Shown here in pieces: positions 1-64,000 of a stretch of 64,000 bases of DNA. The translations under genes were made by a program, and so were the position numbers. Origin of the DNA: an uncultured delta proteobacterium (GTDB taxonomy: Bacteria; Myxococcota; Myxococcia; Myxococcales; Myxococcaceae); the NCBI GenBank assembly GCA_963796055.1, contig CAWCKH010000004.1, positions 1,984,001 to 2,048,000 of the forward strand, read 5' to 3'. Position 1 is the stretch's first letter, and the number at the start of each line of letters is the position of its first letter. Under the pieces are notes generated by a model. It saw only the letters and a program-made list of their open reading frames with translations. It searched no databases and was not told the DNA's origin.

Positions 1-37
1 ACCGGCGCTGCTGGAACCGGACGCCTTCTTCGACCCG

Positions 38-223
38 CTACTTGATGAGGCCCGACTTCTTCAGATGGGCCTCGATCTTCTCCGCCATCGGCCCGGCGGC
101 CTTGTGGGCTGCCGCGAGCTGCGCCTCGGTGATGCCCCACTTCTTGGTCCAGTAGTCGACCTCGTGCTTCTGGGTCATCGCGACGCGAGCGGCGTCCGCC
201 GTCCAGCTCTTCTTCTCCGACAT
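38..223 (-). CDS. Small DUF3606-like protein (61 aa)
   Basis: MSEKKSW...HEVDYWTKKWGITEAQL matches the DUF3606 pattern; GGAGG RBS upstream of the ATG at 223. Confidence 0.75.
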   Translation of the reverse strand: MSEKKSWTADAARVAMTQKHEVDYWTKKWGITEAQLAAAHKAAGPMAEKIEAHLKKSGLIK

Positions 224-418
224 CGGAAACCACCTCCACCCCAGGGGAATCCCTGGGGGCGCCGGAGACCTAAGCAAAGCGAATCCCCCCGTTGCTGCTG
301 ATCCTTCGGGCAAGCCGATGTGGCGAGCGGTGCCGAGCCCAGGAATGCGGGCAACCACCGGACACCGCGGGCGCCGGTGTGCTCGACCTCCACCCGGGGC
401 CAGGGCAGCCTCGCCCCG

Positions 419-1279
419 ATGAGCCTCGATGCGCTCCTCACCGCCTCGCCGCCCTGGCCGCGCCGGGTGGTGTGCCTCACCGAGGAGACGGTGGAGACGC
501 TCTACCTGCTCGGGGCAGCCGACCTGGTGGTGGGCGTGTCCGGCTTCGTGGTCCGGCCGCCCGAAGCGCGCCGGAAGCCGCGGGTGAGCTCGTTCCTGGA
601 CGCCAACTTCGAGCGCATTCTCGAGCTGCGGCCGGATCTGGTACTGGGCTTCTCGGATCTGCAGGCGGACATCGGCCGCGAGCTGTGCAAGCGGGGCGTT
701 CCGGTGCACCTCTTCAACCAGCGGAGCGTGGCGGAGATCCTCCAGGCGGTGCGGCTCACCGGCGCGCTGGTGGGCCGGGGCGAGGAGGCCGACGCACTCG
801 CCAGCCGGCTCGGCGCGGGGCTGGCCCGGCACGCCGAGGCCGCCGCCTCGGTGCCCAGGCGCCCGCGGATGTTCTTCGAGGAGTGGCACGAGCCGCTGAT
901 CAGCGGAATTCGCTGGTGCAGCGAGCTGCTCGAGCTGGTGGGCGGGGTGGACGTGTGCGCCGAGAGCCGGGCCAGCCACGGCGCGCAGGGGCGCATCTTC
1001 GCGCCGGAGGAGGTCGCCCGGCGCGATCCGGAGGGCGTGGTGGCGAGCTGGTGTGGGCGCAAGGCGAAGCCGGACAAGATCCGCGGCCGGCCGGGCTGGG
1101 CGGAGGTCCAGGCGGTGGTGAACGACCAGCTCTACGAGATCAAGAGCTCGGTCATTCTCCAGCCCGGGCCGGCGGCGCTGACCGAGGGGGTGGAGCAGCT
1201 CGCCCGCATCGTCACCGCCGTGGCGCGCGGCGAGCGGCTCGGCCGTCCGCGCGAGGGAGACCTCCGCTCGGCGGCCTGA
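419..1279 (+). CDS. Cobalamin/Fe-siderophore-type substrate-binding protein (BtuF-like), no obvious signal peptide
   Basis: PRRVVCLTEETVETLYLLG, LRPDLVL and ILQPGP motifs; ATG at 419. Confidence 0.85.
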   Translation: MSLDALLTASPPWPRRVVCLTEETVETLYLLGAADLVVGVSGFVVRPPEARRKPRVSSFLDANFERILELRPDLVLGFSDLQADIGRELCKRGVPVHLFNQRSVAEILQAVRLTGALVGRGEEADALASRLGAGLARHAEAAASVPRRPRMFFEEWHEPLISGIRWCSELLELVGGVDVCAESRASHGAQGRIFAPEEVARRDPEGVVASWCGRKAKPDKIRGRPGWAEVQAVVNDQLYEIKSSVILQPGPAALTEGVEQLARIVTAVARGERLGRPREGDLRSAA

Positions 1280-1282
1280 GAC

Positions 1283-2071
1283 CTAGTCGCGCGCCTGGAG
1301 CGCCGGCCGGAGCGCGCGCAGCGTCCACAGCACGCCGAGTACTGCGAGGCAGAGCCCGGCGACCCACAGGTAGCGTCCGACCAGTGCGCTCTCGGTCCAC
1401 CCGTGCGTGTCGATCAGCACGCTGGTATCGGAAAGACCGCCGCCCTCGAACTGCCCGAGCGGAATCTCGCCCGGGTCGCGCCTCGCCGCCCACCAGGTCG
1501 AGGCAACGTCGGAGAACGCGGCCGCGCCGACGACCAGGAGTCCCCAGCGCAGCGCGCCCCGGCGAAAGGCAGACGTCTCGCCGCTGAACACGGTGCACAT
1601 GAGCAGGGTCCCGAGCACCATCGCCCCCGCGTCCCCGTCGAAGGCGATGAGCGCGCGCGCCTGCGGGCCCGGGAGGAGGAGCCCGAGCAGCACCAGGGTC
1701 GCCACCGCCGCGCCAGACGTCACCCAGGACCTCCGCCCGGCGCGTCTTCCGAGCACGACCAGGCTGGCCGAAGCACCGAGCAGCAGCCCCACCAGCACCG
1801 GGGAGCGGCTCCCCGCCATCGGGGTGAACCAGGGCAAGGGGAACGCCGGAAACCCGAGCGCCAGCGCGGTCAGGGCGTGTCCCAGCTCGTGCAGCGGCAT
1901 CCCGAAGAACATCCGCTGCAGCGCGTGCCCGAACGGGCTGCGAGAGAACAGCGCGGCGAGGATCAGCGCGAGCGGCACCGTGACGACACGGAGTCGCAGC
2001 TCGTCGAGCGGCTCCAGGGAGGGAGCGGCCGCACGCCGAGCGCTGAGCACCCCGGTCCCGGGTCGTCGCAT
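1283..2071 (-). CDS. Membrane Zn-metalloprotease-like protein (M50-like)
   Basis: HELGH motif in hydrophobic context; several TM segments; start uncertain. Confidence 0.65.
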
Positions 2072-2132
2072 CCTGACCACCACTCTAATCGAGAGTGGAA
2101 GCCCGGCCCGGATGCGGCAGACTGGCGGACGC

Positions 2133-2825
2133 ATGGCGCTCGTTCCGTGTCCGGAGTGCGGCAAGCCGATGTCCACCCAGGCGCCCTCCTGCCCGCAGTG
2201 TGGCTACGCACCGCAGGCTGCGCCGGCCCGGTTCGCGGCGGTGGGCGAGGCCACCACCCAGGAGGGTGGCCGGCGCACGGAGACGGTGGTGTGGGAGGGA
2301 AGCCCCTCGCTCAAGCTGCTCCTGGTCCAGGTGCTGCGGACCCTCATCGTCGCCGCGGCGGCGATCGTCGCTGCCATCCTGGTGCACCCGATGGCGGTCG
2401 CGTTCTTCGCCGATCTCTCCGCGGGGAAAGGCGGTCGGGGACCCCGCGACGGGTCTCCGGCGACGCTCATCCTCATCGTCCTGGTCGGCGCCTACTTGCT
2501 CATCCGGGCGGTGGTCCTGACGGTCTCCGTGCTGCGGCTCCGCTCGACGAGGTACCGGCTCACCAGCCAGCGGCTGATGGTCGAGCAGGGCATCCTCAGC
2601 CGCACGCTCGACGAGGTGGACCTCCGCACGGTGGACGACTCCGGGTTCTCGCAGTCGCCCCTGGAGCGGCTGCAGGGCATCGGCACGGTGTGGGTCATCG
2701 CCTCGGACCGGAGCACGCCCCGGCTCGCGCTGCGGGGAATCCAGGATCCGCGCGCGCTCCGGGAGGCCATCCGCGAGCACGCCTACCGGATGAGCCAGGG
2801 GCAGGTCTTCACCCGCTCCACCTGA
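2133..2825 (+). CDS. Zinc-ribbon + bacterial PH domain membrane protein
   Basis: CPECG...CPQCG, two TM segments, [15 protein letters not shown] bPH_2 signature. Confidence 0.8.
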
Positions 2826-2830
2826 CCGCA

Positions 2831-3277
2831 ATGCTCGAGGTTCTGCAGGCGGACATCACCACGCTCGGCGTCGACGCGATCGTCAACGCGGCGAACAGTG
2901 CGCTCCGAGGCGGCGGGGGCGTGGACGGGGCGATCCACCGGGCAGCAGGTCCGGAGCTGCTCGCCGCCTGTCGGCGCATCGGGGGCTGTCCGACCGGAGA
3001 GGCGGTGATCACGGCCGGCTTCCGGCTTCCTTCGCGCTTCGTCATCCACGCCGTGGGCCCGGTGTGGGAGGACGGGAGCCGCGGCGAGACGTCCATCCGC
3101 TCCATCGCCTTCCCCGCCATCTCCACCGGCGCCTACGGCTTTCCCCGCGAGCAGGCGGCGCGGATCGCGCTCGAGGTGATGCGGCAGCGGTCACCCGGAT
3201 TCGACCGGGTGGTGGCCGCGGTGTTCTCCGCCGCGGATCGCGAGCTCTACCTCTCCACGCTCTCCGGGCGCGGCTGA
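2831..3277 (+). CDS. Macro domain protein (O-acetyl-ADP-ribose deacetylase, YmdB-like), apparently with an internal deletion
   Basis: [32 protein letters not shown] and [12 protein letters not shown] motifs. Confidence 0.85.
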
Positions 3278-3324
3278 CCGGGCGTCGCGGGTCCTCCAGG
3301 GACGCGCGCCGCCGAGCCACGCGT

Positions 3325-4539
3325 CTACCCCTCGGGACGCACTGCGACTTCCCGTCCGCTCGCTGCCGCCGACCCCTGCACCACCAGGCCGACCAGCGCG
3401 CACCCCGCGCAGAACAGCGCCCAGGCCGCCAGCAGCCCGTGGTCGATGAGCAGCCCGGCGAGGGCGGGACCGACGATCTGGGCCACCGACTGAAGGGAGG
3501 TGTTGAGCCCCAGCACCACGCCCTGCTCGTTCCTTGCCACCGCCTGGGTCACCAGGCTGGTGAGCGCTGGCCGGAGCACGCCGGTGCCGAAGCTGCTGAA
3601 CGCCCCGGCCACCAGCAGCAGCGGCACGGCGTACACCCCCGCGAGCAGCCCGTAGCCCACGGCCATCGAGACGAACCCGGCGGAGACCAGCCAAGGTTCG
3701 CCGAAGCGTCGGACCAGGCGCCCGAGAAAGGTCTGCACCAGGATGCCGAGGAGTCCGGCGTAGGCGAAGACGAAGCCCACCTCGCGGACCTGGAAGGGGT
3801 GAGCGTTCCAGGTGAGCCGCCGCTCGAGGAAGAGCGCCAGCCCGCCGGTGAAGGTGGCGAACGCCATGACGAAGCAGAAGAACTGGAGCAGGAGACGTGA
3901 CAGCCCGGGCCGCTGGAAGTACTGCCCGTACTCACGCCAGGCGAAGAGCGAAAGCCGTCGGCCCGCCGGCCCGGCCGGGCCCTCCGTCGCCACCGGCCTG
4001 GTGGAGGGCAGGAGGAAGATGGTGGCCAGGATGCTCACCCCGGACAGCGCGGCCGAGAGGAGGATGGGAACCGCGAGCCCGTAGCCGGACAGCGCGGCGG
4101 AGATGGCCGGGCCGATCAGGAAGCCGATTCCGAAGCTGATGCCGATGACCGCGAACGAGCGGGTCCGGTTCTCGGGCTCGGTGACGTCCGAGATGTAGGC
4201 CTGCGCCAGGACGAGATTTCCGGCGGTGAGCCCGTCGATGATCCGCGCCAGGAACACCACCCAGAGCGAGCCGGCGCCGGCGAGCAGCAGCCGCGAGGCG
4301 AAGGTCCCCAGCTGCGAGAGGATGAGCAGCGGCTTGCGCCCGGTGCGGTCGCTCCAGCGGCCGAGGAACGGCCCGGAGAGCAGCTGGCAGAAAGCGTAAG
4401 CCGACACCAGGAGCCCCACGGCGGTGGGGCTCGCTCCCAGCCGCTCCGCGTAGAAAGGGAGCAGCGGCAGGATGATGGTCAGGCCGAGGATGTCGGCCAG
4501 GACGATCAGGAAGATGGGGAGGAGCGGCGAGCGCTTCAC
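3325..4539 (-). CDS. MFS transporter (TetA/DHA1-like)
   Basis: GRWSDRTGRK motif A, about 12 TM segments; GTG start with GGAGG RBS. Confidence 0.9.
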   Translation of the reverse strand: MKRSPLLPIFLIVLADILGLTIILPLLPFYAERLGASPTAVGLLVSAYAFCQLLSGPFLGRWSDRTGRKPLLILSQLGTFASRLLLAGAGSLWVVFLARIIDGLTAGNLVLAQAYISDVTEPENRTRSFAVIGISFGIGFLIGPAISAALSGYGLAVPILLSAALSGVSILATIFLLPSTRPVATEGPAGPAGRRLSLFAWREYGQYFQRPGLSRLLLQFFCFVMAFATFTGGLALFLERRLTWNAHPFQVREVGFVFAYAGLLGILVQTFLGRLVRRFGEPWLVSAGFVSMAVGYGLLAGVYAVPLLLVAGAFSSFGTGVLRPALTSLVTQAVARNEQGVVLGLNTSLQSVAQIVGPALAGLLIDHGLLAAWALFCAGCALVGLVVQGSAAASGREVAVRPEG

Positions 4540-4618
4540 GGGCCCTCCCCTCACACCAGAAGTCGCCCGCGGCGGCAACCCTGGGAGCGTGGAGCGGAGC
4601 GCCTGGAACCAGCGTGCG

Positions 4619-5713
4619 CTAGAGGGTGGGCATCCCCTCGTAGAGCGAGGCGGCGTTCTCCAGCCGTGCGCCCTTGCCGTCCGCCACCGCGAACTGCACC
4701 GCCTTGCCCGATGGACGGTGGCTCCACATCGAGGCCATCCCGTACGCACCGGCCTTCGAGACCGCGTAGAAGCTGATGGGGAAGCCGGGCCGACCCCGGT
4801 CGTCGAGCAGCCGCTTCTCCTTGGTGGTCTCGGCGATGCGCTTCAGCGCGTCGAGGCACGCATCCTTCGGCGAACGGCCGGCCCGCATCCGCTCGACGAC
4901 GAGGTGGCCCCCCGCGATCAGGATGTTCGCCTCGCCCCGCCCGGTGCTGCCGGCGGCACCCACCGCGTTGTCCACGAAACACCCGTCGCCGATGAGCGCC
5001 GAGTCCCCGACCCGCCCCGGCATCTTGAAGAAGAGCCCGCTGGTGCTGGTGCAGCCGGCGAGGTTGCCCCGCCCGTCGCACGCCGAGAGGTGCACCGTGC
5101 CGTGGCTCCGCGGGTCGCGGAAGGGATCCCTGCCGTAGTCCTGGATGAACTCCTGCACCTCGGGGTCGAGCTTCGACGGGTCCGGCTCGAGCCACTTGTC
5201 CTTGGACGAGAGGTTCTGCTTCCAGTACAGCCAGACCTTCCGCGCCCCGTCGGTGAGGAGGTTCTCCACCGGGAACCCGTTCATCTCCGCGAAGCGCCGC
5301 GCCCCCGGCCCCACCAGCAGGATGTGGTCGGTGGTCTCCATCACCGCCTTCGCCACCTTGCTCGGGTTCTTGATGCCCTCCAGCGCCGCCACCGCGCCGG
5401 CCCGTGCCGTCGGCCCGTGCATCACGCAGCTGTCGAGCTGCACGACCCCGTCCTCGTTGGGGATGCCGCCGTAGCCGACGCTCATGTCCTTCGGGTCGTC
5501 CTCCACCAGGTTCACCCCGGCGATGACCGCATCCAGGGGGTCGGCGCCGGCCTGCATGCGCGCCAGCGCCAGCTCGGCCGCCTTCAGCCCGTTCGCCGAG
5601 GCCACCACGACCGGCCGCTGCCCGGAGGGACCGCCCCCAGTCCCGGCAGAGCTGCCGGCGGCGGCGAAGGGGGCGAGCGCAGCGGAGGAGAGGAACAGGC
5701 GTCTGGACACCAC
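4619..5713 (-). CDS. N(4)-(beta-N-acetylglucosaminyl)-L-asparaginase family Ntn hydrolase with Tat-like leader
   Basis: SVGYGG, HGTV cleavage site, TSTSG, GRVGDS, STGRGE; SRRLFL twin-arginine motif. Confidence 0.9.
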   Translation of the reverse strand: MVSRRLFLSSAALAPFAAAGSSAGTGGGPSGQRPVVVASANGLKAAELALARMQAGADPLDAVIAGVNLVEDDPKDMSVGYGGIPNEDGVVQLDSCVMHGPTARAGAVAALEGIKNPSKVAKAVMETTDHILLVGPGARRFAEMNGFPVENLLTDGARKVWLYWKQNLSSKDKWLEPDPSKLDPEVQEFIQDYGRDPFRDPRSHGTVHLSACDGRGNLAGCTSTSGLFFKMPGRVGDSALIGDGCFVDNAVGAAGSTGRGEANILIAGGHLVVERMRAGRSPKDACLDALKRIAETTKEKRLLDDRGRPGFPISFYAVSKAGAYGMASMWSHRPSGKAVQFAVADGKGARLENAASLYEGMPTL

Positions 5714-5724
5714 GGTGGGCCCTC

Positions 5725-6103
5725 CTACGGCGAGCGGGGGACGATGCGGCTCCACATCGAGAGGAGGTTGCGCACGATCGCCCCGTCCGGGGAAGGCGCT
5801 GCCGGAGGAAGGTCGAGCTGGAGACCGTACGGCCCGAGGCAGTTGAACGGGTTGGCCGGGTCCTGGTTCTTCAGCGGCACCGCCGGATCCGCGGGACGGA
5901 AGCCGAGCCGGAGCGCTCTGCTCCTGCACCTCCCGCGAGCGCAGATGCTGGAGCCATGCCCGGCTCGCCTTCCGCTGCTCGGCGCCGCTCTTGCCCGGAC
6001 TCGCTCCCGGGGCGGAGGGCGCGGGCTTGCCGCCGGGACAGCCGCCGCAGGCAGAGAGCAGGACCAGCGCGGCGAGGAACGAGCGCAGCGAGGGGGAGCG
6101 CAT
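5725..6103 (-). pseudogene. Small lipoprotein, frameshifted near 5917 (possibly an assembly error)
   Basis: Lipobox LLSAC. Removing 1 base at ~5917 joins ...EVQEQ to ALRLGFRPADP..., giving 126 codons. Confidence 0.45.
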
Positions 6104-6261
6104 CGGCGGTGCGGAGCATGCCACGCCGGAGGCACCGGGAAGCACGACGTTTGCGCGGCAAGTCACCGAGAACCCCGAGGCGCCGCCCGTCGTTCGTCAC
6201 CCCGGGCGGACGGGGGCCCGGGTAGCATCCCGCCCCCGGGCGCACGACAGGGGAGGGGCAG

Positions 6262-7998
6262 ATGAGCGAAGCGCGGCGGTTCGTCGGGATGGTCCTGCTG
6301 CTCGCGAGCACCGGAGCGCTGGCCGCCGACGGAGAGCGGACCACGGTGGTGGCGGTGGGCAAGTGCGACGAGTCGAGCGCAATCGCCGCCCGGAGCTTCC
6401 GCTCTGCGCTCGCCGCGAAGCCCGGAGCGAAGGTGGCCTCGGAGGCGGAGACGGCGCAGCCGTTCGGAGGAACGACCGAGCGCACCCTCCCCGCGGTGAC
6501 CTCCGCCATCGCCTCGGCGCGGAGCGACTTCTACGGGGGACAGACCGCCCAGGCCAGGGGCACCTTGCAGGGCGCGCTGGACGACGTCACGCGCCTTCCC
6601 CCGTCGACCGCGCGGTGGGCCGCCGAGCGGGACGGGCTGACCTTGCTCGCGCAGATTCTCCAGAAGACGGATCCCAAGGGCGCCGAGGCGGCGCTCAACC
6701 GGGTATTCCGCGTCGAGCCCGACTACCAGCCGGACACCAGCAACTACCCGCCCTCGTTCCAGAAGTACGTGAACGGCATCCGCAAGACGGCGAAGAAGAA
6801 GGCCACCTCGCGGCTCGACATCACCACCTCTCCGTCCGGCAAGGCGGTGTACGTCGGCGGGAGGAAGGTCGGGGTCGGACCGGTGAGCGTGCGGGTGCCG
6901 CCGGGCGAGTACCGGGTGGAAGCGGAGTGGGACCACCGGGGTGCGGTGCGGACCATCACCGTGCCCTCCGCGCCGGTGGAGCTGAGCGCGGCGGTGGAGG
7001 GTGCGGTGTACCCGGACGGCGGGCCGTGCGTGGAGGCCTCCGAGCCGGTGGCGGCGCTGGCCCGCGCCGCGAGGCTCACCGGGGGCGGCCGGATCGTCGG
7101 CGTGCACCCCGAGTCGGCAGGTGAGGACAGCTTCGTGGTGGTGACCTCGGCGAACGCGCAGGGGCAGGACGTGCGCGAGGCCCGGGTGAAGGTGCAGCCC
7201 GGCGCTCCCACCACCGAGGCGCTGGGGCTGCTCGCGGACTGGGCGGTGGCGGGCGGGGAAGCGGCTCCTCCGGTGGAGGTCACGCGAGGACCGGGGGCGA
7301 AGCCGCTCGCGGTGGCCGCGGGAGCGGCAGGAGCCGCGGCGGCGGAGAGCCCGGCGGCGAGTGCCGCGCCCACCCCGGCGGCGAGCACCGAGTACGACCC
7401 CAACGGCACGCACTTCGAGGCGTCGCTGCGGGTGGGGTTCGGCATCCCGCTGGGCTCGGTGCTCGATGCCTCCGGGTCGACCTTCGCCGGGAGCACCAGC
7501 ATGAGCGACTACGCCTCCTTCACCATCCCGGTGATCGTAGACGTCGGCGTCCGGCTCTCCGGCACGGTCTTCCTCGGTGCGTACTTCTCGTATGGATTCG
7601 GCGGCTCCACCGACGCGGCGACCTGTGGCAGCGGCTTCAACTGCTCGCCGAGCACCCTCCGCTTCGGCGGCGAGGTGCACTGGCATCCGCTCGGGAGCGC
7701 CGGAACGGACCCCTGGATCGGCCTCGGCTCGGGGTACGAGAAGCTGAGCATCGGTGTCAGCGGCGATGCCACGGGGACGCTGGCCTTCAGCGGCTGGGAG
7801 TTCGCCAACCTCCAGCTGGGGATCGACTTTCCTCTGGGAGGGGCCTTCCGGGTCGGACCCTGGGTGAGCTTCTCGATCGGTCAGTACGGCTCGCTGACCG
7901 CCACCGGCGGGAACGGGGGCTTCACCGGCGGAGACATCAATCAGAAGGCGATCCACGAGTGGCTGATGGGAGGCATCCGCCTGGTCATCCTGCCCTGA
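6262..7998 (+). CDS. Secreted PEGA-domain protein with C-terminal outer-membrane beta-barrel-like domain
   Basis: Signal peptide; PEGA-like LDITTSPSGKAVYVGG..PPGEYRV; Ala-rich linker; Gly/aromatic beta-strand C-terminus. Confidence 0.7.
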   Translation: MSEARRFVGMVLLLASTGALAADGERTTVVAVGKCDESSAIAARSFRSALAAKPGAKVASEAETAQPFGGTTERTLPAVTSAIASARSDFYGGQTAQARGTLQGALDDVTRLPPSTARWAAERDGLTLLAQILQKTDPKGAEAALNRVFRVEPDYQPDTSNYPPSFQKYVNGIRKTAKKKATSRLDITTSPSGKAVYVGGRKVGVGPVSVRVPPGEYRVEAEWDHRGAVRTITVPSAPVELSAAVEGAVYPDGGPCVEASEPVAALARAARLTGGGRIVGVHPESAGEDSFVVVTSANAQGQDVREARVKVQPGAPTTEALGLLADWAVAGGEAAPPVEVTRGPGAKPLAVAAGAAGAAAAESPAASAAPTPAASTEYDPNGTHFEASLRVGFGIPLGSVLDASGSTFAGSTSMSDYASFTIPVIVDVGVRLSGTVFLGAYFSYGFGGSTDAATCGSGFNCSPSTLRFGGEVHWHPLGSAGTDPWIGLGSGYEKLSIGVSGDATGTLAFSGWEFANLQLGIDFPLGGAFRVGPWVSFSIGQYGSLTATGGNGGFTGGDINQKAIHEWLMGGIRLVILP

Positions 7999-8057
7999 CG
8001 GCCGCTGGCCGCACCGGGGTTGCTCGCCGGACCGCGAGGCGAGACTCTGCCCGCCCC

Positions 8058-9395
8058 ATGCCTCCGTCGCCGACAGACACCGCCCAGGAGCTCTCGCTGG
8101 AAGAGCTCTGGATGCCGTTCACCGCGAACCGGGCCTTCAAGCGGGCGCCGCGGCTGCTCGCCACCGCCTCCGGGATGCACTACCGCGACCTGGACGGCCG
8201 GGTGGTCCTCGACGGCACCTCGGGGCTGTGGTGCGTGAACGCGGGGCACTGCCGGCCGGCGATCGTCGAGGCCATCCAGCGCTCGGCGGCGACGCTGGAC
8301 TTCGCGCCCGGCTTCCAGATGGGGCATCCAGCGAGCTTCGCCCTGGCCCGGGAGGTGGCGGCGCTCGCCCCCGGCGACCTGGACCATGTCTTCTTCGCCA
8401 ACTCGGGCTCGGAGGCGGTGGACTCGGCGCTGAAGATCGCCCTCGCCTACCACCAGGCACGCGGCGAGCCGGAGCGGGTGCGCTTCGTGGGCCGGATGCG
8501 CGGCTACCACGGTGTGGGCTTCGGGGGGATCAGCGTGGGCGGCATCGAGCCGAACCGGAAGGCGTTTGCGGCGCAGCTGCTGCCGCAGGTCGACCATCTG
8601 CCGCACACCCACGACCTGGCGCACAACGCGTTCAGCCGCGGGCAGCCGGCGTGGGGCGCCCACCTGGCGGATGCCCTGGAGAGGATCGTCGCCGAACGCG
8701 GCGCGCGCACCATCGCCGCGGTCATCGTCGAGCCGATGGCCGGCTCGACCGGGGTGCTGGTGCCGCCGAAGGGCTACCTCGAGAAGCTCCGGGCGAGCTG
8801 CGACCGGCACGGCATCCTCCTCATCTTCGACGAGGTCATCACCGGCTTCGGCCGGCTGGGGACGCCGTTCGGCGCCGACTACTTCGGCATCCAGCCGGAC
8901 ATGCTGACCGTGGCCAAGGGCATCACCAACGGCGCGGTCCCCATGGGCGCGGTGGTGGTGCGCCGGGGCATCTACCAGACGGTGGTGGACGCGACCGAGT
9001 CGGGCATCGAGTTCTTCCACGGGTACACCTACTCCGGGCACCCGCTGGCGTGCGCCGCGGGGCTGGCCACCCTGGGGCTGTACCGCCGCGAGGGGCTGTT
9101 CCAGCGCGCGGCCGAGCTCGCGCCGTTCTGGCAGGAGGCGGTCCACGCCCTGAAGGGGCTGCCCCACGTCATCGATGTCCGGAACCTGGGCCTGGTCGCG
9201 GGCATCGAGCTGGAGCCGCGGCCGGGGAAGCCGGGTGCCCGGGGCTACGAGGCGCTGGTCGAGGCGTTCCGCGCCGGGCTGCTGATCCGCGTGACCGGAG
9301 ACATCGTCGCCCTCTCGCCGCCGCTGATCGTCGAGCATTCCGAGATCGAGCAGCTGGTGGATCTGCTGGGCGGCGTGCTCAAGCGGCTCGCCTGA
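8058..9395 (+). CDS. Class III aminotransferase (omega-amino acid:pyruvate type)
   Basis: WMPFTANR, SGSEAVD, GYHG, LIFDEVITGFGR and AKG (PLP Lys) motifs. Confidence 0.93.
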   Translation: MPPSPTDTAQELSLEELWMPFTANRAFKRAPRLLATASGMHYRDLDGRVVLDGTSGLWCVNAGHCRPAIVEAIQRSAATLDFAPGFQMGHPASFALAREVAALAPGDLDHVFFANSGSEAVDSALKIALAYHQARGEPERVRFVGRMRGYHGVGFGGISVGGIEPNRKAFAAQLLPQVDHLPHTHDLAHNAFSRGQPAWGAHLADALERIVAERGARTIAAVIVEPMAGSTGVLVPPKGYLEKLRASCDRHGILLIFDEVITGFGRLGTPFGADYFGIQPDMLTVAKGITNGAVPMGAVVVRRGIYQTVVDATESGIEFFHGYTYSGHPLACAAGLATLGLYRREGLFQRAAELAPFWQEAVHALKGLPHVIDVRNLGLVAGIELEPRPGKPGARGYEALVEAFRAGLLIRVTGDIVALSPPLIVEHSEIEQLVDLLGGVLKRLA

Positions 9396-9405
9396 GCCTG
9401 AGGGG

Positions 9406-9897
9406 CTAGAGCGTCCGGAACATCACCAGGGTGTCCACGAAGCCGAGCGTCGGGTGCTGGAACGCGCCCGGGACCCGGCAGAGGGTCTGGAACCCCATCG
9501 ACGTCCAGAGGTGTACGGCCTGGGCGTTGGTGCTGACCACGATGTTGAACTGCATCGCCCGGTAGCCCCGGGCGCGGGCGTGCTCCAGCGAGTGGGCGCA
9601 CATCGCCCGCGCGATGCCCCGGCCGCTGGCCGCGGGCGCGGTGGCGTAGCCGCAGTTGGCGACGTGGCTCCCGGGCCCGAGCTGGTTGGGGTGGATGAAG
9701 TAGCTGCCGGGTACCCGAGCGCCTTCCTCGGCGACGAAGACCTCGTTGCTCGGCGCCCGCCACCAGGCGAGTGCGGCGTCACGCGAGATGTCGCGCGGAA
9801 GCGCAAAGGTCTCGCCGGCGCGGGCGATGGGCTCGAGGATGGACCAGATGGCGTCGGCGTCGGTCGCGATGGCAGGACGGATGAGCATTCGAGACAT
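9406..9897 (-). CDS. GNAT N-acetyltransferase
   Basis: GRGIARA acetyl-CoA motif, MQFNIVVSTN. Confidence 0.9.
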   Translation of the reverse strand: MSRMLIRPAIATDADAIWSILEPIARAGETFALPRDISRDAALAWWRAPSNEVFVAEEGARVPGSYFIHPNQLGPGSHVANCGYATAPAASGRGIARAMCAHSLEHARARGYRAMQFNIVVSTNAQAVHLWTSMGFQTLCRVPGAFQHPTLGFVDTLVMFRTL

Positions 9898-9962
9898 CGG
9901 ACGAAGGGTTCGCTGGACAATTCGCCGGCCCGTCCGCATACCAGGTACGGAGGCTGCTTTCG

Positions 9963-11411
9963 ATGCGGCGCTGGACCCTGGTCGTCATGGCTGTCGCGTT
10001 TGCCGCTTGCAAGCGCGGCGAGTCGCCGGCTCCACAGCCCCAGGCCACGCTTCCGCTCCTGGCCGACGGCGGGGTGGATCTTGGGCGTGGCGCGGTCAGC
10101 GTCCCCGAGGTGGAGCTGCCCTCGCTCGCGCCGCTCGTCGAGCAGGTCAGCGCCAGCGTGGTGAGCCTCTCGGTCCTCGCCTCGCCGTCGATGCCCCCCG
10201 GGCACGAGCGCTTCCTCCGCGGCCGGTCCTTCCCGCCGCAACAGCGGGGCGGCTCGGGATTCGTCGTCGACCCGTCGGGTCTGGTGGTGACCAACAACCA
10301 CGTGGTGGAAGGAGCGAGCGCGATCTCGGTTCAGCTCGCGGACGGGCGCCGGTTCGATGCCGACCTGGTCGGCCGCGACGCGCCCACCGACCTCGCGCTG
10401 GTCCGCCTCCGCTCGCCGCCGGACGACCTGCCGGCTGCCCGGCTCGGTGACTCCGACCGGCTCCGGGTGGGGGACTGGCTCCTGGCCATCGGCAACCCCT
10501 TCGGGCTGACCACCAGCATATCGCTGGGCATCCTCGGCGCCACCGCCCGCGACCTCGGGGCCGGACCGTACGACGAGTTCCTCCAGACCGACGCGGCGAT
10601 CAATCCGGGCAACTCCGGTGGCCCGCTGTTCGACATGGCCGGAGACGTCGTGGGGGTGAACACCGCCATCGTCAACAACGAGAGCGGAAGCCGGATCGGA
10701 TTCGCCATCCCGTCCTCGCTGGTCCGGGCCCTGCTCCCGCAGCTGCAGCGGACCGGTGGTGTGGTGCGGGGCGCGCTCGGCCTCTACACCCAGGACCTCA
10801 CCCCGGAGCTGGCCAGGGCGCTCGGCCTCGAGGGCCGCCACGGCGCGGTGGTGAACGGCTTCCTCCCCGGCTCCACCGCCCGCGCGGTCGGCGTCGCGGT
10901 GGACGACGTCATCGTCTCCATGGACGGCCGCCCCATCGAGTCGGGGCGCCAGCTCACGCGGCTGGTGGGTCTGCATCGGCCGGGGGAGGAGGTAAAGCTC
11001 GGCCTGGTGCACGGGCGCACCGCGGGCTCGGTCACCGTCCGGCTCGGAAAGCGGACCGACCTCGAGGGCACCGGTCCGCTCCGTCCGCCGGTGGAGGGGG
11101 AGGAACAGCCCGGCCCCGAGCAGATGGTCCCCATGCGCCTGGGCGTGGAGATCGGCGAGATCACCCCCGAGATCGAGGAGGCCATCGGCGTGCGTGGCCC
11201 CGGGGCGCTGGTGCTCTCGGTGGAGCCGGGCTCCCCGGCGGAGCGCGCGGGGTTCCAGCCCGGGCTGGTCATCGTGGAGGTTGCCGGCCATCCGGTGCAC
11301 TCGGCGAAGGAGGCCGGCGAGCTCATCGTCGCCGCGCGGCGGCGGCCTCCCATCGTGTTCCGGCTGCTCGGGCCAGGCCGGGTGTCGGCTGTGGCCACCG
11401 TCCTCCCGTAG
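9963..11411 (+). CDS. HtrA/DegP-family serine protease with two PDZ domains (lipoprotein)
   Basis: FAAC lipobox, TNNHVV, DLAL, GNSGG, PDZ domains. Confidence 0.93.
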   Translation: MRRWTLVVMAVAFAACKRGESPAPQPQATLPLLADGGVDLGRGAVSVPEVELPSLAPLVEQVSASVVSLSVLASPSMPPGHERFLRGRSFPPQQRGGSGFVVDPSGLVVTNNHVVEGASAISVQLADGRRFDADLVGRDAPTDLALVRLRSPPDDLPAARLGDSDRLRVGDWLLAIGNPFGLTTSISLGILGATARDLGAGPYDEFLQTDAAINPGNSGGPLFDMAGDVVGVNTAIVNNESGSRIGFAIPSSLVRALLPQLQRTGGVVRGALGLYTQDLTPELARALGLEGRHGAVVNGFLPGSTARAVGVAVDDVIVSMDGRPIESGRQLTRLVGLHRPGEEVKLGLVHGRTAGSVTVRLGKRTDLEGTGPLRPPVEGEEQPGPEQMVPMRLGVEIGEITPEIEEAIGVRGPGALVLSVEPGSPAERAGFQPGLVIVEVAGHPVHSAKEAGELIVAARRRPPIVFRLLGPGRVSAVATVLP

Positions 11412-11415
11412 CACC

Positions 11416-11456
11416 AGGAGCGTGTAGGGCATCGCTGACTGCGGCCGCCCTGACCT
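11416..11456 (+). repeat. GTAG-type intergenic repeat, copy A
   Basis: 37/41 identical to 28866-28906. Confidence 0.75.
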
Positions 11457-11457
11457 A

Positions 11458-12616
11458 GTGCCCCGGACCAGAAGTCCGCGAGCGTCAGAGCGGTGTGATC
11501 CGCTCAGGCATGGGCAAACGAGCGGCAAGCATCGAGATCACCGATGAAGAGCGGCAGGTGCTCGACGGGTATGCGCGACGACGGACGACGGCGCAGGCGC
11601 TCGCGCTGAGGGCCCGGATCGTCCTGCGTTGCGCAGAGGGCGGCGAGAACACGGCCATCGCCGCCGAGATGAAGCTCAACCGTGGGACCGTTGCGCGCTG
11701 GCGGAAACGGTTCCATGAACTGCGGCTCGAGGGGCTCCATGATGAGCCGCGGCCCGGAGCTCCACGGTCGATCTCCGACGAGACGGTCGAGCGGGTCATC
11801 GTCGAGACGCTGGAGTCGACGCCCAAGGGGGCGACGCACTGGAGTACTCGCGACATGGCGAAGCATTCCGGGCTGAGCCATTCGACAATCGGCCGAATCT
11901 GGCGAGCCTTCGGACTCCAGCCGCACCGCTCGGAAACCTTCCAGCTGTCCAACGACCCTCTCTTCGTCGAGAAGGTCCGAGACATCGTCGGCCTGTACCT
12001 CAACCCCCGGAAAGCGCCGTCGTCCTCTGCGTGGACGAGAAATCGCAGGTCCAGGCGCTCAACCGGATGCAACCGGCGCTGCCGATGATGAGCGGCCGGC
12101 CCGAACTCCAAACCCATACGTACGTTCGCAACGGCACGACGGCACTCTTTGCTGCCTTGGACGTCGCGACCGGCAGGGTCATCGGACAGTGCCGACGACG
12201 CCACCGCGCAACAGAGTTCCTCAAGTTCCTGCACCAGATCGATGCGTCGGTGCCCGCCGATCTCGACGTCCACGTCGTCCTCGACAACCTGTCGACGCAC
12301 AAGACTCCAGCGGTGCACCGCTGGTTCCTCCGTCACCCTCGCTTCCACGTCCATTTCACACCGACCTACAGCTCGTGGCTGAATCAGGTCGAGCGCTGGT
12401 TCGCGCTCCTGGAGCAGAAAGCGCTCAAGCGCGGCGTGCACCGGAGCACGGTCGAACTGGAAAAGGCGATCTATGAGTTCATCGCCGCAAGCAACGACGA
12501 ACCCCGTCCCTACCTCTGGACGAAGTCCGCCGGCGACATCCTGGCGAGCATCAACCGGTTCTGCAGTCGAACACTGACCTCGCAGGGCGTGCTGCCGAAC
12601 TTCTGATCCGGGGCAC
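11458..12616 (+). mobile_element. IS630-family insertion sequence
   Basis: Terminal IRs GTGCCCCGGA(C/T)CAGAAGT; TA duplication within CTAG at 11455-11458 and 12616-12619. Confidence 0.93.
11510..12606 (+). CDS. IS630 transposase, split by a -1 frameshift at the C5 run 12004-12008
   Basis: HTH region (RPGAPR, THWSTR) followed by VDEK, LDNLSTHK and SSWLNQVERWF (DDE) in another frame. Confidence 0.9.
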
Positions 12617-13143
12617 TAGCGGGCGGCCGGCAGCGGGCGGAGGACGTTGCCGAAGCCGTCCGAGCCCTCGCCGGCGACACCCGTCGCGTACTCGATTACT
12701 CCGAAGATGCCCCTCGGTCCGGGAGGCCGGCAGCTGAAGCGCAGGCTGATCGCGTCCGGGTCCCCCGGGCGCACCCGCCGCAGATGCCGCTCGAGCATCA
12801 CCTCCTCGCCCTGGCGCACCAGCGCCGGGAGCAGCGGCGCCCTCTGCACGTCCGGCACCAGCACCTCGTCGCTGCCCAGGTCGGCGTGGGCGTCGAGCGC
12901 GACGCGGCCTTCGCGCCCGGCGCGCACCGTGGCGCGCACCACCACCCCACCGTCGGTGTCGCGCTCCAGGGTCCAGCGCTCCAGCTGCAGGCACGCGCCG
13001 AGCTGCGCCAGATGCTCGCGCTGCTGCTCCTCGCGCTCGCGGAGCTGGCGTTGCAGCTGCAGCCGGGGGCCGAGCACCGTCCCGGTGAACAACCCGAGCA
13101 GCAGCGCCACCAGCGGCAGGCCGAAGATCCACGGGCGTGGCAT
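12616..13143 (-). CDS. Hypothetical membrane-anchored protein
   Basis: N-terminal TM plus short coiled coil; its stop codon coincides with the IS630 target CTAG. Confidence 0.6.
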   Translation of the reverse strand: MPRPWIFGLPLVALLLGLFTGTVLGPRLQLQRQLREREEQQREHLAQLGACLQLERWTLERDTDGGVVVRATVRAGREGRVALDAHADLGSDEVLVPDVQRAPLLPALVRQGEEVMLERHLRRVRPGDPDAISLRFSCRPPGPRGIFGVIEYATGVAGEGSDGFGNVLRPLPAAR

Positions 13144-13197
13144 GACGCAACGCACCCTACCGCCCGGGACGGTGCTCGGCTAAGGGACGAGGAGCCC

Positions 13198-15432
13198 ATG
13201 GTCCTCGCCTCCACGCTCCTCATGCTTGCCGCCACGCCCGCTGCACCGCCGCCAGACCCGATCCTTCGGCAGCTTGCCGAGACCCGGAAGTTCCGCAACG
13301 GCTCGCCGAACTCCTTCCGGATGGACCGGAGCGGCGCGCACGTCTTCTTCCTTCGCTCGCCGGCGGACTCGGCGGTGCAGTCGCTCCACGTCTTCGACGT
13401 CGACGCCGGGCAAGCGCGAGAGCTGCTCTCCGCCGAGGCGCTCCTCCGGGGGGCGGCGCAGCAGCTCAGCGCAGCGGAGAAGGCGGAGCTCGAGCGGCAG
13501 CGAATCGCCGCGCGGGGCCTGGTCAAGTACGTACTGTCGGACGACGGGAAGACCCTCGTCACTCCTCTCTCCGGTCGGCTGTACCGGGTGGACGTGGCGG
13601 GGCTGCTGGCGGGCCGGACGATGGAGCAGTCGGTGAAGGCGCTGCCTCCCACCGGAGTCCTGGACCCCCAGCTGTCGCCCGACGGCAAGCTGCTCAGCTA
13701 CGTGAAGGGCTGGGACCTGCACGTGCTCGAGCTGGCGACCGGCAAGGAGCGCCGCCTCACCACCGGTGGCTCGGAACGGGTCACACACGGGCTGGCAGAG
13801 TTCGTGGCCCAGGAGGAGATGGGTCGGTTCGAGGGGGCCTGGTGGAGCCCGGACGGCAAGCAGATCGCCTTCGAGGAGGCGGACACCCGCGGGGTGGAGA
13901 CCTTCACCCTCGGCGATCCGGCGCACCCGGAATCGGCGTTCGAGCACGTGCCCTATCCGCGCCCTGGCAAGGCCAACGCGAAGGTCCGGGTGGGCATCGT
14001 CCCCGTCGGCGTCGCAAATCCAAAGGTGACCTGGGTGCGGTGGGACGCCGAGAAGTACCCCTACCTCACCCAGGTCCGGTGGCCCCGCCGTGGCGCGCTC
14101 ACCGTCTACGTGATGGACCGGCCGCAGCAGCAGGCCTTGCTGCTGGCGGTCGATCCGAAGACCGGCGCCACCAGGGCGCTGCTCGAGGAGCAGGACGCGG
14201 CGTGGATCAACCTGCAGCACGTCGGCGCGGACCATTCCGGGGAACCGTTCCCGCTCTGGCTCCCGGACGGCTCGGCGTTCTTCTGGGTCACCGAGCGGAA
14301 CGGCGCACCGGAGGCGGAGATCCGCGCCGCGGACGGACGGCGGCTCGGGAGCTGGGTGCGGCCGGACCAGCAGCTGGTGCGCGTGCTGGGCTACGACGTC
14401 GCGGAGCGGGCGCTCTACTACCAGGCCAGTCCCGAGTCCCCGGACCTGGTGGTGATGCGGGTGCGGGATGGCGGCAACCCGGAGCGGGTGGTGGGGCAGC
14501 CCGAGGAGCGGGTGATGGTGACCGGGATGCTCGCCGAGGACGGGCCCACCCGGCTGGTCTCCATCGAGACGCCCACCTCGTTCCCGGACTGGTCGGTGTT
14601 CGACCGGGGGGGCCGATTCATCGGCCGCATCCCGGCGGCACGGGCCACGCCGCTGCGGCCGCCGGCGCCCGAGTACCGGAAGCTCGGGCCGCAGGGCTTC
14701 TGGTCCTTCGTGCTGCGGCCCCGGGACGCGCGGCCGGGACAGAAGCTCCCCACCATCGTCTCCGTCTACGGTGGTCCTCACCTCAACCAGGTCCAGTCCA
14801 GCGCCCGGTCACTCATCGACGAGCAGTGGCTGGCCGACCAGGGCTTTCTGGTGGTGGGCTTCGACAACCGGGGCACGCCGCACCGAGGCCGCGAGTGGGA
14901 GCGCGCCATCCGCGGGAGCTTCGCCGGGGTGGTCCTCGAGGATCAGGTGGCAGCGCTCCAGCTGCTGGGGCAGCAGGTTCCCGAGGTGGACCTCGCCCGG
15001 GTGGGCATCACCGGATGGTCCTTCGGGGGGTACGCCGCGGCGCTGGGGGTGCTGAAGCGCCCGGACGTCTTCAAGGCGGCCGTCGCCGGAGCCCCGGTGA
15101 CCGACTGGCGCAACTACGACACCTTCTACACCGAGCGGTACCTCGGCCTGCCGGACGCCCCGGGGGACGTCTACGAGAAGAACTCGCTCCTGCCGCTGGC
15201 CCCGGGCCTGGAGCGTCCGCTGCTGCTGGTGCACGGGACGACGGACGACAACGTCTACTTCCTCCACTCGCTCCAGCTCTCGGACCGGCTGTTCCACGCC
15301 GCGCGGGTGCACCAGTTCCTGCCGCTCAGCGGCTACACCCACATGGTGGCGGACCCGGCGATGCTGCAGTCGTTGGCACGGCGGACCGCCGACTTCTTCC
15401 GGACGGCGCTGGGCGGTGGCGAGCCCCGCTGA
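13198..15432 (+). CDS. S9B dipeptidyl peptidase IV
   Basis: DPPIV_N motifs (AEFVAQEEM, YPRPG), GWSFGG nucleophile, HGTTDDNV, catalytic His region. Confidence 0.93.
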   Translation: MVLASTLLMLAATPAAPPPDPILRQLAETRKFRNGSPNSFRMDRSGAHVFFLRSPADSAVQSLHVFDVDAGQARELLSAEALLRGAAQQLSAAEKAELERQRIAARGLVKYVLSDDGKTLVTPLSGRLYRVDVAGLLAGRTMEQSVKALPPTGVLDPQLSPDGKLLSYVKGWDLHVLELATGKERRLTTGGSERVTHGLAEFVAQEEMGRFEGAWWSPDGKQIAFEEADTRGVETFTLGDPAHPESAFEHVPYPRPGKANAKVRVGIVPVGVANPKVTWVRWDAEKYPYLTQVRWPRRGALTVYVMDRPQQQALLLAVDPKTGATRALLEEQDAAWINLQHVGADHSGEPFPLWLPDGSAFFWVTERNGAPEAEIRAADGRRLGSWVRPDQQLVRVLGYDVAERALYYQASPESPDLVVMRVRDGGNPERVVGQPEERVMVTGMLAEDGPTRLVSIETPTSFPDWSVFDRGGRFIGRIPAARATPLRPPAPEYRKLGPQGFWSFVLRPRDARPGQKLPTIVSVYGGPHLNQVQSSARSLIDEQWLADQGFLVVGFDNRGTPHRGREWERAIRGSFAGVVLEDQVAALQLLGQQVPEVDLARVGITGWSFGGYAAALGVLKRPDVFKAAVAGAPVTDWRNYDTFYTERYLGLPDAPGDVYEKNSLLPLAPGLERPLLLVHGTTDDNVYFLHSLQLSDRLFHAARVHQFLPLSGYTHMVADPAMLQSLARRTADFFRTALGGGEPR

Positions 15433-15500
15433 CACGAAGGCCCGGGACACCGCATGGAACCGGCGCCCGGGCCTGTCGTGAACGACGCGAGGGGGGAGAC

Positions 15501-15704
15501 TTACAGCGGCTTGACGTTCTGCGCCTGCAGACCCTTCGGGCCGCGGGTCACGTCGAACTGGACCTTTTGACCCTCGGCGAGGGTGCGGAACCCCTCGCTC
15601 TGGATCGCGGTGTGGTGACAGAAGACGTCCTCACCTCCGCCGTCCTGGGTGATGAAGCCGAAGCCCTTCGCATCGTTGAACCACTTCACGGTACCGGTTG
15701 CCAT
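15501..15704 (-). CDS. cspA: Cold-shock protein
   Basis: [22 protein letters not shown]. Confidence 0.95.
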
Positions 15705-15862
15705 GCGTCTCGCTTTGCTGTGCTCACGTCGGCAGGAAGCGCCGCGCGGTCTCCTGTCCCTGGGGCGGAGGACAGCCAAAAATTTTGCGCAGGCTCAAAC
15801 CGGCTCGCAAGCACGGACATCACGCGGACAGCCCCCACCCGATGACGCGCCGCAGCGTCGCC

Positions 15863-15939
15863 GAGGTGTCCGGGGAGGTGTCAAACACCTCTGTCGGCCG
15901 GCTCCATCCAAGCCCAACGAAGGTGTCAAACACCTCTGT
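15863..15939 (+). repeat. REP-like hairpin copies 1 and 2 (15875-15894, 15921-15939) plus upstream half-site GAGGTGTC
   Basis: GGTGTCAAACACCTCTGT occurs twice in direct orientation. Confidence 0.9.
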
Positions 15940-15995
15940 TGATGGCACAACCGCTCGTAACTGCTAGGCAAAGACGATCTTGCTGCGGCGGAAGA

Positions 15996-17295
15996 TCAGA
16001 CCTCGAGCAGCAGCCGCTCGGGGTCCTCGATGCATTCCTTGATGCGCACCAGGAACTGCACGGCCTCCCGACCGTCGATGAGCCGGTGGTCGTAGCTGAG
16101 GGCCAGGTACATCACCGGGCGGATGACGATCTGCCCATCGCGGACCACCGGCCGCTCGACGATGTTGTGCATCCCGAGGATGCCGGTCTGCGGCGGGTTG
16201 AGGATGGGCGTGCTCAGCATCGAGCCAAAGATGCCCCCGTTGCTGATGCTGAACGTGCCGCCCTGCAGGTCGGCCAGGGTCAGCTTGTCCGAGCGTGCCT
16301 TCTGCCCCAGCTCGGCGACCTGCTTCTCGATGTCCGCCATCGACAGCGCGTCGGCGTCGCGCAGCACCGGCACCACCAGGCCGCGACTCCCGGACACCGC
16401 CACCCCGATGTCGTAGTAGTGCTTGAGGACGACCTCGTCCCCCTCGATGGAGGCGTTCACCAGGGGGAACGCCTTCAGGGCATCCACCGCCGCGCGGACG
16501 AAGAAGCTCATGAACCCGAGCTTCACTCCGTGGCGCTGCTGGAACTTCTCGGCGTACTGCTTCCGAAGCGCCATCACCGCGTGCATGTCCACCTCGTTGA
16601 AGGTGGTCAGGATGGCGGCGTTGTTCTGGGCGGCAAGGAGCCGCTCCGCGACGCGCTTGCGGAGCGGCGTCATCTTCACCCGCTCCTCGCGGGCCCCGGG
16701 GGTGCGCGGTACGGGAGCAGGTGACGGGGCCGCGGCGGGCGCAGCGGCGGTCACGGGGGCGGTCGCGGGTGCGGCTGCAGCACCTCCCCGGCCGCCCTCG
16801 AGCACCGTGAGCACATCGTCCTTCATCACCCGCCCCGAGGCGCCGCTCCCGCGAAGCGTGGCCGGATCGAGCCCGTTCGCGTCGGCGATGGCCCGAGCCA
16901 CGGGGGTCATCGGAGCCTGACGGGACCCATCCGGAGACGCCGCCGCGGGTACCACGGACGCCGGGCGCGGCGATGCAGCGGCTGGCGGGGGGCGGCGGGG
17001 TCGAGGGCGCAGGCTGAGCCGACCTTCCGGCGGGGGGCGGGGAGGCGGCAGCCGCGGCGCCGCCGGAGATGGTGCCCAGCACCTCGCCGATCTTCACCGT
17101 ATCCCCTTCGGGGTGGGCGATGCTGGCGATGGTGCCTGCCGCGGGCGCGGGCACGTCGATGGTGACCTTGTCGGTCTCGAGCACCACGAGCGGCTCGTCG
17201 ACGGCCACCGGCTCGCCGACCTTCTTGTGCCACTTTCCCACCACCGCCTCGGTGATGGATTCCCCCAGCGCAGGGACGGTGAGCTCAACGGGCAT
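15996..17295 (-). CDS. sucB: 2-oxoglutarate dehydrogenase E2 (dihydrolipoamide succinyltransferase), frameshift at the G6 run 16987-16992
   Basis: Lipoyl ETDKV in one frame; E3-binding and catalytic DHRLIDG in another. Confidence 0.93.
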
Positions 17296-20203
17296 CGGGC
17301 TGCCCTCGTGCCAGTGCGGCGTCGATCAGGAGCACCTGCTCCAGCTCGTGGGTTTTCTGGAATCCGGTGGCGGGGCTCGCGCTCGCCTCGCGGCCCGCGT
17401 ACCGCAGCGGAAGCTTGCGGCCCTTCGCAGACACGCGGCCGGCGAGCTTCGAGAGCACGAAGGCCCAGGCGCCCATGTTCTCCGGCTCCTCCTGGACCCA
17501 GACCAGCTCCTCCAGCTCCGGGTAGCGGGCGATCTCCCGGGCGAGCTGCGCGTCGGGGAACGGGTAGAGCTCCTCCAGCCGGGCGATGGCGACCGTGTCG
17601 TCCACCGCCTTCGCCCGGGCGGCGAGCAGGTCGTACGCAACCTTGCCCGTGCAGAGCAGCAGCCTGGTGACCCTCGCCTCGCCGCCGGCTGGCGGATCCG
17701 AGATCACCCGCTGGAACTTGCCCGAGGTGAACGCCGACAGCGGCGCGCTGGCCTCCTCGCGCCGCAGCAGGCTCTTGGGGGTCATCACCACCAGCGGCTT
17801 CCGCCAGGGCCGGATGGCCTGACGGCGGAGCAGGTGGAAGACCTGCGCGCTGCTGGTGGGGTAGCAGACCTGGATGTTGTCCTCGGCGGACATCGCCAGG
17901 AAACGCTCCAGCCGCGCGCTGGAGTGCTCGGGTCCCGCGCCCTCGTACCCGTGCGGCAGGAGCAAGGTGAGCCCGCTCAGCCGCCGCCACTTGTCCTCCG
18001 CGGCGACGATGAACTGGTCGATGATGACCTGCGCCCCGTTGGCGAAGTCACCGAACTGCGCCTCCCAGAGCACCAGCGCATCCGGGTAGTCCAGCGAGTA
18101 GCCGAACTCGAAGCCCATGCACCCAGTCTCGGAGAGCGGGCTGTTATAGACCTCGAACCGCGCCGCGCCCGGACCGAGGTCCAGGAGTGGAGTGTAGGTG
18201 ACGCCGGTCTTGGCGTCGTGCAGCACCGCGTTCCGGTGCCCGAAGGTGCCGCGCTCGGTGTCCTGCCCGGTGAGCCGGACGTGGGTCCCGGACTTCAAGA
18301 GCGTCGCGTAGGCCAGGTTCTCGCCCGCGGACCAGTCGAGGGGAATCTCGCCCCGCGCCATCGCCGCGCGTCGCTCGAGGATCTTCCCCATCTGGCGCAG
18401 CGGGGTGAACCCCTGGGGCACGTGCGCCAGGTGCCCGAGCAGCGGGGCCAGGGTCTTCTCCGGCACGCCGGTGTCGGGATCGGGGATGCCCTCCTCGGGT
18501 CCCCCGCGGTACCCCTTCCACAGCCCCTCGTGGGCGCTGGGCTCGCGCAGGGCCGGGGTTTCCTTGGCCTGGTTGTAGGCCTGGAGGAAGTGCCGCTTGG
18601 CCTCCTCGCGGATCGCCTCGGCCTCCTCGGCGCTCACCCGCCCATGAGCGGCGAGCGTCCTGGCGTAGAGCTCGGAGACGGGCGGGTGGTGCCGGATCGC
18701 CTCGTACATCAGCGGCTGGGTGTAGCTCGGCTCGTCGCCCTCGTTGTGCCCGTACCGGCGGAAGCAGACCAGGTCGATGACCACGTCGCTCTGGAACTTC
18801 TGCCGGTACTCGGTGGCCAGCCGCATCGCGTGGACGCAGGCCTCCGGGTCGTCCCCGTTCACGTGGAAGATGGGGATGTCCAGCATCTGCGCCACGGCGG
18901 TGCAATAGATGCTCGAGCGGCCGTCCTCGGGGTCGGTGGTGTAGCCGAGCTGGTTGTTGATGACCACGTGCACGGTCCCGCCGGTGTCGTAGCCGCGGAG
19001 CCGCGAGAGGTTGAGGGTCTCGGCGACGACTCCCTGGGCGGCCATCGCCGCGTCGCCGTGGATGACCAGCGGGAGCACCTTCCGGCGGTCCTGGTCCTCC
19101 AGCCGCTGCTGCTTGGCCCGCGCCCTGCCCTCGACCACCGGATGCACGAATTCCAGGTGGCTGGGGTTGAAGGCCAGGCTCAGGTGGATGCGCTTGCCGC
19201 CCGAGGTGGTGATGTCCGAGGAGAAGCCGAGGTGGTACTTCACGTCGCCCCGGCCCATGAACTTCCGTGGATCCACCGGGCCGTTGAACTCGCTGAAGAT
19301 CTGATCCGGGCTCTTCCCCAGCACGTTGGTGAGGACGTTCAGCCGGCCGCGGTGGGCCATGCCGATGACGACCTCCTCCACACCCAGCTCCCCGCCGAGC
19401 TCGAGCATGGTGTCCAGCATCGGGAGCAGGGACTCGCCGCCGTCCACGCTGAAGCGCTTGGCGCCCTGGTACTTGGTGTGGATGAAGGCCTCGAAGGTGT
19501 CGGCGTAGGTCAGCTTCTCGAGGATGCGCCGCTGCTCCGCGGGGCTGGGGTTGAGCTGGTTCTCGGTGTGCTCCATCCGCGGCATCAGCCAGCGGCGGCG
19601 GTCCGAGTCGTACAGGGTCATGTACTCGACGCCGAGGTGGCCGCAGTAGGTCCGGCGAAGCCTGGCCAGCAGCTCCCGGAGCTTCACCCGCTTGCGGTCG
19701 GGGAAGACGTCGGAGCTGTCCACGAGCTGCTCCAGCTCCTCCGGGCTGAACGCCGCGTCGCTGGCCATCGCGAGATCTGCGATGTGGTGCATCTGCGGCC
19801 GCGGACGTCCCAGCGGGTCGAGCTGGGCGAGCAGGTGCCCGCGGAGCCGGAACGCGTACAGCGTCTGGTCCACCCGCGCCTGCAGCTGCATCGCGGCGAG
19901 CGCTGCCGGCAGGTCACCGACCGCGGCCAGCGGGCTGCGCGCGGGCGCGCTGGCCACCGCCGCGCCGTTGCCGTTCACCGCCCTCGCCGAGACTGCCGCG
20001 CCGCTGCCGGCCCGGTGCCCGTTGGTTGGCTGGGCCCGCCCGTCGCCCGAACCGAGCAGAGGCCGGCCGTCGACGCGGGTCCCGGCGAAGAGCTCCCGCC
20101 AGCTGGGGTCGACCGAGGCGGGGTCCTCGAGCCAGCGGGCGTACAGGCCCTCGATGAAGTCGATGTTGGAGCCGGAAAGAAACGTGTCCGTGGGGTTCGG
20201 CAT
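17285..20203 (-). CDS. sucA: 2-oxoglutarate dehydrogenase E1
   Basis: GMAHRGRLN, GDVKYH, HGDAA, WEAQFGDF, GPEHSSARLERF. Confidence 0.97.
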   Translation of the reverse strand: MPNPTDTFLSGSNIDFIEGLYARWLEDPASVDPSWRELFAGTRVDGRPLLGSGDGRAQPTNGHRAGSGAAVSARAVNGNGAAVASAPARSPLAAVGDLPAALAAMQLQARVDQTLYAFRLRGHLLAQLDPLGRPRPQMHHIADLAMASDAAFSPEELEQLVDSSDVFPDRKRVKLRELLARLRRTYCGHLGVEYMTLYDSDRRRWLMPRMEHTENQLNPSPAEQRRILEKLTYADTFEAFIHTKYQGAKRFSVDGGESLLPMLDTMLELGGELGVEEVVIGMAHRGRLNVLTNVLGKSPDQIFSEFNGPVDPRKFMGRGDVKYHLGFSSDITTSGGKRIHLSLAFNPSHLEFVHPVVEGRARAKQQRLEDQDRRKVLPLVIHGDAAMAAQGVVAETLNLSRLRGYDTGGTVHVVINNQLGYTTDPEDGRSSIYCTAVAQMLDIPIFHVNGDDPEACVHAMRLATEYRQKFQSDVVIDLVCFRRYGHNEGDEPSYTQPLMYEAIRHHPPVSELYARTLAAHGRVSAEEAEAIREEAKRHFLQAYNQAKETPALREPSAHEGLWKGYRGGPEEGIPDPDTGVPEKTLAPLLGHLAHVPQGFTPLRQMGKILERRAAMARGEIPLDWSAGENLAYATLLKSGTHVRLTGQDTERGTFGHRNAVLHDAKTGVTYTPLLDLGPGAARFEVYNSPLSETGCMGFEFGYSLDYPDALVLWEAQFGDFANGAQVIIDQFIVAAEDKWRRLSGLTLLLPHGYEGAGPEHSSARLERFLAMSAEDNIQVCYPTSSAQVFHLLRRQAIRPWRKPLVVMTPKSLLRREEASAPLSAFTSGKFQRVISDPPAGGEARVTRLLLCTGKVAYDLLAARAKAVDDTVAIARLEELYPFPDAQLAREIARYPELEELVWVQEEPENMGAWAFVLSKLAGRVSAKGRKLPLRYAGREASASPATGFQKTHELEQVLLIDAALARGQPDAR

Positions 20204-20273
20204 GGGGGGATTCGCCGGGGAGTTTTAACCTCGAACCCCCGGGAACGCGGAACTTTGTCCCCCCGGGGGACGC

Positions 20274-22229
20274 TCAGGAACCAGGGCCGGGCGGTGTGGG
20301 TCGGTAGTGCACGGTTGCGGCCGGGGGGCCCCCGTCGGCGGGGACCAAGCGGCTGACCAGCCGGCGGCGGTCGACCAGGCACACCGAGCCACGACCGTCC
20401 CGGCAGTAGAACAAGGTCACCGAGTACAGGGCGTCGGACGCCGTCCCCACAGGGGAAATGGAGGTCGTGGCCTTCAGGAGAGGCCCCGAGGCCTCGAGCT
20501 GCAGCGGCGCCGCCCGACCGGCGACCGAGAGCTCGATGCGCTGCGGTGCTCCGGCGGTGAAGGTGTGCCCCTCCGGCAGGCGCACCTCCAGGGTCAGCCT
20601 GCTGCCCGTCGATGCCACCGTCGCATCCTCGAGGTGCTGGACCGGCAAGGCCCGGGTGGCGAGCACCGGGTGCTCCACCAGCCCCCGGACGGACGGAGGC
20701 GTCACCCCCGAAAGCACCAGCGGAGAGACCGCGCCGGTCGCCGCATCCACCGTCACCAGCCGATGATGGTCGGTGTCGGCCACCACCAGCCGCCCTGCCG
20801 AGAGGGTGAGTCCGCCCGGCTGGGCCAGCCCGCGCACCACGGTGGACACCCGAGCGTCGGGGAGCGAGACCCGGCGCACCGCCCCGTTGAAGGTGTCCGA
20901 CACCCAGAGCACGGATCCGGCGAGCGCGAGCCCCAGCGGATGCTGGAAGCGCGCCTCGCCCAGCGCCCCGTCGCGGAGGCCGAAGTCGAACAGCCCTTCG
21001 CCGGCGAGCGTCTTCACCGTACCCGCGCGTGGATCGACGCGGCGAAGCGCGCTCGCCTCGCTGTCGGCGACGTAGAGGACCTGCCCGTCGGTGGCGAGCC
21101 CCGACGGCTGGGCGAAGGTGGCGTCGGCGAGCGGCCCGTCGGCGAGCCCCTCCCGTCCGTTGCCCGCCCCCGGCGCGAGCGCACCGGTCCTCGGGTCGAG
21201 CTGCCAGAGCTGGTGCGCGCCGGCCATGGCGATCCACAGGGTGTCGCCGAGGAACACCACGTCCCACGGGCTGCGGAGCGCAGCGGTCCGCGCGTCGGCC
21301 GCGGGCTGCATGGCGCCGCCAGCCTTCCGGCCCGTTCCGGCGATGGTCTGGACCCTGCCGGTGGCGAGCTCCACCCGGCGGATGGCGTGGTTGCCGGTAT
21401 CGGCGACGTAGATCGCGCCGTCGCGCTCGGCGAGCCCCTGCGGGGAATTGAAGGAGGCGGTGTCCGGCGCGCCATCCGAGAAGCCCTCGAGCCCCGAGCC
21501 CACCGTGCGCGAGAGCCGTCCTGCCGCGTCGACCACCAGCACTCGGTGGTGCCCCGAGTCGGCGACGGCCAGCCCGCCCCCGACGAGGGCGAGCACCTTG
21601 CCCGGGAAGGCGAGCGGCCCGGTGTCGCGCACCGCAGGGCGCTGGAACTCGGCCGGCCCCGGGGCCAGCACCCCGCGCTCTCTCCCATCGTCCAGCGCCG
21701 CCTGGATCCACGCGATGAGCGTGCCGAGCTCCGGCTCGCCGCGAAACCAGGCGACGGCGTAGCCGCGCGCATCCACCAGCACCGAGGTGGGCCAGCCGTG
21801 GATGGCGTACTGGTCCCAGACCACCAGGTCCGAGTCGGTGGCGACGGGGTGCTGAATTCCGTGCCGGGCCATGGCCTCGGCCACGGCCGACACCTCCTTT
21901 TCGGCGTCGAACTTCCCCGAGTGGATGCCCACCACCTGGAAGGGCTGGCCGGCGAACCGCTCCTCGACGGCGCGGAGCACTGGGAGCGCCTGGAGGCAGT
22001 TCACGCAGCCCGAGGTCCAGAAGTCGAGCAGCACCACCCGGCCCCTGAGCGCGCCGCGGAGCAGCAGCGGCCGGTCGGTCCCGAGCCAGGTCCCCACCCG
22101 GTCCAGGTCCGGGGCCCGGGGGTGACCTCTGTCGAGGAGCGCACGGATGGACATCGTCGGCTCCTGGGCAGCCGGCGCCGGGGTGGGCGCGGCGGCGAGA
22201 AGGGCGAGCACGGGAAGCACAGGGGACAC
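20274..22229 (-). CDS. Secreted thioredoxin-like + NHL-repeat protein
   Basis: LDFWTSGCVNC; repeated VADxGNH/VSDTFNG NHL units. Confidence 0.85.
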   Translation of the reverse strand: MSPVLPVLALLAAAPTPAPAAQEPTMSIRALLDRGHPRAPDLDRVGTWLGTDRPLLLRGALRGRVVLLDFWTSGCVNCLQALPVLRAVEERFAGQPFQVVGIHSGKFDAEKEVSAVAEAMARHGIQHPVATDSDLVVWDQYAIHGWPTSVLVDARGYAVAWFRGEPELGTLIAWIQAALDDGRERGVLAPGPAEFQRPAVRDTGPLAFPGKVLALVGGGLAVADSGHHRVLVVDAAGRLSRTVGSGLEGFSDGAPDTASFNSPQGLAERDGAIYVADTGNHAIRRVELATGRVQTIAGTGRKAGGAMQPAADARTAALRSPWDVVFLGDTLWIAMAGAHQLWQLDPRTGALAPGAGNGREGLADGPLADATFAQPSGLATDGQVLYVADSEASALRRVDPRAGTVKTLAGEGLFDFGLRDGALGEARFQHPLGLALAGSVLWVSDTFNGAVRRVSLPDARVSTVVRGLAQPGGLTLSAGRLVVADTDHHRLVTVDAATGAVSPLVLSGVTPPSVRGLVEHPVLATRALPVQHLEDATVASTGSRLTLEVRLPEGHTFTAGAPQRIELSVAGRAAPLQLEASGPLLKATTSISPVGTASDALYSVTLFYCRDGRGSVCLVDRRRLVSRLVPADGGPPAATVHYRPTPPGPGS

Positions 22230-22333
22230 GGGGGGGCAGCCTTCCGGGAAGGACCTACCCGGGGACTACGCGGCGCGCCACCGGTCGGTTTCGGGCCCAG
22301 GCGCCCCGGCGAGCCGTGGTAGACCCCGCCGCC

Positions 22334-23170
22334 ATGTTGCTTCAAGGCAAGCGCCTGCTCATCACCGGCGTCCTGACTCCCCAGTCACTGGCGTACGGGA
22401 TTGCCGAGCTGGCCCAGTCGGAGGGAGCCGAGATCGTCCTGACCTCGTTCGGCCGCGGCATGTCCTTGACCGAGCGCTCGGCGCGGCGGCTCGACCCGGT
22501 CCCCGACGTCCTGGAGCTCGACGTCAGCAACCCCGAGCACTTCACCCGGCTCACCGAGACGCTCAAGGCTTCGGGGAAACCGCTCCATGGCGTGCTGCAC
22601 GCGGTGGCCTACGCACCCGAGGACGCGCTGGGAGGGAACTTCCTCAACACTCCGTGGGAGAGCGTGGCCACCGCGTTCCGCGTCTCCACCTTCTCGCTCA
22701 AGGAGCTGGCGGTGGCGGTGGCCCCGGTGATGACCGAGGGCGGGAGCATCGTCGCCCTCGACTTCGACAACTCGACCCAGGCCTGGCCGGTCTACGACTG
22801 GATGGGAGTGTGCAAGGCCGGGATGATCTCGGTGATTCGCTACCTCGCGCGCGACCTCGGGCCGAGGAACATCCGGGTGAACGCGGTGGCCTCCGGGCCG
22901 CTGATCACCATCGCCGCGAAGGGGATTCCCGGGTTCAAGCAGCTCTCCGACACCTGGACCCTGTCCGCGCCGCTCGGCTGGAACGCGCGCGACCGCCATC
23001 CGATGGTCGCGAAGACGGTCGTGGCGCTCCTGTCGGACTGGTTCCCCGGGACCACCGCCGAGGTGGTGCACGTGGACGGTGGGCGGCATGCCATCGGCTC
23101 GCCGCCGGTGGACGTCATGGAGCGGATGACAGCCGCAGCAGCGGACGACGAGCCCGGCCCGAAGGAGTGA
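22334..23170 (+). CDS. fabI: Enoyl-ACP reductase (InhA-type FabI)
   Basis: GKRLLITGV, YDWMGVCK, RVNAVASGP, HVDGG. Confidence 0.92.
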   Translation: MLLQGKRLLITGVLTPQSLAYGIAELAQSEGAEIVLTSFGRGMSLTERSARRLDPVPDVLELDVSNPEHFTRLTETLKASGKPLHGVLHAVAYAPEDALGGNFLNTPWESVATAFRVSTFSLKELAVAVAPVMTEGGSIVALDFDNSTQAWPVYDWMGVCKAGMISVIRYLARDLGPRNIRVNAVASGPLITIAAKGIPGFKQLSDTWTLSAPLGWNARDRHPMVAKTVVALLSDWFPGTTAEVVHVDGGRHAIGSPPVDVMERMTAAAADDEPGPKE

Positions 23171-23342
23171 GGCGGGCCGTTCTCTCGTTGCACGGAGAGG
23201 CGGGGAGCCCGAGCGCCTTCCGGACCTCCGGGGGCCCACCGGCGTGACTGGAGCGGCCCCCGCCCGCCCGCGCCGGGGAGCCTCAGCCCCCCGAACCAGG
23301 GGGACGCTGTGGAAGCGCGCAGGAGCGCGCCGTCGATCGGGC

Positions 23343-25607
23343 TCAGAACCGCTTCAGGGCGACGATGTCGTTGTTGAACGGATCGACGTAGTAGACGTTG
23401 CCCTGATCCACCCCGCCGATGAGCGACGAGTTCTGCGCCAGACGAGGGTAGCGATACAGCCACCGCGGCGTCAGACCGGGGCCGAAGTGCAGGACCACGT
23501 CCCCCAGCGTGGCGCTGTTGAGCAGCACGCTGAGGCTCCCGTCGGTCGCGGACTTGACGTTCTTCGCCAGCCGGGACGTCGCCGACCCGTACACGTAGAG
23601 ACCGGGGACGCGCGCCGTGGCCACCGGCCCCGCTCCGTCCGGCTGCCATGCCTCGAAGGTGGTGTACGGCGGGTCGTTGCGCATGGTGACCACCGCGCCG
23701 AGGGCCGGAACGGTGCCGAACGTGCCTCCCTGGACCACGCCGAGCACCAGTGGCTGGCTGGCCAAGGTGACGCCCACTTTTGCGAGATAGCTGCCGGTGA
23801 TGGTTCCGCCGGCACCGACGTGGAGGACGACCCACCGCGGAACGGCCGCAGCCGCGCCGCAGTCGAGGTCCACGCCCACGGCGAAGCTTCCATCCACCAC
23901 CGGGAGGAGCCGGTTGACGGCGAGCACGGTGCAACCGGCGAATGCCGAGTCGGCGCGCTGCTGGGGCACGAACGTGCTCTGGGGGAAAGCGAAGACGCTC
24001 CAGGTCGGCCCACAGAACGTGGCGGTGTCATTCGGGGCGAGGTAGGTCCGCACCGGGCCGAACGCGCCGGTCGTGCCACCCGACGTCGGCGCGGCGAGGT
24101 CCAGTGCCGGGTTGGCCGTGTTGTCCCCGTTGCCGAGGACCAGCTGGCCCGTCGAGGCCTGGAGGCAGGCGACCGTGTGCGTCGCCGGGGCGCCGTAACA
24201 CCCGGTGGGCGTGCCGTTGAGGATGTCGGGGATGCAGACCAGGTCGTCCATCCGCGTGAGCACGGGACCGGTCACGCTGCCGTCGGTCTGGAGTGAGTCG
24301 AGCGCGAACGGCACCGAGTAGCCGGTGGCCGGCCTGGGTCCGTTGATCGGCTCGCCGAGCGCGATGACGTCGCTGCCGGCCCGCTGGGTGCTGTCGGGCC
24401 GGGTGAAGAGCACGTTCCCACGTGCGTCGAAGTCCGCGGCGACGAAGCCCGCGTCGATCGGAAAGGGAATGCTGCCGCCGTCGACGACGGCAAGCGCGGC
24501 CACCCCGGCGTCGTTGAGGATGGGCCCGGCGTCGTTCAGTCCCGCGTCCGGTCCCCCATCGGACCCACCGTCGGGCGTTCCACCCTCCCCGCCATTGCCA
24601 GCGTCGGTCCCGGTGCCCCCCGCGTCGGCGGGGTCGGGCAGGGGCTGGGAGGAGACGATGATGCTGTTCGGATCGAACGGGACGTACGTGCCGTCACCAG
24701 CCCGGAAGAAGCCGGGGAGCCAGTCGGAGGTCGCATTGACCGTGGCGTTCTTCGCCAGCGCCACCTGGATCCCCCGGGCGGTGGCCACCGGCTCGGCGGC
24801 GTCGATGGCGATGCGGCCGGGGACGATGCGGTCCCAGAGCACCCGGCTGAGGAGCACACCCTGCTCGATGTGGCTGGCGTTTCCGTTGGTGGCCCGGGCG
24901 TCGACGGTGAGGCTCACCGACCGCTCCACGTCCACCAGCACCTCGAACGGGACGTCGTACGGGTCGCCGCCGTAGTTGTCGATGCCCAGGCCAGGGGCCT
25001 GGACGAAGGTGACGTCGTAGAACGGCGCGCCTCCGTCGGGGTTGGCGCGCTGGACGATTCCGTTTGCCTCCAGTCCGGCGAGCCTCACCGTCGGCGGGAG
25101 CAGCAGCGGCCGGTCACTGCCCACGGTGAGGTGGAGCGGCGCGAGCGGCGCCACCCGCTCGGGCAGCACCGCGGAGAGCGAGGCGGTGGTGGTGTCGAGC
25201 AGGACGTTGAGCGACTTGGTGCTGACGTGGCCGAGCTGATCCACGCCGATGAACGTGAGCTGCAGCTGGCCCACGCCCGAGTCCGCCACCCCGCTGGTCA
25301 CCAGGGTGCAGCGGGTGAAGTCGACCACTCCGGTGTACGGCGGCACGTTCCAGGTGAAGACGCCGGTGCTCGGCGCCCCGCCGCAGGTCACCGTCACCGA
25401 GCTGACTCCGCTCACCGACACCGCGTCCACGCTGACCGGCGTGTTCAGCGAGATGGTCTGCCCCTCGAGCGGGGAGTGAATGGTGAGCGTGGGCCCCACG
25501 CCTCCGTCGGCGGGAACCTCGGGAAGCTCGAGGTCGAGGCAAGCCGAGAGCAGCAGGCACGACGCGGCGAGGAGCACTTCCCGGCACCGCACCGAAGTCA
25601 CGGACAA
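23343..25607 (-). CDS. Large hypothetical lipoprotein
   Basis: LLSAC lipobox; Ig-like N-terminus; DAG/DGG-rich linker; strong coding bias. Confidence 0.75.
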   Translation of the reverse strand: MSVTSVRCREVLLAASCLLLSACLDLELPEVPADGGVGPTLTIHSPLEGQTISLNTPVSVDAVSVSGVSSVTVTCGGAPSTGVFTWNVPPYTGVVDFTRCTLVTSGVADSGVGQLQLTFIGVDQLGHVSTKSLNVLLDTTTASLSAVLPERVAPLAPLHLTVGSDRPLLLPPTVRLAGLEANGIVQRANPDGGAPFYDVTFVQAPGLGIDNYGGDPYDVPFEVLVDVERSVSLTVDARATNGNASHIEQGVLLSRVLWDRIVPGRIAIDAAEPVATARGIQVALAKNATVNATSDWLPGFFRAGDGTYVPFDPNSIIVSSQPLPDPADAGGTGTDAGNGGEGGTPDGGSDGGPDAGLNDAGPILNDAGVAALAVVDGGSIPFPIDAGFVAADFDARGNVLFTRPDSTQRAGSDVIALGEPINGPRPATGYSVPFALDSLQTDGSVTGPVLTRMDDLVCIPDILNGTPTGCYGAPATHTVACLQASTGQLVLGNGDNTANPALDLAAPTSGGTTGAFGPVRTYLAPNDTATFCGPTWSVFAFPQSTFVPQQRADSAFAGCTVLAVNRLLPVVDGSFAVGVDLDCGAAAAVPRWVVLHVGAGGTITGSYLAKVGVTLASQPLVLGVVQGGTFGTVPALGAVVTMRNDPPYTTFEAWQPDGAGPVATARVPGLYVYGSATSRLAKNVKSATDGSLSVLLNSATLGDVVLHFGPGLTPRWLYRYPRLAQNSSLIGGVDQGNVYYVDPFNNDIVALKRF

Positions 25608-26011
25608 AGAGGCGAGCCTCCCGAGGCAGGGCAGACGCTCGCAAAGGGTACCAGACCCCCGCCGGACTCAGAGAAAGCAGCGGTGGCGCCGAGGTGGTCG
25701 GACCAACCCCAGATGCGCCTGTCAGGAAACGTTCCTCCTCCGCCGCGGACGCTCGAGGTCACCCGCGTCTGGTCGAGGTGATCCACACGTCGCCGCTTGG
25801 CGCCGCGGTGGGCAGCGGCGGCTCCGCGCGTGGAGCGGCTCTCGCGTCCCATCGCCAACGCTGCGACGCGGGTGAGGAAAGGTGTCCCGTCCGCTGGAAC
25901 GCGCGAACCAGCGATGCCGGCGAGGACGTGGCGTCATCCGGGAGGTGCTGTAGAGTCAATCCGTTCGCTTCGGGGCGAAGTGCCCTCGGCGGCCGTGCTC
26001 CCACGAGGGGA

Positions 26012-27177
26012 ATGACCGTGATGTCACTTCGGGTGGCGCTCCTGGGCGTGCTCGTTTCCTCCGCGGCGATGGCGGCGGACACCCGTCTCTCCTGGTCCTC
26101 GATCTCGACCCGAGGGGCGTCGGCCTCCCCGAGTCGCAGGCCGCGACCGGGAGCGTGGTGCGCGGGCTCCGCCAGCTCGAGGTCTTCCAGGTGCTCAGCT
26201 CGGACGACGTGCGGCAACTGCTCGCGCTGGAGCGGACCCGCCAGCTCTCGGGCGCGAAGGCCGAGGGCAGCGTCGGTCAGCTCGGCGCGGCGCTGAACGC
26301 GCCCAACGCGGTGGTGGGCAGCGTCACCCGGGTTGGCGGAAAGCTGCAGGTGGAGATTCGCCTGATCGACGCGCCGACGCAGAAGGTCCTGAGCCAGAAG
26401 AGCCTCAATCAGGTCACCGTCGAGCAGGTGGCGGCCCAGCTCCCCGGGCTGGCGCAGGAGCTGATGGCGCCGCTGCTCCGCGAGCAGCAGGGCTTCCTGG
26501 TGGTGAAGTCGCGCGAGGAAGCGGCGGAGGTCCTGGTCGACGACACGCTGGTGGGGAGCATCCCGCTGAAGGGCTCGATCGACCTGTCCCGCGGCGTGCA
26601 CCGCCTCACCGTGCGCAAGGACGGCTTCATCGCCCAGACCCGCTCGGTGCGGATCGAGCCGAAGCAGACCACGGTCGAGGAGGTCGAGCTCCAGCCCTCG
26701 GCGGACTACGCGAAGGTCTACAAGGACAAGTACGGCAAGATGCGGGTGGGCGCGTGGATCGCCACGGGCGTGGCGATCGCCGGCATCACCACTGCGGTGA
26801 TCATGAACTCCTCGGCCTCCAGCCAGTACGACGAGGAGTTCAAGCCACGGCAGGCCTGGCTCCAGGGCGCGGCCGGCACCGGTCCCCAGACCAAGCCGCC
26901 GGAGATCGCCAACAACCCCACTGCCAGCGCCGCGTGGGACAGCTGCACGACCTCGGGGGCCGCCGCCTGCAAGCAGGCCGCAGAGGACGCCAAGAGCAGC
27001 GTGCAGGTGAAGCAGTACGTGGCCATCGGGGCCGGGGTGATCGGCGTCGCCTCGGCGGGCATCGCCACCTGGCTGTGGCTCAGCGGGAAGGACCCCAACC
27101 GCTACGCCGACGTGGTGGCCGGCGTCAGCCCGAACGGCCAGGGCGGCATGACCCTGGCGCTCGCCGGCCGATTCTGA
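26012..27177 (+). CDS. Secreted PEGA-domain protein, frameshift at TCTCTC 26086-26091
   Basis: Signal peptide in one frame continues as LLVLDLDPRGV... in the frame of the PEGA domain (EVLVDD..GVHRLTVRKDGF). Confidence 0.75.
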
Positions 27178-27186
27178 CCCTCGGCG

Positions 27187-27199
27187 GAGGTGTCAAACA
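27187..27199 (+). repeat. REP-like copy 3, left part (interrupted by IS); TSD TGTCAAACA at 27191-27199
   Basis: GAGG+TGTCAAACA followed directly by the IS left end. Confidence 0.9.
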
Positions 27200-28494
27200 C
27201 TGACGAATCCCCACTTCTCGTGAGGCAGAGCGCGAGGAAAGTCGGGAGCTTGAACGGCGCGTGGCCGCGACACGTCACGCTTGTTCTTGTGAGAAAACCA
27301 GGATCAGTAGACGCGGCCCGCGCCGCGCTTCTTGTCGCGCGTTTCACCAGCCCTCTGCAAGCAGTCCTCGACACCCGGCTCGTCAGCGCGCTGACGGTCG
27401 CAGTGACGGCGGCCTGCATGGGCGCCCAGCTGACGCTGACGTCCCTGGGGCGATGGCTTCCCGGACCAGCGCTTCGCAAGCACTCAGTGAAGCGCATCGA
27501 CCGGCTCCTCGGGAACAACAGGTTGCACCTGAAGCTGGCGGCGTGTTGGGCAGCGCTGGCCGCCCTTCCCGCGAAGGGCCGCATCGTCCTCCTCATCGAC
27601 TGGACGGGCGCCAACGACGGCAAGCAGTGGTGGGTGCTCAGTGCGTCCCTCGCCGCCGCTGGCAGAGCCATCCCGCTCTACGACGCCGTCTTCGGCAAGG
27701 GAGAGTACGACTCGGTCCGAGCACGGGAGACCTTCCTGCGAGAGCTCGAGCGGATTCTGCCTCCGTGCAGGCGAGTCATCTTCGTGGCCGATGCTGGCTT
27801 TCGGGTGCCCTTTCTCAAGCAGCTGGCTTCCCGCGGCTGGGACTTCGTCGTCCGTCTACGTGGCCGCCCCTACGTCCTGCTCAAGCGCACCGGTGAGAGC
27901 TTCCGGCTGAAGGAACTCCGCCGTCGCGCAAGGCCAACGGCAGCGTCGCTCGGCCCGGCACAGGTTTGTCGAGGTAGCAAAGCCTTCGTGTGCCGCCAAC
28001 TCGTGCTCTTCCGGACGCGGCGGAAGGGACGCAAAGCGAAGGACCGACTGGGCCGTGTCCGGAAGTGGCGACGGAGCCGTCACTACGCCTCCTCGTGGCG
28101 GGAACCGTGGGTGCTGCTCACGTCCCTGCCGGACGGCGCCGAGAGGATTCGGCAGCTCTACTCGATGCGCATGGCCATCGAGGAGACCTTCCGAGACATC
28201 AAGAACCCACGCCTCGGCATGGGTTTCGCCGGCTCCGCCTCACGCTCGCTCCCTCGGGTACGCGTCCTGTGGCTCATCGGCGCCATCGCCGCGAAGGTCT
28301 GCAGGGCGATGGGCGAGCACGCCGAGAAGATAGGCCTCGTCCGCGGGCTTCAGGCCAACACCATCAAAGACCGACGGGTGCTCTCCGTCTTCCGTGCCGG
28401 GATGCTCGTCCTCAACATACTCCTCGCCCCCCTCCGGGACGCTCTTGGCGGTCCACCACCCCTACTGCTCGCATGAGAAGTGGGGATCCGTCAG
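27200..28494 (+). mobile_element. IS4-family (IS10-like) insertion sequence, 1295 bp
   Basis: 20-bp IRs CTGACG(A/G)ATCCCCACTTCTC (19/20 match), resembling the IS10 end CTGATGAATCCCC; 9-bp TSD TGTCAAACA. Confidence 0.95.
27289..28476 (+). CDS. IS4-family DDE transposase
   Basis: LIDWT, VADAGF, YSMRMAIEETFRDIK (YREK motif); start uncertain. Confidence 0.92.
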   Translation: MRKPGSVDAARAALLVARFTSPLQAVLDTRLVSALTVAVTAACMGAQLTLTSLGRWLPGPALRKHSVKRIDRLLGNNRLHLKLAACWAALAALPAKGRIVLLIDWTGANDGKQWWVLSASLAAAGRAIPLYDAVFGKGEYDSVRARETFLRELERILPPCRRVIFVADAGFRVPFLKQLASRGWDFVVRLRGRPYVLLKRTGESFRLKELRRRARPTAASLGPAQVCRGSKAFVCRQLVLFRTRRKGRKAKDRLGRVRKWRRSRHYASSWREPWVLLTSLPDGAERIRQLYSMRMAIEETFRDIKNPRLGMGFAGSASRSLPRVRVLWLIGAIAAKVCRAMGEHAEKIGLVRGLQANTIKDRRVLSVFRAGMLVLNILLAPLRDALGGPPPLLLA

Positions 28495-28510
28495 TGTCAA
28501 ACACCTCTGT
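28495..28510 (+). repeat. REP-like copy 3, right part (TSD + CCTCTGT)
   Basis: TGTCAAACACCTCTGT directly after the IS right end. Confidence 0.9.
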
Positions 28511-28654
28511 CGTCCTCTCCTCCGGGTTTCCCACCGGTCGCCCACAGGGCGGGTGCGTGTTACCCCAGCCTTTCCACAAGGATTTCCACGGCCGTGAAAT
28601 GTTCCGTCTGCACTGCTTGCTTCGGGGGGTTGTGGGCGATAGCCTCCGACCTCG

Positions 28655-28867
28655 ATGCGGCTGGCAGAACAGGACACCCGGAAGGACCGGCTGAAGCGGG
28701 AGGGCCCCGCCGTGCTCGACGCGTGGCCGCTCCCGGCGCACGCGGCGGTCCCCGAGGCCGATGAGCCGCTGGACCGCGCGGCGGAGGGCGAGGACGAGCC
28801 CATCACTCAGAAGGTGCCCGCCACGCCGGCACCCGATCCCGGTCGTTCGTCGCCCGGCGAGCGCTAG
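28655..28867 (+). CDS. Small hypothetical protein (70 aa)
   Basis: ATG start, G/C-ending codons, fills the intergenic gap; no recognisable motif. Confidence 0.45.
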   Translation: MRLAEQDTRKDRLKREGPAVLDAWPLPAHAAVPEADEPLDRAAEGEDEPITQKVPATPAPDPGRSSPGER

Positions 28868-29134
28868 GAGCCTGTAGGGCAGCACTGAGTGCGGCCGCCC
28901 TGACCTCGCCGACTGCAGCCCGCCTGACGACACCCTGACCCAGATCTCGACCGCGGCCGCCCTGACTACTCGCCTGCGGCCGCCGTGACCTGCCGACTGC
29001 AGCCCGCCTGACGACACGCTGACCCGGATCTCGGGCGCGGCCGCCCTGACTACTCGCCTGCGGCCGCCGTGACCTGCCGACTGCAGCCCGCCTGACGACA
29101 TGCTGACCCGGATCCCGGGCGCGGCCGCCTTGAC

Positions 29135-29136
<2 letters not shown>
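28866..29136 (+). repeat. GTAG-type repeat copy B followed by about 3 tandem 84-bp units
   Basis: GACTGCAGCCCGCCTGACGACA at 28911, 28995 and 29079 (period 84). Confidence 0.9.
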
Positions 29137-31423
<2,287 letters not shown>

Positions 31424-31427
31424 GGTT

Positions 31428-31751
31428 CTAGATCTCCTCCGGTTCCATCGTCAGGCGGAGCGGGAACTCGTGCTCACGGGCCAGTGCCTCCACCACCTCG
31501 ATCTTCGTTCGAGCCACGTCATACGTATAAACGCCTGCCACCCCGATGCCCGTGTTGTGCACGTGGAGCATGATCGCCACCGCGTCGGATTCCGATTTGT
31601 GGAACACCTCGCGAAGCACTGCCACCACGAAATCGCGGGTGGTGTAGTTGTCGTTGTGAAAGAGCACCTTGTAGAGCTGCGGCCGCTTGAGCTTCCGCTC
31701 GGTCTGGCTCTCGGTGGTGACTCCCGTGTCCGGATCCACGCGCTCGGGCAT
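31428..31751 (-). CDS. clpS: Clp protease adaptor
   Basis: YKVLFHNDNYTTRDFVV, MLHVH, FPLRLTME. Confidence 0.95.
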   Translation of the reverse strand: MPERVDPDTGVTTESQTERKLKRPQLYKVLFHNDNYTTRDFVVAVLREVFHKSESDAVAIMLHVHNTGIGVAGVYTYDVARTKIEVVEALAREHEFPLRLTMEPEEI

Positions 31752-31762
31752 CGGTCTACCTT

Positions 31763-32917
31763 CTAGTCCTTGAATCCGGTCTCCGCCCGCCACGCCGGCA
31801 AGCCGGCCTGGATGGCGGCCCGCTCATGGGCCAGAAATTCCCGGACCGCCCGGTCCAGCCCCCGGTGGAACAGGGCGTGTGCGCTGTAGGTGAGGCTGGG
31901 AGTGAAGCCGCGGACCAGCTTGTGCTCGCCACCGGCGCCCGGCTCGAAGCGGAGCAGCCCGCGGCGAACCACCTCGTCCATCCCGGCGTAGAGGCAGACG
32001 TTGAAGTGGAGGAAGGGGTGCTCCTCGAAGCACCCCCAGTAACGGCCGTAGAGCACCCGGTCGCTCGCGAGGTTGAACGCTCCGGCCACCACCCGGTCCC
32101 CGGCGTGTGCCTGGACCAGCTCCACCCGGTGCCGGAACCGGTCCAGCACCCGGGTGAAGAAGCGCGGGCTCAGGTAGCGGCGTCCCCAGGCGAACTTGTC
32201 GACGGTGCTGGCGTAGAGGCGGAAGGTCTCCTTCGGGTCGGCGTCGGCCAGCGCGTCGCCCCGGAGCACGCGGATCTCCAGCCCCTGCTCGGCGGGGGCG
32301 CGGCGCTCGCGCTTCAGCTGGTTCCGCCGCTTGCTGGTGAAACGCCGGAGCACGTCCTCCGGAGTCCGGTAGCCCTCGTTCAGGAAGTGGTACTGCACGC
32401 CCTGGCGGATGGCGAAGCCCAGGGGCTCCAGGGCCACGGCCTCCGCCTCGGTCGGGAAGAGCACGTGCACGCTGGAGAGCCGCTCCTCGCGTGCGAGCTC
32501 CAGCGCGCCATGGGCGAGCTCCAGCATCCGGGCGCCGCGGTCCTCCCCCGAGGCCACGAGGAAGCGCCGGCCCGTGGCCGGGGTCAGCGGCGCGGCGAGG
32601 ACCAGCTTCGGGTAGTAGGGCACCCCGGCCCGCTCGGAGGCGGTGGCCCAGGAGAAGTCGAAGACGAATTCGCCGCTGCTGTCGGTCTTGAGGTACGCCG
32701 GTGCAGCCGCGACGAGCCGGTGCCCGCGCCACAGGGTGAGGTGGCGGGGTTCCCAGCCCGAGGCGGGGGTCACGCTCCCGCTCGTCTCCAGCGCCTCCAG
32801 CCAGCGCCACTCGAGGAAGGGCGCGGCGTCCTCGTCGACCAGCGCGTTCCAGGGCGCCTCGGGGACTTCGGAGATGCTCCGGTGGACCTTCAGCTGGGTG
32901 GGGAGGGACTGCGACAT
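31763..32917 (-). CDS. FemAB-like GNAT protein (DUF482 family)
   Basis: GEFVFDFSWA, YYPKL, LYGRYWG, LHFNVCLY, FEPGAGGEHK. Confidence 0.88.
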   Translation of the reverse strand: MSQSLPTQLKVHRSISEVPEAPWNALVDEDAAPFLEWRWLEALETSGSVTPASGWEPRHLTLWRGHRLVAAAPAYLKTDSSGEFVFDFSWATASERAGVPYYPKLVLAAPLTPATGRRFLVASGEDRGARMLELAHGALELAREERLSSVHVLFPTEAEAVALEPLGFAIRQGVQYHFLNEGYRTPEDVLRRFTSKRRNQLKRERRAPAEQGLEIRVLRGDALADADPKETFRLYASTVDKFAWGRRYLSPRFFTRVLDRFRHRVELVQAHAGDRVVAGAFNLASDRVLYGRYWGCFEEHPFLHFNVCLYAGMDEVVRRGLLRFEPGAGGEHKLVRGFTPSLTYSAHALFHRGLDRAVREFLAHERAAIQAGLPAWRAETGFKD

Positions 32918-32994
32918 CGGCTCGGGCTGCCCCGTCACGGTGGGGCGGAGATAACGATACCCTGAGTATCGCCGCCACGAACCCCCCTGGCCGG

Positions 32995-33013
32995 GAGGTG
33001 TCAAACACCTCTG
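32995..33013 (+). repeat. REP-like copy 4
   Basis: GAGGTGTCAAACACCTCTG. Confidence 0.9.
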
Positions 33014-33046
33014 ACGGCCCGGTGGGGAACGGTCGGCAGGTTGCCC

Positions 33047-33481
33047 TCAGCGGGTCAGCTCGCGGGCGAGGAGCTGGCCCGCGGCCACCAGGCCAGCCCG
33101 GGCCCGCGCCTTGCCGGCGTCGGTCTCCATGACCCTCCCCGCGGCGTCGCTGGCCGTCCCGGCCGCCAGGTCGGCGAGGAGGAGGAAGGCGCTCAGGTCG
33201 GGGGTCACCGGTGCGGCACGACCGGGCCGGAGCGGCCGGTCCCGGAGGCTCTTCGCCACCTTCTCCAGCAATCCCTCCTCGTCCAGCTTCTTCGTGCCGC
33301 CGAGCAGCGCCTGCCAGGTGGCGGCGAGCAGGTCATCGAGGAGCGGACCGGAGAGGGCGGTGTTCAGCCGGGCTGCGGCCTCGTCGTGCTCGAGGTGGTG
33401 CGCCTCGGCGAAGGTGGGGGCGAGCTTGGCGACCACGATGGCGCGGGTGGCGAGGTGGGCGAGGCGGGCCGGGTACCGCAT
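33047..33481 (-). CDS. Hypothetical protein
   Basis: Start overlaps the kinase stop codon; helical protein with good coding bias. Confidence 0.7.
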   Translation of the reverse strand: MRYPARLAHLATRAIVVAKLAPTFAEAHHLEHDEAAARLNTALSGPLLDDLLAATWQALLGGTKKLDEEGLLEKVAKSLRDRPLRPGRAAPVTPDLSAFLLLADLAAGTASDAAGRVMETDAGKARARAGLVAAGQLLARELTR

Positions 33482-35193
33482 CAGAAGAGCCAGACGCCCT
33501 GGCGCACGCAGGCCCGCAGCACCAGCTGCTTGAGCTGCGGGTCGCCGATGTTGCGGTACGCGGCGCGGGCGCCGCCGAGATCATGGCGATGGCAGGCGGC
33601 CCTCGCCTGGATGGCGTGCCCCAGCGGCGTCTTCTGCACGTAGAAGCTCTGGTCCACCAGCCGGGCGGCATCCAGCGGCTTGTTCTTGCCCAGCGCCTCC
33701 TCGGCCTGGTCGAGCAGCTTGCGTGCCTCGGGCTTGATGCCGTCCGATGCCTCGGCGGGGTGCCCGGGCGGCTCGGGCTCCACGGCCTTCGCCCGCTCGG
33801 CCGTGGCGACGGTGGGCTGTGGCTCGGTGGCCTTCGCCGCCTCCATCCGCGCGCGGTGTTTGCGGCCCGGCGGCGGCTTCTCGCGGACGGTGCCAGCGCC
33901 GTCGGGGTGCTTCCCCTGCTGCACCGGCTCTTTTGCCACGTTCGCCTCGATGGGCGCCGGAGGGTGCGCGGGCTCGGCCGGGGGCGCGGGAGGCGGCTCG
34001 AGACGCTTCACCGGCTCGAGTGGAGCGAGGCTCACCACGTCCAGCCCAGGAGCGGGCTGGCTCCGCTTCGAGGCCCACAGGACGCCCGCGCCGCCCAGGG
34101 CCACCCCCACCACCCCCATCGCCGCGAGGAAGGGCCAGATGCGCCGGGGCGCGGGCTCCAGCACCGCGGGGGGCACGGTGACCGCACCCGAGCGCACCGG
34201 CTCGCGAGACGAGGCGCGCGTCTTCGGCCACGAGGCGGTGGGCCCCGTCGGGCGGGGGGTGTGGGTGGGCTCGAGCGGCTGTCCGAGCGCGGAGTCCACG
34301 CCCATCGGCTGTCCGGTGTGGAAGCTGTGCAGCGGCCGTCCCGTCAGCTCGAGGATGAAGGCGCCGATGTCCTGCGGCCGCGCGGCGGGGTCCTTCTGCA
34401 GCGCGCGCTCGACCGCCGAGAGGACGTTGTCCGGGAGCGCCGGCGCGAGCTCCCGCAGCGGCGTGGGCTCGCCGTGCACCACCCGGTAGACCACCTCGGC
34501 CAGCGAGCCGCCGGCGAAGGCGGGCTGTCCGCCGAGCATCTCGTAGACGATCGCGCCGACCGCGAACACGTCGGTGCGGGCGTCCACCGTGGTGTTCCTT
34601 CCGGTGGCCTGCTCGGGGGACATGTACTGCGGCGTCCCCATGAGGATGGCGTCCTGGGTGCGGAGCGACTGGCTGCCGCGGATCTTCGAGATGCCGAAGT
34701 CCAGCACCTTCACCCGGGTGGGCACGTCCTCCTCGGGGGTGCAGAGAAAGACGTTGTCCGGCTTGAGGTCGCGGTGGACCACGCCAGCCCGGTGCGCGGC
34801 CTGCAGCGCCGAGCCGATCTGCCGGGTGATGGCCAGCGCCTCCTCGAGCTGGAGCCGTCCGCTGGCCAGCCGCGCGGCCAGCGTCTCGCCCTGGAGGAAC
34901 TCGAGGACGATGTAGGGCTGACCGGTGGGCAGGGTGTTGAAGTCGAGCACCTCGACGATGTTGGGATGGCCCAGCCGGGAGGCGATCTCCGCCTCGCGGC
35001 GGAAGCGCTGGAGCATCTCCTCGCCCCCGGCCGCTGCGTCGAGCAGCACCTTCACCGCCACGTGCTTGCCCGGGAGGCGAAGATGCTCCGCCGCCCACAC
35101 CGCGCCCATCCCGCCGCGTCCGATGAGGGCCTGGATGCGGTAGGTCTCGCCCAGCACGGCACCCACGTCGAGCACGTCGCGGCCAGCGTCCAT
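33481..35193 (-). CDS. Membrane Ser/Thr protein kinase
   Basis: GRGGMG, VAVK, HRDLKPDN, DFG, GTPQYMSPE; TM segment and extracytoplasmic tail. Confidence 0.95.
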   Translation of the reverse strand: MDAGRDVLDVGAVLGETYRIQALIGRGGMGAVWAAEHLRLPGKHVAVKVLLDAAAGGEEMLQRFRREAEIASRLGHPNIVEVLDFNTLPTGQPYIVLEFLQGETLAARLASGRLQLEEALAITRQIGSALQAAHRAGVVHRDLKPDNVFLCTPEEDVPTRVKVLDFGISKIRGSQSLRTQDAILMGTPQYMSPEQATGRNTTVDARTDVFAVGAIVYEMLGGQPAFAGGSLAEVVYRVVHGEPTPLRELAPALPDNVLSAVERALQKDPAARPQDIGAFILELTGRPLHSFHTGQPMGVDSALGQPLEPTHTPRPTGPTASWPKTRASSREPVRSGAVTVPPAVLEPAPRRIWPFLAAMGVVGVALGGAGVLWASKRSQPAPGLDVVSLAPLEPVKRLEPPPAPPAEPAHPPAPIEANVAKEPVQQGKHPDGAGTVREKPPPGRKHRARMEAAKATEPQPTVATAERAKAVEPEPPGHPAEASDGIKPEARKLLDQAEEALGKNKPLDAARLVDQSFYVQKTPLGHAIQARAACHRHDLGGARAAYRNIGDPQLKQLVLRACVRQGVWLF

Positions 35194-35225
35194 CGGCAGC
35201 GCTGGACTATACTCGTCCGCAGACC

Positions 35226-35993
35226 GTGACACTCTCGCCAGCGGTTGCCCTCGCCCTGCTGCTCCGTCTGTCCCTCGCGGCCGAGCCGGCCGCAGACCCC
35301 CTGGACGTCACGGCGGTTCGCGACAAGCTGGTGGTGGTCGAGGACGGGCAAGGTCACTACATCGCCGTCGTTCCCTTCGGGGACAGCATCTGGGACCACC
35401 TCTACTGGTCCCAGGACGGGAAGGACTTCTACCAGCAGCGGGTCTTCGGGGGCGGGTCGAGCGGGACCGAGTCGTTCGACCGGAGCTTCTGGGAGCCGCG
35501 CGTGCGCACCCGGAACGGGGCGAGCTTCGGGATGCACGACGGCGCTTACAAGCTCTGGTGCGGAGAGCGGGCCACCGCTTTCAAGGCGCTGGAGCAGGGC
35601 AAGGCGACGGCGATGCTCACCGCGGCGAAGTTCCATCCGCCGCGCTGGAAGTACCGCGCCTACGCGCTGGCCCGCGACGATGCGGGGACCTACTACTACG
35701 TCGATCGCCGCCGCGACGAGGGCAGCATGGAGTTCCGTCTCTACTCGGGGCCGCGCGGCTCGATGAAGCCCCTGAAGATGGTGAACGTGGTGAACGACTC
35801 CGAGGGCGACATCTTCTCTACCAAGAGCGGCGAGCTGCGGCTGGTGCTGGACAAGAAGGAGAGCGCCTGGGTGCAGAGGGGCAAGCGCCAGCAGCTGAAG
35901 AGCTTGCCGGTGGAGGACAACGTGCCACTCATCTACGCCGACCTGGGTGTGTACACCGGCCAGCCGCTCGGGACGCCCTGCGACCTGCTCTAA
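35226..35993 (+). CDS. Hypothetical secreted protein
   Basis: Signal peptide; strong coding bias. Confidence 0.8.
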   Translation: MTLSPAVALALLLRLSLAAEPAADPLDVTAVRDKLVVVEDGQGHYIAVVPFGDSIWDHLYWSQDGKDFYQQRVFGGGSSGTESFDRSFWEPRVRTRNGASFGMHDGAYKLWCGERATAFKALEQGKATAMLTAAKFHPPRWKYRAYALARDDAGTYYYVDRRRDEGSMEFRLYSGPRGSMKPLKMVNVVNDSEGDIFSTKSGELRLVLDKKESAWVQRGKRQQLKSLPVEDNVPLIYADLGVYTGQPLGTPCDLL

Positions 35994-36007
35994 TAGGCTC
36001 CGACCGG

Positions 36008-36688
36008 CTACTTCAGCTGCAGCTCGAAGGTGGGCGAGGCCACGGTGCGTCCGTCGGGCAGCACCGCGTCCACGTTCCACAGGAGCCCGCCCCCGGGCGA
36101 CCGCTGGGCGACGTTCCCGGGCAGCTTGAGCTCGCGTCCCGACACGCCGACCGCCTGGTGCACCACGACGAGGTCCGGGGTGAGCACCGTGACGTTGTAG
36201 CTACTGGCCCCGGGCACCTCGGACCAGCGCAGCACGGCCTCGGCTGCCGGCTGCACGGACGGCGATTCGGCGTGCAGCGTGGGCCCGCCGACGGTTCCCC
36301 GTTCCACCGGGGGAGCTCGCGGAGGGGCAGGGCGGAAGGCGAGCCACAGACCGACCACGGCCACGGCCGAGAGCGCCATGGGCAGAAAGGACCGCCCACG
36401 CAGGCGAGGCCGGGCGCGCATTCCCCCCACGAGCGGACGGAAGGCCGGCGGGTCATCGCTCAGCGGACGCGGCTCCGAGGCCGCGCGCCGGACGTCGGCG
36501 AGGATGCGCCATGCCTCGGCGCACTGGGCGCAGCGCGCCCCGTGGTCGACCAGCGCGCGGACCCGCTCGAAGGAAAGCTCTCCGGTGGCCGCGGCCCAGT
36601 ACGCGTCGGCCGGGGGACAGTCGGCGGCATCGGTCTGCTGGACCGCGGCGCGGAGGCGGTGCTCGAGATCGTCCGCCGGCTCGGTCAT
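36008..36688 (-). CDS. Putative anti-sigma factor (zf-HC2-like + TM + periplasmic beta domain)
   Basis: C...HGARCAQC motif, TM segment; ATGA overlap with the sigma gene. Confidence 0.75.
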   Translation of the reverse strand: MTEPADDLEHRLRAAVQQTDAADCPPADAYWAAATGELSFERVRALVDHGARCAQCAEAWRILADVRRAASEPRPLSDDPPAFRPLVGGMRARPRLRGRSFLPMALSAVAVVGLWLAFRPAPPRAPPVERGTVGGPTLHAESPSVQPAAEAVLRWSEVPGASSYNVTVLTPDLVVVHQAVGVSGRELKLPGNVAQRSPGGGLLWNVDAVLPDGRTVASPTFELQLK

Positions 36689-37188
36689 GTCTCTCCCCCC
36701 TCGAGGCAGGCGCGCAGATCCGCCAGGCCACGGTACACCAGATTTTCCGCCTGCTTCTCGGTCCAACCGAGCGCGGCCGCCACCTCGCCGGTGCGAAATC
36801 CCTGCAGGTGCAAGGTGACGGCGGTGCGCCGCCGGTCCTGAAGCCCGCCGAGGCAGTCGAGGATCTCCGAGCGCGCCTCCGGCCCGGGCGAGCCCCCCTC
36901 GCCCACTGCCAGCGCTTCTGACTGGCGCTGCTGACGCCGGAACCGGCGAATCTCGTCGATGACCACCGTGTAGGCGACTCTCCAGAGGTAAGACGCTCCC
37001 CGTGGGCTGCTTCCCTCACTCGCCGGTCGTTCCAGGAGGCGAACCAGCGCCATCTGAACGAAATCTTCGCGGTGGGCTGCCAACGGCGGGGGGCAGTGCC
37101 GCTCGACTGCACGGATCAAGATCTGGCGGATCCGCTCGATGCTCTGCGGGTCTGGATCCTTCGAGCCGTCGTCCCGCGGGGGAGTCAT
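36685..37188 (-). CDS. ECF sigma-70 factor
   Basis: EDFVQ, YLWRVAYTVVIDEIRR (region 2), HTH region 4. Confidence 0.88.
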   Translation of the reverse strand: MTPPRDDGSKDPDPQSIERIRQILIRAVERHCPPPLAAHREDFVQMALVRLLERPASEGSSPRGASYLWRVAYTVVIDEIRRFRRQQRQSEALAVGEGGSPGPEARSEILDCLGGLQDRRRTAVTLHLQGFRTGEVAAALGWTEKQAENLVYRGLADLRACLEGGET

Positions 37189-37243
37189 GCCGTGTTTCCG
37201 AGGTAAGCACAGGGTTCCGCTTCGGGTAACCTCTCGCCGCGCG

Positions 37244-39919
37244 ATGCATGGGCGGTTTTTGCCAGCGATCGTCCGGGTTTTCGGACGGTGGGAAGTCCTC
37301 GTCGTCCTGGGTCTGGGCGCCGGCGGGGATGCCCGGGCCGGTGCCCGTCCGCTGGCGGAGTGCCGGGCGCTGGTGCGTCAAGAGCCGCATTCGCTGAAGG
37401 GCTACATCTGCTTCCTCGCGCACCAGGGGGAGGGCCGCGAGGAGGCGCTCCGGTTCCTGGACGCGCGGATGCGGATCGACCCGCGGAACCCGCGGCCTCA
37501 CCTGTACGCGGGGATTCTCCGGTCCGTGGCCGGGGAGGGGGTGGATGACCGCGAATGGCGGGTGGCCATCGAGGGCTTCGCCCGGGAGCACGAACCGGCC
37601 GGTGAGATCTACGCCACCACCTCGCTCATCTCGGTCCGATGCATCTCGGCTCTCCGCTGCGACCCGGAGATGCTGGGCCTGCTCGGGCGCGTCCAGGAGC
37701 TGGCGCGTGCCTCGGGTCGGGTGGATCTGATGCAGGTCATGGAGATCTGGACGATGAAGGTCTCCTTCGCGCTCGACGACATGGACGGTGCGGAGGGGGC
37801 CGAGCGGCGGCTCCTGGCGCTCGGTCCTCCGCGTTCGCTGTGGCTCAAGTCCGAGACCCTTCAGGCTCGGGCCCACCTCGCGGCCAGGTTGAACGACCAC
37901 GCGCTCCAGCGGCGGCTCTACGTCGAGCTGCTCGAGACGCTCGACGCGGACGATCCGCGCCGTCCGACGGCGGTGGGGGGCCTGGCCGCGGCCACGGTCC
38001 ACCTGGCCATGGACGGCCTCGAGAGCCGCGACGCCGCGGAGCGGCTGCTGCGGGAGGCGATGGCCGAGCAGGAGCGCGCGGGCATTCCCCTGATGTACAC
38101 GGAGACCGGGTACCTGTCGTCGCGGGTGCAGCTGGCGATGTTGCTCGGGCCCACTGCGGAATCCTTCTCGCTGCTCCGCTCCACCCTGGCGGCGCAGCTC
38201 GCGCGGGTCTCGTGGAGCACGCCCCTGTACCCGGCGCTGTCGCTGGCCGAGCTCCTCGCCACCGCCGACCCTCCGCAGCTCCAGGAGGCGATGCGGGTGG
38301 CCGACGAGGCTGTCGAGCACGCCTTTGCCCACAGTGGCGACTTCGAGCAGGCGCGGGCGCTGGTCCTCCGCTCCCGGATGCGGTTCCGGCGGGGCGAATT
38401 CTCACTCGGCCGCGCCGACGGCCTCGCGGCGCTGGACCATGCCGAGCGTCTACGTGAGCAGCAGCGGGCGATGCCGATCCGGCTCCGCTACGCCCAGTCG
38501 CTCTCCTTCGCCTACCAGTCGCTCGCCGGTGCGCTGGCCCGCTACCGGCCGGCGGGCGACGGCGTGTCCCTGGACGACGCCTTCCAGGTCATGGAGCGGC
38601 TGAGGGCGCGGGGGCTGATGGAGACGCTCCTCGCCGAGGATCACCCTGGCACGCCCGTCCCGTTGCAGCCCCCGACCCTGGCCCAGGTCCGCGGCGAGCT
38701 GGCCCCCGGGGAGGCCCTCCTCTCCTTCCAGGTCTGGCGCCCAGAGCCAGCCATGGACGCGCCTTACCGGGAGGGCAGCTCCTGGGTCACGGTGGTCACC
38801 GCGGGCCGGGTGGAGGCATTCCCCATCCCCGGCGCGGACGTGCTCGAGCCGCAGATCCGCGCCTGGACCGGGCTGCTGGAGCGGCGGGATGGCAGGGACC
38901 ACGTGGCGGGCGGCAGGCTCTACCGGGAGCTCCTCGCACCGGCGCTCGCGGCGCTGCCGCAGCGAATCGAGCGGCTGGTGGTGGTGCCGGATGGTCCGCT
39001 CCACCGCCTGCCGTTCGACGCGCTCTCCGGCGGTCCGGGCATGCCGTACCTGGCCGAGCGGTTCGCCGTGTCCGTCGCGCCCTCGGCCTCGCTCTGGATC
39101 CGCTTCCGGGCGGGTCCGCGGCTCCCGCCAGGAAAGCTCCTGGTGCTCGCCGATCCCTCGGAGGGCGCGGCGTCCCAGGCCATCCTCCGCGACTCGACGA
39201 GCGTGTTCGGCGCGCTGGTCCATGCCCGTCGCGAGGCGGAGGTGGCGCTGTCCGCCTTCCCCACCGGCAGCGAGCTGCGGATCGGCCCACCGGCGTCCGA
39301 GGCGTTCCTCAAGTCGGCCAGCCTCGAGGGGGTCTCGGTGCTCCACTTCGCCACCCACGCCGTCGCCGACGAGCGGGACCCCGAGCACGCCGCGGTGGTG
39401 CTCGCCCCGGGGAGCCCGGCGGAGGACGGCCGGCTCGAACCTCAGGAGATCGGCCGGCTCCGCCTCGGGGGAAAGACGGTGGTGCTGGCCGGATGCGAGA
39501 CCTCGTCCGGGCCGGTGTTCCGCGGCGAGGGGGTGATGAGTCTCGCGCGGGCCTTCTTCGGCGCCGGAGCCTCGGCGGTGGTGGGCACCCTGGACCGGGC
39601 GCGGGACGACGAGGCCAGCGTCTTCTTCTCCGCGCTCTACCGGGCGCTGGGCCGCGGGGCCAGCATCGGGGACGCGGTGGTGGCGGCGAAGCGCGAGGGC
39701 ATCCGTCGTGGCGCACCGCCCGCGGCCTGGTCCAACGTGGTGCTGCTCGGGGACGCCGAGGCTCGGCCGCGGGCGCGCGAGACACCGGGCTTGCTGCCGC
39801 TCCTCCTCACCGGCGTCGTCCTGGCGTTCGCCGGGCTGAAGGCGGGCCGGTGGCGGCGGCGCACCGCTCGGGCGGTGGAATCGCCGCCGGACCCCGACGG
39901 ACCGCGGACCGGCCGGTGA
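37244..39919 (+). CDS. CHAT-domain (caspase-like) protease with helical N-terminus and C-terminal TM
   Basis: VPDGPLHRLPF, LHFATHA, VVLAGCET, SLARAFFGAGA; start uncertain. Confidence 0.88.
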   Translation: MHGRFLPAIVRVFGRWEVLVVLGLGAGGDARAGARPLAECRALVRQEPHSLKGYICFLAHQGEGREEALRFLDARMRIDPRNPRPHLYAGILRSVAGEGVDDREWRVAIEGFAREHEPAGEIYATTSLISVRCISALRCDPEMLGLLGRVQELARASGRVDLMQVMEIWTMKVSFALDDMDGAEGAERRLLALGPPRSLWLKSETLQARAHLAARLNDHALQRRLYVELLETLDADDPRRPTAVGGLAAATVHLAMDGLESRDAAERLLREAMAEQERAGIPLMYTETGYLSSRVQLAMLLGPTAESFSLLRSTLAAQLARVSWSTPLYPALSLAELLATADPPQLQEAMRVADEAVEHAFAHSGDFEQARALVLRSRMRFRRGEFSLGRADGLAALDHAERLREQQRAMPIRLRYAQSLSFAYQSLAGALARYRPAGDGVSLDDAFQVMERLRARGLMETLLAEDHPGTPVPLQPPTLAQVRGELAPGEALLSFQVWRPEPAMDAPYREGSSWVTVVTAGRVEAFPIPGADVLEPQIRAWTGLLERRDGRDHVAGGRLYRELLAPALAALPQRIERLVVVPDGPLHRLPFDALSGGPGMPYLAERFAVSVAPSASLWIRFRAGPRLPPGKLLVLADPSEGAASQAILRDSTSVFGALVHARREAEVALSAFPTGSELRIGPPASEAFLKSASLEGVSVLHFATHAVADERDPEHAAVVLAPGSPAEDGRLEPQEIGRLRLGGKTVVLAGCETSSGPVFRGEGVMSLARAFFGAGASAVVGTLDRARDDEASVFFSALYRALGRGASIGDAVVAAKREGIRRGAPPAAWSNVVLLGDAEARPRARETPGLLPLLLTGVVLAFAGLKAGRWRRRTARAVESPPDPDGPRTGR

Positions 39920-40252
39920 ACCCTGGTGCGATTCCCGGCGATGGTTCGCCTCCTGGACGGCTCCCCACCGGCGTGGTGGTCGTCCGCGCCGGTTCCGGGG
40001 ATGAGCCGCTGGTGGCGGGGTGGTCGACGCCGCCCGTAGGGGACGTCTCGCCCGGGACTGGACGCGCCGCCGGCGACGGCGCCATCCCCCGGTGAGGGAA
40101 AACAGGCCAGTCGAGCGTTCATGGAGCGACGCGGGGACGTGGCGTCGCTTCCGCTGGCCAGGAGAGCCCTTCCGGGGGGGAGGAAGCGACGTCACGTGCC
40201 CCGGGGGCCACCGTGGGTTGAAGTCGCCGGCCGGCCGCCTTAAAGCTCTGGT

Positions 40253-40810
40253 ATGTCCGTGAACATCCAGCTCGAGTGGACCCCCAACCCGAGCACCCTC
40301 AAGTATGTGGTGGACCGTACCCTGGTCCCCCGCGGCGCCCTGAACTTCACCAGTCCCGAGGCCGCATCGGCCCGGTCCCCGCTGGCCTCCAAGCTCATGG
40401 GCATCGAGGGCGTGAGCGGGGTGATGCTGGGCAGCAACTTCGTCACCGTCACCAAGGGTGAGTCGGGCGAGTGGGATGCGCTCAACGATGCGGTGATGGC
40501 GACGCTGGACGCCCACCTCGGCGCGAACGAGCCCGTCGTTGCTCCCGGCGCGATCGAGGAGCTGGGCTCGACGGCGACCGGCACCGAGGTGGAGGAGCGG
40601 ATCCGGCAGATCCTCGACCTCGAGATCCGCCCTGCGGTCATGCAGGACGGCGGGGACATCACCCTGGACCGGTTCGAGAACGGGGTCGTCTACCTGCACA
40701 TGCGGGGCTCGTGCTCCGGCTGCCCGTCGTCCACCATGACCCTGAAGATGGGCATCGAGAACCGCCTCCGCGAGGTGGTGCCCGAGGTGGTCGAGGTCGT
40801 CCCGGTCTAG
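40253..40810 (+). CDS. NifU/Nfu-family Fe-S cluster carrier
   Basis: TPNPSTLKY (Nfu_N), DGGDI, GSCSGCPSS. Confidence 0.92.
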   Translation: MSVNIQLEWTPNPSTLKYVVDRTLVPRGALNFTSPEAASARSPLASKLMGIEGVSGVMLGSNFVTVTKGESGEWDALNDAVMATLDAHLGANEPVVAPGAIEELGSTATGTEVEERIRQILDLEIRPAVMQDGGDITLDRFENGVVYLHMRGSCSGCPSSTMTLKMGIENRLREVVPEVVEVVPV

Positions 40811-40863
40811 CGGGCCCCGGCGCGGCCCAGGGCGGGCCTCGGGTCCGGGCCCACACGAACGTC

Positions 40864-41691
40864 TTGAGACGCCAGGTCAAAGCGGCCGAGGTCCGGCGCG
40901 AGCTCCTTCCCGACCAGTCGCCCCAGCTGCTGCGCGAGCTGCACCTCCTCACCCGCGACGGGGACCTGAACGCCGACGCGCTCCGGAAGCTGAAGCAGGT
41001 GAACCACCTGGTGGGCCTGCTCCGTCCGGCGCTGGATGACGTGTTCGCCCGGTTCGGGCGGCCGCTGGTCGTCGACGCGGGGAGCGGCAACGCCTACCTC
41101 GGATTCGTCCTCTACGAGCTGTTCTTCAAGGGGCAGGACAAGGGAGAGCTCCTGTCAATCGAGGCCCGGCCCGAGCTGACGGTCCGCGGCGAGGACCGCG
41201 TCCGGCGGCTCGGCTTCTCGCGGATGCGCTTCCTGACCGCGCCGCTCGCCTCGGCGCCGTGGCCGGAGCGCTTCCATCTGTTGACCGCGCTGCACGCCTG
41301 TGACACCGCGACCGACGACGCGCTCGCGGCGGCCATCCGGCACGGGGTCGATCACGTGGCGGTGGTCCCCTGTTGCCAGGCCGAGGTGGCCCGCCAGCTG
41401 CGGGAGCGACCGCCGCCCTCCGTGGCGGTGGCCGCGCTGGCCGAGCATCCGTGGCACCGGCGCGAGTTCGGCTCTCACCTGACCAACGTCATCCGCGCGC
41501 TGGTGCTCGAGGCGCACGGCTACTCGGTGACGGTGACCGAGCTCACCGGGTGGGAGCACTCGATGAAGAACGAGCTCATCCTGGGACGGAAGGTGCGAGG
41601 GGAGTGGCGCGAGGCGCAGCGGCGGCTCGACGCGCTGCTCGCGGACACCGGCGTTCGTCCGGCGCTGGTGCGCACGCTGGAGAGCGCGTGA
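40864..41691 (+). CDS. SAM-dependent methyltransferase (Methyltransf_32-like)
   Basis: VDAGSGNAYL, ALHACDTATD, VPCC; TTG start inferred. Confidence 0.85.
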   Translation: MRRQVKAAEVRRELLPDQSPQLLRELHLLTRDGDLNADALRKLKQVNHLVGLLRPALDDVFARFGRPLVVDAGSGNAYLGFVLYELFFKGQDKGELLSIEARPELTVRGEDRVRRLGFSRMRFLTAPLASAPWPERFHLLTALHACDTATDDALAAAIRHGVDHVAVVPCCQAEVARQLRERPPPSVAVAALAEHPWHRREFGSHLTNVIRALVLEAHGYSVTVTELTGWEHSMKNELILGRKVRGEWREAQRRLDALLADTGVRPALVRTLESA

Positions 41692-43157
41692 GCGACGACC
41701 GCAGGACGCTGGATCCGCCGGACTGGGAAGAGGCCCGCTCGGTGGGTCACCGGATGGTCGACGCCTTCGTGGACGGTCTGCGGGAGGTGCGCCAGGCGCG
41801 GGCGTGGACGCCGGTGCCGCCCGAGGTGGAGGAGCGCTTCCGGGCCCCGCCGCCGCGCGAGGGCCTGGGGATCGACGCGGTGTGGGCGGAGCTGCAGCGC
41901 TCGGTGCTCCCGTACCGGCTGGGAAACGTGCATCCGCGGTTCTGGGCCCGGGTGATGGGCACCGGAACGGCCACCGGCGCGCTGGCGGGGCTCGCCGGGG
42001 CGGCGATGAACAACAACCTCTCCGGCCTGGAGAGCTCGGCGGTGCACGTCGAGGCGCAGGTCGTCGACTGGCTGAAGGAGCTGATGGGCTTTCCGCCGTC
42101 GGCGAGTGGACTGCTGACCAGCGGCTGCAGCCTGGCGAACCTCATCGGGCTACAAGTGGCCCGCGACGTCGGCGGCGGGGAGGCGGTGAAGGCCGAGGGG
42201 CTCCAGTCCGTGCCCGGGCGCCTGGTCGGGTACGCGTCCGAGGAGGCGCACAGCTCGGTGGCGCGGGCCTTCACCGTGCTGGGGCTGGGGAACGCTTCGC
42301 TCCGGCGCATCGCGGTGGACGCCGGATTCCGGATGGACCTGGAGGCGCTGGAGCGGGCCATCGACGCGGATCTCCGGGCGGGGCACCGGCCCTTCTGCGT
42401 GGTGGGCAGCGCGGGGACGGTGAACACCGGCGCCACCGACCCGCTCCAGCCGCTGGCCGAGCTGGCACGCGCGCGGGGGCTGGTGTTCCACGTCGACGCG
42501 GCGTTCGGGGCATGGGCGAAGCTGTCACCTCGGCTCGCGGCCCAGATGCGCGGGCTGGAGCGCGCGGACTCGATCGCCTTCGACCTGCACAAGTGGGGCG
42601 GGGTGCCGTACGGCGTGGGCTGCGTGCTGGTGCGGGATGCCGAGGCGCACCGGCGGACCTTCCAGGCCTCGGCGGCCTACCTGACGCCGCATCCGCGGGG
42701 CGTCTCGGCGGTGGAGTACGCCGGTCACGAGCTGGGACCCGAGCTGAGCCGGCCCTTCCGGGCGCTGGGGCCGTGGATGGCCTTCCAGGAGCATGGTCTC
42801 GACCGGCTGCGGGCGGTGGTGGAGAAGAACGTCGAGCAGGCGGCGGGGGTGGCGGCGCGGGTCCTCCGCGAGCCTGAGCTGGAGCTGACCGCGCCCGTGC
42901 CGCTGAACGTGGTGACGTTCCGCTACCGCGGGCTGGGGCTGGGACTGTCCGAGGCGCAGCTCGACGCGCTCAACACCGAGGTGGTGATGCGCATCCAGGA
43001 ATCGGGCGTCGCGGTGCCCTCGACGACGCGGCTGCAGGGTCGGACGGTGATCCGGCTGGCCATCGTGAACCATCGGAGCCTGGACGACGATTTCGACCTG
43101 CTGGTGGATGCGGTGCTCGAGGCCGGACGGGCGGTGGCGGCGGAGCTCCGGCCGTAG
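41688..43157 (+). CDS. Group II PLP-dependent (aromatic amino acid-type) decarboxylase
   Basis: HPRF, AHSS, AGTVNTG, HVDAAFG, DLHKW. Confidence 0.92.
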   Translation: MSDDRRTLDPPDWEEARSVGHRMVDAFVDGLREVRQARAWTPVPPEVEERFRAPPPREGLGIDAVWAELQRSVLPYRLGNVHPRFWARVMGTGTATGALAGLAGAAMNNNLSGLESSAVHVEAQVVDWLKELMGFPPSASGLLTSGCSLANLIGLQVARDVGGGEAVKAEGLQSVPGRLVGYASEEAHSSVARAFTVLGLGNASLRRIAVDAGFRMDLEALERAIDADLRAGHRPFCVVGSAGTVNTGATDPLQPLAELARARGLVFHVDAAFGAWAKLSPRLAAQMRGLERADSIAFDLHKWGGVPYGVGCVLVRDAEAHRRTFQASAAYLTPHPRGVSAVEYAGHELGPELSRPFRALGPWMAFQEHGLDRLRAVVEKNVEQAAGVAARVLREPELELTAPVPLNVVTFRYRGLGLGLSEAQLDALNTEVVMRIQESGVAVPSTTRLQGRTVIRLAIVNHRSLDDDFDLLVDAVLEAGRAVAAELRP

Positions 43158-43187
43158 TCTCGCATTCGTCCGCGCCACGGCGCCTCG

Positions 43188-44054
43188 CTACCCGTACGCC
43201 TCGCGCTTGATCCGCGCCGGCGTGAAGCCGACCGCCTGCAGGTTCGCCACCGTCGACTCCAGGAAGCGGGGCGTGGGCGCGGTGCCCTCCTCGAGGGCCT
43301 TCTTCCGGTCCCACGAGGCGATGGCCGGGCCACAGAGGTAGGCGATGGCGGTGCCGGTGTCCGGGACGAGCTCGCGGAGCATCGGCGCCGTCACCCGGCC
43401 CTGGCGCACGTCGCCGGGAAGGCCAGAGATGTCGCTCTGCCGGGTGAGCGTGTGGACCAGCGTCAGCCGCTCGGGGAACTCGGCGGCGAGCCGCTGGAGC
43501 CCTTCGCGAAAGATGATGTCCTTCCAGGTCTTGTTGGTGTCGATGAAGGTGTGCCGGAGGCTGGGGTGGCTCCGGAGCGCGTCCTTCACGATGCTGTAGT
43601 TGGGAACCACCCCGGAGCCGGCCACTAGGTGGACGATGTGATCGGTGCGCTGCTCGATGTCCGGCGGCAAGGTGTAGGGGCCGGTGAAGCCGACCACCGG
43701 GAACCGGGTGCCCACCGGCGTGCCGTGGACCAGCAGTGGCGAGAGCAGCGGGGCGTGGAGGTCTCCCGACCGATACGGTTCCTCCTTGATGGTGATGGCC
43801 AGCGGCTCGTGGGGCGCCGAGGCCATCGAGTAGGCCCGGACCAGCTCCTTCTTGCCGCCCTTGAGGTGCTCGACGTAGGCCACCTGACCGGCGATGACCG
43901 CGAAGAAATGTGGGTCGATGGTGAGGAACTGCCCGGCGCGGTAGGGAGGAATCTCGGGTCCATCGAGGACCAGGGTCACGGTGTCCGCGGTCTCGCGGAT
44001 GACCTCGGTGACCACGACCTCGAAGGTCCTGGGCTTGATGCGTTCGGGCGGCAC
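43188..44054 (-). CDS. FAD/NAD(P)-binding oxidoreductase (ferredoxin reductase-like)
   Basis: AGQFL, RAYSMAS, AGSGVVP, YLCGP, EAYG C-terminus. Confidence 0.88.
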   Translation of the reverse strand: MPPERIKPRTFEVVVTEVIRETADTVTLVLDGPEIPPYRAGQFLTIDPHFFAVIAGQVAYVEHLKGGKKELVRAYSMASAPHEPLAITIKEEPYRSGDLHAPLLSPLLVHGTPVGTRFPVVGFTGPYTLPPDIEQRTDHIVHLVAGSGVVPNYSIVKDALRSHPSLRHTFIDTNKTWKDIIFREGLQRLAAEFPERLTLVHTLTRQSDISGLPGDVRQGRVTAPMLRELVPDTGTAIAYLCGPAIASWDRKKALEEGTAPTPRFLESTVANLQAVGFTPARIKREAYG

Positions 44055-44086
44055 GGGTGGATGTTCGCATAACGGAGCGGGCGCCA

Positions 44087-45226
44087 ATGGGCCAGCCGGG
44101 TGACGTGGAGCGGGTGTTCGTCCAGTGCCTGCCCGGGCTCGAGGAGGTGCTGGCCTCGGAGGCGGCCTCGCTGGGGCGGGTCCGACCCGTCGTCGGCGGG
44201 CTGGAGCTGGAGGGAGCGCCGGGGGTCCACGCCGATGCGGTCCTCGTCCTCCGGGTTGCCGAGCGCGTCCTGCTCCGGTTGCTGGAGTTTCGCGCCCGGC
44301 GCTGGGAGGCGGTCGAGGCAGCGCTCCGGGCGGCGGTCCTCGATGACGTCGTCGAAGCGGGGGGGCCGGTCGTCCTGGAGACGTCGATCCGGATGGCCGG
44401 GGCGCCGGCGCCGGGGGGACTCGCGCGGCTCCTCGCCCGGCTGTGGCATCGGCCGGTGGAGCAGGACCGCGGTGGCGACCGCGCGGGAGAGGCGACCCGG
44501 CTGGTGCTCCGGGTGGCGGAGGGGACTGCGTCGCTCTCCGCGGACGTGGGTGGCGCGCCGCTCCACCGTCGCGGGTGGCGCCAGGAGCTGTCGCGGGCCC
44601 CCTTGCGTGAGACGCTCGCCGCGGGTGTGCTGGCGCTGTCGGGGCACGCGCCGGAGCGTGCGCTGTGGGACCCGGTCTGCGGGTCCGGCACGCTGATCAT
44701 CGAGGGGGCGCTCGTCGGCCGTTCGGTGGCTCCGGGGCTCGGCCGGAGCTTCACCGCGGAGGCCTGGCCGTCCGCGGCGCGCGCGGACTGGGCGCTGCGG
44801 CGGGAACGGCTTCGCGCGTCGGTGCGGTCGCACGCGCCGGCACCCATCGTCGGAAGTGATCTGAATGCAGGCGCGCTGGGGACGGCGCGACGCAATGCGC
44901 GGCGTGCCGGCGTGCTGGACGACCTCCGTCTCGAGCGGCTCGACGTGGCTCGGGCTACACCGGGGCCGCTCCTGCCGGGGCTGATGGTCGGGAATCTTCC
45001 GTATGGGCTGCGGGTGGGTGCCCGCGAGGGGCTCGAGGCCTTCGATGCAGGGCTGGGGAGGACACTCACCGGCCCGTTCCGGGCCTGGCGCCGGGGGCTG
45101 CTCGTGGACGACCCAGCCCGCCTCGTGCGCGCCGGTGGCCGACCGCCCGACCGCGTTCACCGCCTGGTCAACGGCGGTATCCCCGTCGTTCTCGGGACGT
45201 GGGAGCCGGACGGCAGAGGTGTTTGA
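44087..45226 (+). CDS. RlmL/K-like RNA methyltransferase
   Basis: LHRRGWR, APLRETLAA, DPVCGSGT, NLPYG. Confidence 0.85.
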   Translation: MGQPGDVERVFVQCLPGLEEVLASEAASLGRVRPVVGGLELEGAPGVHADAVLVLRVAERVLLRLLEFRARRWEAVEAALRAAVLDDVVEAGGPVVLETSIRMAGAPAPGGLARLLARLWHRPVEQDRGGDRAGEATRLVLRVAEGTASLSADVGGAPLHRRGWRQELSRAPLRETLAAGVLALSGHAPERALWDPVCGSGTLIIEGALVGRSVAPGLGRSFTAEAWPSAARADWALRRERLRASVRSHAPAPIVGSDLNAGALGTARRNARRAGVLDDLRLERLDVARATPGPLLPGLMVGNLPYGLRVGAREGLEAFDAGLGRTLTGPFRAWRRGLLVDDPARLVRAGGRPPDRVHRLVNGGIPVVLGTWEPDGRGV

Positions 45227-45244
45227 CACCTCGGCCGACACCTC
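45214..45244 (-). repeat. REP-like copy 5 (inverted) plus half-site; overlaps the methyltransferase stop codon
   Basis: CAGAGGTGTTTGACACCTC-GGCC-GACACCTC. Confidence 0.9.
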
Positions 45245-45300
45245 GGCCGGGCACCTCGGTTCGGACGGAGGGTCCAGGCTCGCGGACGGGGGGCGCTGGA

Positions 45301-47730
45301 TCAGTCGAGAGCGGAGGCGGGCGCGGGCACGCCGCCCGCCCCCGCGCGCCACGGACTCCAGGCGAGGAGCAGGTTGCCGACCGCGATGTCCGACTTGCGC
45401 GGCGGGATGGTGAACTCCACCACCGCCAGGGCATCGGACGCCGCCGCCGCCTGGAGCTTCTCCGTCTCCTCCTGGAACTCCGCCTCGGCATCGGCGAGCT
45501 GCTTCCTCGCCGTCTCCAGTTGCTGCGTCGCCGTGCCCACGTCCTGACGCTCCTTCACCGTGCGGCTCCCGCTCCGGAGCGCCGTCCGTGCCCGGTTGAG
45601 GGTGGTCACGCTGACGGCCTTGCGGCCGAGAAAGGCGCCGAGCAAGGTCGTGCCGACCGTCACCACGGTGTCCAGCGTCTGGCCCGAGGCCTGGGCCTGC
45701 TGGTCCGCCAGCGTCTTCTGCGCCCGTTGCACGGCGGTCTGGAGCGTCTGCAGCTTGGGGGCCCAGCGTTTGCGGAGGGAGTCGACGTCCGCGTCGCGTT
45801 GCTCCCGGCCGGAGTGGACCAGGCGAGCCTTGAACACGGCCAGCGATTCGCCCGGCGTCGACACCTCGTCCAGCGCGTCGCACCGGAACAGCTTCAGCGG
45901 TCGAGACTGGTAGAGCGCGGCGGCGAGCGACCTCTTCCACTCCGACCAGGCGCCCGCATTGGTGACCGCGGCCGGAGCCTCCTCGAACGTGGCTCCGTCG
46001 GAGGGCGCGCTTCCCACCCGCGAACCGGCGTCTCCGGGAAGCTCCTGCGCCTCCTCCCACCGGACCTGGGTTCCGTCGACCGGAGCGAGCAGCGCCACGG
46101 ACTCCCAGGCGTCCACCGCGGACTTCTTGTCCACGTAGTGCAGCCGCGCCTGGCCGAGGACTGCCGGCCGATAGCTCAACGCGCCCGAGCCGGGGGCGGC
46201 CGGGAGGAACGCCTCGGACACCCCGGGGGGAAGCACGGGCCTGCGTGCGCCGCCGCTCACTCCGGCTCGTCCTGGTTTCTCCGGAGCGGTCGCCGGGGCT
46301 TCGGCCGTCGCCGTGTTGCCCCGCTGTCCCGCGAGCATCTTGATCTGCTCCTTGTCGAGCGGACCTCGGAGGTACGAGAGCGTCCAGCGCGTCTGGAACA
46401 GCTCGGGCACGTCCTCGTGCACGTCGTTCAGCAGGAACACCCGTGAGCCGAGCTCGGAGAGTAGCCGATCCATTTCCTGCCGATTGAAGGCGTGGCTCGC
46501 CGCGTCCATCGCGCCCTGGAGGCCGTCCAGAACCCGCAGCTTGTCTCGCTCGGTCTGCAGCCGCCCGATGAACCAGGTCCCAGCGTTGGCCAGACCCTTG
46601 TAGTCGAGGTCCACGGGGTTCTGCGTGGCGAGCAGCACGCCCAGCCCGAACGCTCGCGCCTGCTTGAGGAGGGTGAGCATCGGCAGCTTGGAGGGCGGCG
46701 CGGCGCTCGGCGGGAAGTAGCCGAAGATCTCGTCCATGTAGAGCAGAGCCCGGAGCGAGCTGGTGCCAGACTGGGTGCGCATCCACGCCAGCACCTCGCT
46801 CAGGAGCGTGGTGACGAAGAACATCCGCTGCGCGTCCGAGAGGTGGGCGATGGAGAGCACCGCGATGCGCGGTTTGCCGGTCGGCGTCCAGAGCAGCTTC
46901 TGGATGTCGAGCGGCTCCCCGTCGGCCCAGGCAGCGGCCCCCGGCGAGGCGAGCACGTTGTTCAGTGCCAGGGCGAGCCCGGCGCGGTCCTTGGCCGGGT
47001 AGAACGACTCGAGGTCGAGCACGCCCACCTTGTCGAAGGGAGGCCGCTGGACGCCCTGGATGAGCCCCGCGAGGTCCAGGTCATGTCCAGCGGACCATGC
47101 CCGCTGCACCAGCTGGGAGAGGAGGATGTGCTCACGGCCCTGCATCGGGTCCGAGTCGATGCCTGCCAGCGCCAGCAGGCCGGAGACTGCTCCCTGGACC
47201 CGGGCCCGGAGCGCCTCGTCGTCCTCGAGCACCACCTGGGGTGGTGCAGTGAACGCCCGCAGGAGCGCGAGTGGTCGACCCGCCCTGCTCGCCGGGGTGT
47301 AGATGGCGACCTCGCAGGACTCGCGGAAGCGGGCGATGCGCGCGCCGTCCTGCTCCCAGTCCCCGAGACCTTGCTTCCAGGTGGCAGCGGTCTTCTCCGC
47401 GAGCTGCTGGGGAGACAGGCCCTGCTTGGTGGCCTCGTCCGGGTCCACCCAGGGGAGGAAGTCCGCCGGCGCCAGCGAGGGGAAGGTCAGGGCCAGGTTC
47501 GCCAGGTCCCCCTTCGGATCGATGGCCAGGGCGGGGATGCCATCGATGGCGGCTTCCTCGAGAAGGCCAATGCAGAGGCCGGTCTTGCCGCTACCGGTCA
47601 TCCCGACGCAGACCCCATGGGTGGTCAGGTCCCTGGCGTCGTAGAGCAGGAGCTCGCGTTGCGTCTTCCGGGTCTTCGGATCCCAGCGTCGCCCCAGGTA
47701 GAAGACCCCCAGCTTCTCGTAATCCTGCAT
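45301..47730 (-). CDS. HerA/FtsK-like P-loop ATPase (DUF87/DUF853 type)
   Basis: GMTGSGKT, IDPKGD, YMDE, KQARAFG, ATQNPVD; coiled-coil C-terminus. Confidence 0.88.
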   Translation of the reverse strand: MQDYEKLGVFYLGRRWDPKTRKTQRELLLYDARDLTTHGVCVGMTGSGKTGLCIGLLEEAAIDGIPALAIDPKGDLANLALTFPSLAPADFLPWVDPDEATKQGLSPQQLAEKTAATWKQGLGDWEQDGARIARFRESCEVAIYTPASRAGRPLALLRAFTAPPQVVLEDDEALRARVQGAVSGLLALAGIDSDPMQGREHILLSQLVQRAWSAGHDLDLAGLIQGVQRPPFDKVGVLDLESFYPAKDRAGLALALNNVLASPGAAAWADGEPLDIQKLLWTPTGKPRIAVLSIAHLSDAQRMFFVTTLLSEVLAWMRTQSGTSSLRALLYMDEIFGYFPPSAAPPSKLPMLTLLKQARAFGLGVLLATQNPVDLDYKGLANAGTWFIGRLQTERDKLRVLDGLQGAMDAASHAFNRQEMDRLLSELGSRVFLLNDVHEDVPELFQTRWTLSYLRGPLDKEQIKMLAGQRGNTATAEAPATAPEKPGRAGVSGGARRPVLPPGVSEAFLPAAPGSGALSYRPAVLGQARLHYVDKKSAVDAWESVALLAPVDGTQVRWEEAQELPGDAGSRVGSAPSDGATFEEAPAAVTNAGAWSEWKRSLAAALYQSRPLKLFRCDALDEVSTPGESLAVFKARLVHSGREQRDADVDSLRKRWAPKLQTLQTAVQRAQKTLADQQAQASGQTLDTVVTVGTTLLGAFLGRKAVSVTTLNRARTALRSGSRTVKERQDVGTATQQLETARKQLADAEAEFQEETEKLQAAAASDALAVVEFTIPPRKSDIAVGNLLLAWSPWRAGAGGVPAPASALD

Positions 47731-47804
47731 CGGACCTCCTCGGTGTCGACAGCGGGCGCACTCCAGTGCAGGCCCGGGGGTCGGAGCAATGGTAAGGAGC
47801 GGCC

Positions 47805-49211
47805 ATGGCCACCGAACAAGCGCTGAAGCACTTTGCCAGCCACCGCGACGCCTACCTCGACGATCTCAGGAAGCTGGTCCGTATCCCCTCGGTGTCGTTT
47901 CCGGGGTTCGACCCGGGAAAGGTCCGGGCGAGCGCCGAGGCCACGGCCAGCCTGCTGCGCGAGCGTGGCTTCGCGAACGTCAAGCTGCTCGAGGTGGAGG
48001 GTGCGCACCCGTACGTCTTCGGCGAGATCCTCGAGGCTCCAGGCAAGCCGACGCTGCTGCTCTACGCCCACCACGACGTTCAGCCGGCGGGCGACGAGGA
48101 GGCGTGGGCCAGCCCGCCCTTCGAGCCGACCGAGCGAAAGGGCCCACCCGACGACAGCCGGCGGCTCTACGGGCGCGGCGCGGCGGACGACAAGGCGGGC
48201 ATCGTGGTCCACACCTCCGCGGTGGAATCGTGGCGGAAGGGCGGGGGCGGACTGCCGCTCAACGTGAAGATCGTCGTGGAGGGAGAGGAGGAGGTCGGGT
48301 CGGGACACCTCACCGCCTTTCTGAAGAAGAACGCGAAGCTGCTCAAGGCGGACGCCATCGTCCTCACCGACACGAGCAACTTCGAGACCGGGCTGCCCTC
48401 CATCACCACTGCACTCCGCGGCATCGTGGTGGTCAGCGTCGAGGTCCGAGCGCTGAAGCAGTCGGTGCACTCGGGAATGTGGGGCGGCCCGGTGCCGGAC
48501 CCGGTGATGGGGTTGTGCCGGATGCTGGCCTCGCTCACCAACCCCGATGGCTCGATCGCCATCCCCGGCATCCTGGAGCAGGTGAAGCCTCTGACCGAGA
48601 GCGAGCGGAAGAGCATTGCCGCGCTTCCCGGTGACGAGGCGCACTTCCGCAAGCAGGTGGGCCTGTTGCCCGGGGTGGAGCTGCTCGGGCACGGGATGCA
48701 CCCCTGGGAGATGAACTGGCGACATCCGTCCATCGCCATCAACGCTTTTCAGGCCAGCAGCCGGAAGGATGCTCGAAACATCATCTGCGACTCGGCCTGG
48801 GCGCGGCTCGGGGTGCGGCTCGTGCCCAACCTCGACCCGAAGGACGTTCAGAAGCGCCTCACGGAGGCGCTGAAGAAGGTTGCGCCTTGGGGACTCGAGG
48901 TCGAGGTGCACGCCGACGATGCCGCCGGCTGGTGGTACACCGACTCGAGCCATCCGGCGTTCCAGGCGGCATTCCGGGCGCTGAAGAAGGGCTACGGGGC
49001 CGACCCGGTCACGATCGGTTGTGGGGGCAGCATTCCCTTTGTCGAGCCGTTCGCCCGCGAGCTGGGCGGCGTGCCGGCGCTGCTCATCGGCGTGGAGGAC
49101 CCCTACACCAACGCCCATTCCGAGAATGAGAGCTTGCACCTCGGGGACTGGGAAAAGGCCGTGAGGAGCGCCATCCATCTCTACGACGAGATCGGCGGCG
49201 CCCTGTCGTAG
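47805..49211 (+). CDS. M20 family metallo-dipeptidase
   Basis: [31 protein letters not shown]. Confidence 0.93.
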
Positions 49212-49212
49212 G

Positions 49213-49230
49213 GGTGTCAAACACCTCTGT
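49213..49230 (+). repeat. REP-like copy 6, upstream of the RAYT gene
   Basis: GGTGTCAAACACCTCTGT immediately after the dipeptidase stop. Confidence 0.9.
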
Positions 49231-49297
49231 CCGCTGCCCCGGGGCCCGCGTTGGCGCGATCCCTGCTTGAGCCCTCCAGAAAGAGGGGGGTTCAACA

Positions 49298-50218
49298 TTG
49301 GGCTGGCCAATTCGAATGTTCGTTCCGGGGGATGTCTATCTCGCCACCCTACGCTGCCTTCACGGCCGCTACCTGCTCCGTCCGTCGGAGCAGACGAACG
49401 AAGTCCTAGGCGGTGTACTGGCAAGGGCGGCCCGGCTGACCGGGGTCGAGGTCTTCGCCTTCGCGTTCGCCTCCAACCATGTGCACCTTCTGGTTCGAGC
49501 TCCTCGCGGGAACCTTCCTCGCTTCATGCAGCACCTGTCGGCCAACATCTCGAAGAAGGTCGGTTTCCTCACGGGCTGGCGCGGGCCCTTCTGGGAGCGA
49601 AGGTACTCGGCGCAGCCGGTTCTGGACGAAGCGGCGCTCCTCGACCGGCTCCGGTATGTCCTGGCGCACGGCCCGAAGGAGGGACTCGTCCGGAAATGTT
49701 CGGAATGGCCAGGGCTGAGCTGTCTCAAACCCTTGCTCGATCGCAAGCCCCGGAAGTTCCGCTGGTACGACTGGACCCGTCGGTCGAGTAGTCGCGACCT
49801 CAGGAAGAAGTCCCGATTCGACGATTGCTGGGCCGAGCCCGAGGAACTGGTGCTCACGCCTCTACCGATCGCCGCGCTACGCACCCGAGGCGCAGTCGGA
49901 CGCTTCCTCCGGCGAACGACGGACTCCATCGAGAGGGAGGCAGCTGGCATGTACCAGCGTGTGCTCGGCGTGGACGGAGTATTGCGGCAGGACCCACAGC
50001 ACAGGCCCGCTCGTCTAGAGCGCAAACCGCGTCCGCTCTGCCACACGACGATTCCGGCACTTCGGGAGGAGTTTCGAGAACGCTATCGCGGCTTCGTCGC
50101 TGCATTCCGCGAGGCTTCCCGGCGCTGGAAGGCAGGCGACTTCCACGCGCAGTTCCCCGAGCGAGCTTTCCGCCCTTTCATTTGGCCCACGTCGCCCCCC
50201 GTCGAACTCGCAGCCTGA
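49298..50218 (+). CDS. REP-associated tyrosine transposase (RAYT; HUH/Y1, IS200-like fold)
   Basis: N-terminal T-x-R, SNHVHLLV (HUH), FMQ, FWERRY, RYVLAHG (candidate catalytic Tyr), EGLV..W. Confidence 0.88.
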   Translation: MGWPIRMFVPGDVYLATLRCLHGRYLLRPSEQTNEVLGGVLARAARLTGVEVFAFAFASNHVHLLVRAPRGNLPRFMQHLSANISKKVGFLTGWRGPFWERRYSAQPVLDEAALLDRLRYVLAHGPKEGLVRKCSEWPGLSCLKPLLDRKPRKFRWYDWTRRSSSRDLRKKSRFDDCWAEPEELVLTPLPIAALRTRGAVGRFLRRTTDSIEREAAGMYQRVLGVDGVLRQDPQHRPARLERKPRPLCHTTIPALREEFRERYRGFVAAFREASRRWKAGDFHAQFPERAFRPFIWPTSPPVELAA

Positions 50219-50223
50219 GGGGG

Positions 50224-51345
50224 TCAACCCGAGTGCGAATGGATGGGCCCGCGGCGTAGCCGCAAGCTCTGTGCGTCGGTTCCGTTGAAGCGGGCCTGGA
50301 TCTCCGAGAGGATCGAGAGCGCGATCTCCTCCGGTTGCTCGGCTCCGAGGTTTAGCCCTACCGGGCTGTAGACAGTCGCTCGTTGCTCATCGGTTGGCGA
50401 GAAGCCGCCTTCGCGCAGCTCGTCGAGGAGCCGCTCCGTTCGTGCGCGCGGACCGAGCACGCCCACATAGGAGCAGCCGGATTCGAGCGCAAATCGCAAG
50501 TATCCTCGGTCGTGCCCGAGGTTGTGCGTCATCACTACGATGGCGGAACCAGGCTCGAGTGCGAGCTTCTCGGCGATCGCGGCAGGACCGGCCGTGAGCT
50601 GGACGTTGGCCTCGCGGAAGAGCTCCGCCGGAACACCGGCAGAGGTGTTTGACACCACCGTGACGTGGAAGCCGACTGTCGCGGCCAGCCGAACCAGCGG
50701 AACCGCGTCCTGGCCCGTGCCGAACACCACCAGGGACCGGGGTGGCCGGATGACCTCCAGCAGCACCTCGACCGCCCCCTCCTCGGTTTCGATCCGGCCG
50801 ACCCGGGTCGTTCCCGCGCCGAGCGCCGCCTCCGCCGCTGCCAGAATCCGATCGCGCGCCGGGCCGGCCGGCAGATCGGACCGGGTCCACCCTGCATCCT
50901 TCAGCACTCGCTGCCCCACACGGGCCCCCGCCTCGTCGCGGAACACCGTCGCCATCACCCCCGTCCGGCGCGCGGCGAGACATCCCGCGATGAACTCGAT
51001 CGGGTGAATCTCGCCTCCCGTGGTGAGCCGCTCCAGAAGCACCTCCACCCGTCCGTTGCACCCCAGACCGAACGTCCAGGTGTCCTCGTCGTCCGCCGAC
51101 GTCGAGTCGTAGGTGACGACCACCGGCCCCTCACGGGTACGCCACCACGCCTTCTGCAGCACGTCGCGCTCCAGACAGCCCCCGCTGATCCCGCCCGCGA
51201 CCCAGCGCTCGGCCGAAAGGAGCAGCCGCGCCCCTGGCCGTCGGTAGGTCGAGCCACTGGTCGCGACCACCGTGGCCAGCACGACCGGCTGCCCGCCCCC
51301 CCGGAACTCGCTCCAGCCCCGCACGATGTCCTGCAGCTCTCTCAC
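50224..51345 (-). CDS. XdhC/CoxI-family Mo-cofactor insertion chaperone
   Basis: GSTYRRPGA, SGGCLE, GCNG, VMTHN, YVGVLGP, PVGLNLGA..PEEIALSI. Confidence 0.9.
   Translation of the reverse strand: MRELQDIVRGWSEFRGGGQPVVLATVVATSGSTYRRPGARLLLSAERWVAGGISGGCLERDVLQKAWWRTREGPVVVTYDSTSADDEDTWTFGLGCNGRVEVLLERLTTGGEIHPIEFIAGCLAARRTGVMATVFRDEAGARVGQRVLKDAGWTRSDLPAGPARDRILAAAEAALGAGTTRVGRIETEEGAVEVLLEVIRPPRSLVVFGTGQDAVPLVRLAATVGFHVTVVSNTSAGVPAELFREANVQLTAGPAAIAEKLALEPGSAIVVMTHNLGHDRGYLRFALESGCSYVGVLGPRARTERLLDELREGGFSPTDEQRATVYSPVGLNLGAEQPEEIALSILSEIQARFNGTDAQSLRLRRGPIHSHSG
50640..50656 (-). repeat. REP-like copy 7, inside the xdhC coding sequence
   Basis: CAGAGGTGTTTGACACC, exact reverse complement of the 17-bp core. 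Confidence 0.85.
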
Positions 51346-51778
51346 GTCCCGGCCGCCCCCAGCGCCAGCCAGCCGCCCCATCCCAGAAGGCCCACGCCGC
51401 AGAACCGCCCCAGCATCACCGCCGCGGACGGCGGAGCGACCCGCTCGAGGACCAGAAACCCGGTGAGCAGGACCATCGCCACCACGTTCATCGCTCCGAC
51501 CACCAGAAGTGTCAGCATCAGCGCTCCGCAGGACAGCGCCGAGACCACCCCGTGCCGGAGCCCGGCGCGAACCGGGTGGACCGCACCCGCCCCGACCTCC
51601 CGGGACGGGCTCCGGCAAGGCTCCAGGCAGACCCTCTTCCAGGGCGAAAGTTGCACCAGCGCGGCGGCCGCCAGGTGCAACGCCAGGCCCATCCGAGCCC
51701 GGTCGGCCCGGCGAGACCCACCAGGAGCGCCCAGGCCGGACGCCACCCGGAGGGTGCGATGGGGCAGAGGGCGGTCAT
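51342..51778 (-). pseudogene. Truncated/frameshifted DUF2182-like metal-binding membrane protein
   Basis: QLSPWKRVCLEPCRSP, GLRHG, LMLTLLVVGAMN; only the C-terminal half is present and the ATG at 51778 is out of frame. Confidence 0.6.
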
Positions 51779-51780
51779 CC

Positions 51781-54148
51781 TTACTCGGCGACTCCCTTCT
51801 CCCTGAGGATCCGCCAAACCTTCTCCGGGGTGATCGGGATGTCGATATGTCTGACACCCAGGTGGGCGAGGGCGTCCACCACCGCGTTGGCGATGGCTGG
51901 AGGCGCGCCCACCGTGGCCGACTCGCCCACCCCCTTGGCGCCAAAGGGGTGGTGCGGCGAGGGTGTCACCGTCTTGTCCGTCTCCCAGGCCGGCGTCTCC
52001 ATCGCCGTGGGCACCAGGTAATCCATGAAGCTCCCGCCCTGGATGTTCCCGTTCTCGTCGTAGCTGATCTCCTCCAGCAGGGCCGGGGCCATCCCCATCG
52101 TCAGCCCGCCGTGGATCTGCCCGTCGACGATCATCGGGTTGATGATGTTCCCGCAGTCGTCCACCGCGACGAACCGCCGGATCTTCACCATCCCCGTCCC
52201 CCGGTCGATGTCCACCACGCAGATGTAGCTGCCGAACGGGAAGGTGAGGTTGGGCGGGTCGTAGTAGTCCACCGCCTCCAGCCCGGCCTCCATCCCCTGC
52301 GGGTGGTTGGTGTACGCGGCAAAGGCGATCTCCTGGATGGTCTTCGAGCGCTGCGGCGCGCCCCGCACCGAGAACTTCCCCGTCTCCCACACCAGGTCGT
52401 CCTCCGAGACCTCGAGCAGGTGCGCGGCGATCTTCTTCGCCTTCTCCCGCACCTTGCGCGCCGCCATCGCCCCCGCCGCGCCGGCCGTCGGCGTGGAGCG
52501 ACTGGCGTACGTCCCCAGCCCGTAGGGAGCGGTGTCGGTGTCGCCCTCCTCCACCTGCACCGCCGAGGCGGGGATGCCCAGCTCCTCGGCGATGATCTGC
52601 GCGTACGTCGTCTCGTGCCCCTGGCCCTGCGACTTGGTCCCGAACCGGGCGATGGCCTTCCCGGTGGGGTGCACCCGGAGCTCGCAGCGAGTCGAACATC
52701 TTGATGCCCAGGATGTCGAAGGTCTTCGACGGACCGGCGCCGACGATCTCGGTGAAGCTGGAGATCCCGATGCCCATCAGCTCGCCTCGGGCCCGCTTCT
52801 CCGCCTGCTCCTTGCGGAGCGCGGCGTAGCCGATCTTCTCCATCGCCAGCTGCAGCGCGCGCGGGTAGTCGCCGCTGTCGTACTCCCAGCCCAGCGCCGA
52901 CTTGTAGGGGAACTTCTCCTTGGGGATGAAGTTCTTCATCCTCAGCTCGGCCGGGTCCATCTTGAGCTGCTGGGCGAGCACGTCGGCCATCCGCTCGATG
53001 GCGTGCACCGCCTCCGTCACCCGGAACGAGCAGCGGTAGGCCACTCCTCCGGGTGGCTTGTTGGTGTACACCCCGTCCACCTCCACGAAGGCCTTCTTCA
53101 CGTCGTACGAGCCGGTGCAGATGGAGAACAGCCCAGCCGGGAACTTCGACGGGTTGGCTGCCGCATCGGCGTAGCCGTGGTCGGCCAGGGTCTTCATCCG
53201 GAGCGCGGTGATGGTCCCGTCCTTCTTCGCCGCCAGCTCGGCGGTGATGTGGTAGTCGCGGGCGAACGAGTCGGCCTGCAGGTTCTCCATCCGGTCCTCG
53301 ATCCACTTCACCGGCTTGCCGATCACCACCGAGGCGGCGACGGCGATCACGTAACCCGGATACACCGGGACCTTCCCCCCGAAGCCGCCGCCGATGTCGG
53401 GGGAGATGATCCGGATCCGCTCCTCGGACAGACCGACGTGGCCGGCGACCAGGGCGAACACCGTGCGGATCACGTGCGGCGCCTGGGTGGTCATGTAGAC
53501 CGTGAGCTTCCCGTTCACCCGATCGAAGTCGGCGACGCAGCCGCAGGTCTCGATGGAGGCGACGTGGATCCGCGGGATGTAGAGGTCCTGCTTCACCACC
53601 ACCTCCGCTTCCGCGAAGGCCTTCTCGGTTCCGGCCCGATCTCCCGCCTCCCAGTGGAAGATGCGGTTGTCCTTCTTGTCCTTCTTGTCGGTGCGGAGGA
53701 CCGGGGCGTTCGGCTCCAGGGCCTTGAACGGGTCCACCACCACCGGGAGCGGCTCGTACTCCACCTCCACCGCGTCCACCCCGTCGGCGGCGGCGTAGCG
53801 GCTGGTGGCGATGACCGCCGCCACCTCCTGCGCCTGGTACATCACCTTCTCGGTGGGGAGGACCATCTGCGTGTCCGACATCAGGGTCGGCATCCAGTGG
53901 AGGTTGTACTTGGCCAGCGTCTCGCCGGTGATGACCGCCAGCACGCCGGGGACCTTCATCGCCTTCTCGGTGTTGATCGACTTGATCTTCGCGTGGGCGA
54001 ACGGGCTCCGGACGATGTCCATCCACAGCATGTCCGGCAGCACGATGTCGTCGACGTAGTTTCCCTTGCCCCGGATGAAGCGCGGATCCTCCTTGCGCTT
54101 CATCGAGTGGCCCATGCCGCCTACTGCCGGAGTGGTCTTGGGCTGCAT
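51781..54148 (-). CDS. coxL: Aerobic CO dehydrogenase large subunit, form I (1-bp insertion at ~52687)
   Basis: AYRCSFR at 53021-53041; RKEDPRFIRG, GGGFGGK, GQGHET, KGVGE. Confidence 0.92.
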
Positions 54149-54158
54149 GGCGTGCCTC

Positions 54159-54629
54159 CTAGCGCAGCCGCTCGGCCGCGTACTGGACTGCCTTGACGAT
54201 GTTCACGTAGCCCGTGCAACGGCAGAGATTCCCGGAGATGGCCTCCCGGATCTCTGCCTCGGTGGGGTTCTTGTTCCGGGCCAGGAGCGCGCAGCTGGTC
54301 ATCATCATCCCCGGGGTGCAGTAGCCGCATTGCAGTCCGTGCTTCTCCCAGAAGCCTTCTTGAAGTGGGTGCAGCTTCCCGTCCTTCTCCAGGCCCTCGA
54401 CGGTGGAGATCTGTCGCCCGTCCGCCTGGACTGCCAGCACGGTGCACGACTTCACCGGCTGCCCGTCGAGGAGCACCGTGCACGCGCCGCAGTGGGTGGT
54501 GTCGCAGCCGATGTGCGTACCGGTCAGCCGGAGCTGATCCCGCAGCAGGTGCACCAGGAGCAGCCGGGACTCCACTTGCGCGTCGTGCGCCGTCCCGTTC
54601 ACCGTGACCCGGATGGTGTGCATCGCCAT
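54159..54629 (-). CDS. coxS: CO dehydrogenase small (2Fe-2S) subunit
   Basis: [27 protein letters not shown]. Confidence 0.93.
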
Positions 54630-54631
54630 GG

Positions 54632-55504
54632 CTACCGCCCTCCCGCGCGCTCGACCGCCAGCTTCAGCGCGCGCCCGGTGAGGACCCGCGCCATGTCCCG
54701 CTTGTATTCCACCGATCCGCGGCGGTCGGCGCTCGGCGATGCCGCCTTGGAGGCGCGCTGCGCCGCCTCGGCCAGCGTCGCCGCATCCGGCCGCTTGCCG
54801 ATCAGCAGCTTCTCCGCCTCGCCCGCCTTGATGGGCGTGGGGCCGACGTTGGTCAGCGCGATCCCCGCCCGCTCGATCGCCCCTTTCGCGTCCAGCGTCA
54901 CCTGGGCCGCGGCGGCGGCCGTGGCGTAGTCCCCCACCTTCCGCTCCAGCTTCACGTATGCGCCGCCCGAGCGGGGCGGCGGAACGGGGATGCGGATCTC
55001 GGTGAGCACCTCGTCGATACGTAACGCGGTCCGGAAGAGCCCGAGGAAGAACTGGTCCACGGGGATCAGCCGCTCGCCCTTGGGCCCGGTGGCCACCACC
55101 TGCGCGCCGAGCGCGAGCATGGTGGCCGGGTGATCGTTCCCTGGATCGCCGTGGGCCAGGTTCCCGCCGACGGTGGCCATGTTTCGTACCAGCGGGTCGG
55201 CGATCACCTTCGCGGTGTCGAGGAGGATGGGGTACCGGGTCCGGACCAGCTCGGAGTGCTCCAGGGCCGACTCGCGGGTCCGCCCGCCGATCCGGAGCAT
55301 TCCGCCGTCCTCGCGGATGTACTCCAGGCCGGGAATGCGACCGATGTCGATCAGGTGTCCCGCCTGTCCCAGGCGCAGCTTGAGGAGGGGTAGCAGGCTC
55401 TGTCCCCCGGAGAGCACCTTCGCCTCCTCTCCGTACTTGGAGAGCAGCGCCAGCGCCTCGGGCAACGAGCCCGGTGCGTGGTAGTCGAACGACGCAGGAA
55501 TCAT
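54632..55504 (-). CDS. coxM: CO dehydrogenase medium (FAD) subunit
   Basis: [32 protein letters not shown]. Confidence 0.93.
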
Positions 55505-55519
55505 GGTCCCTCCTCGGGC

Positions 55520-56302
55520 CTACGACGACCGGTGCAGCAAGAAGTAGAGAATCGCGACCAAGACCACCAGCGCCATCGCCCAGAAGCCGGGCTGACGCAC
55601 CCACCGGGCCGCCGAGCGCCGAGCCACCCGCGCTCCGAGCGCCGCCGCGTCCAGCGCCTCCGGAGCCGCGGGGGGAATCGATCGACCCGGAGCCGTCGCC
55701 GACGGGCCCGGGCTCGCAGCTCCCAAGGCGGAGGCGGGCGCGGGAGCCGCTCGCATCGCCCCGCCTGCAGCGCCATCGCCGGAGGCGGGCGCGGGGGCCG
55801 CTCGCATCACCCCCTCCGCAGCGCCATCGCCGGAGGCCGGCGCCCCGGTCGACTCCAGCTCGGCGCGCATCCGCTCGGAGAAGATCTGGAACATCTCGTC
55901 GCTGACGTCCTGGATCATTCCCCGACCCATCTGGGCGAGGATGCCGGTGACGTTCACCAGCGAGACCGCGGTGACCTCCGCTCCCCCGCCGGGGAGCGCC
56001 TTCACGCTGCTGGTCAGCCGGAGGTCCGCGCCTCCCTTGCCCCGCACGTCCTGCCCGGTGGCGAGCAGCTCGGCGGTGCGGGCGGCGGGGTCGAGGCGCT
56101 CGAAGACCACCTTCCCCTTGTAGGTCGAGGACACCGGACCGACCTTGATGGTCATCGTCCCGGTGGAGGTCCGCTCGTCGAGCCGCTCGCCGATCGCCGC
56201 TCCCGGCAGGCACCGCGCCACGCGCGGGAGGTCGACCAGGAAGCTCCACACCGCCTCGGGTGCGGCCTTGACGACGAAGGTCTTGGAGATCTCCAGGGCC
56301 AT
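55520..56302 (-). CDS. coxG: CoxG (SRPBCC) membrane anchor
   Basis: [27 protein letters not shown]-terminal TM. Confidence 0.88.
55729..55838. repeat. 51-bp tandem duplication in the coxG linker
   Basis: CTCGCATC at 55750 and 55801; encodes [17 protein letters not shown] twice. Confidence 0.75.
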
Positions 56303-56313
56303 CTCTCGGGTCC

Positions 56314-57300
56314 TCAGCGCGCGGCAGCCGACTGGGTGAGGTACCGCTCCGGAGCGGCCACGAACTTCTCTCGGCACCGGGGGTTGCAGAAGAAGAAGGT
56401 CCGACCGGCGTGCTCCGCCCGGTGCCGTGCGGTGGCCACCACCACCGTCATCCCGCACACCGGATCCAGCGCCTCGTCCGCCTCGGGCGCGGGAGGCGCG
56501 GCCGGTTCTGCCACCTGGGCCCTCGACAGCTGGACGATCTCCGCGAGGATGCTCAGCGCGACCTCCTCGGGAAGCCGGGCCCCGATGTCCAGTCCGGCAG
56601 GGTTCCGGATCCGGTCCAGCGGCTCGGCCGACACCCCGCGAGCGAGGAGATCCTCACGGAGCTGACCGAACCGGGTCCGGCTGGCGACCACGCCCAGGTA
56701 CGCCGGCAGGAGCCGCAGCGCGGTGCTCACCGCCTCGTCGTCGTGCTCGCCCATCGTGGCCACCACCGCGAACGTCCTCGCCGCCGGGCCGCCGTCGCGC
56801 GCCAGCTCCGGGCTGTTCCAGTCCACGAAGACCCGGTCCGCCTCGGCGACCGGATGCGTGCTTGCCTCGGGGTCCACCACGTCCACCGAGTACCCCAGCC
56901 CCTTCCCCAGCTGCGCCAGCGCCCGAGCGACCGGGGAGAGGCCGAAGAGCACCAGCCGCGGTGGGGGCAGGAACGGCTCGAGGTACACGTCCACGGTTCC
57001 TCCGCTCTGACAGACCATCGGAAGGACCGTGACCCCCGGGCGCTGGTCGGCGCCGGCCTCGGGCGACAGCGAGAGCAGCCGCGGCTGAGCGTCGATCAGC
57101 GCGCGCGCCGCCTCGCGCTTCACCACCGGCTGGGTGCAGTTGCCGCCCAGCCAGCCGTGGTAGCTGCCGTCGGCGGTGATGATCGCCATGTCGCCCTGGT
57201 GGGCCGAGCTGTAGGGCTGACGCCGGACGACCATCGCCAGGACGAAGGGCTGCCGTCGCGAGGCGAGGTCCGCGGCGAGCTGGAGGAGCTCGGCTCTCAT
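56314..57300 (-). CDS. coxF: CoxF/XdhC-family protein fused to a C-terminal YHS domain
   Basis: [28 protein letters not shown], then DPVCGM...FFCNPRC. Confidence 0.82.
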
Positions 57301-57905
57301 CGGCTGCCTCCGAGCTGCTCCCGGACGCGCTCCAGGTCGGCGGGCAGGTCGAGATCGGTCAGGGTCCGTGCCGGCCAGGGAACGCGGATCGCCTCGGCGG
57401 TGTGCCGCCTGACGACGGGCTTTCCGCAGCCCTCGCCCTCGAGCGCGCGAAGCTCGGGGAATAGCCGGCGATCGTAGAGGATGGGCGGTGCGTCCACGCC
57501 CTCGTAGTCGGAGACCACCAGGGGCGGAGCGTCCACCCGGTACCGCTCGACCAGCATACGGATCATTCCCGGATCGACCAGCGGCATGTCGGCCAGGAGC
57601 ACCACCGCCGCCGCGCAGCGCTCCGGCACCGCGCCGATCCCGCTCCGGAGCGAGCTGTGGATCCCGTCCTGGTAGTCGGGGTTCACCACCACCTCGCAGC
57701 CCACCCCCCGGAGCTCGCCCCGGGCCCGCTCGCTCTCGTGGCCGAGGACCACCAGCACCGGATCGAGCCCGGCGTCCACGGCCGTGCCGACGGCACGTCG
57801 GAGCACGCTCTGACCGGCGAGCTCGAGGAGCATCTTGTTCCGACCCATCCGGCTCGAGGTCCCCGCTGCGAGGACCACGCCGGCGATGCTTTCACGCCGA
57901 TCCAC
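57297..57905 (-). CDS. mocA: Molybdenum cofactor cytidylyltransferase
   Basis: [24 protein letters not shown]. Confidence 0.88.
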
Positions 57906-58100
57906 GCGGGACCTCCCGGGACAGGAGCCCAACGGCGGCCAATGAAGCTCGGGTGGCTCCGGAGTGTCAACGACGCGCGGCCGTTGGCACGTTGCGTTGG
58001 TGACGAACGGCGCCTGCCGGGGTGCTTGACCCGCGCCGCCCGCGCTCGCAATGTCCCGACGACCTCGTCTGGCGACTGTGTGACTCCTGGAGGTGACGGG

Positions 58101-58607
58101 ATGGCGCGAATCTCCGTGAGGGTGAACGGGACGCAGCAGGCACACGAGGTCGAGCCCCGGCTGTTGCTGGTGCATTACCTGCGCGACGTGCTCGGGCTCA
58201 CCGGCACCCACGTCGGGTGCGACACCAGCCAGTGCGGAAGTTGCACGGTGATGGTCGACGGCCGGACGGTGAAGTCGTGCACGATGCTCGCGGTGCAGAC
58301 CGATGGCAGCGAGGTGCTCACCATCGAGGGGCTGGCCTCCGACGGAAAGCTCCATCCGGTCCAGGAGAGCTTCTGGGAGGAGCACGGGCTGCAGTGCGGC
58401 TTCTGCACCCCCGGGCTCATCCTCTCGGCCGTCGGGCTGCTCCGCGACGTCCCCCAGCCCGACGAGCACGCGATCCGCACCGGCATCGAGGGGAACCTCT
58501 GCCGCTGCACGGGCTACCACAACGTCGTCAAGGCGGTGCAGTCGGCGGCAAGGAAGCTGGCCTCGACGCCGTCCGACGCGGGGCCGGCCGGAGTCCAGGG
58601 CCGATAG
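58101..58607 (+). CDS. coxS: Mo-hydroxylase small (2Fe-2S) subunit, form II cox-like
   Basis: [35 protein letters not shown]. Confidence 0.92.
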
Positions 58608-58617
58608 GAGGATGCGC

Positions 58618-60993
58618 ATGGCGACGGCGACGGTCGAGCGCCTGGTCGGCAAGTCCATCAGGCGGCGAGAGGACCCCCGGTTCATCACCGGACGAGGGAC
58701 GTTCACCGACGACGTGAAGCTCCCCGGCACGCAGCACGCGGTCTTCGTCCGGAGCTCGCTGGCGCACGCCCGCGTCGTCAACATCGACGCCTCGCGCGCG
58801 CTGGCCCATTCCGGGGTGCGCGCGGTGTTCACCGGGAAGGACCTCGCCGACGGAGGAGTCAACCCCATCCCGGTGGGGTGGCTGCTCCCCGGCCTGAAGA
58901 CCACCGATTTCCGGGCGATCGCGGTGGATCGGGTCCGCCACGTCGGTGAGGCCGTGGCGGTGGTGGTGGCCGAGTCGGCGGCGATCGCCCGGGACGCCGC
59001 GGAGCTGGTCTCGGTGGACTACCAGGAGCTCCCGGTGGTGGTGGACGCCGTCGCCGCGCTCCGGCCAGGGGCGCCGCAGGTTCACGCCAGCGCGCCGGAC
59101 AACCGCTGCTTCCACTGGGAGATCGGAGACCGGGCGAGGACCGAGTCCTCGCTGCGCGGGGCGGCGAAGGTGGTCCGGACACGGCTGATCAACCAGCGGC
59201 TGATCGCCAATGCCATCGAGCCGCGGGCCTCGCTGGCGAGCTACCAGGCGGCCACCGACGAGCTGACCCTCTGGGTCACGTCGCAGAACCCGCACGTCCA
59301 CCGGTTGATCATGGGCGCCTTCGTGCTCGGGCTCCCCGAGCAGCGGTTCCGGGTCATCGCCCCGGACGTCGGCGGCGGCTTCGGCTCGAAGATCTTCATC
59401 TACCCCGAGGAGGTGGCGGTGGCCTGGCTGGCCCGTCGCCTCGGCGTCCCGGTGAAGTGGACCGCCCAGCGCACCGAGAGCTTCCTCACCGATGCCCAGG
59501 GAAGGGACCACGTCTCCGAGGTGGAGATGGGGTTCGACGCGAACGGCAAGCTGGCCGGGCTCCGGGTGACGACGGTGGCCAACCTCGGCGCGTATCTCAC
59601 GCTCTTCGCCCCGGCAGTCCCCACCTACCTCTACGGAACGCTGCTCAACGGCCTCTACGACATCCCCGCCATCTTCTGCGAGGTGGACGGCGTCTTCACC
59701 CACACCGTCCCGGTGGACGCGTACCGCGGCGCCGGCCGCCCCGAGGCCTGTTACCTGATCGAGCGCACCATGGACATCGCCGCCGGGGAGCTGGGCGCCG
59801 ATCCTGTGGAGCTCCGCCGCAAGAACCTGATTCCCAAGGAGCGGTTCCCGTTCCAGACCCAGGTGGCCCTGACCTACGACAGCGGCAACTACGCCCCGGC
59901 GCTGGAGCGCGCGCTGCAGATGGTGGGCTACGAGCGCTTCCGGGCGGAGCAGGCCGAGGGGCGCAAGAAGGGCAGGTACCTCGGGCTCGGACTCTCCTGC
60001 TACATCGAGGCCTGCGGCATCGCGCCCTCCCAGGTGGTGGGCTCGCTCGGCGCGCAGGCCGGCCTCTACGAGAGCGGAACCGTCCGGGTGCACCCCACTG
60101 GCAAGGTGACGGTCCTCACCGGCTCGCACAGCCACGGCCAGGGACACGAGACGACCTTCTCCCAGCTGGTGGCCGACGCCCTGGGGATCCCGCTGAACGA
60201 CGTGGACATCGTGCACGGGGACACCGGGCGGATCCCGTTCGGGATGGGCACCTACGGGAGCCGCAGCGGCGCGGTGGGTGGCACGGCCATCCACATGAGC
60301 CTGCAGAAGGTCATCGAGAAGGGCCGGGCTCTCGCCGCGCACCTCCTCGAGGCCGCGCCGGACGACGTGGAGTTCAAGGGCGGCCGCTTCTCGGTGAAGG
60401 GTTCCCCGGACCGCGGCAAGACATTTGCCGAGGTCAGTCTCGCGGCCTACCTCGCTCACAAGATGCCGGCGGGCATGGAGCCCGGCCTGGAGGCGACCAG
60501 CTTCTTCGATCCCTCGAACTTCACCTTCCCCTTCGGGACCCACATCGCAGTCGTCGAGGTGGACGTGGAGACCGGGCGGACGACGCTCCTCCGCTACGTC
60601 GCGGTGGACGACGTGGGCAACGTCATCAACCCGATGATCGTCGACGGCCAGCTGCACGGCGGCATCGCCCAGGGGGTCGCGCAGGCGCTGTGGGAGTGGG
60701 CCAGCTACGACGAGGCCGGGCAGCTGACCACCGGGTCGCTGATGGAATACGGTCTTCCGCGGGCCGATCAGCTGCCGAAGTTCGAGACCGACCGGACCGT
60801 GACTCCTTCACCGGTGAACCCGCTGGGGGTGAAGGGCGCGGGTGAGGCGGGGACCATCGCCGCCACCCCTGCGGTGGCCAACGCGGTCATGGACGCGCTC
60901 TCCCCGTTCGGCATCACCCACCTGGACCTCCCGCTCACTCCCCAGAAGGTCTGGAAGGCGGTGCAGGCGGCCCGCCCGGCAGGGAGGAGGTAG
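58618..60993 (+). CDS. coxL: Mo-hydroxylase large subunit, form II cox-like
   Basis: AYRGAGR at 59719-59739, GGGFGSK, GQGHET, KGAGE. Confidence 0.92.
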   Translation: MATATVERLVGKSIRRREDPRFITGRGTFTDDVKLPGTQHAVFVRSSLAHARVVNIDASRALAHSGVRAVFTGKDLADGGVNPIPVGWLLPGLKTTDFRAIAVDRVRHVGEAVAVVVAESAAIARDAAELVSVDYQELPVVVDAVAALRPGAPQVHASAPDNRCFHWEIGDRARTESSLRGAAKVVRTRLINQRLIANAIEPRASLASYQAATDELTLWVTSQNPHVHRLIMGAFVLGLPEQRFRVIAPDVGGGFGSKIFIYPEEVAVAWLARRLGVPVKWTAQRTESFLTDAQGRDHVSEVEMGFDANGKLAGLRVTTVANLGAYLTLFAPAVPTYLYGTLLNGLYDIPAIFCEVDGVFTHTVPVDAYRGAGRPEACYLIERTMDIAAGELGADPVELRRKNLIPKERFPFQTQVALTYDSGNYAPALERALQMVGYERFRAEQAEGRKKGRYLGLGLSCYIEACGIAPSQVVGSLGAQAGLYESGTVRVHPTGKVTVLTGSHSHGQGHETTFSQLVADALGIPLNDVDIVHGDTGRIPFGMGTYGSRSGAVGGTAIHMSLQKVIEKGRALAAHLLEAAPDDVEFKGGRFSVKGSPDRGKTFAEVSLAAYLAHKMPAGMEPGLEATSFFDPSNFTFPFGTHIAVVEVDVETGRTTLLRYVAVDDVGNVINPMIVDGQLHGGIAQGVAQALWEWASYDEAGQLTTGSLMEYGLPRADQLPKFETDRTVTPSPVNPLGVKGAGEAGTIAATPAVANAVMDALSPFGITHLDLPLTPQKVWKAVQAARPAGRR

Positions 60994-60995
60994 CG

Positions 60996-61862
60996 ATGTA
61001 CCCCGTTCCCTTCGAGTACCACCGGGCGGGCAGCGTGCAGGAGGCGGTGGAGCTCCTGGCCCGCTACGGCGAGTTTGCCAGGCTCCTCGCCGGCGGACAC
61101 TCGCTGCTCCCGCTGATGAAGCTGCGGATGGCCGAGCCCAAGCACCTGGTGGACATCCGGCGCATCCCCGGTCTGTCCGGGGTGCGGGAGGAGGCCGGCG
61201 TGCTGATCATCGGAGCCGCGACTCCTCACCAGGTGCTCGAACGCTCGCCCCTCGTTCGCCAGCGCCTCCCCATCCTCTCCGAGGCCGCGGCGCAGATCGG
61301 CGATGCCCAGGTCCGGAACATGGGGACCATCGGTGGGAGCCTGGCCCACGCCGACCCGGCAGCGGATCTCCCGGCGGTGATGCTCGCGGTCGGAGCGGAG
61401 CTGGTGGCCGTGGGACCGAAGGGCAGGCGCGCGCTCCCGGTGGACGGCTTCTTCGCCAAGCTCTTCACCACCACGCTCGCGCCGGGCGAGATGCTGACCG
61501 AGGTGCGCATCCCGCTGCCGCCCGCCGGCACCGGTGGGGCATACGCCAAGTTCGCCCATCCGGCCTCGCGCTACGCGATCGTCGGGGTCGCCGCGACTCT
61601 GACCGTCGTCGCGCGGAAGATCAGCGCCGCCCGGGTGGCAATCACCGGGGTCGGGGCAAAGCCGGCGCGGGCGAGCGCCACCGAGTCGGCCCTGGTGGGC
61701 AAGACAGCCGAGGCCGGGATGGTCGCCTCGGGGGCGGAGAAGGCCGTCGAGGGGCTCGCCTTCCGCTCCGACGCGCGGATGGACCCGGACTACGCTCGGG
61801 CCCTGGTGGTGACCTTCACCCGGCGCGCCTTGGCCACGGCGCTCGAGCGGGCGGGCGGATAG
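60996..61862 (+). CDS. coxM: Mo-hydroxylase FAD subunit, form II cox-like
   Basis: AGGHSLLP, RNMGTIGGS, HADPAAD. Confidence 0.92.
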   Translation: MYPVPFEYHRAGSVQEAVELLARYGEFARLLAGGHSLLPLMKLRMAEPKHLVDIRRIPGLSGVREEAGVLIIGAATPHQVLERSPLVRQRLPILSEAAAQIGDAQVRNMGTIGGSLAHADPAADLPAVMLAVGAELVAVGPKGRRALPVDGFFAKLFTTTLAPGEMLTEVRIPLPPAGTGGAYAKFAHPASRYAIVGVAATLTVVARKISAARVAITGVGAKPARASATESALVGKTAEAGMVASGAEKAVEGLAFRSDARMDPDYARALVVTFTRRALATALERAGG

Positions 61863-61869
61863 ACCACCC

Positions 61870-62760
61870 GTGCGCGAGGAGATCCAGCGCATCCAGCAGT
61901 CGATGGAGCGCGAGGGGTACGTCACCGACCGGGCAGTGGCCACCGCCGTCCACCTGGCCATCACCCTGGGCAAGCCGCTGCTGGTCGAGGGGCATCCCGG
62001 CGTGGGCAAGACGGAGATCGCCAAGGTGCTCGCCGCCATGCTGCAGGGCGACCTGATCCGCCTGCAGTGCTACGAGGGGCTCGACGCCACCACCGCTCTC
62101 TACGAGTGGAACTACCCCAAGCAGCTCCTGCACATCCGGCTTCAGCAGGACGCTGAGCGCTCGGTGGCCGCGCGCGAAGCGGACATCTTCAGCGAACGCT
62201 TCCTCCTCAAGCGCCCCTTGCTCCAGGCCATCACCCACCAGGGCCGCCCTCCGGTCCTCCTCATCGACGAGGTGGACCGGGCGGACGAGGAGTTCGAAGC
62301 CTTCCTCCTCGAGGTGCTCTCCGACTTCCAGGTCACCATCCCGGAGGTCGGCACGGTGCGCGCCGCTGCCAGGCCAGCGGTGGTCCTCACCTCCAACCGT
62401 GCCCGGGACCTCTCCGATGCGCTCCGCCGACGCTGCCTGTATCTGTGGATCGACTACCCGCCGCTGGAGAAGGAGCTGCGCATCGTCCGGACCCGGGTCC
62501 CCGGCATCGACGAGCGGCTGGCGCGCGAGCTGACGGCCTTCATCCACTCGCTCCGCCGGATGAAGCTGGTCAAGGTGCCGGGAGTGGCCGAGTCGCTCGA
62601 CTGGGCGCAGGCGCTGGTGGCACTCCACGCCGCGCACCTCGACGAGGACCTGGTCCGGGAGACCCTGGGGTGCTTCCTCAAGGACGAGGAGGATCTCCGG
62701 ACGGTCACCGCCAGGCTCGACGCAGGAGAGCTGGCGGCGCTCTCCTCGTCGCTGGCATGA
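61870..62760 (+). CDS. coxD: MoxR-family AAA+ ATPase
   Basis: GHPGVGKT, RLQCYEG, LLIDE, DALRRRC. Confidence 0.9.
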   Translation: MREEIQRIQQSMEREGYVTDRAVATAVHLAITLGKPLLVEGHPGVGKTEIAKVLAAMLQGDLIRLQCYEGLDATTALYEWNYPKQLLHIRLQQDAERSVAAREADIFSERFLLKRPLLQAITHQGRPPVLLIDEVDRADEEFEAFLLEVLSDFQVTIPEVGTVRAAARPAVVLTSNRARDLSDALRRRCLYLWIDYPPLEKELRIVRTRVPGIDERLARELTAFIHSLRRMKLVKVPGVAESLDWAQALVALHAAHLDEDLVRETLGCFLKDEEDLRTVTARLDAGELAALSSSLA

Positions 62761-63875
62761 CCGGGCAGCCCGCCACGCTCGTCGAGCACACCGCCCGCTT
62801 CTGCCGCCGTCTCCGGGCGGAGGGTCTCCGGCTCGGACCGGGGGACACGCTGGACGCGACCCGCGCGCTGGACTCGGTGGACCTCGTCGATCGGGAGGAC
62901 GTCCGGCTGGCGCTGCGCACCGCGCTGGTCAAGCGCGTCGAGGACCTCCCGGTCTTCGAGGAGCTGTTCGACACCTTCTGGGGTGGTGGTGCTCCGGCTC
63001 GAAATCCCCGGGTCATCCCGCCCGACGCCGAGGAGAACCGTCCGTCCCTCGGCAGTTCCTCGAAGCGCCGGCGCACTGGCGAGTCCATCGAGGAGATGGA
63101 GGAGCTCGCGGTGCCGGCCCCCAGCCGACGCGAGGCGCTCGGCCGACAGGACTTCGCCACTTTCGGCGACGAGGAGCTCCGGGCGGTGACCGCGCTCGCC
63201 CGGCGCATCGCCCGGCGGCTGAGCGCGCGCCCCGGACGGCGCTGGCGGCAGGCCCGGCGCGGGGAGCAGGTCTCGCTTCGCCGCACACTCCGCGAGGCGA
63301 TGAAGACCGGCGGCGAGCTCTCCACCCTGACCTACCGCGAGCGGAAGCTCCGCCGGACCCGCCTGGTCATCCTCGCCGACGTCTCGGGGTCGATGGACGT
63401 CTATGCGCGGCTGTTGCTGCAGTTCCTCTACGCCCTGCAGAATGCGTTCGCCCGCGTGGAGACCTTCGTCTTCGCCACCCGGCTGAGCCGGGTCACCGAC
63501 CAGCTGCGGGCCCCAGGCTACCGGGATGCGCTGGGGAGCCTGTCGGAGCGGGTGCAGGACTGGAGCGGTGGCACGCGCATCGGCGAGTCTCTCTCCGCCT
63601 TCCTCGCCGGCTGGCCGCGGCTGGTGGATCGCAGGACGGTGGTGGTGGTGCTCAGCGACGGCTGGGAGACGGGTGACCCGGAAGTACTGGGCGAGGTGCT
63701 GACCGCGCTCCGTCGTCGGGCCGGTCGACTGGTCTGGTTGAACCCGCTCCTCGGCAGTCCCGGCTACGAGCCGCTGACCAGGGGGATGCAGGCCGCGCTC
63801 CCGCATCTGGACGTGTTCGCGCCGGCGAACGACCTCGCCAGCCTCGAGCAGCTGGCGAGGCACCTCAGTCTCTAA
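62757..63875 (+). CDS. coxE: VWA-domain CoxE-like protein
   Basis: DVSGSM (MIDAS), GGTRIG, SDG, WLNP. Confidence 0.9.
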   Translation: MTGQPATLVEHTARFCRRLRAEGLRLGPGDTLDATRALDSVDLVDREDVRLALRTALVKRVEDLPVFEELFDTFWGGGAPARNPRVIPPDAEENRPSLGSSSKRRRTGESIEEMEELAVPAPSRREALGRQDFATFGDEELRAVTALARRIARRLSARPGRRWRQARRGEQVSLRRTLREAMKTGGELSTLTYRERKLRRTRLVILADVSGSMDVYARLLLQFLYALQNAFARVETFVFATRLSRVTDQLRAPGYRDALGSLSERVQDWSGGTRIGESLSAFLAGWPRLVDRRTVVVVLSDGWETGDPEVLGEVLTALRRRAGRLVWLNPLLGSPGYEPLTRGMQAALPHLDVFAPANDLASLEQLARHLSL

Positions 63876-63899
63876 GAGCGCCGGAGTCGTAGAGCCCGG

Positions 63900-63920
63900 A
63901 GAGGTGTCAAACACCTCTGT
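63900..63920 (+). repeat. REP-like copy 8
   Basis: AGAGGTGTCAAACACCTCTGT, about 25 bp after the coxE stop. Confidence 0.9.
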
Positions 63921-64000
63921 TGACACTCTTGGTCACATCTCTTTCGCCCGTCGTGCGTCTCAGGGCGCCAGACCAACGAGGCGTCCGCGATCCGAGGGCG

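Follow-up and report, generated by a model that had tools for sequence, protein, structure and literature searches.

The window, that is, the whole 64-kb stretch of DNA that was analysed, contains seven exact copies of a 17-mer and one further copy that is split by an insertion sequence (IS). The 17-mer matches in the plus orientation are at 15877, 15922, 32997, 49213 and 63903, and those in the minus orientation are at 45214 and 50640. Two of the copies flank an intact gene for a RAYT-like transposase, RAYT-A. The features of the locus are as follows.

15877..15893, minus strand: dispersed copy of the site, flanked by cspA and sucB
15922..15938, minus strand: second site copy, a direct repeat of the 15877 copy
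27189..28509, minus strand: IS-split site copy, with the target duplication centred on the palindrome axis
27200..28494, plus strand: IS4-family element, IS10-subgroup-like, 1295 bp, with CT ends and a 9-bp duplication
32997..33013, minus strand: dispersed site copy, absent from the orthologous spacer in the relative G102
45214..45230, plus strand: site copy that provides the TGA stop of an RlmL-type gene
45225..45260, plus strand: duplication scar, a 12-base unit from ^GACACC in two exact copies and a degenerate third
49213..49229, minus strand: putative left RAYT end-site, 7 bp past the stop of an M20 peptidase gene, with its foot toward the RAYT gene
49298..50218, plus strand: RAYT-A, HUH/Y1 tyrosine transposase gene, 306 aa, with H61, H63, Y120 and YVLAHG
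50640..50656, plus strand: putative right RAYT end-site, in inverted orientation to its left counterpart, within xdhC codons V-V-S-N-T-S
63903..63919, minus strand: dispersed site copy 3' of a CoxE-like gene, present in G102 and absent from G159

The repeat, the RAYT-A gene and the inserted IS

The eight loci that the initial annotation had assigned to the 17-mer are confirmed, with the exact sequence being regenerated at the split copy by deletion of the IS and one target duplicate, and chance would provide only 0.13 matches in the window at up to three mismatches (maximum 1 in 100 shuffles). The genome-wide count that the annotation had called for gave 11 exact 17-mers in the 5.53-Mb genome (G000), seven of which are in the window, and the window is a hot spot for the repeat. 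The relaxed core GGTGTYTGRCACY is present 63 times in the genome compared with 0.34 times expected from a fifth-order Markov model. The 17-mer is, as previously noted, AT-rich for this genome (G+C 9/17 compared with ~70%), and seven of the eight window copies overlap a stop codon or lie within ~115 bp of one, in agreement with the stop-codon proximity described earlier. The exception is the 50640 copy, which is located inside xdhC, 426 bp from the xdhC stop. Most cores (54/63) are intergenic, with 8/54 positioned between divergent genes and 15/54 between convergent genes, compared with 744/2884 and 388/2884 of all spacers in the genome, respectively; these counts and the stop-codon distances derive from a simple codon-usage gene caller made for this analysis. 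The annotation had also described a hairpin, and a 7-bp hairpin on the foot strand is indeed the minimum-energy fold in five of the seven copies folded, with z from -1.9 to -4.7; the exceptions are the copies at 49213 and 50640. Rfam gives no matches within the window, and a reading of the repeat as a terminator was rejected, as no U tract was seen by eye. The skew that would mark replication direction is weak, and the clusters dominate the distribution of the copies.

RAYT-A matches PF01797 above the cut-off and scores below the cut-offs of both the RAYT model NF047646 (50 bits, cut-off 80) and the IS200 model NF033573 (17 bits). The AlphaFold model of the protein (pLDDT 92) has E. coli TnpA-REP (4ER8) as its best fold match, with Z 15.2 and an rmsd of 2.3 over 155 aligned residues, compared with Z 8.5 for IS608. 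The protein has the HUH motif, the tyrosine and the Y1 fold, and it lies nearer to TnpA-REP than to IS200 TnpA. H61, H63 and Y120 are invariant across 128 aligned sequences, in which the tyrosine motif reads Y[VIL]L[AS]HG[VP]KEGLV. The class 2 signature Y---NP is absent from RAYT-A, with YVLAHG in its place, and NPVK of the E. coli enzyme is aligned to HGVK. Among the GTAG-contacting residues of the E. coli protein given in the available part of PMC6006769, W94 and E100 are retained and Q95, H101 and R104 are lost, according to a weak alignment. The W94–Y120 spacing is about that of the E. coli enzyme and the large insertion is absent; from its sequence, RAYT-A appears to fall outside TnpA-Y1 subclass 2.3, for which a 55-aa insertion between beta3 and alphaC and the motif YVDLNP are described (PMC6006769, available part). 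The closest described groups are probably subclass 2.1 of TnpA-Y1 (Quentin et al. 2018, PMC6006769) and Group 1 of the RAYTs (Bertels et al. 2017, 10.1101/119735), as far as the available parts of these sources define them. The copy number is similar to that of Group 1, with 11 exact 17-mers here and a reported average of 12 copies for flanking 16-mers (10.1101/119735, available part). For subclasses 2.1 and 2.3 the available part of PMC6006769 reports no REP-like sequence, and a term search of the available content of its two supplements returned no myxobacterial genus names. The C-terminal extension of ~165 aa, modelled alone, has a pTM of 0.44 and no fold matches above Z 4.0, which is evidence neither for a novel fold nor for a different one, and no Pfam match to Bac_DnaA_C, HTH_23 or HTH_28 is found in the 128 members at E 0.1. 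Residues ~160–177 form a candidate specificity loop. The closest relatives of RAYT-A are in Myxococcaceae MAGs. Within the genus the gene keeps to one locus and evolves under purifying selection, with dN 0.07–0.12 compared with dS 0.53–0.99 in five pairs (rough counting method).

The 9-bp target duplication of the IS (27191–27199 and 28495–28503) lies on the palindrome axis. The length and CT ends of the element, its 9-bp repeat and its IS4 DDE transposase (NF033591, 251 bits, cut-off 152) correspond to the IS10 subgroup, for which 1200–1350 bp, CT ends and a 9-bp direct repeat are given in the subgroup table of PMC2266710, the part of that source available. All five copies in the genome (99.8–100% identical) are inserted at the axis of this repeat family, in two A-type sites, two B-type sites and one other variant (defined below), and the IS DNA used as query has no match in 12 other genomes of the genus. 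REP targeting is known for ISRm22 of the IS4 family (PMC1525189, available part), for which insertion of every copy at the palindrome axis, together with a direct repeat, is likewise described. The present element differs from ISRm22 in being IS10-subgroup-like and in accepting both A- and B-type sites.

Site variants and their cognate genes

A second gene of the same clade in G000, RAYT-B, encodes a protein 61% identical to RAYT-A, and both genes are bracketed by inverted copies of the repeat with the foot facing inward, while at some loci of relatives the gene-flanking copies are in direct orientation. By their feet, the 63 cores comprise 19 with CAGA (A-type, the form of the window 17-mer), 30 with AACGA (B-type) and 14 others. 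Seven of 17 A-type loci are within 50 kb of RAYT-A (0.31 expected), the remaining 10 are beyond this distance, and none is within 100 kb of RAYT-B. The B-type loci are arranged reciprocally: RAYT-B has 11/19 of them inside 50 kb (0.34 expected), and RAYT-A has none inside 100 kb. The relatives G045, G102 and G159 were compared through 211 of their 262 listed cores, including all listed within 40 kb of the genes, with foot classes that were set after inspection of the data and an A-type that pools CAGA, CGGA and CCGA. Within 40 kb, the matching variant accounts for 8/8, 9/11 and 4/4 sites around the A gene and for 17/17, 22/22 and 20/21 around the B gene in G045, G102 and G159, respectively. 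Around the C gene it accounts for 13/19 sites in G045 and 11/16 in G159, where the third gene is a partial match whose class was assigned from its foot. There is no core near the third gene of G102. Distant sites are of mixed variants, and one contig of G102 (C140) has a CAGA cluster with no clade gene found on it.

The 5' extension differs by paralog (CGDCA, GTAAC, ATTAC and others). The absence of a GTAG foot, as stated in the initial annotation, holds, whereas the NCAG foot that it took to define the class is not supported. Foot variants follow the starred clades of a 55-row enzyme tree, which is congruence and not proof of co-evolution, because kin share labels. The co-occurrence of repeat and RAYT clade, also proposed for checking, is borne out: the core is found 27–106 times in each of 13 genus genomes, all of which carry 1–6 clade genes, and 0–1 times in each of the 148 other genomes sampled from the order, some of which hold 42–47% identical relatives with other end motifs. 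The flanking inverted copies, the clustering around the gene and the variant that follows the enzyme clade support the previously suggested link to the RAYT at 49298, and it is very probable from these distributions that the enzyme owns the site. We infer, in addition, a cis preference of the protein.

The right end-site of RAYT-A lies in coding sequence. Its codons GTG TCA AAC ACC in xdhC are unchanged in 11/11 orthologous loci, and TCA makes up only 2.1% of Ser codons, yet is retained here. The site is absent from five xdhC homologs of four other genera. Comparison of orthologous spacers within the genus reveals the presence or absence of sites, but the divergence is too high for junctions to be read. 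Over 15000–34500, the contigs obtained from the reads of one study (four DNA runs) are short and of low depth, with the IS deeper, and no junction at the repeat sites is present among the listed read contigs of this interval.

Multicopy relatives of the enzyme in Cystobacter, Archangium and Vitiosangium (~50% identity) have ends of the form GAGTYCTTT-GACACC with no hairpin, and this motif is present 139 times in one complete C. fuscus genome. The relatives in Archangium and Cystobacter are probably still mobile. A search for three Cystobacter loci in five related genomes gave no clean pair of empty and filled sites, and the ends of the Cystobacter element cannot be fixed because the flanks are unlinked, rearranged or multicopy. 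Because the Cystobacter and Archangium ends are non-palindromic, T^GRCAC and not the hairpin is the constant of the family. The earlier idea of the hairpin as the recognised unit is not supported by these relatives, which share only T^GACAC with the genus sites.

Tandem duplications at the T^G step

Tandem duplications of 12–16 bases start exactly at the ^ of T^G, with or without a hairpin and only on strands with G at that position. In a set of 374 de-duplicated genus sites, which takes in all of G000 along with the RAYT loci and fetched regions of relatives, a 3'-side duplication is present at 116 sites and begins in 63 cases at the G after the central T; a foot-side duplication is present at 111 sites and begins in 55 cases at the mirror position. 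The periods of these scars peak at 13–15, compared with nine duplications in 1452 positions for shifted controls, and GRCACC outside the motif in G000 has no scars (0/11,525). Of the eight window copies, one carries a complete scar and another a partial one; an 8-base partial repeat (15863–15870) follows the 15877 copy on the foot strand. The foot-side scars depend on one core base, with a start at position 0 in 54/206 C-core sites and 0/176 T-core sites (382 sites). The zero for T-core sites is repeated in each of four genomes (0/22, 0/33, 0/24 and 0/30), and the C-core counts per genome are 12/42, 17/44, 19/51 and 2/29; this repetition carries more weight than a P value, because array sites and orthologous sites are not independent. 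The window 17-mer has the T-core form and would therefore be a one-sided substrate.

Ends without a hairpin have the same register. For 200 Archangium-type ends, 62/117 outward duplications start at the G compared with 1/46 inward, and the non-palindromic ends of six named Archangium, Cystobacter and Vitiosangium genomes have scars at 35/112 outward and 0/112 inward. Position 0 is sharp to one base and the distal boundary spreads over 12–16, with the start-plus-period value peaking at 13–15 in all three scar sets. Longer duplications of the whole motif at Archangium ends keep the +13/+15 boundary with a variable upstream start, and a minority of short duplications begin at +1 to +5. A G follows the duplicated unit in 29/53, 21/43 and 40/59 cases, compared with backgrounds of 0.41, 0.37 and 0.48, and the distal cut-site dinucleotide shows a weak CG^G enrichment. 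A search for reciprocal deletion products gave no solo B left halves and four solo or mutated A halves, and unequal sister exchange is thus unsupported.

A proposed nick-copy-rejoin reaction and the relation to REP systems

On the sequence evidence, the 17-mer appears to be the inverted end-site of the neighbouring TIRYT-like gene, spread as a REP-like family. We think it reasonably likely that this end-site of a neighbouring HUH transposase is bound, nicked at T^GRCAC, copied and rejoined, and the placement of the nick at T^G is likewise rather probable. In such a reaction the enzyme would bind the paralog-specific inner part (foot and GAGGTGTY) and nick T^GRCAC, with a 5'-phosphotyrosine formed on the G; for the left end-site we infer a cut between 49219 and 49218 on the minus strand. 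The free 3'-OH would prime ~13–14 bases of strand-displacement synthesis by the host polymerase and then attack the phosphotyrosine, which would rejoin the strand and leave a duplication beginning at the nick. By this nick-copy-rejoin cycle the site would be duplicated and spread, for the most part in the vicinity of its own gene. HUH enzymes leave a free 3'-OH and a 5'-phosphotyrosine (PMC3333891, available part), and nick-primed amplification has been proposed for REPs, including those of E. coli (PMC3333891, Fig. 7B, for BIMEs; PMC2817692; available parts). Against this scheme, G is somewhat enriched after the unit, which would allow one-base microhomology slippage, a minority of short duplications start away from position 0, many copies are distant from any such gene, and a full scar is present at a single window copy.

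The same enzyme and site could also act with a primary nick on the opposite strand, ~13–14 bases beyond the motif, and synthesis inward that usually halts at position 0, where the enzyme is bound, or with two staggered nicks that leave a footprint like a target duplication; we regard this version as rather unlikely. A distal first cut on the opposite strand may be considered because the longer duplications share the +13 to +15 boundary, a position that also emerges from the start-plus-period peak of the three scar sets, and E. coli TnpA-REP cleaves at a distance from its REP (PMC3333891, available part). Against this, it is position 0 that is fixed to the base, with a strict G requirement resembling cut-site specificity, whereas the distal point varies and has weak sequence preference.

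We find it quite improbable that the repeat is a classical REP, in which a single-stranded hairpin is read with a 5' tetranucleotide guide (NCAG) and spread in REPIN-like form. There is a partial fit to classical REPs (Groups 2/3), as the sites are palindromic, mostly extragenic and inverted around both G000 genes; in the genus they form hairpins conserved on one side, the strands are made unequal by the T-G mismatch, and two residues of the E. coli guide-binding region are retained. The paralogs, however, have no common tetranucleotide, three other residues of that region are lost in the weak alignment, the scar is identical at hairpin-less ends, and close pairs (<300 bp) are direct in 92/97 cases. 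The assignment to a REP class in the initial annotation is not upheld, since neighbouring copies do not form inverted REPIN doublets and a TIRtron fits better.

Host replication or repair slippage at a tightly bound protein, with the enzyme owning the site and making no nick, is hardly credible as the source of the duplications. One-base G microhomology is common at the junctions and a bound protein could set a register, but the single-base precision, strand polarity and dependence on one core base are hard to explain in this way, and stalling at a hairpin is excluded because scars are found at hairpin-less ends. A transcription-factor or nucleoid-protein site, or an acquired island, would account for a short near-palindrome and local clustering and is nevertheless largely refuted by the placement of intergenic copies between divergent and convergent genes, by regional housekeeping genes that occur in relatives linked to the same repeat, and by distinct clusters centred on each paralog in four genomes.

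The nearest described systems are TIRYT/TIRtron elements, TIR-flanked RAYT-like genes with modest dispersed repeat families (Di Nocera et al. 2013, PMC3733652, available part). As in a TIRtron, a RAYT-like gene lies inside inverted non-GTAG repeats that are also modestly dispersed. Read from outside, the site is GGTGTCAR, which would be a variant of the TIRtron motif GGGGWSAS given in the available part of PMC3733652; GGTGTCAG fits 7/8 positions and the T-core form 6/8. Differences from TIRYTs are the replacement of Y---NP by YVLAHG, the lack of a Pfam HTH in the 128 members and the length of 306 aa, together with paralog-specific local clouds and fixed-register scars, which are not found in the available parts of the TIRYT literature. 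With the REP/REPIN/BIME systems and TnpA-REP of E. coli, Pseudomonas and Stenotrophomonas (PMC2817692, PMC3333891, PMC8266576; available parts) the family shares the 4ER8 fold, a vertically kept single-locus gene, a cognate repeat per paralog, mostly extragenic hairpins and new copies near the gene, where new REPs are described to form (PMC2817692, available part). Unlike these, it has no GT(A/G)G head and no inverted doublets, is present in tens and not hundreds of copies, dispenses with the hairpin in relatives, and would be cut at T^G in the palindrome centre and not at C^T outside the REP. Taken together, the sequences suggest that the family is closer in kind to TIRYT/TIRtron elements than to REPs and lies outside the classical REP/REPIN class. 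CGTC-tagged palindromes are reported with no transposase in the available part of PMC3733652, and the A-type 5' extension is often CGTC, CGAC or CGGC; a reading as this family was rejected, as the tag here varies, is specific to the paralog and is linked to a gene. The literature search, which had most subscription journals outside its coverage and included the available parts of PMC3686654 and 10.1101/2021.07.10.451892, found no paper on this repeat family or on fixed-register scars, and no biochemistry of the TIRYT class.

The family bears on the question of how REP-type repeats arise and are amplified by RAYT enzymes in the cell. The reaction proposed here makes predictions on the cut base, the strand, the switch from C to T in the core that turns off the foot-side reaction, and the paralog-specific sites, and these are testable now in Cystobacter fuscus and Archangium, of which cultured strains have the version with no hairpin. 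A short nick-and-join enzyme whose site specificity could be swapped might, moreover, find use as a tool. We tentatively propose a wider reading, in which a large Myxococcota HUH clade reads a short asymmetric half-site and not a folded hairpin with a guide, nicks T^GRCAC and writes copies of its site in cis through the host polymerase and its own ligation, with the scars as a base-resolution record, and spans mobile TIR elements to domesticated single-locus genes with REP-like clouds. If this is true, the scars would document the nick-prime-rejoin reaction by which REPs have long been suggested to amplify, and the clade, from the TIRs of Archangium and Cystobacter to single-locus genes, would reveal how REPs originate from transposon ends.

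Repeat copies at gene ends and in xdhC

At 45199-45230 in the window, the TGA stop codon of an RlmL-type methyltransferase gene is provided by a copy of the 17-mer repeat, which adds a few residues to the protein; the stop codon of this gene lies earlier in some relatives. Two further repeat copies in the same genome (G000) overlap gene ends in this manner. In xdhC, where the repeat occupies 50640-50656, the Ser codon following V-V-S-N-T is TCT in all five loci whose enzyme belongs to the CAGA-foot type, the foot being the paralog-specific 5' extension of the site, and TCC in the remaining six, so that the synonymous choice at this codon follows the clade of the enzyme.

Two other features of the window are recorded here. 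A HerA-like ATPase gene (45301-47730, 809 aa) adjoins the RAYT locus; all of its matches are weak. An 82-bp unit in about three tandem copies (28885-29135) lies directly past the 3' end of a Clp ATPase gene; the 82-base step back at this array is also visible in contigs from two sequencing runs, and the unit is unrelated to the 17-mer.

Neighbouring sites and a candidate foot-recognition loop

A-type (CAGA-foot, RAYT-A) and B-type (AACGA-foot, RAYT-B) sites lie about 100 bp apart within the same intergenic spacers of G000 (contig C4, 1776900-1777011 and 1790204-1790335), which suggests that new copies land beside old ones. In a second genome of the genus (G102, contig C133, ~89750-89815; stretch L083), B-type sites fused to a 12-base remnant of the end of the IS10-like element were then duplicated; a search of the G102 assembly found no full-length copy of this element.

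Residues 160-177 of RAYT-A make up a basic loop that caps a predicted β-hairpin and has a clade-dependent sequence (for example, SGN in 12 of 12 B-type rows). This loop is a candidate for the part of the enzyme that reads the foot, its differences being confounded with ancestry.

Relatives beyond the genus and a gene between end-sites

More distant relatives (30-47% identity; L006-L012 and L013-L032), which belong to two further families of the order, end in unrelated motifs of their own, with similar outward stutters (tandem duplications) noted by eye only. Some of these genomes carry many near-identical copies. In Cystobacter fuscus (L154, 6000-7250), a 1.2-kb gene is bounded on one side by an array of right end-sites and on the other by a single left end-site standing alone. 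This gene occupies different contexts in related genomes, and the ends may possibly have mediated its movement.
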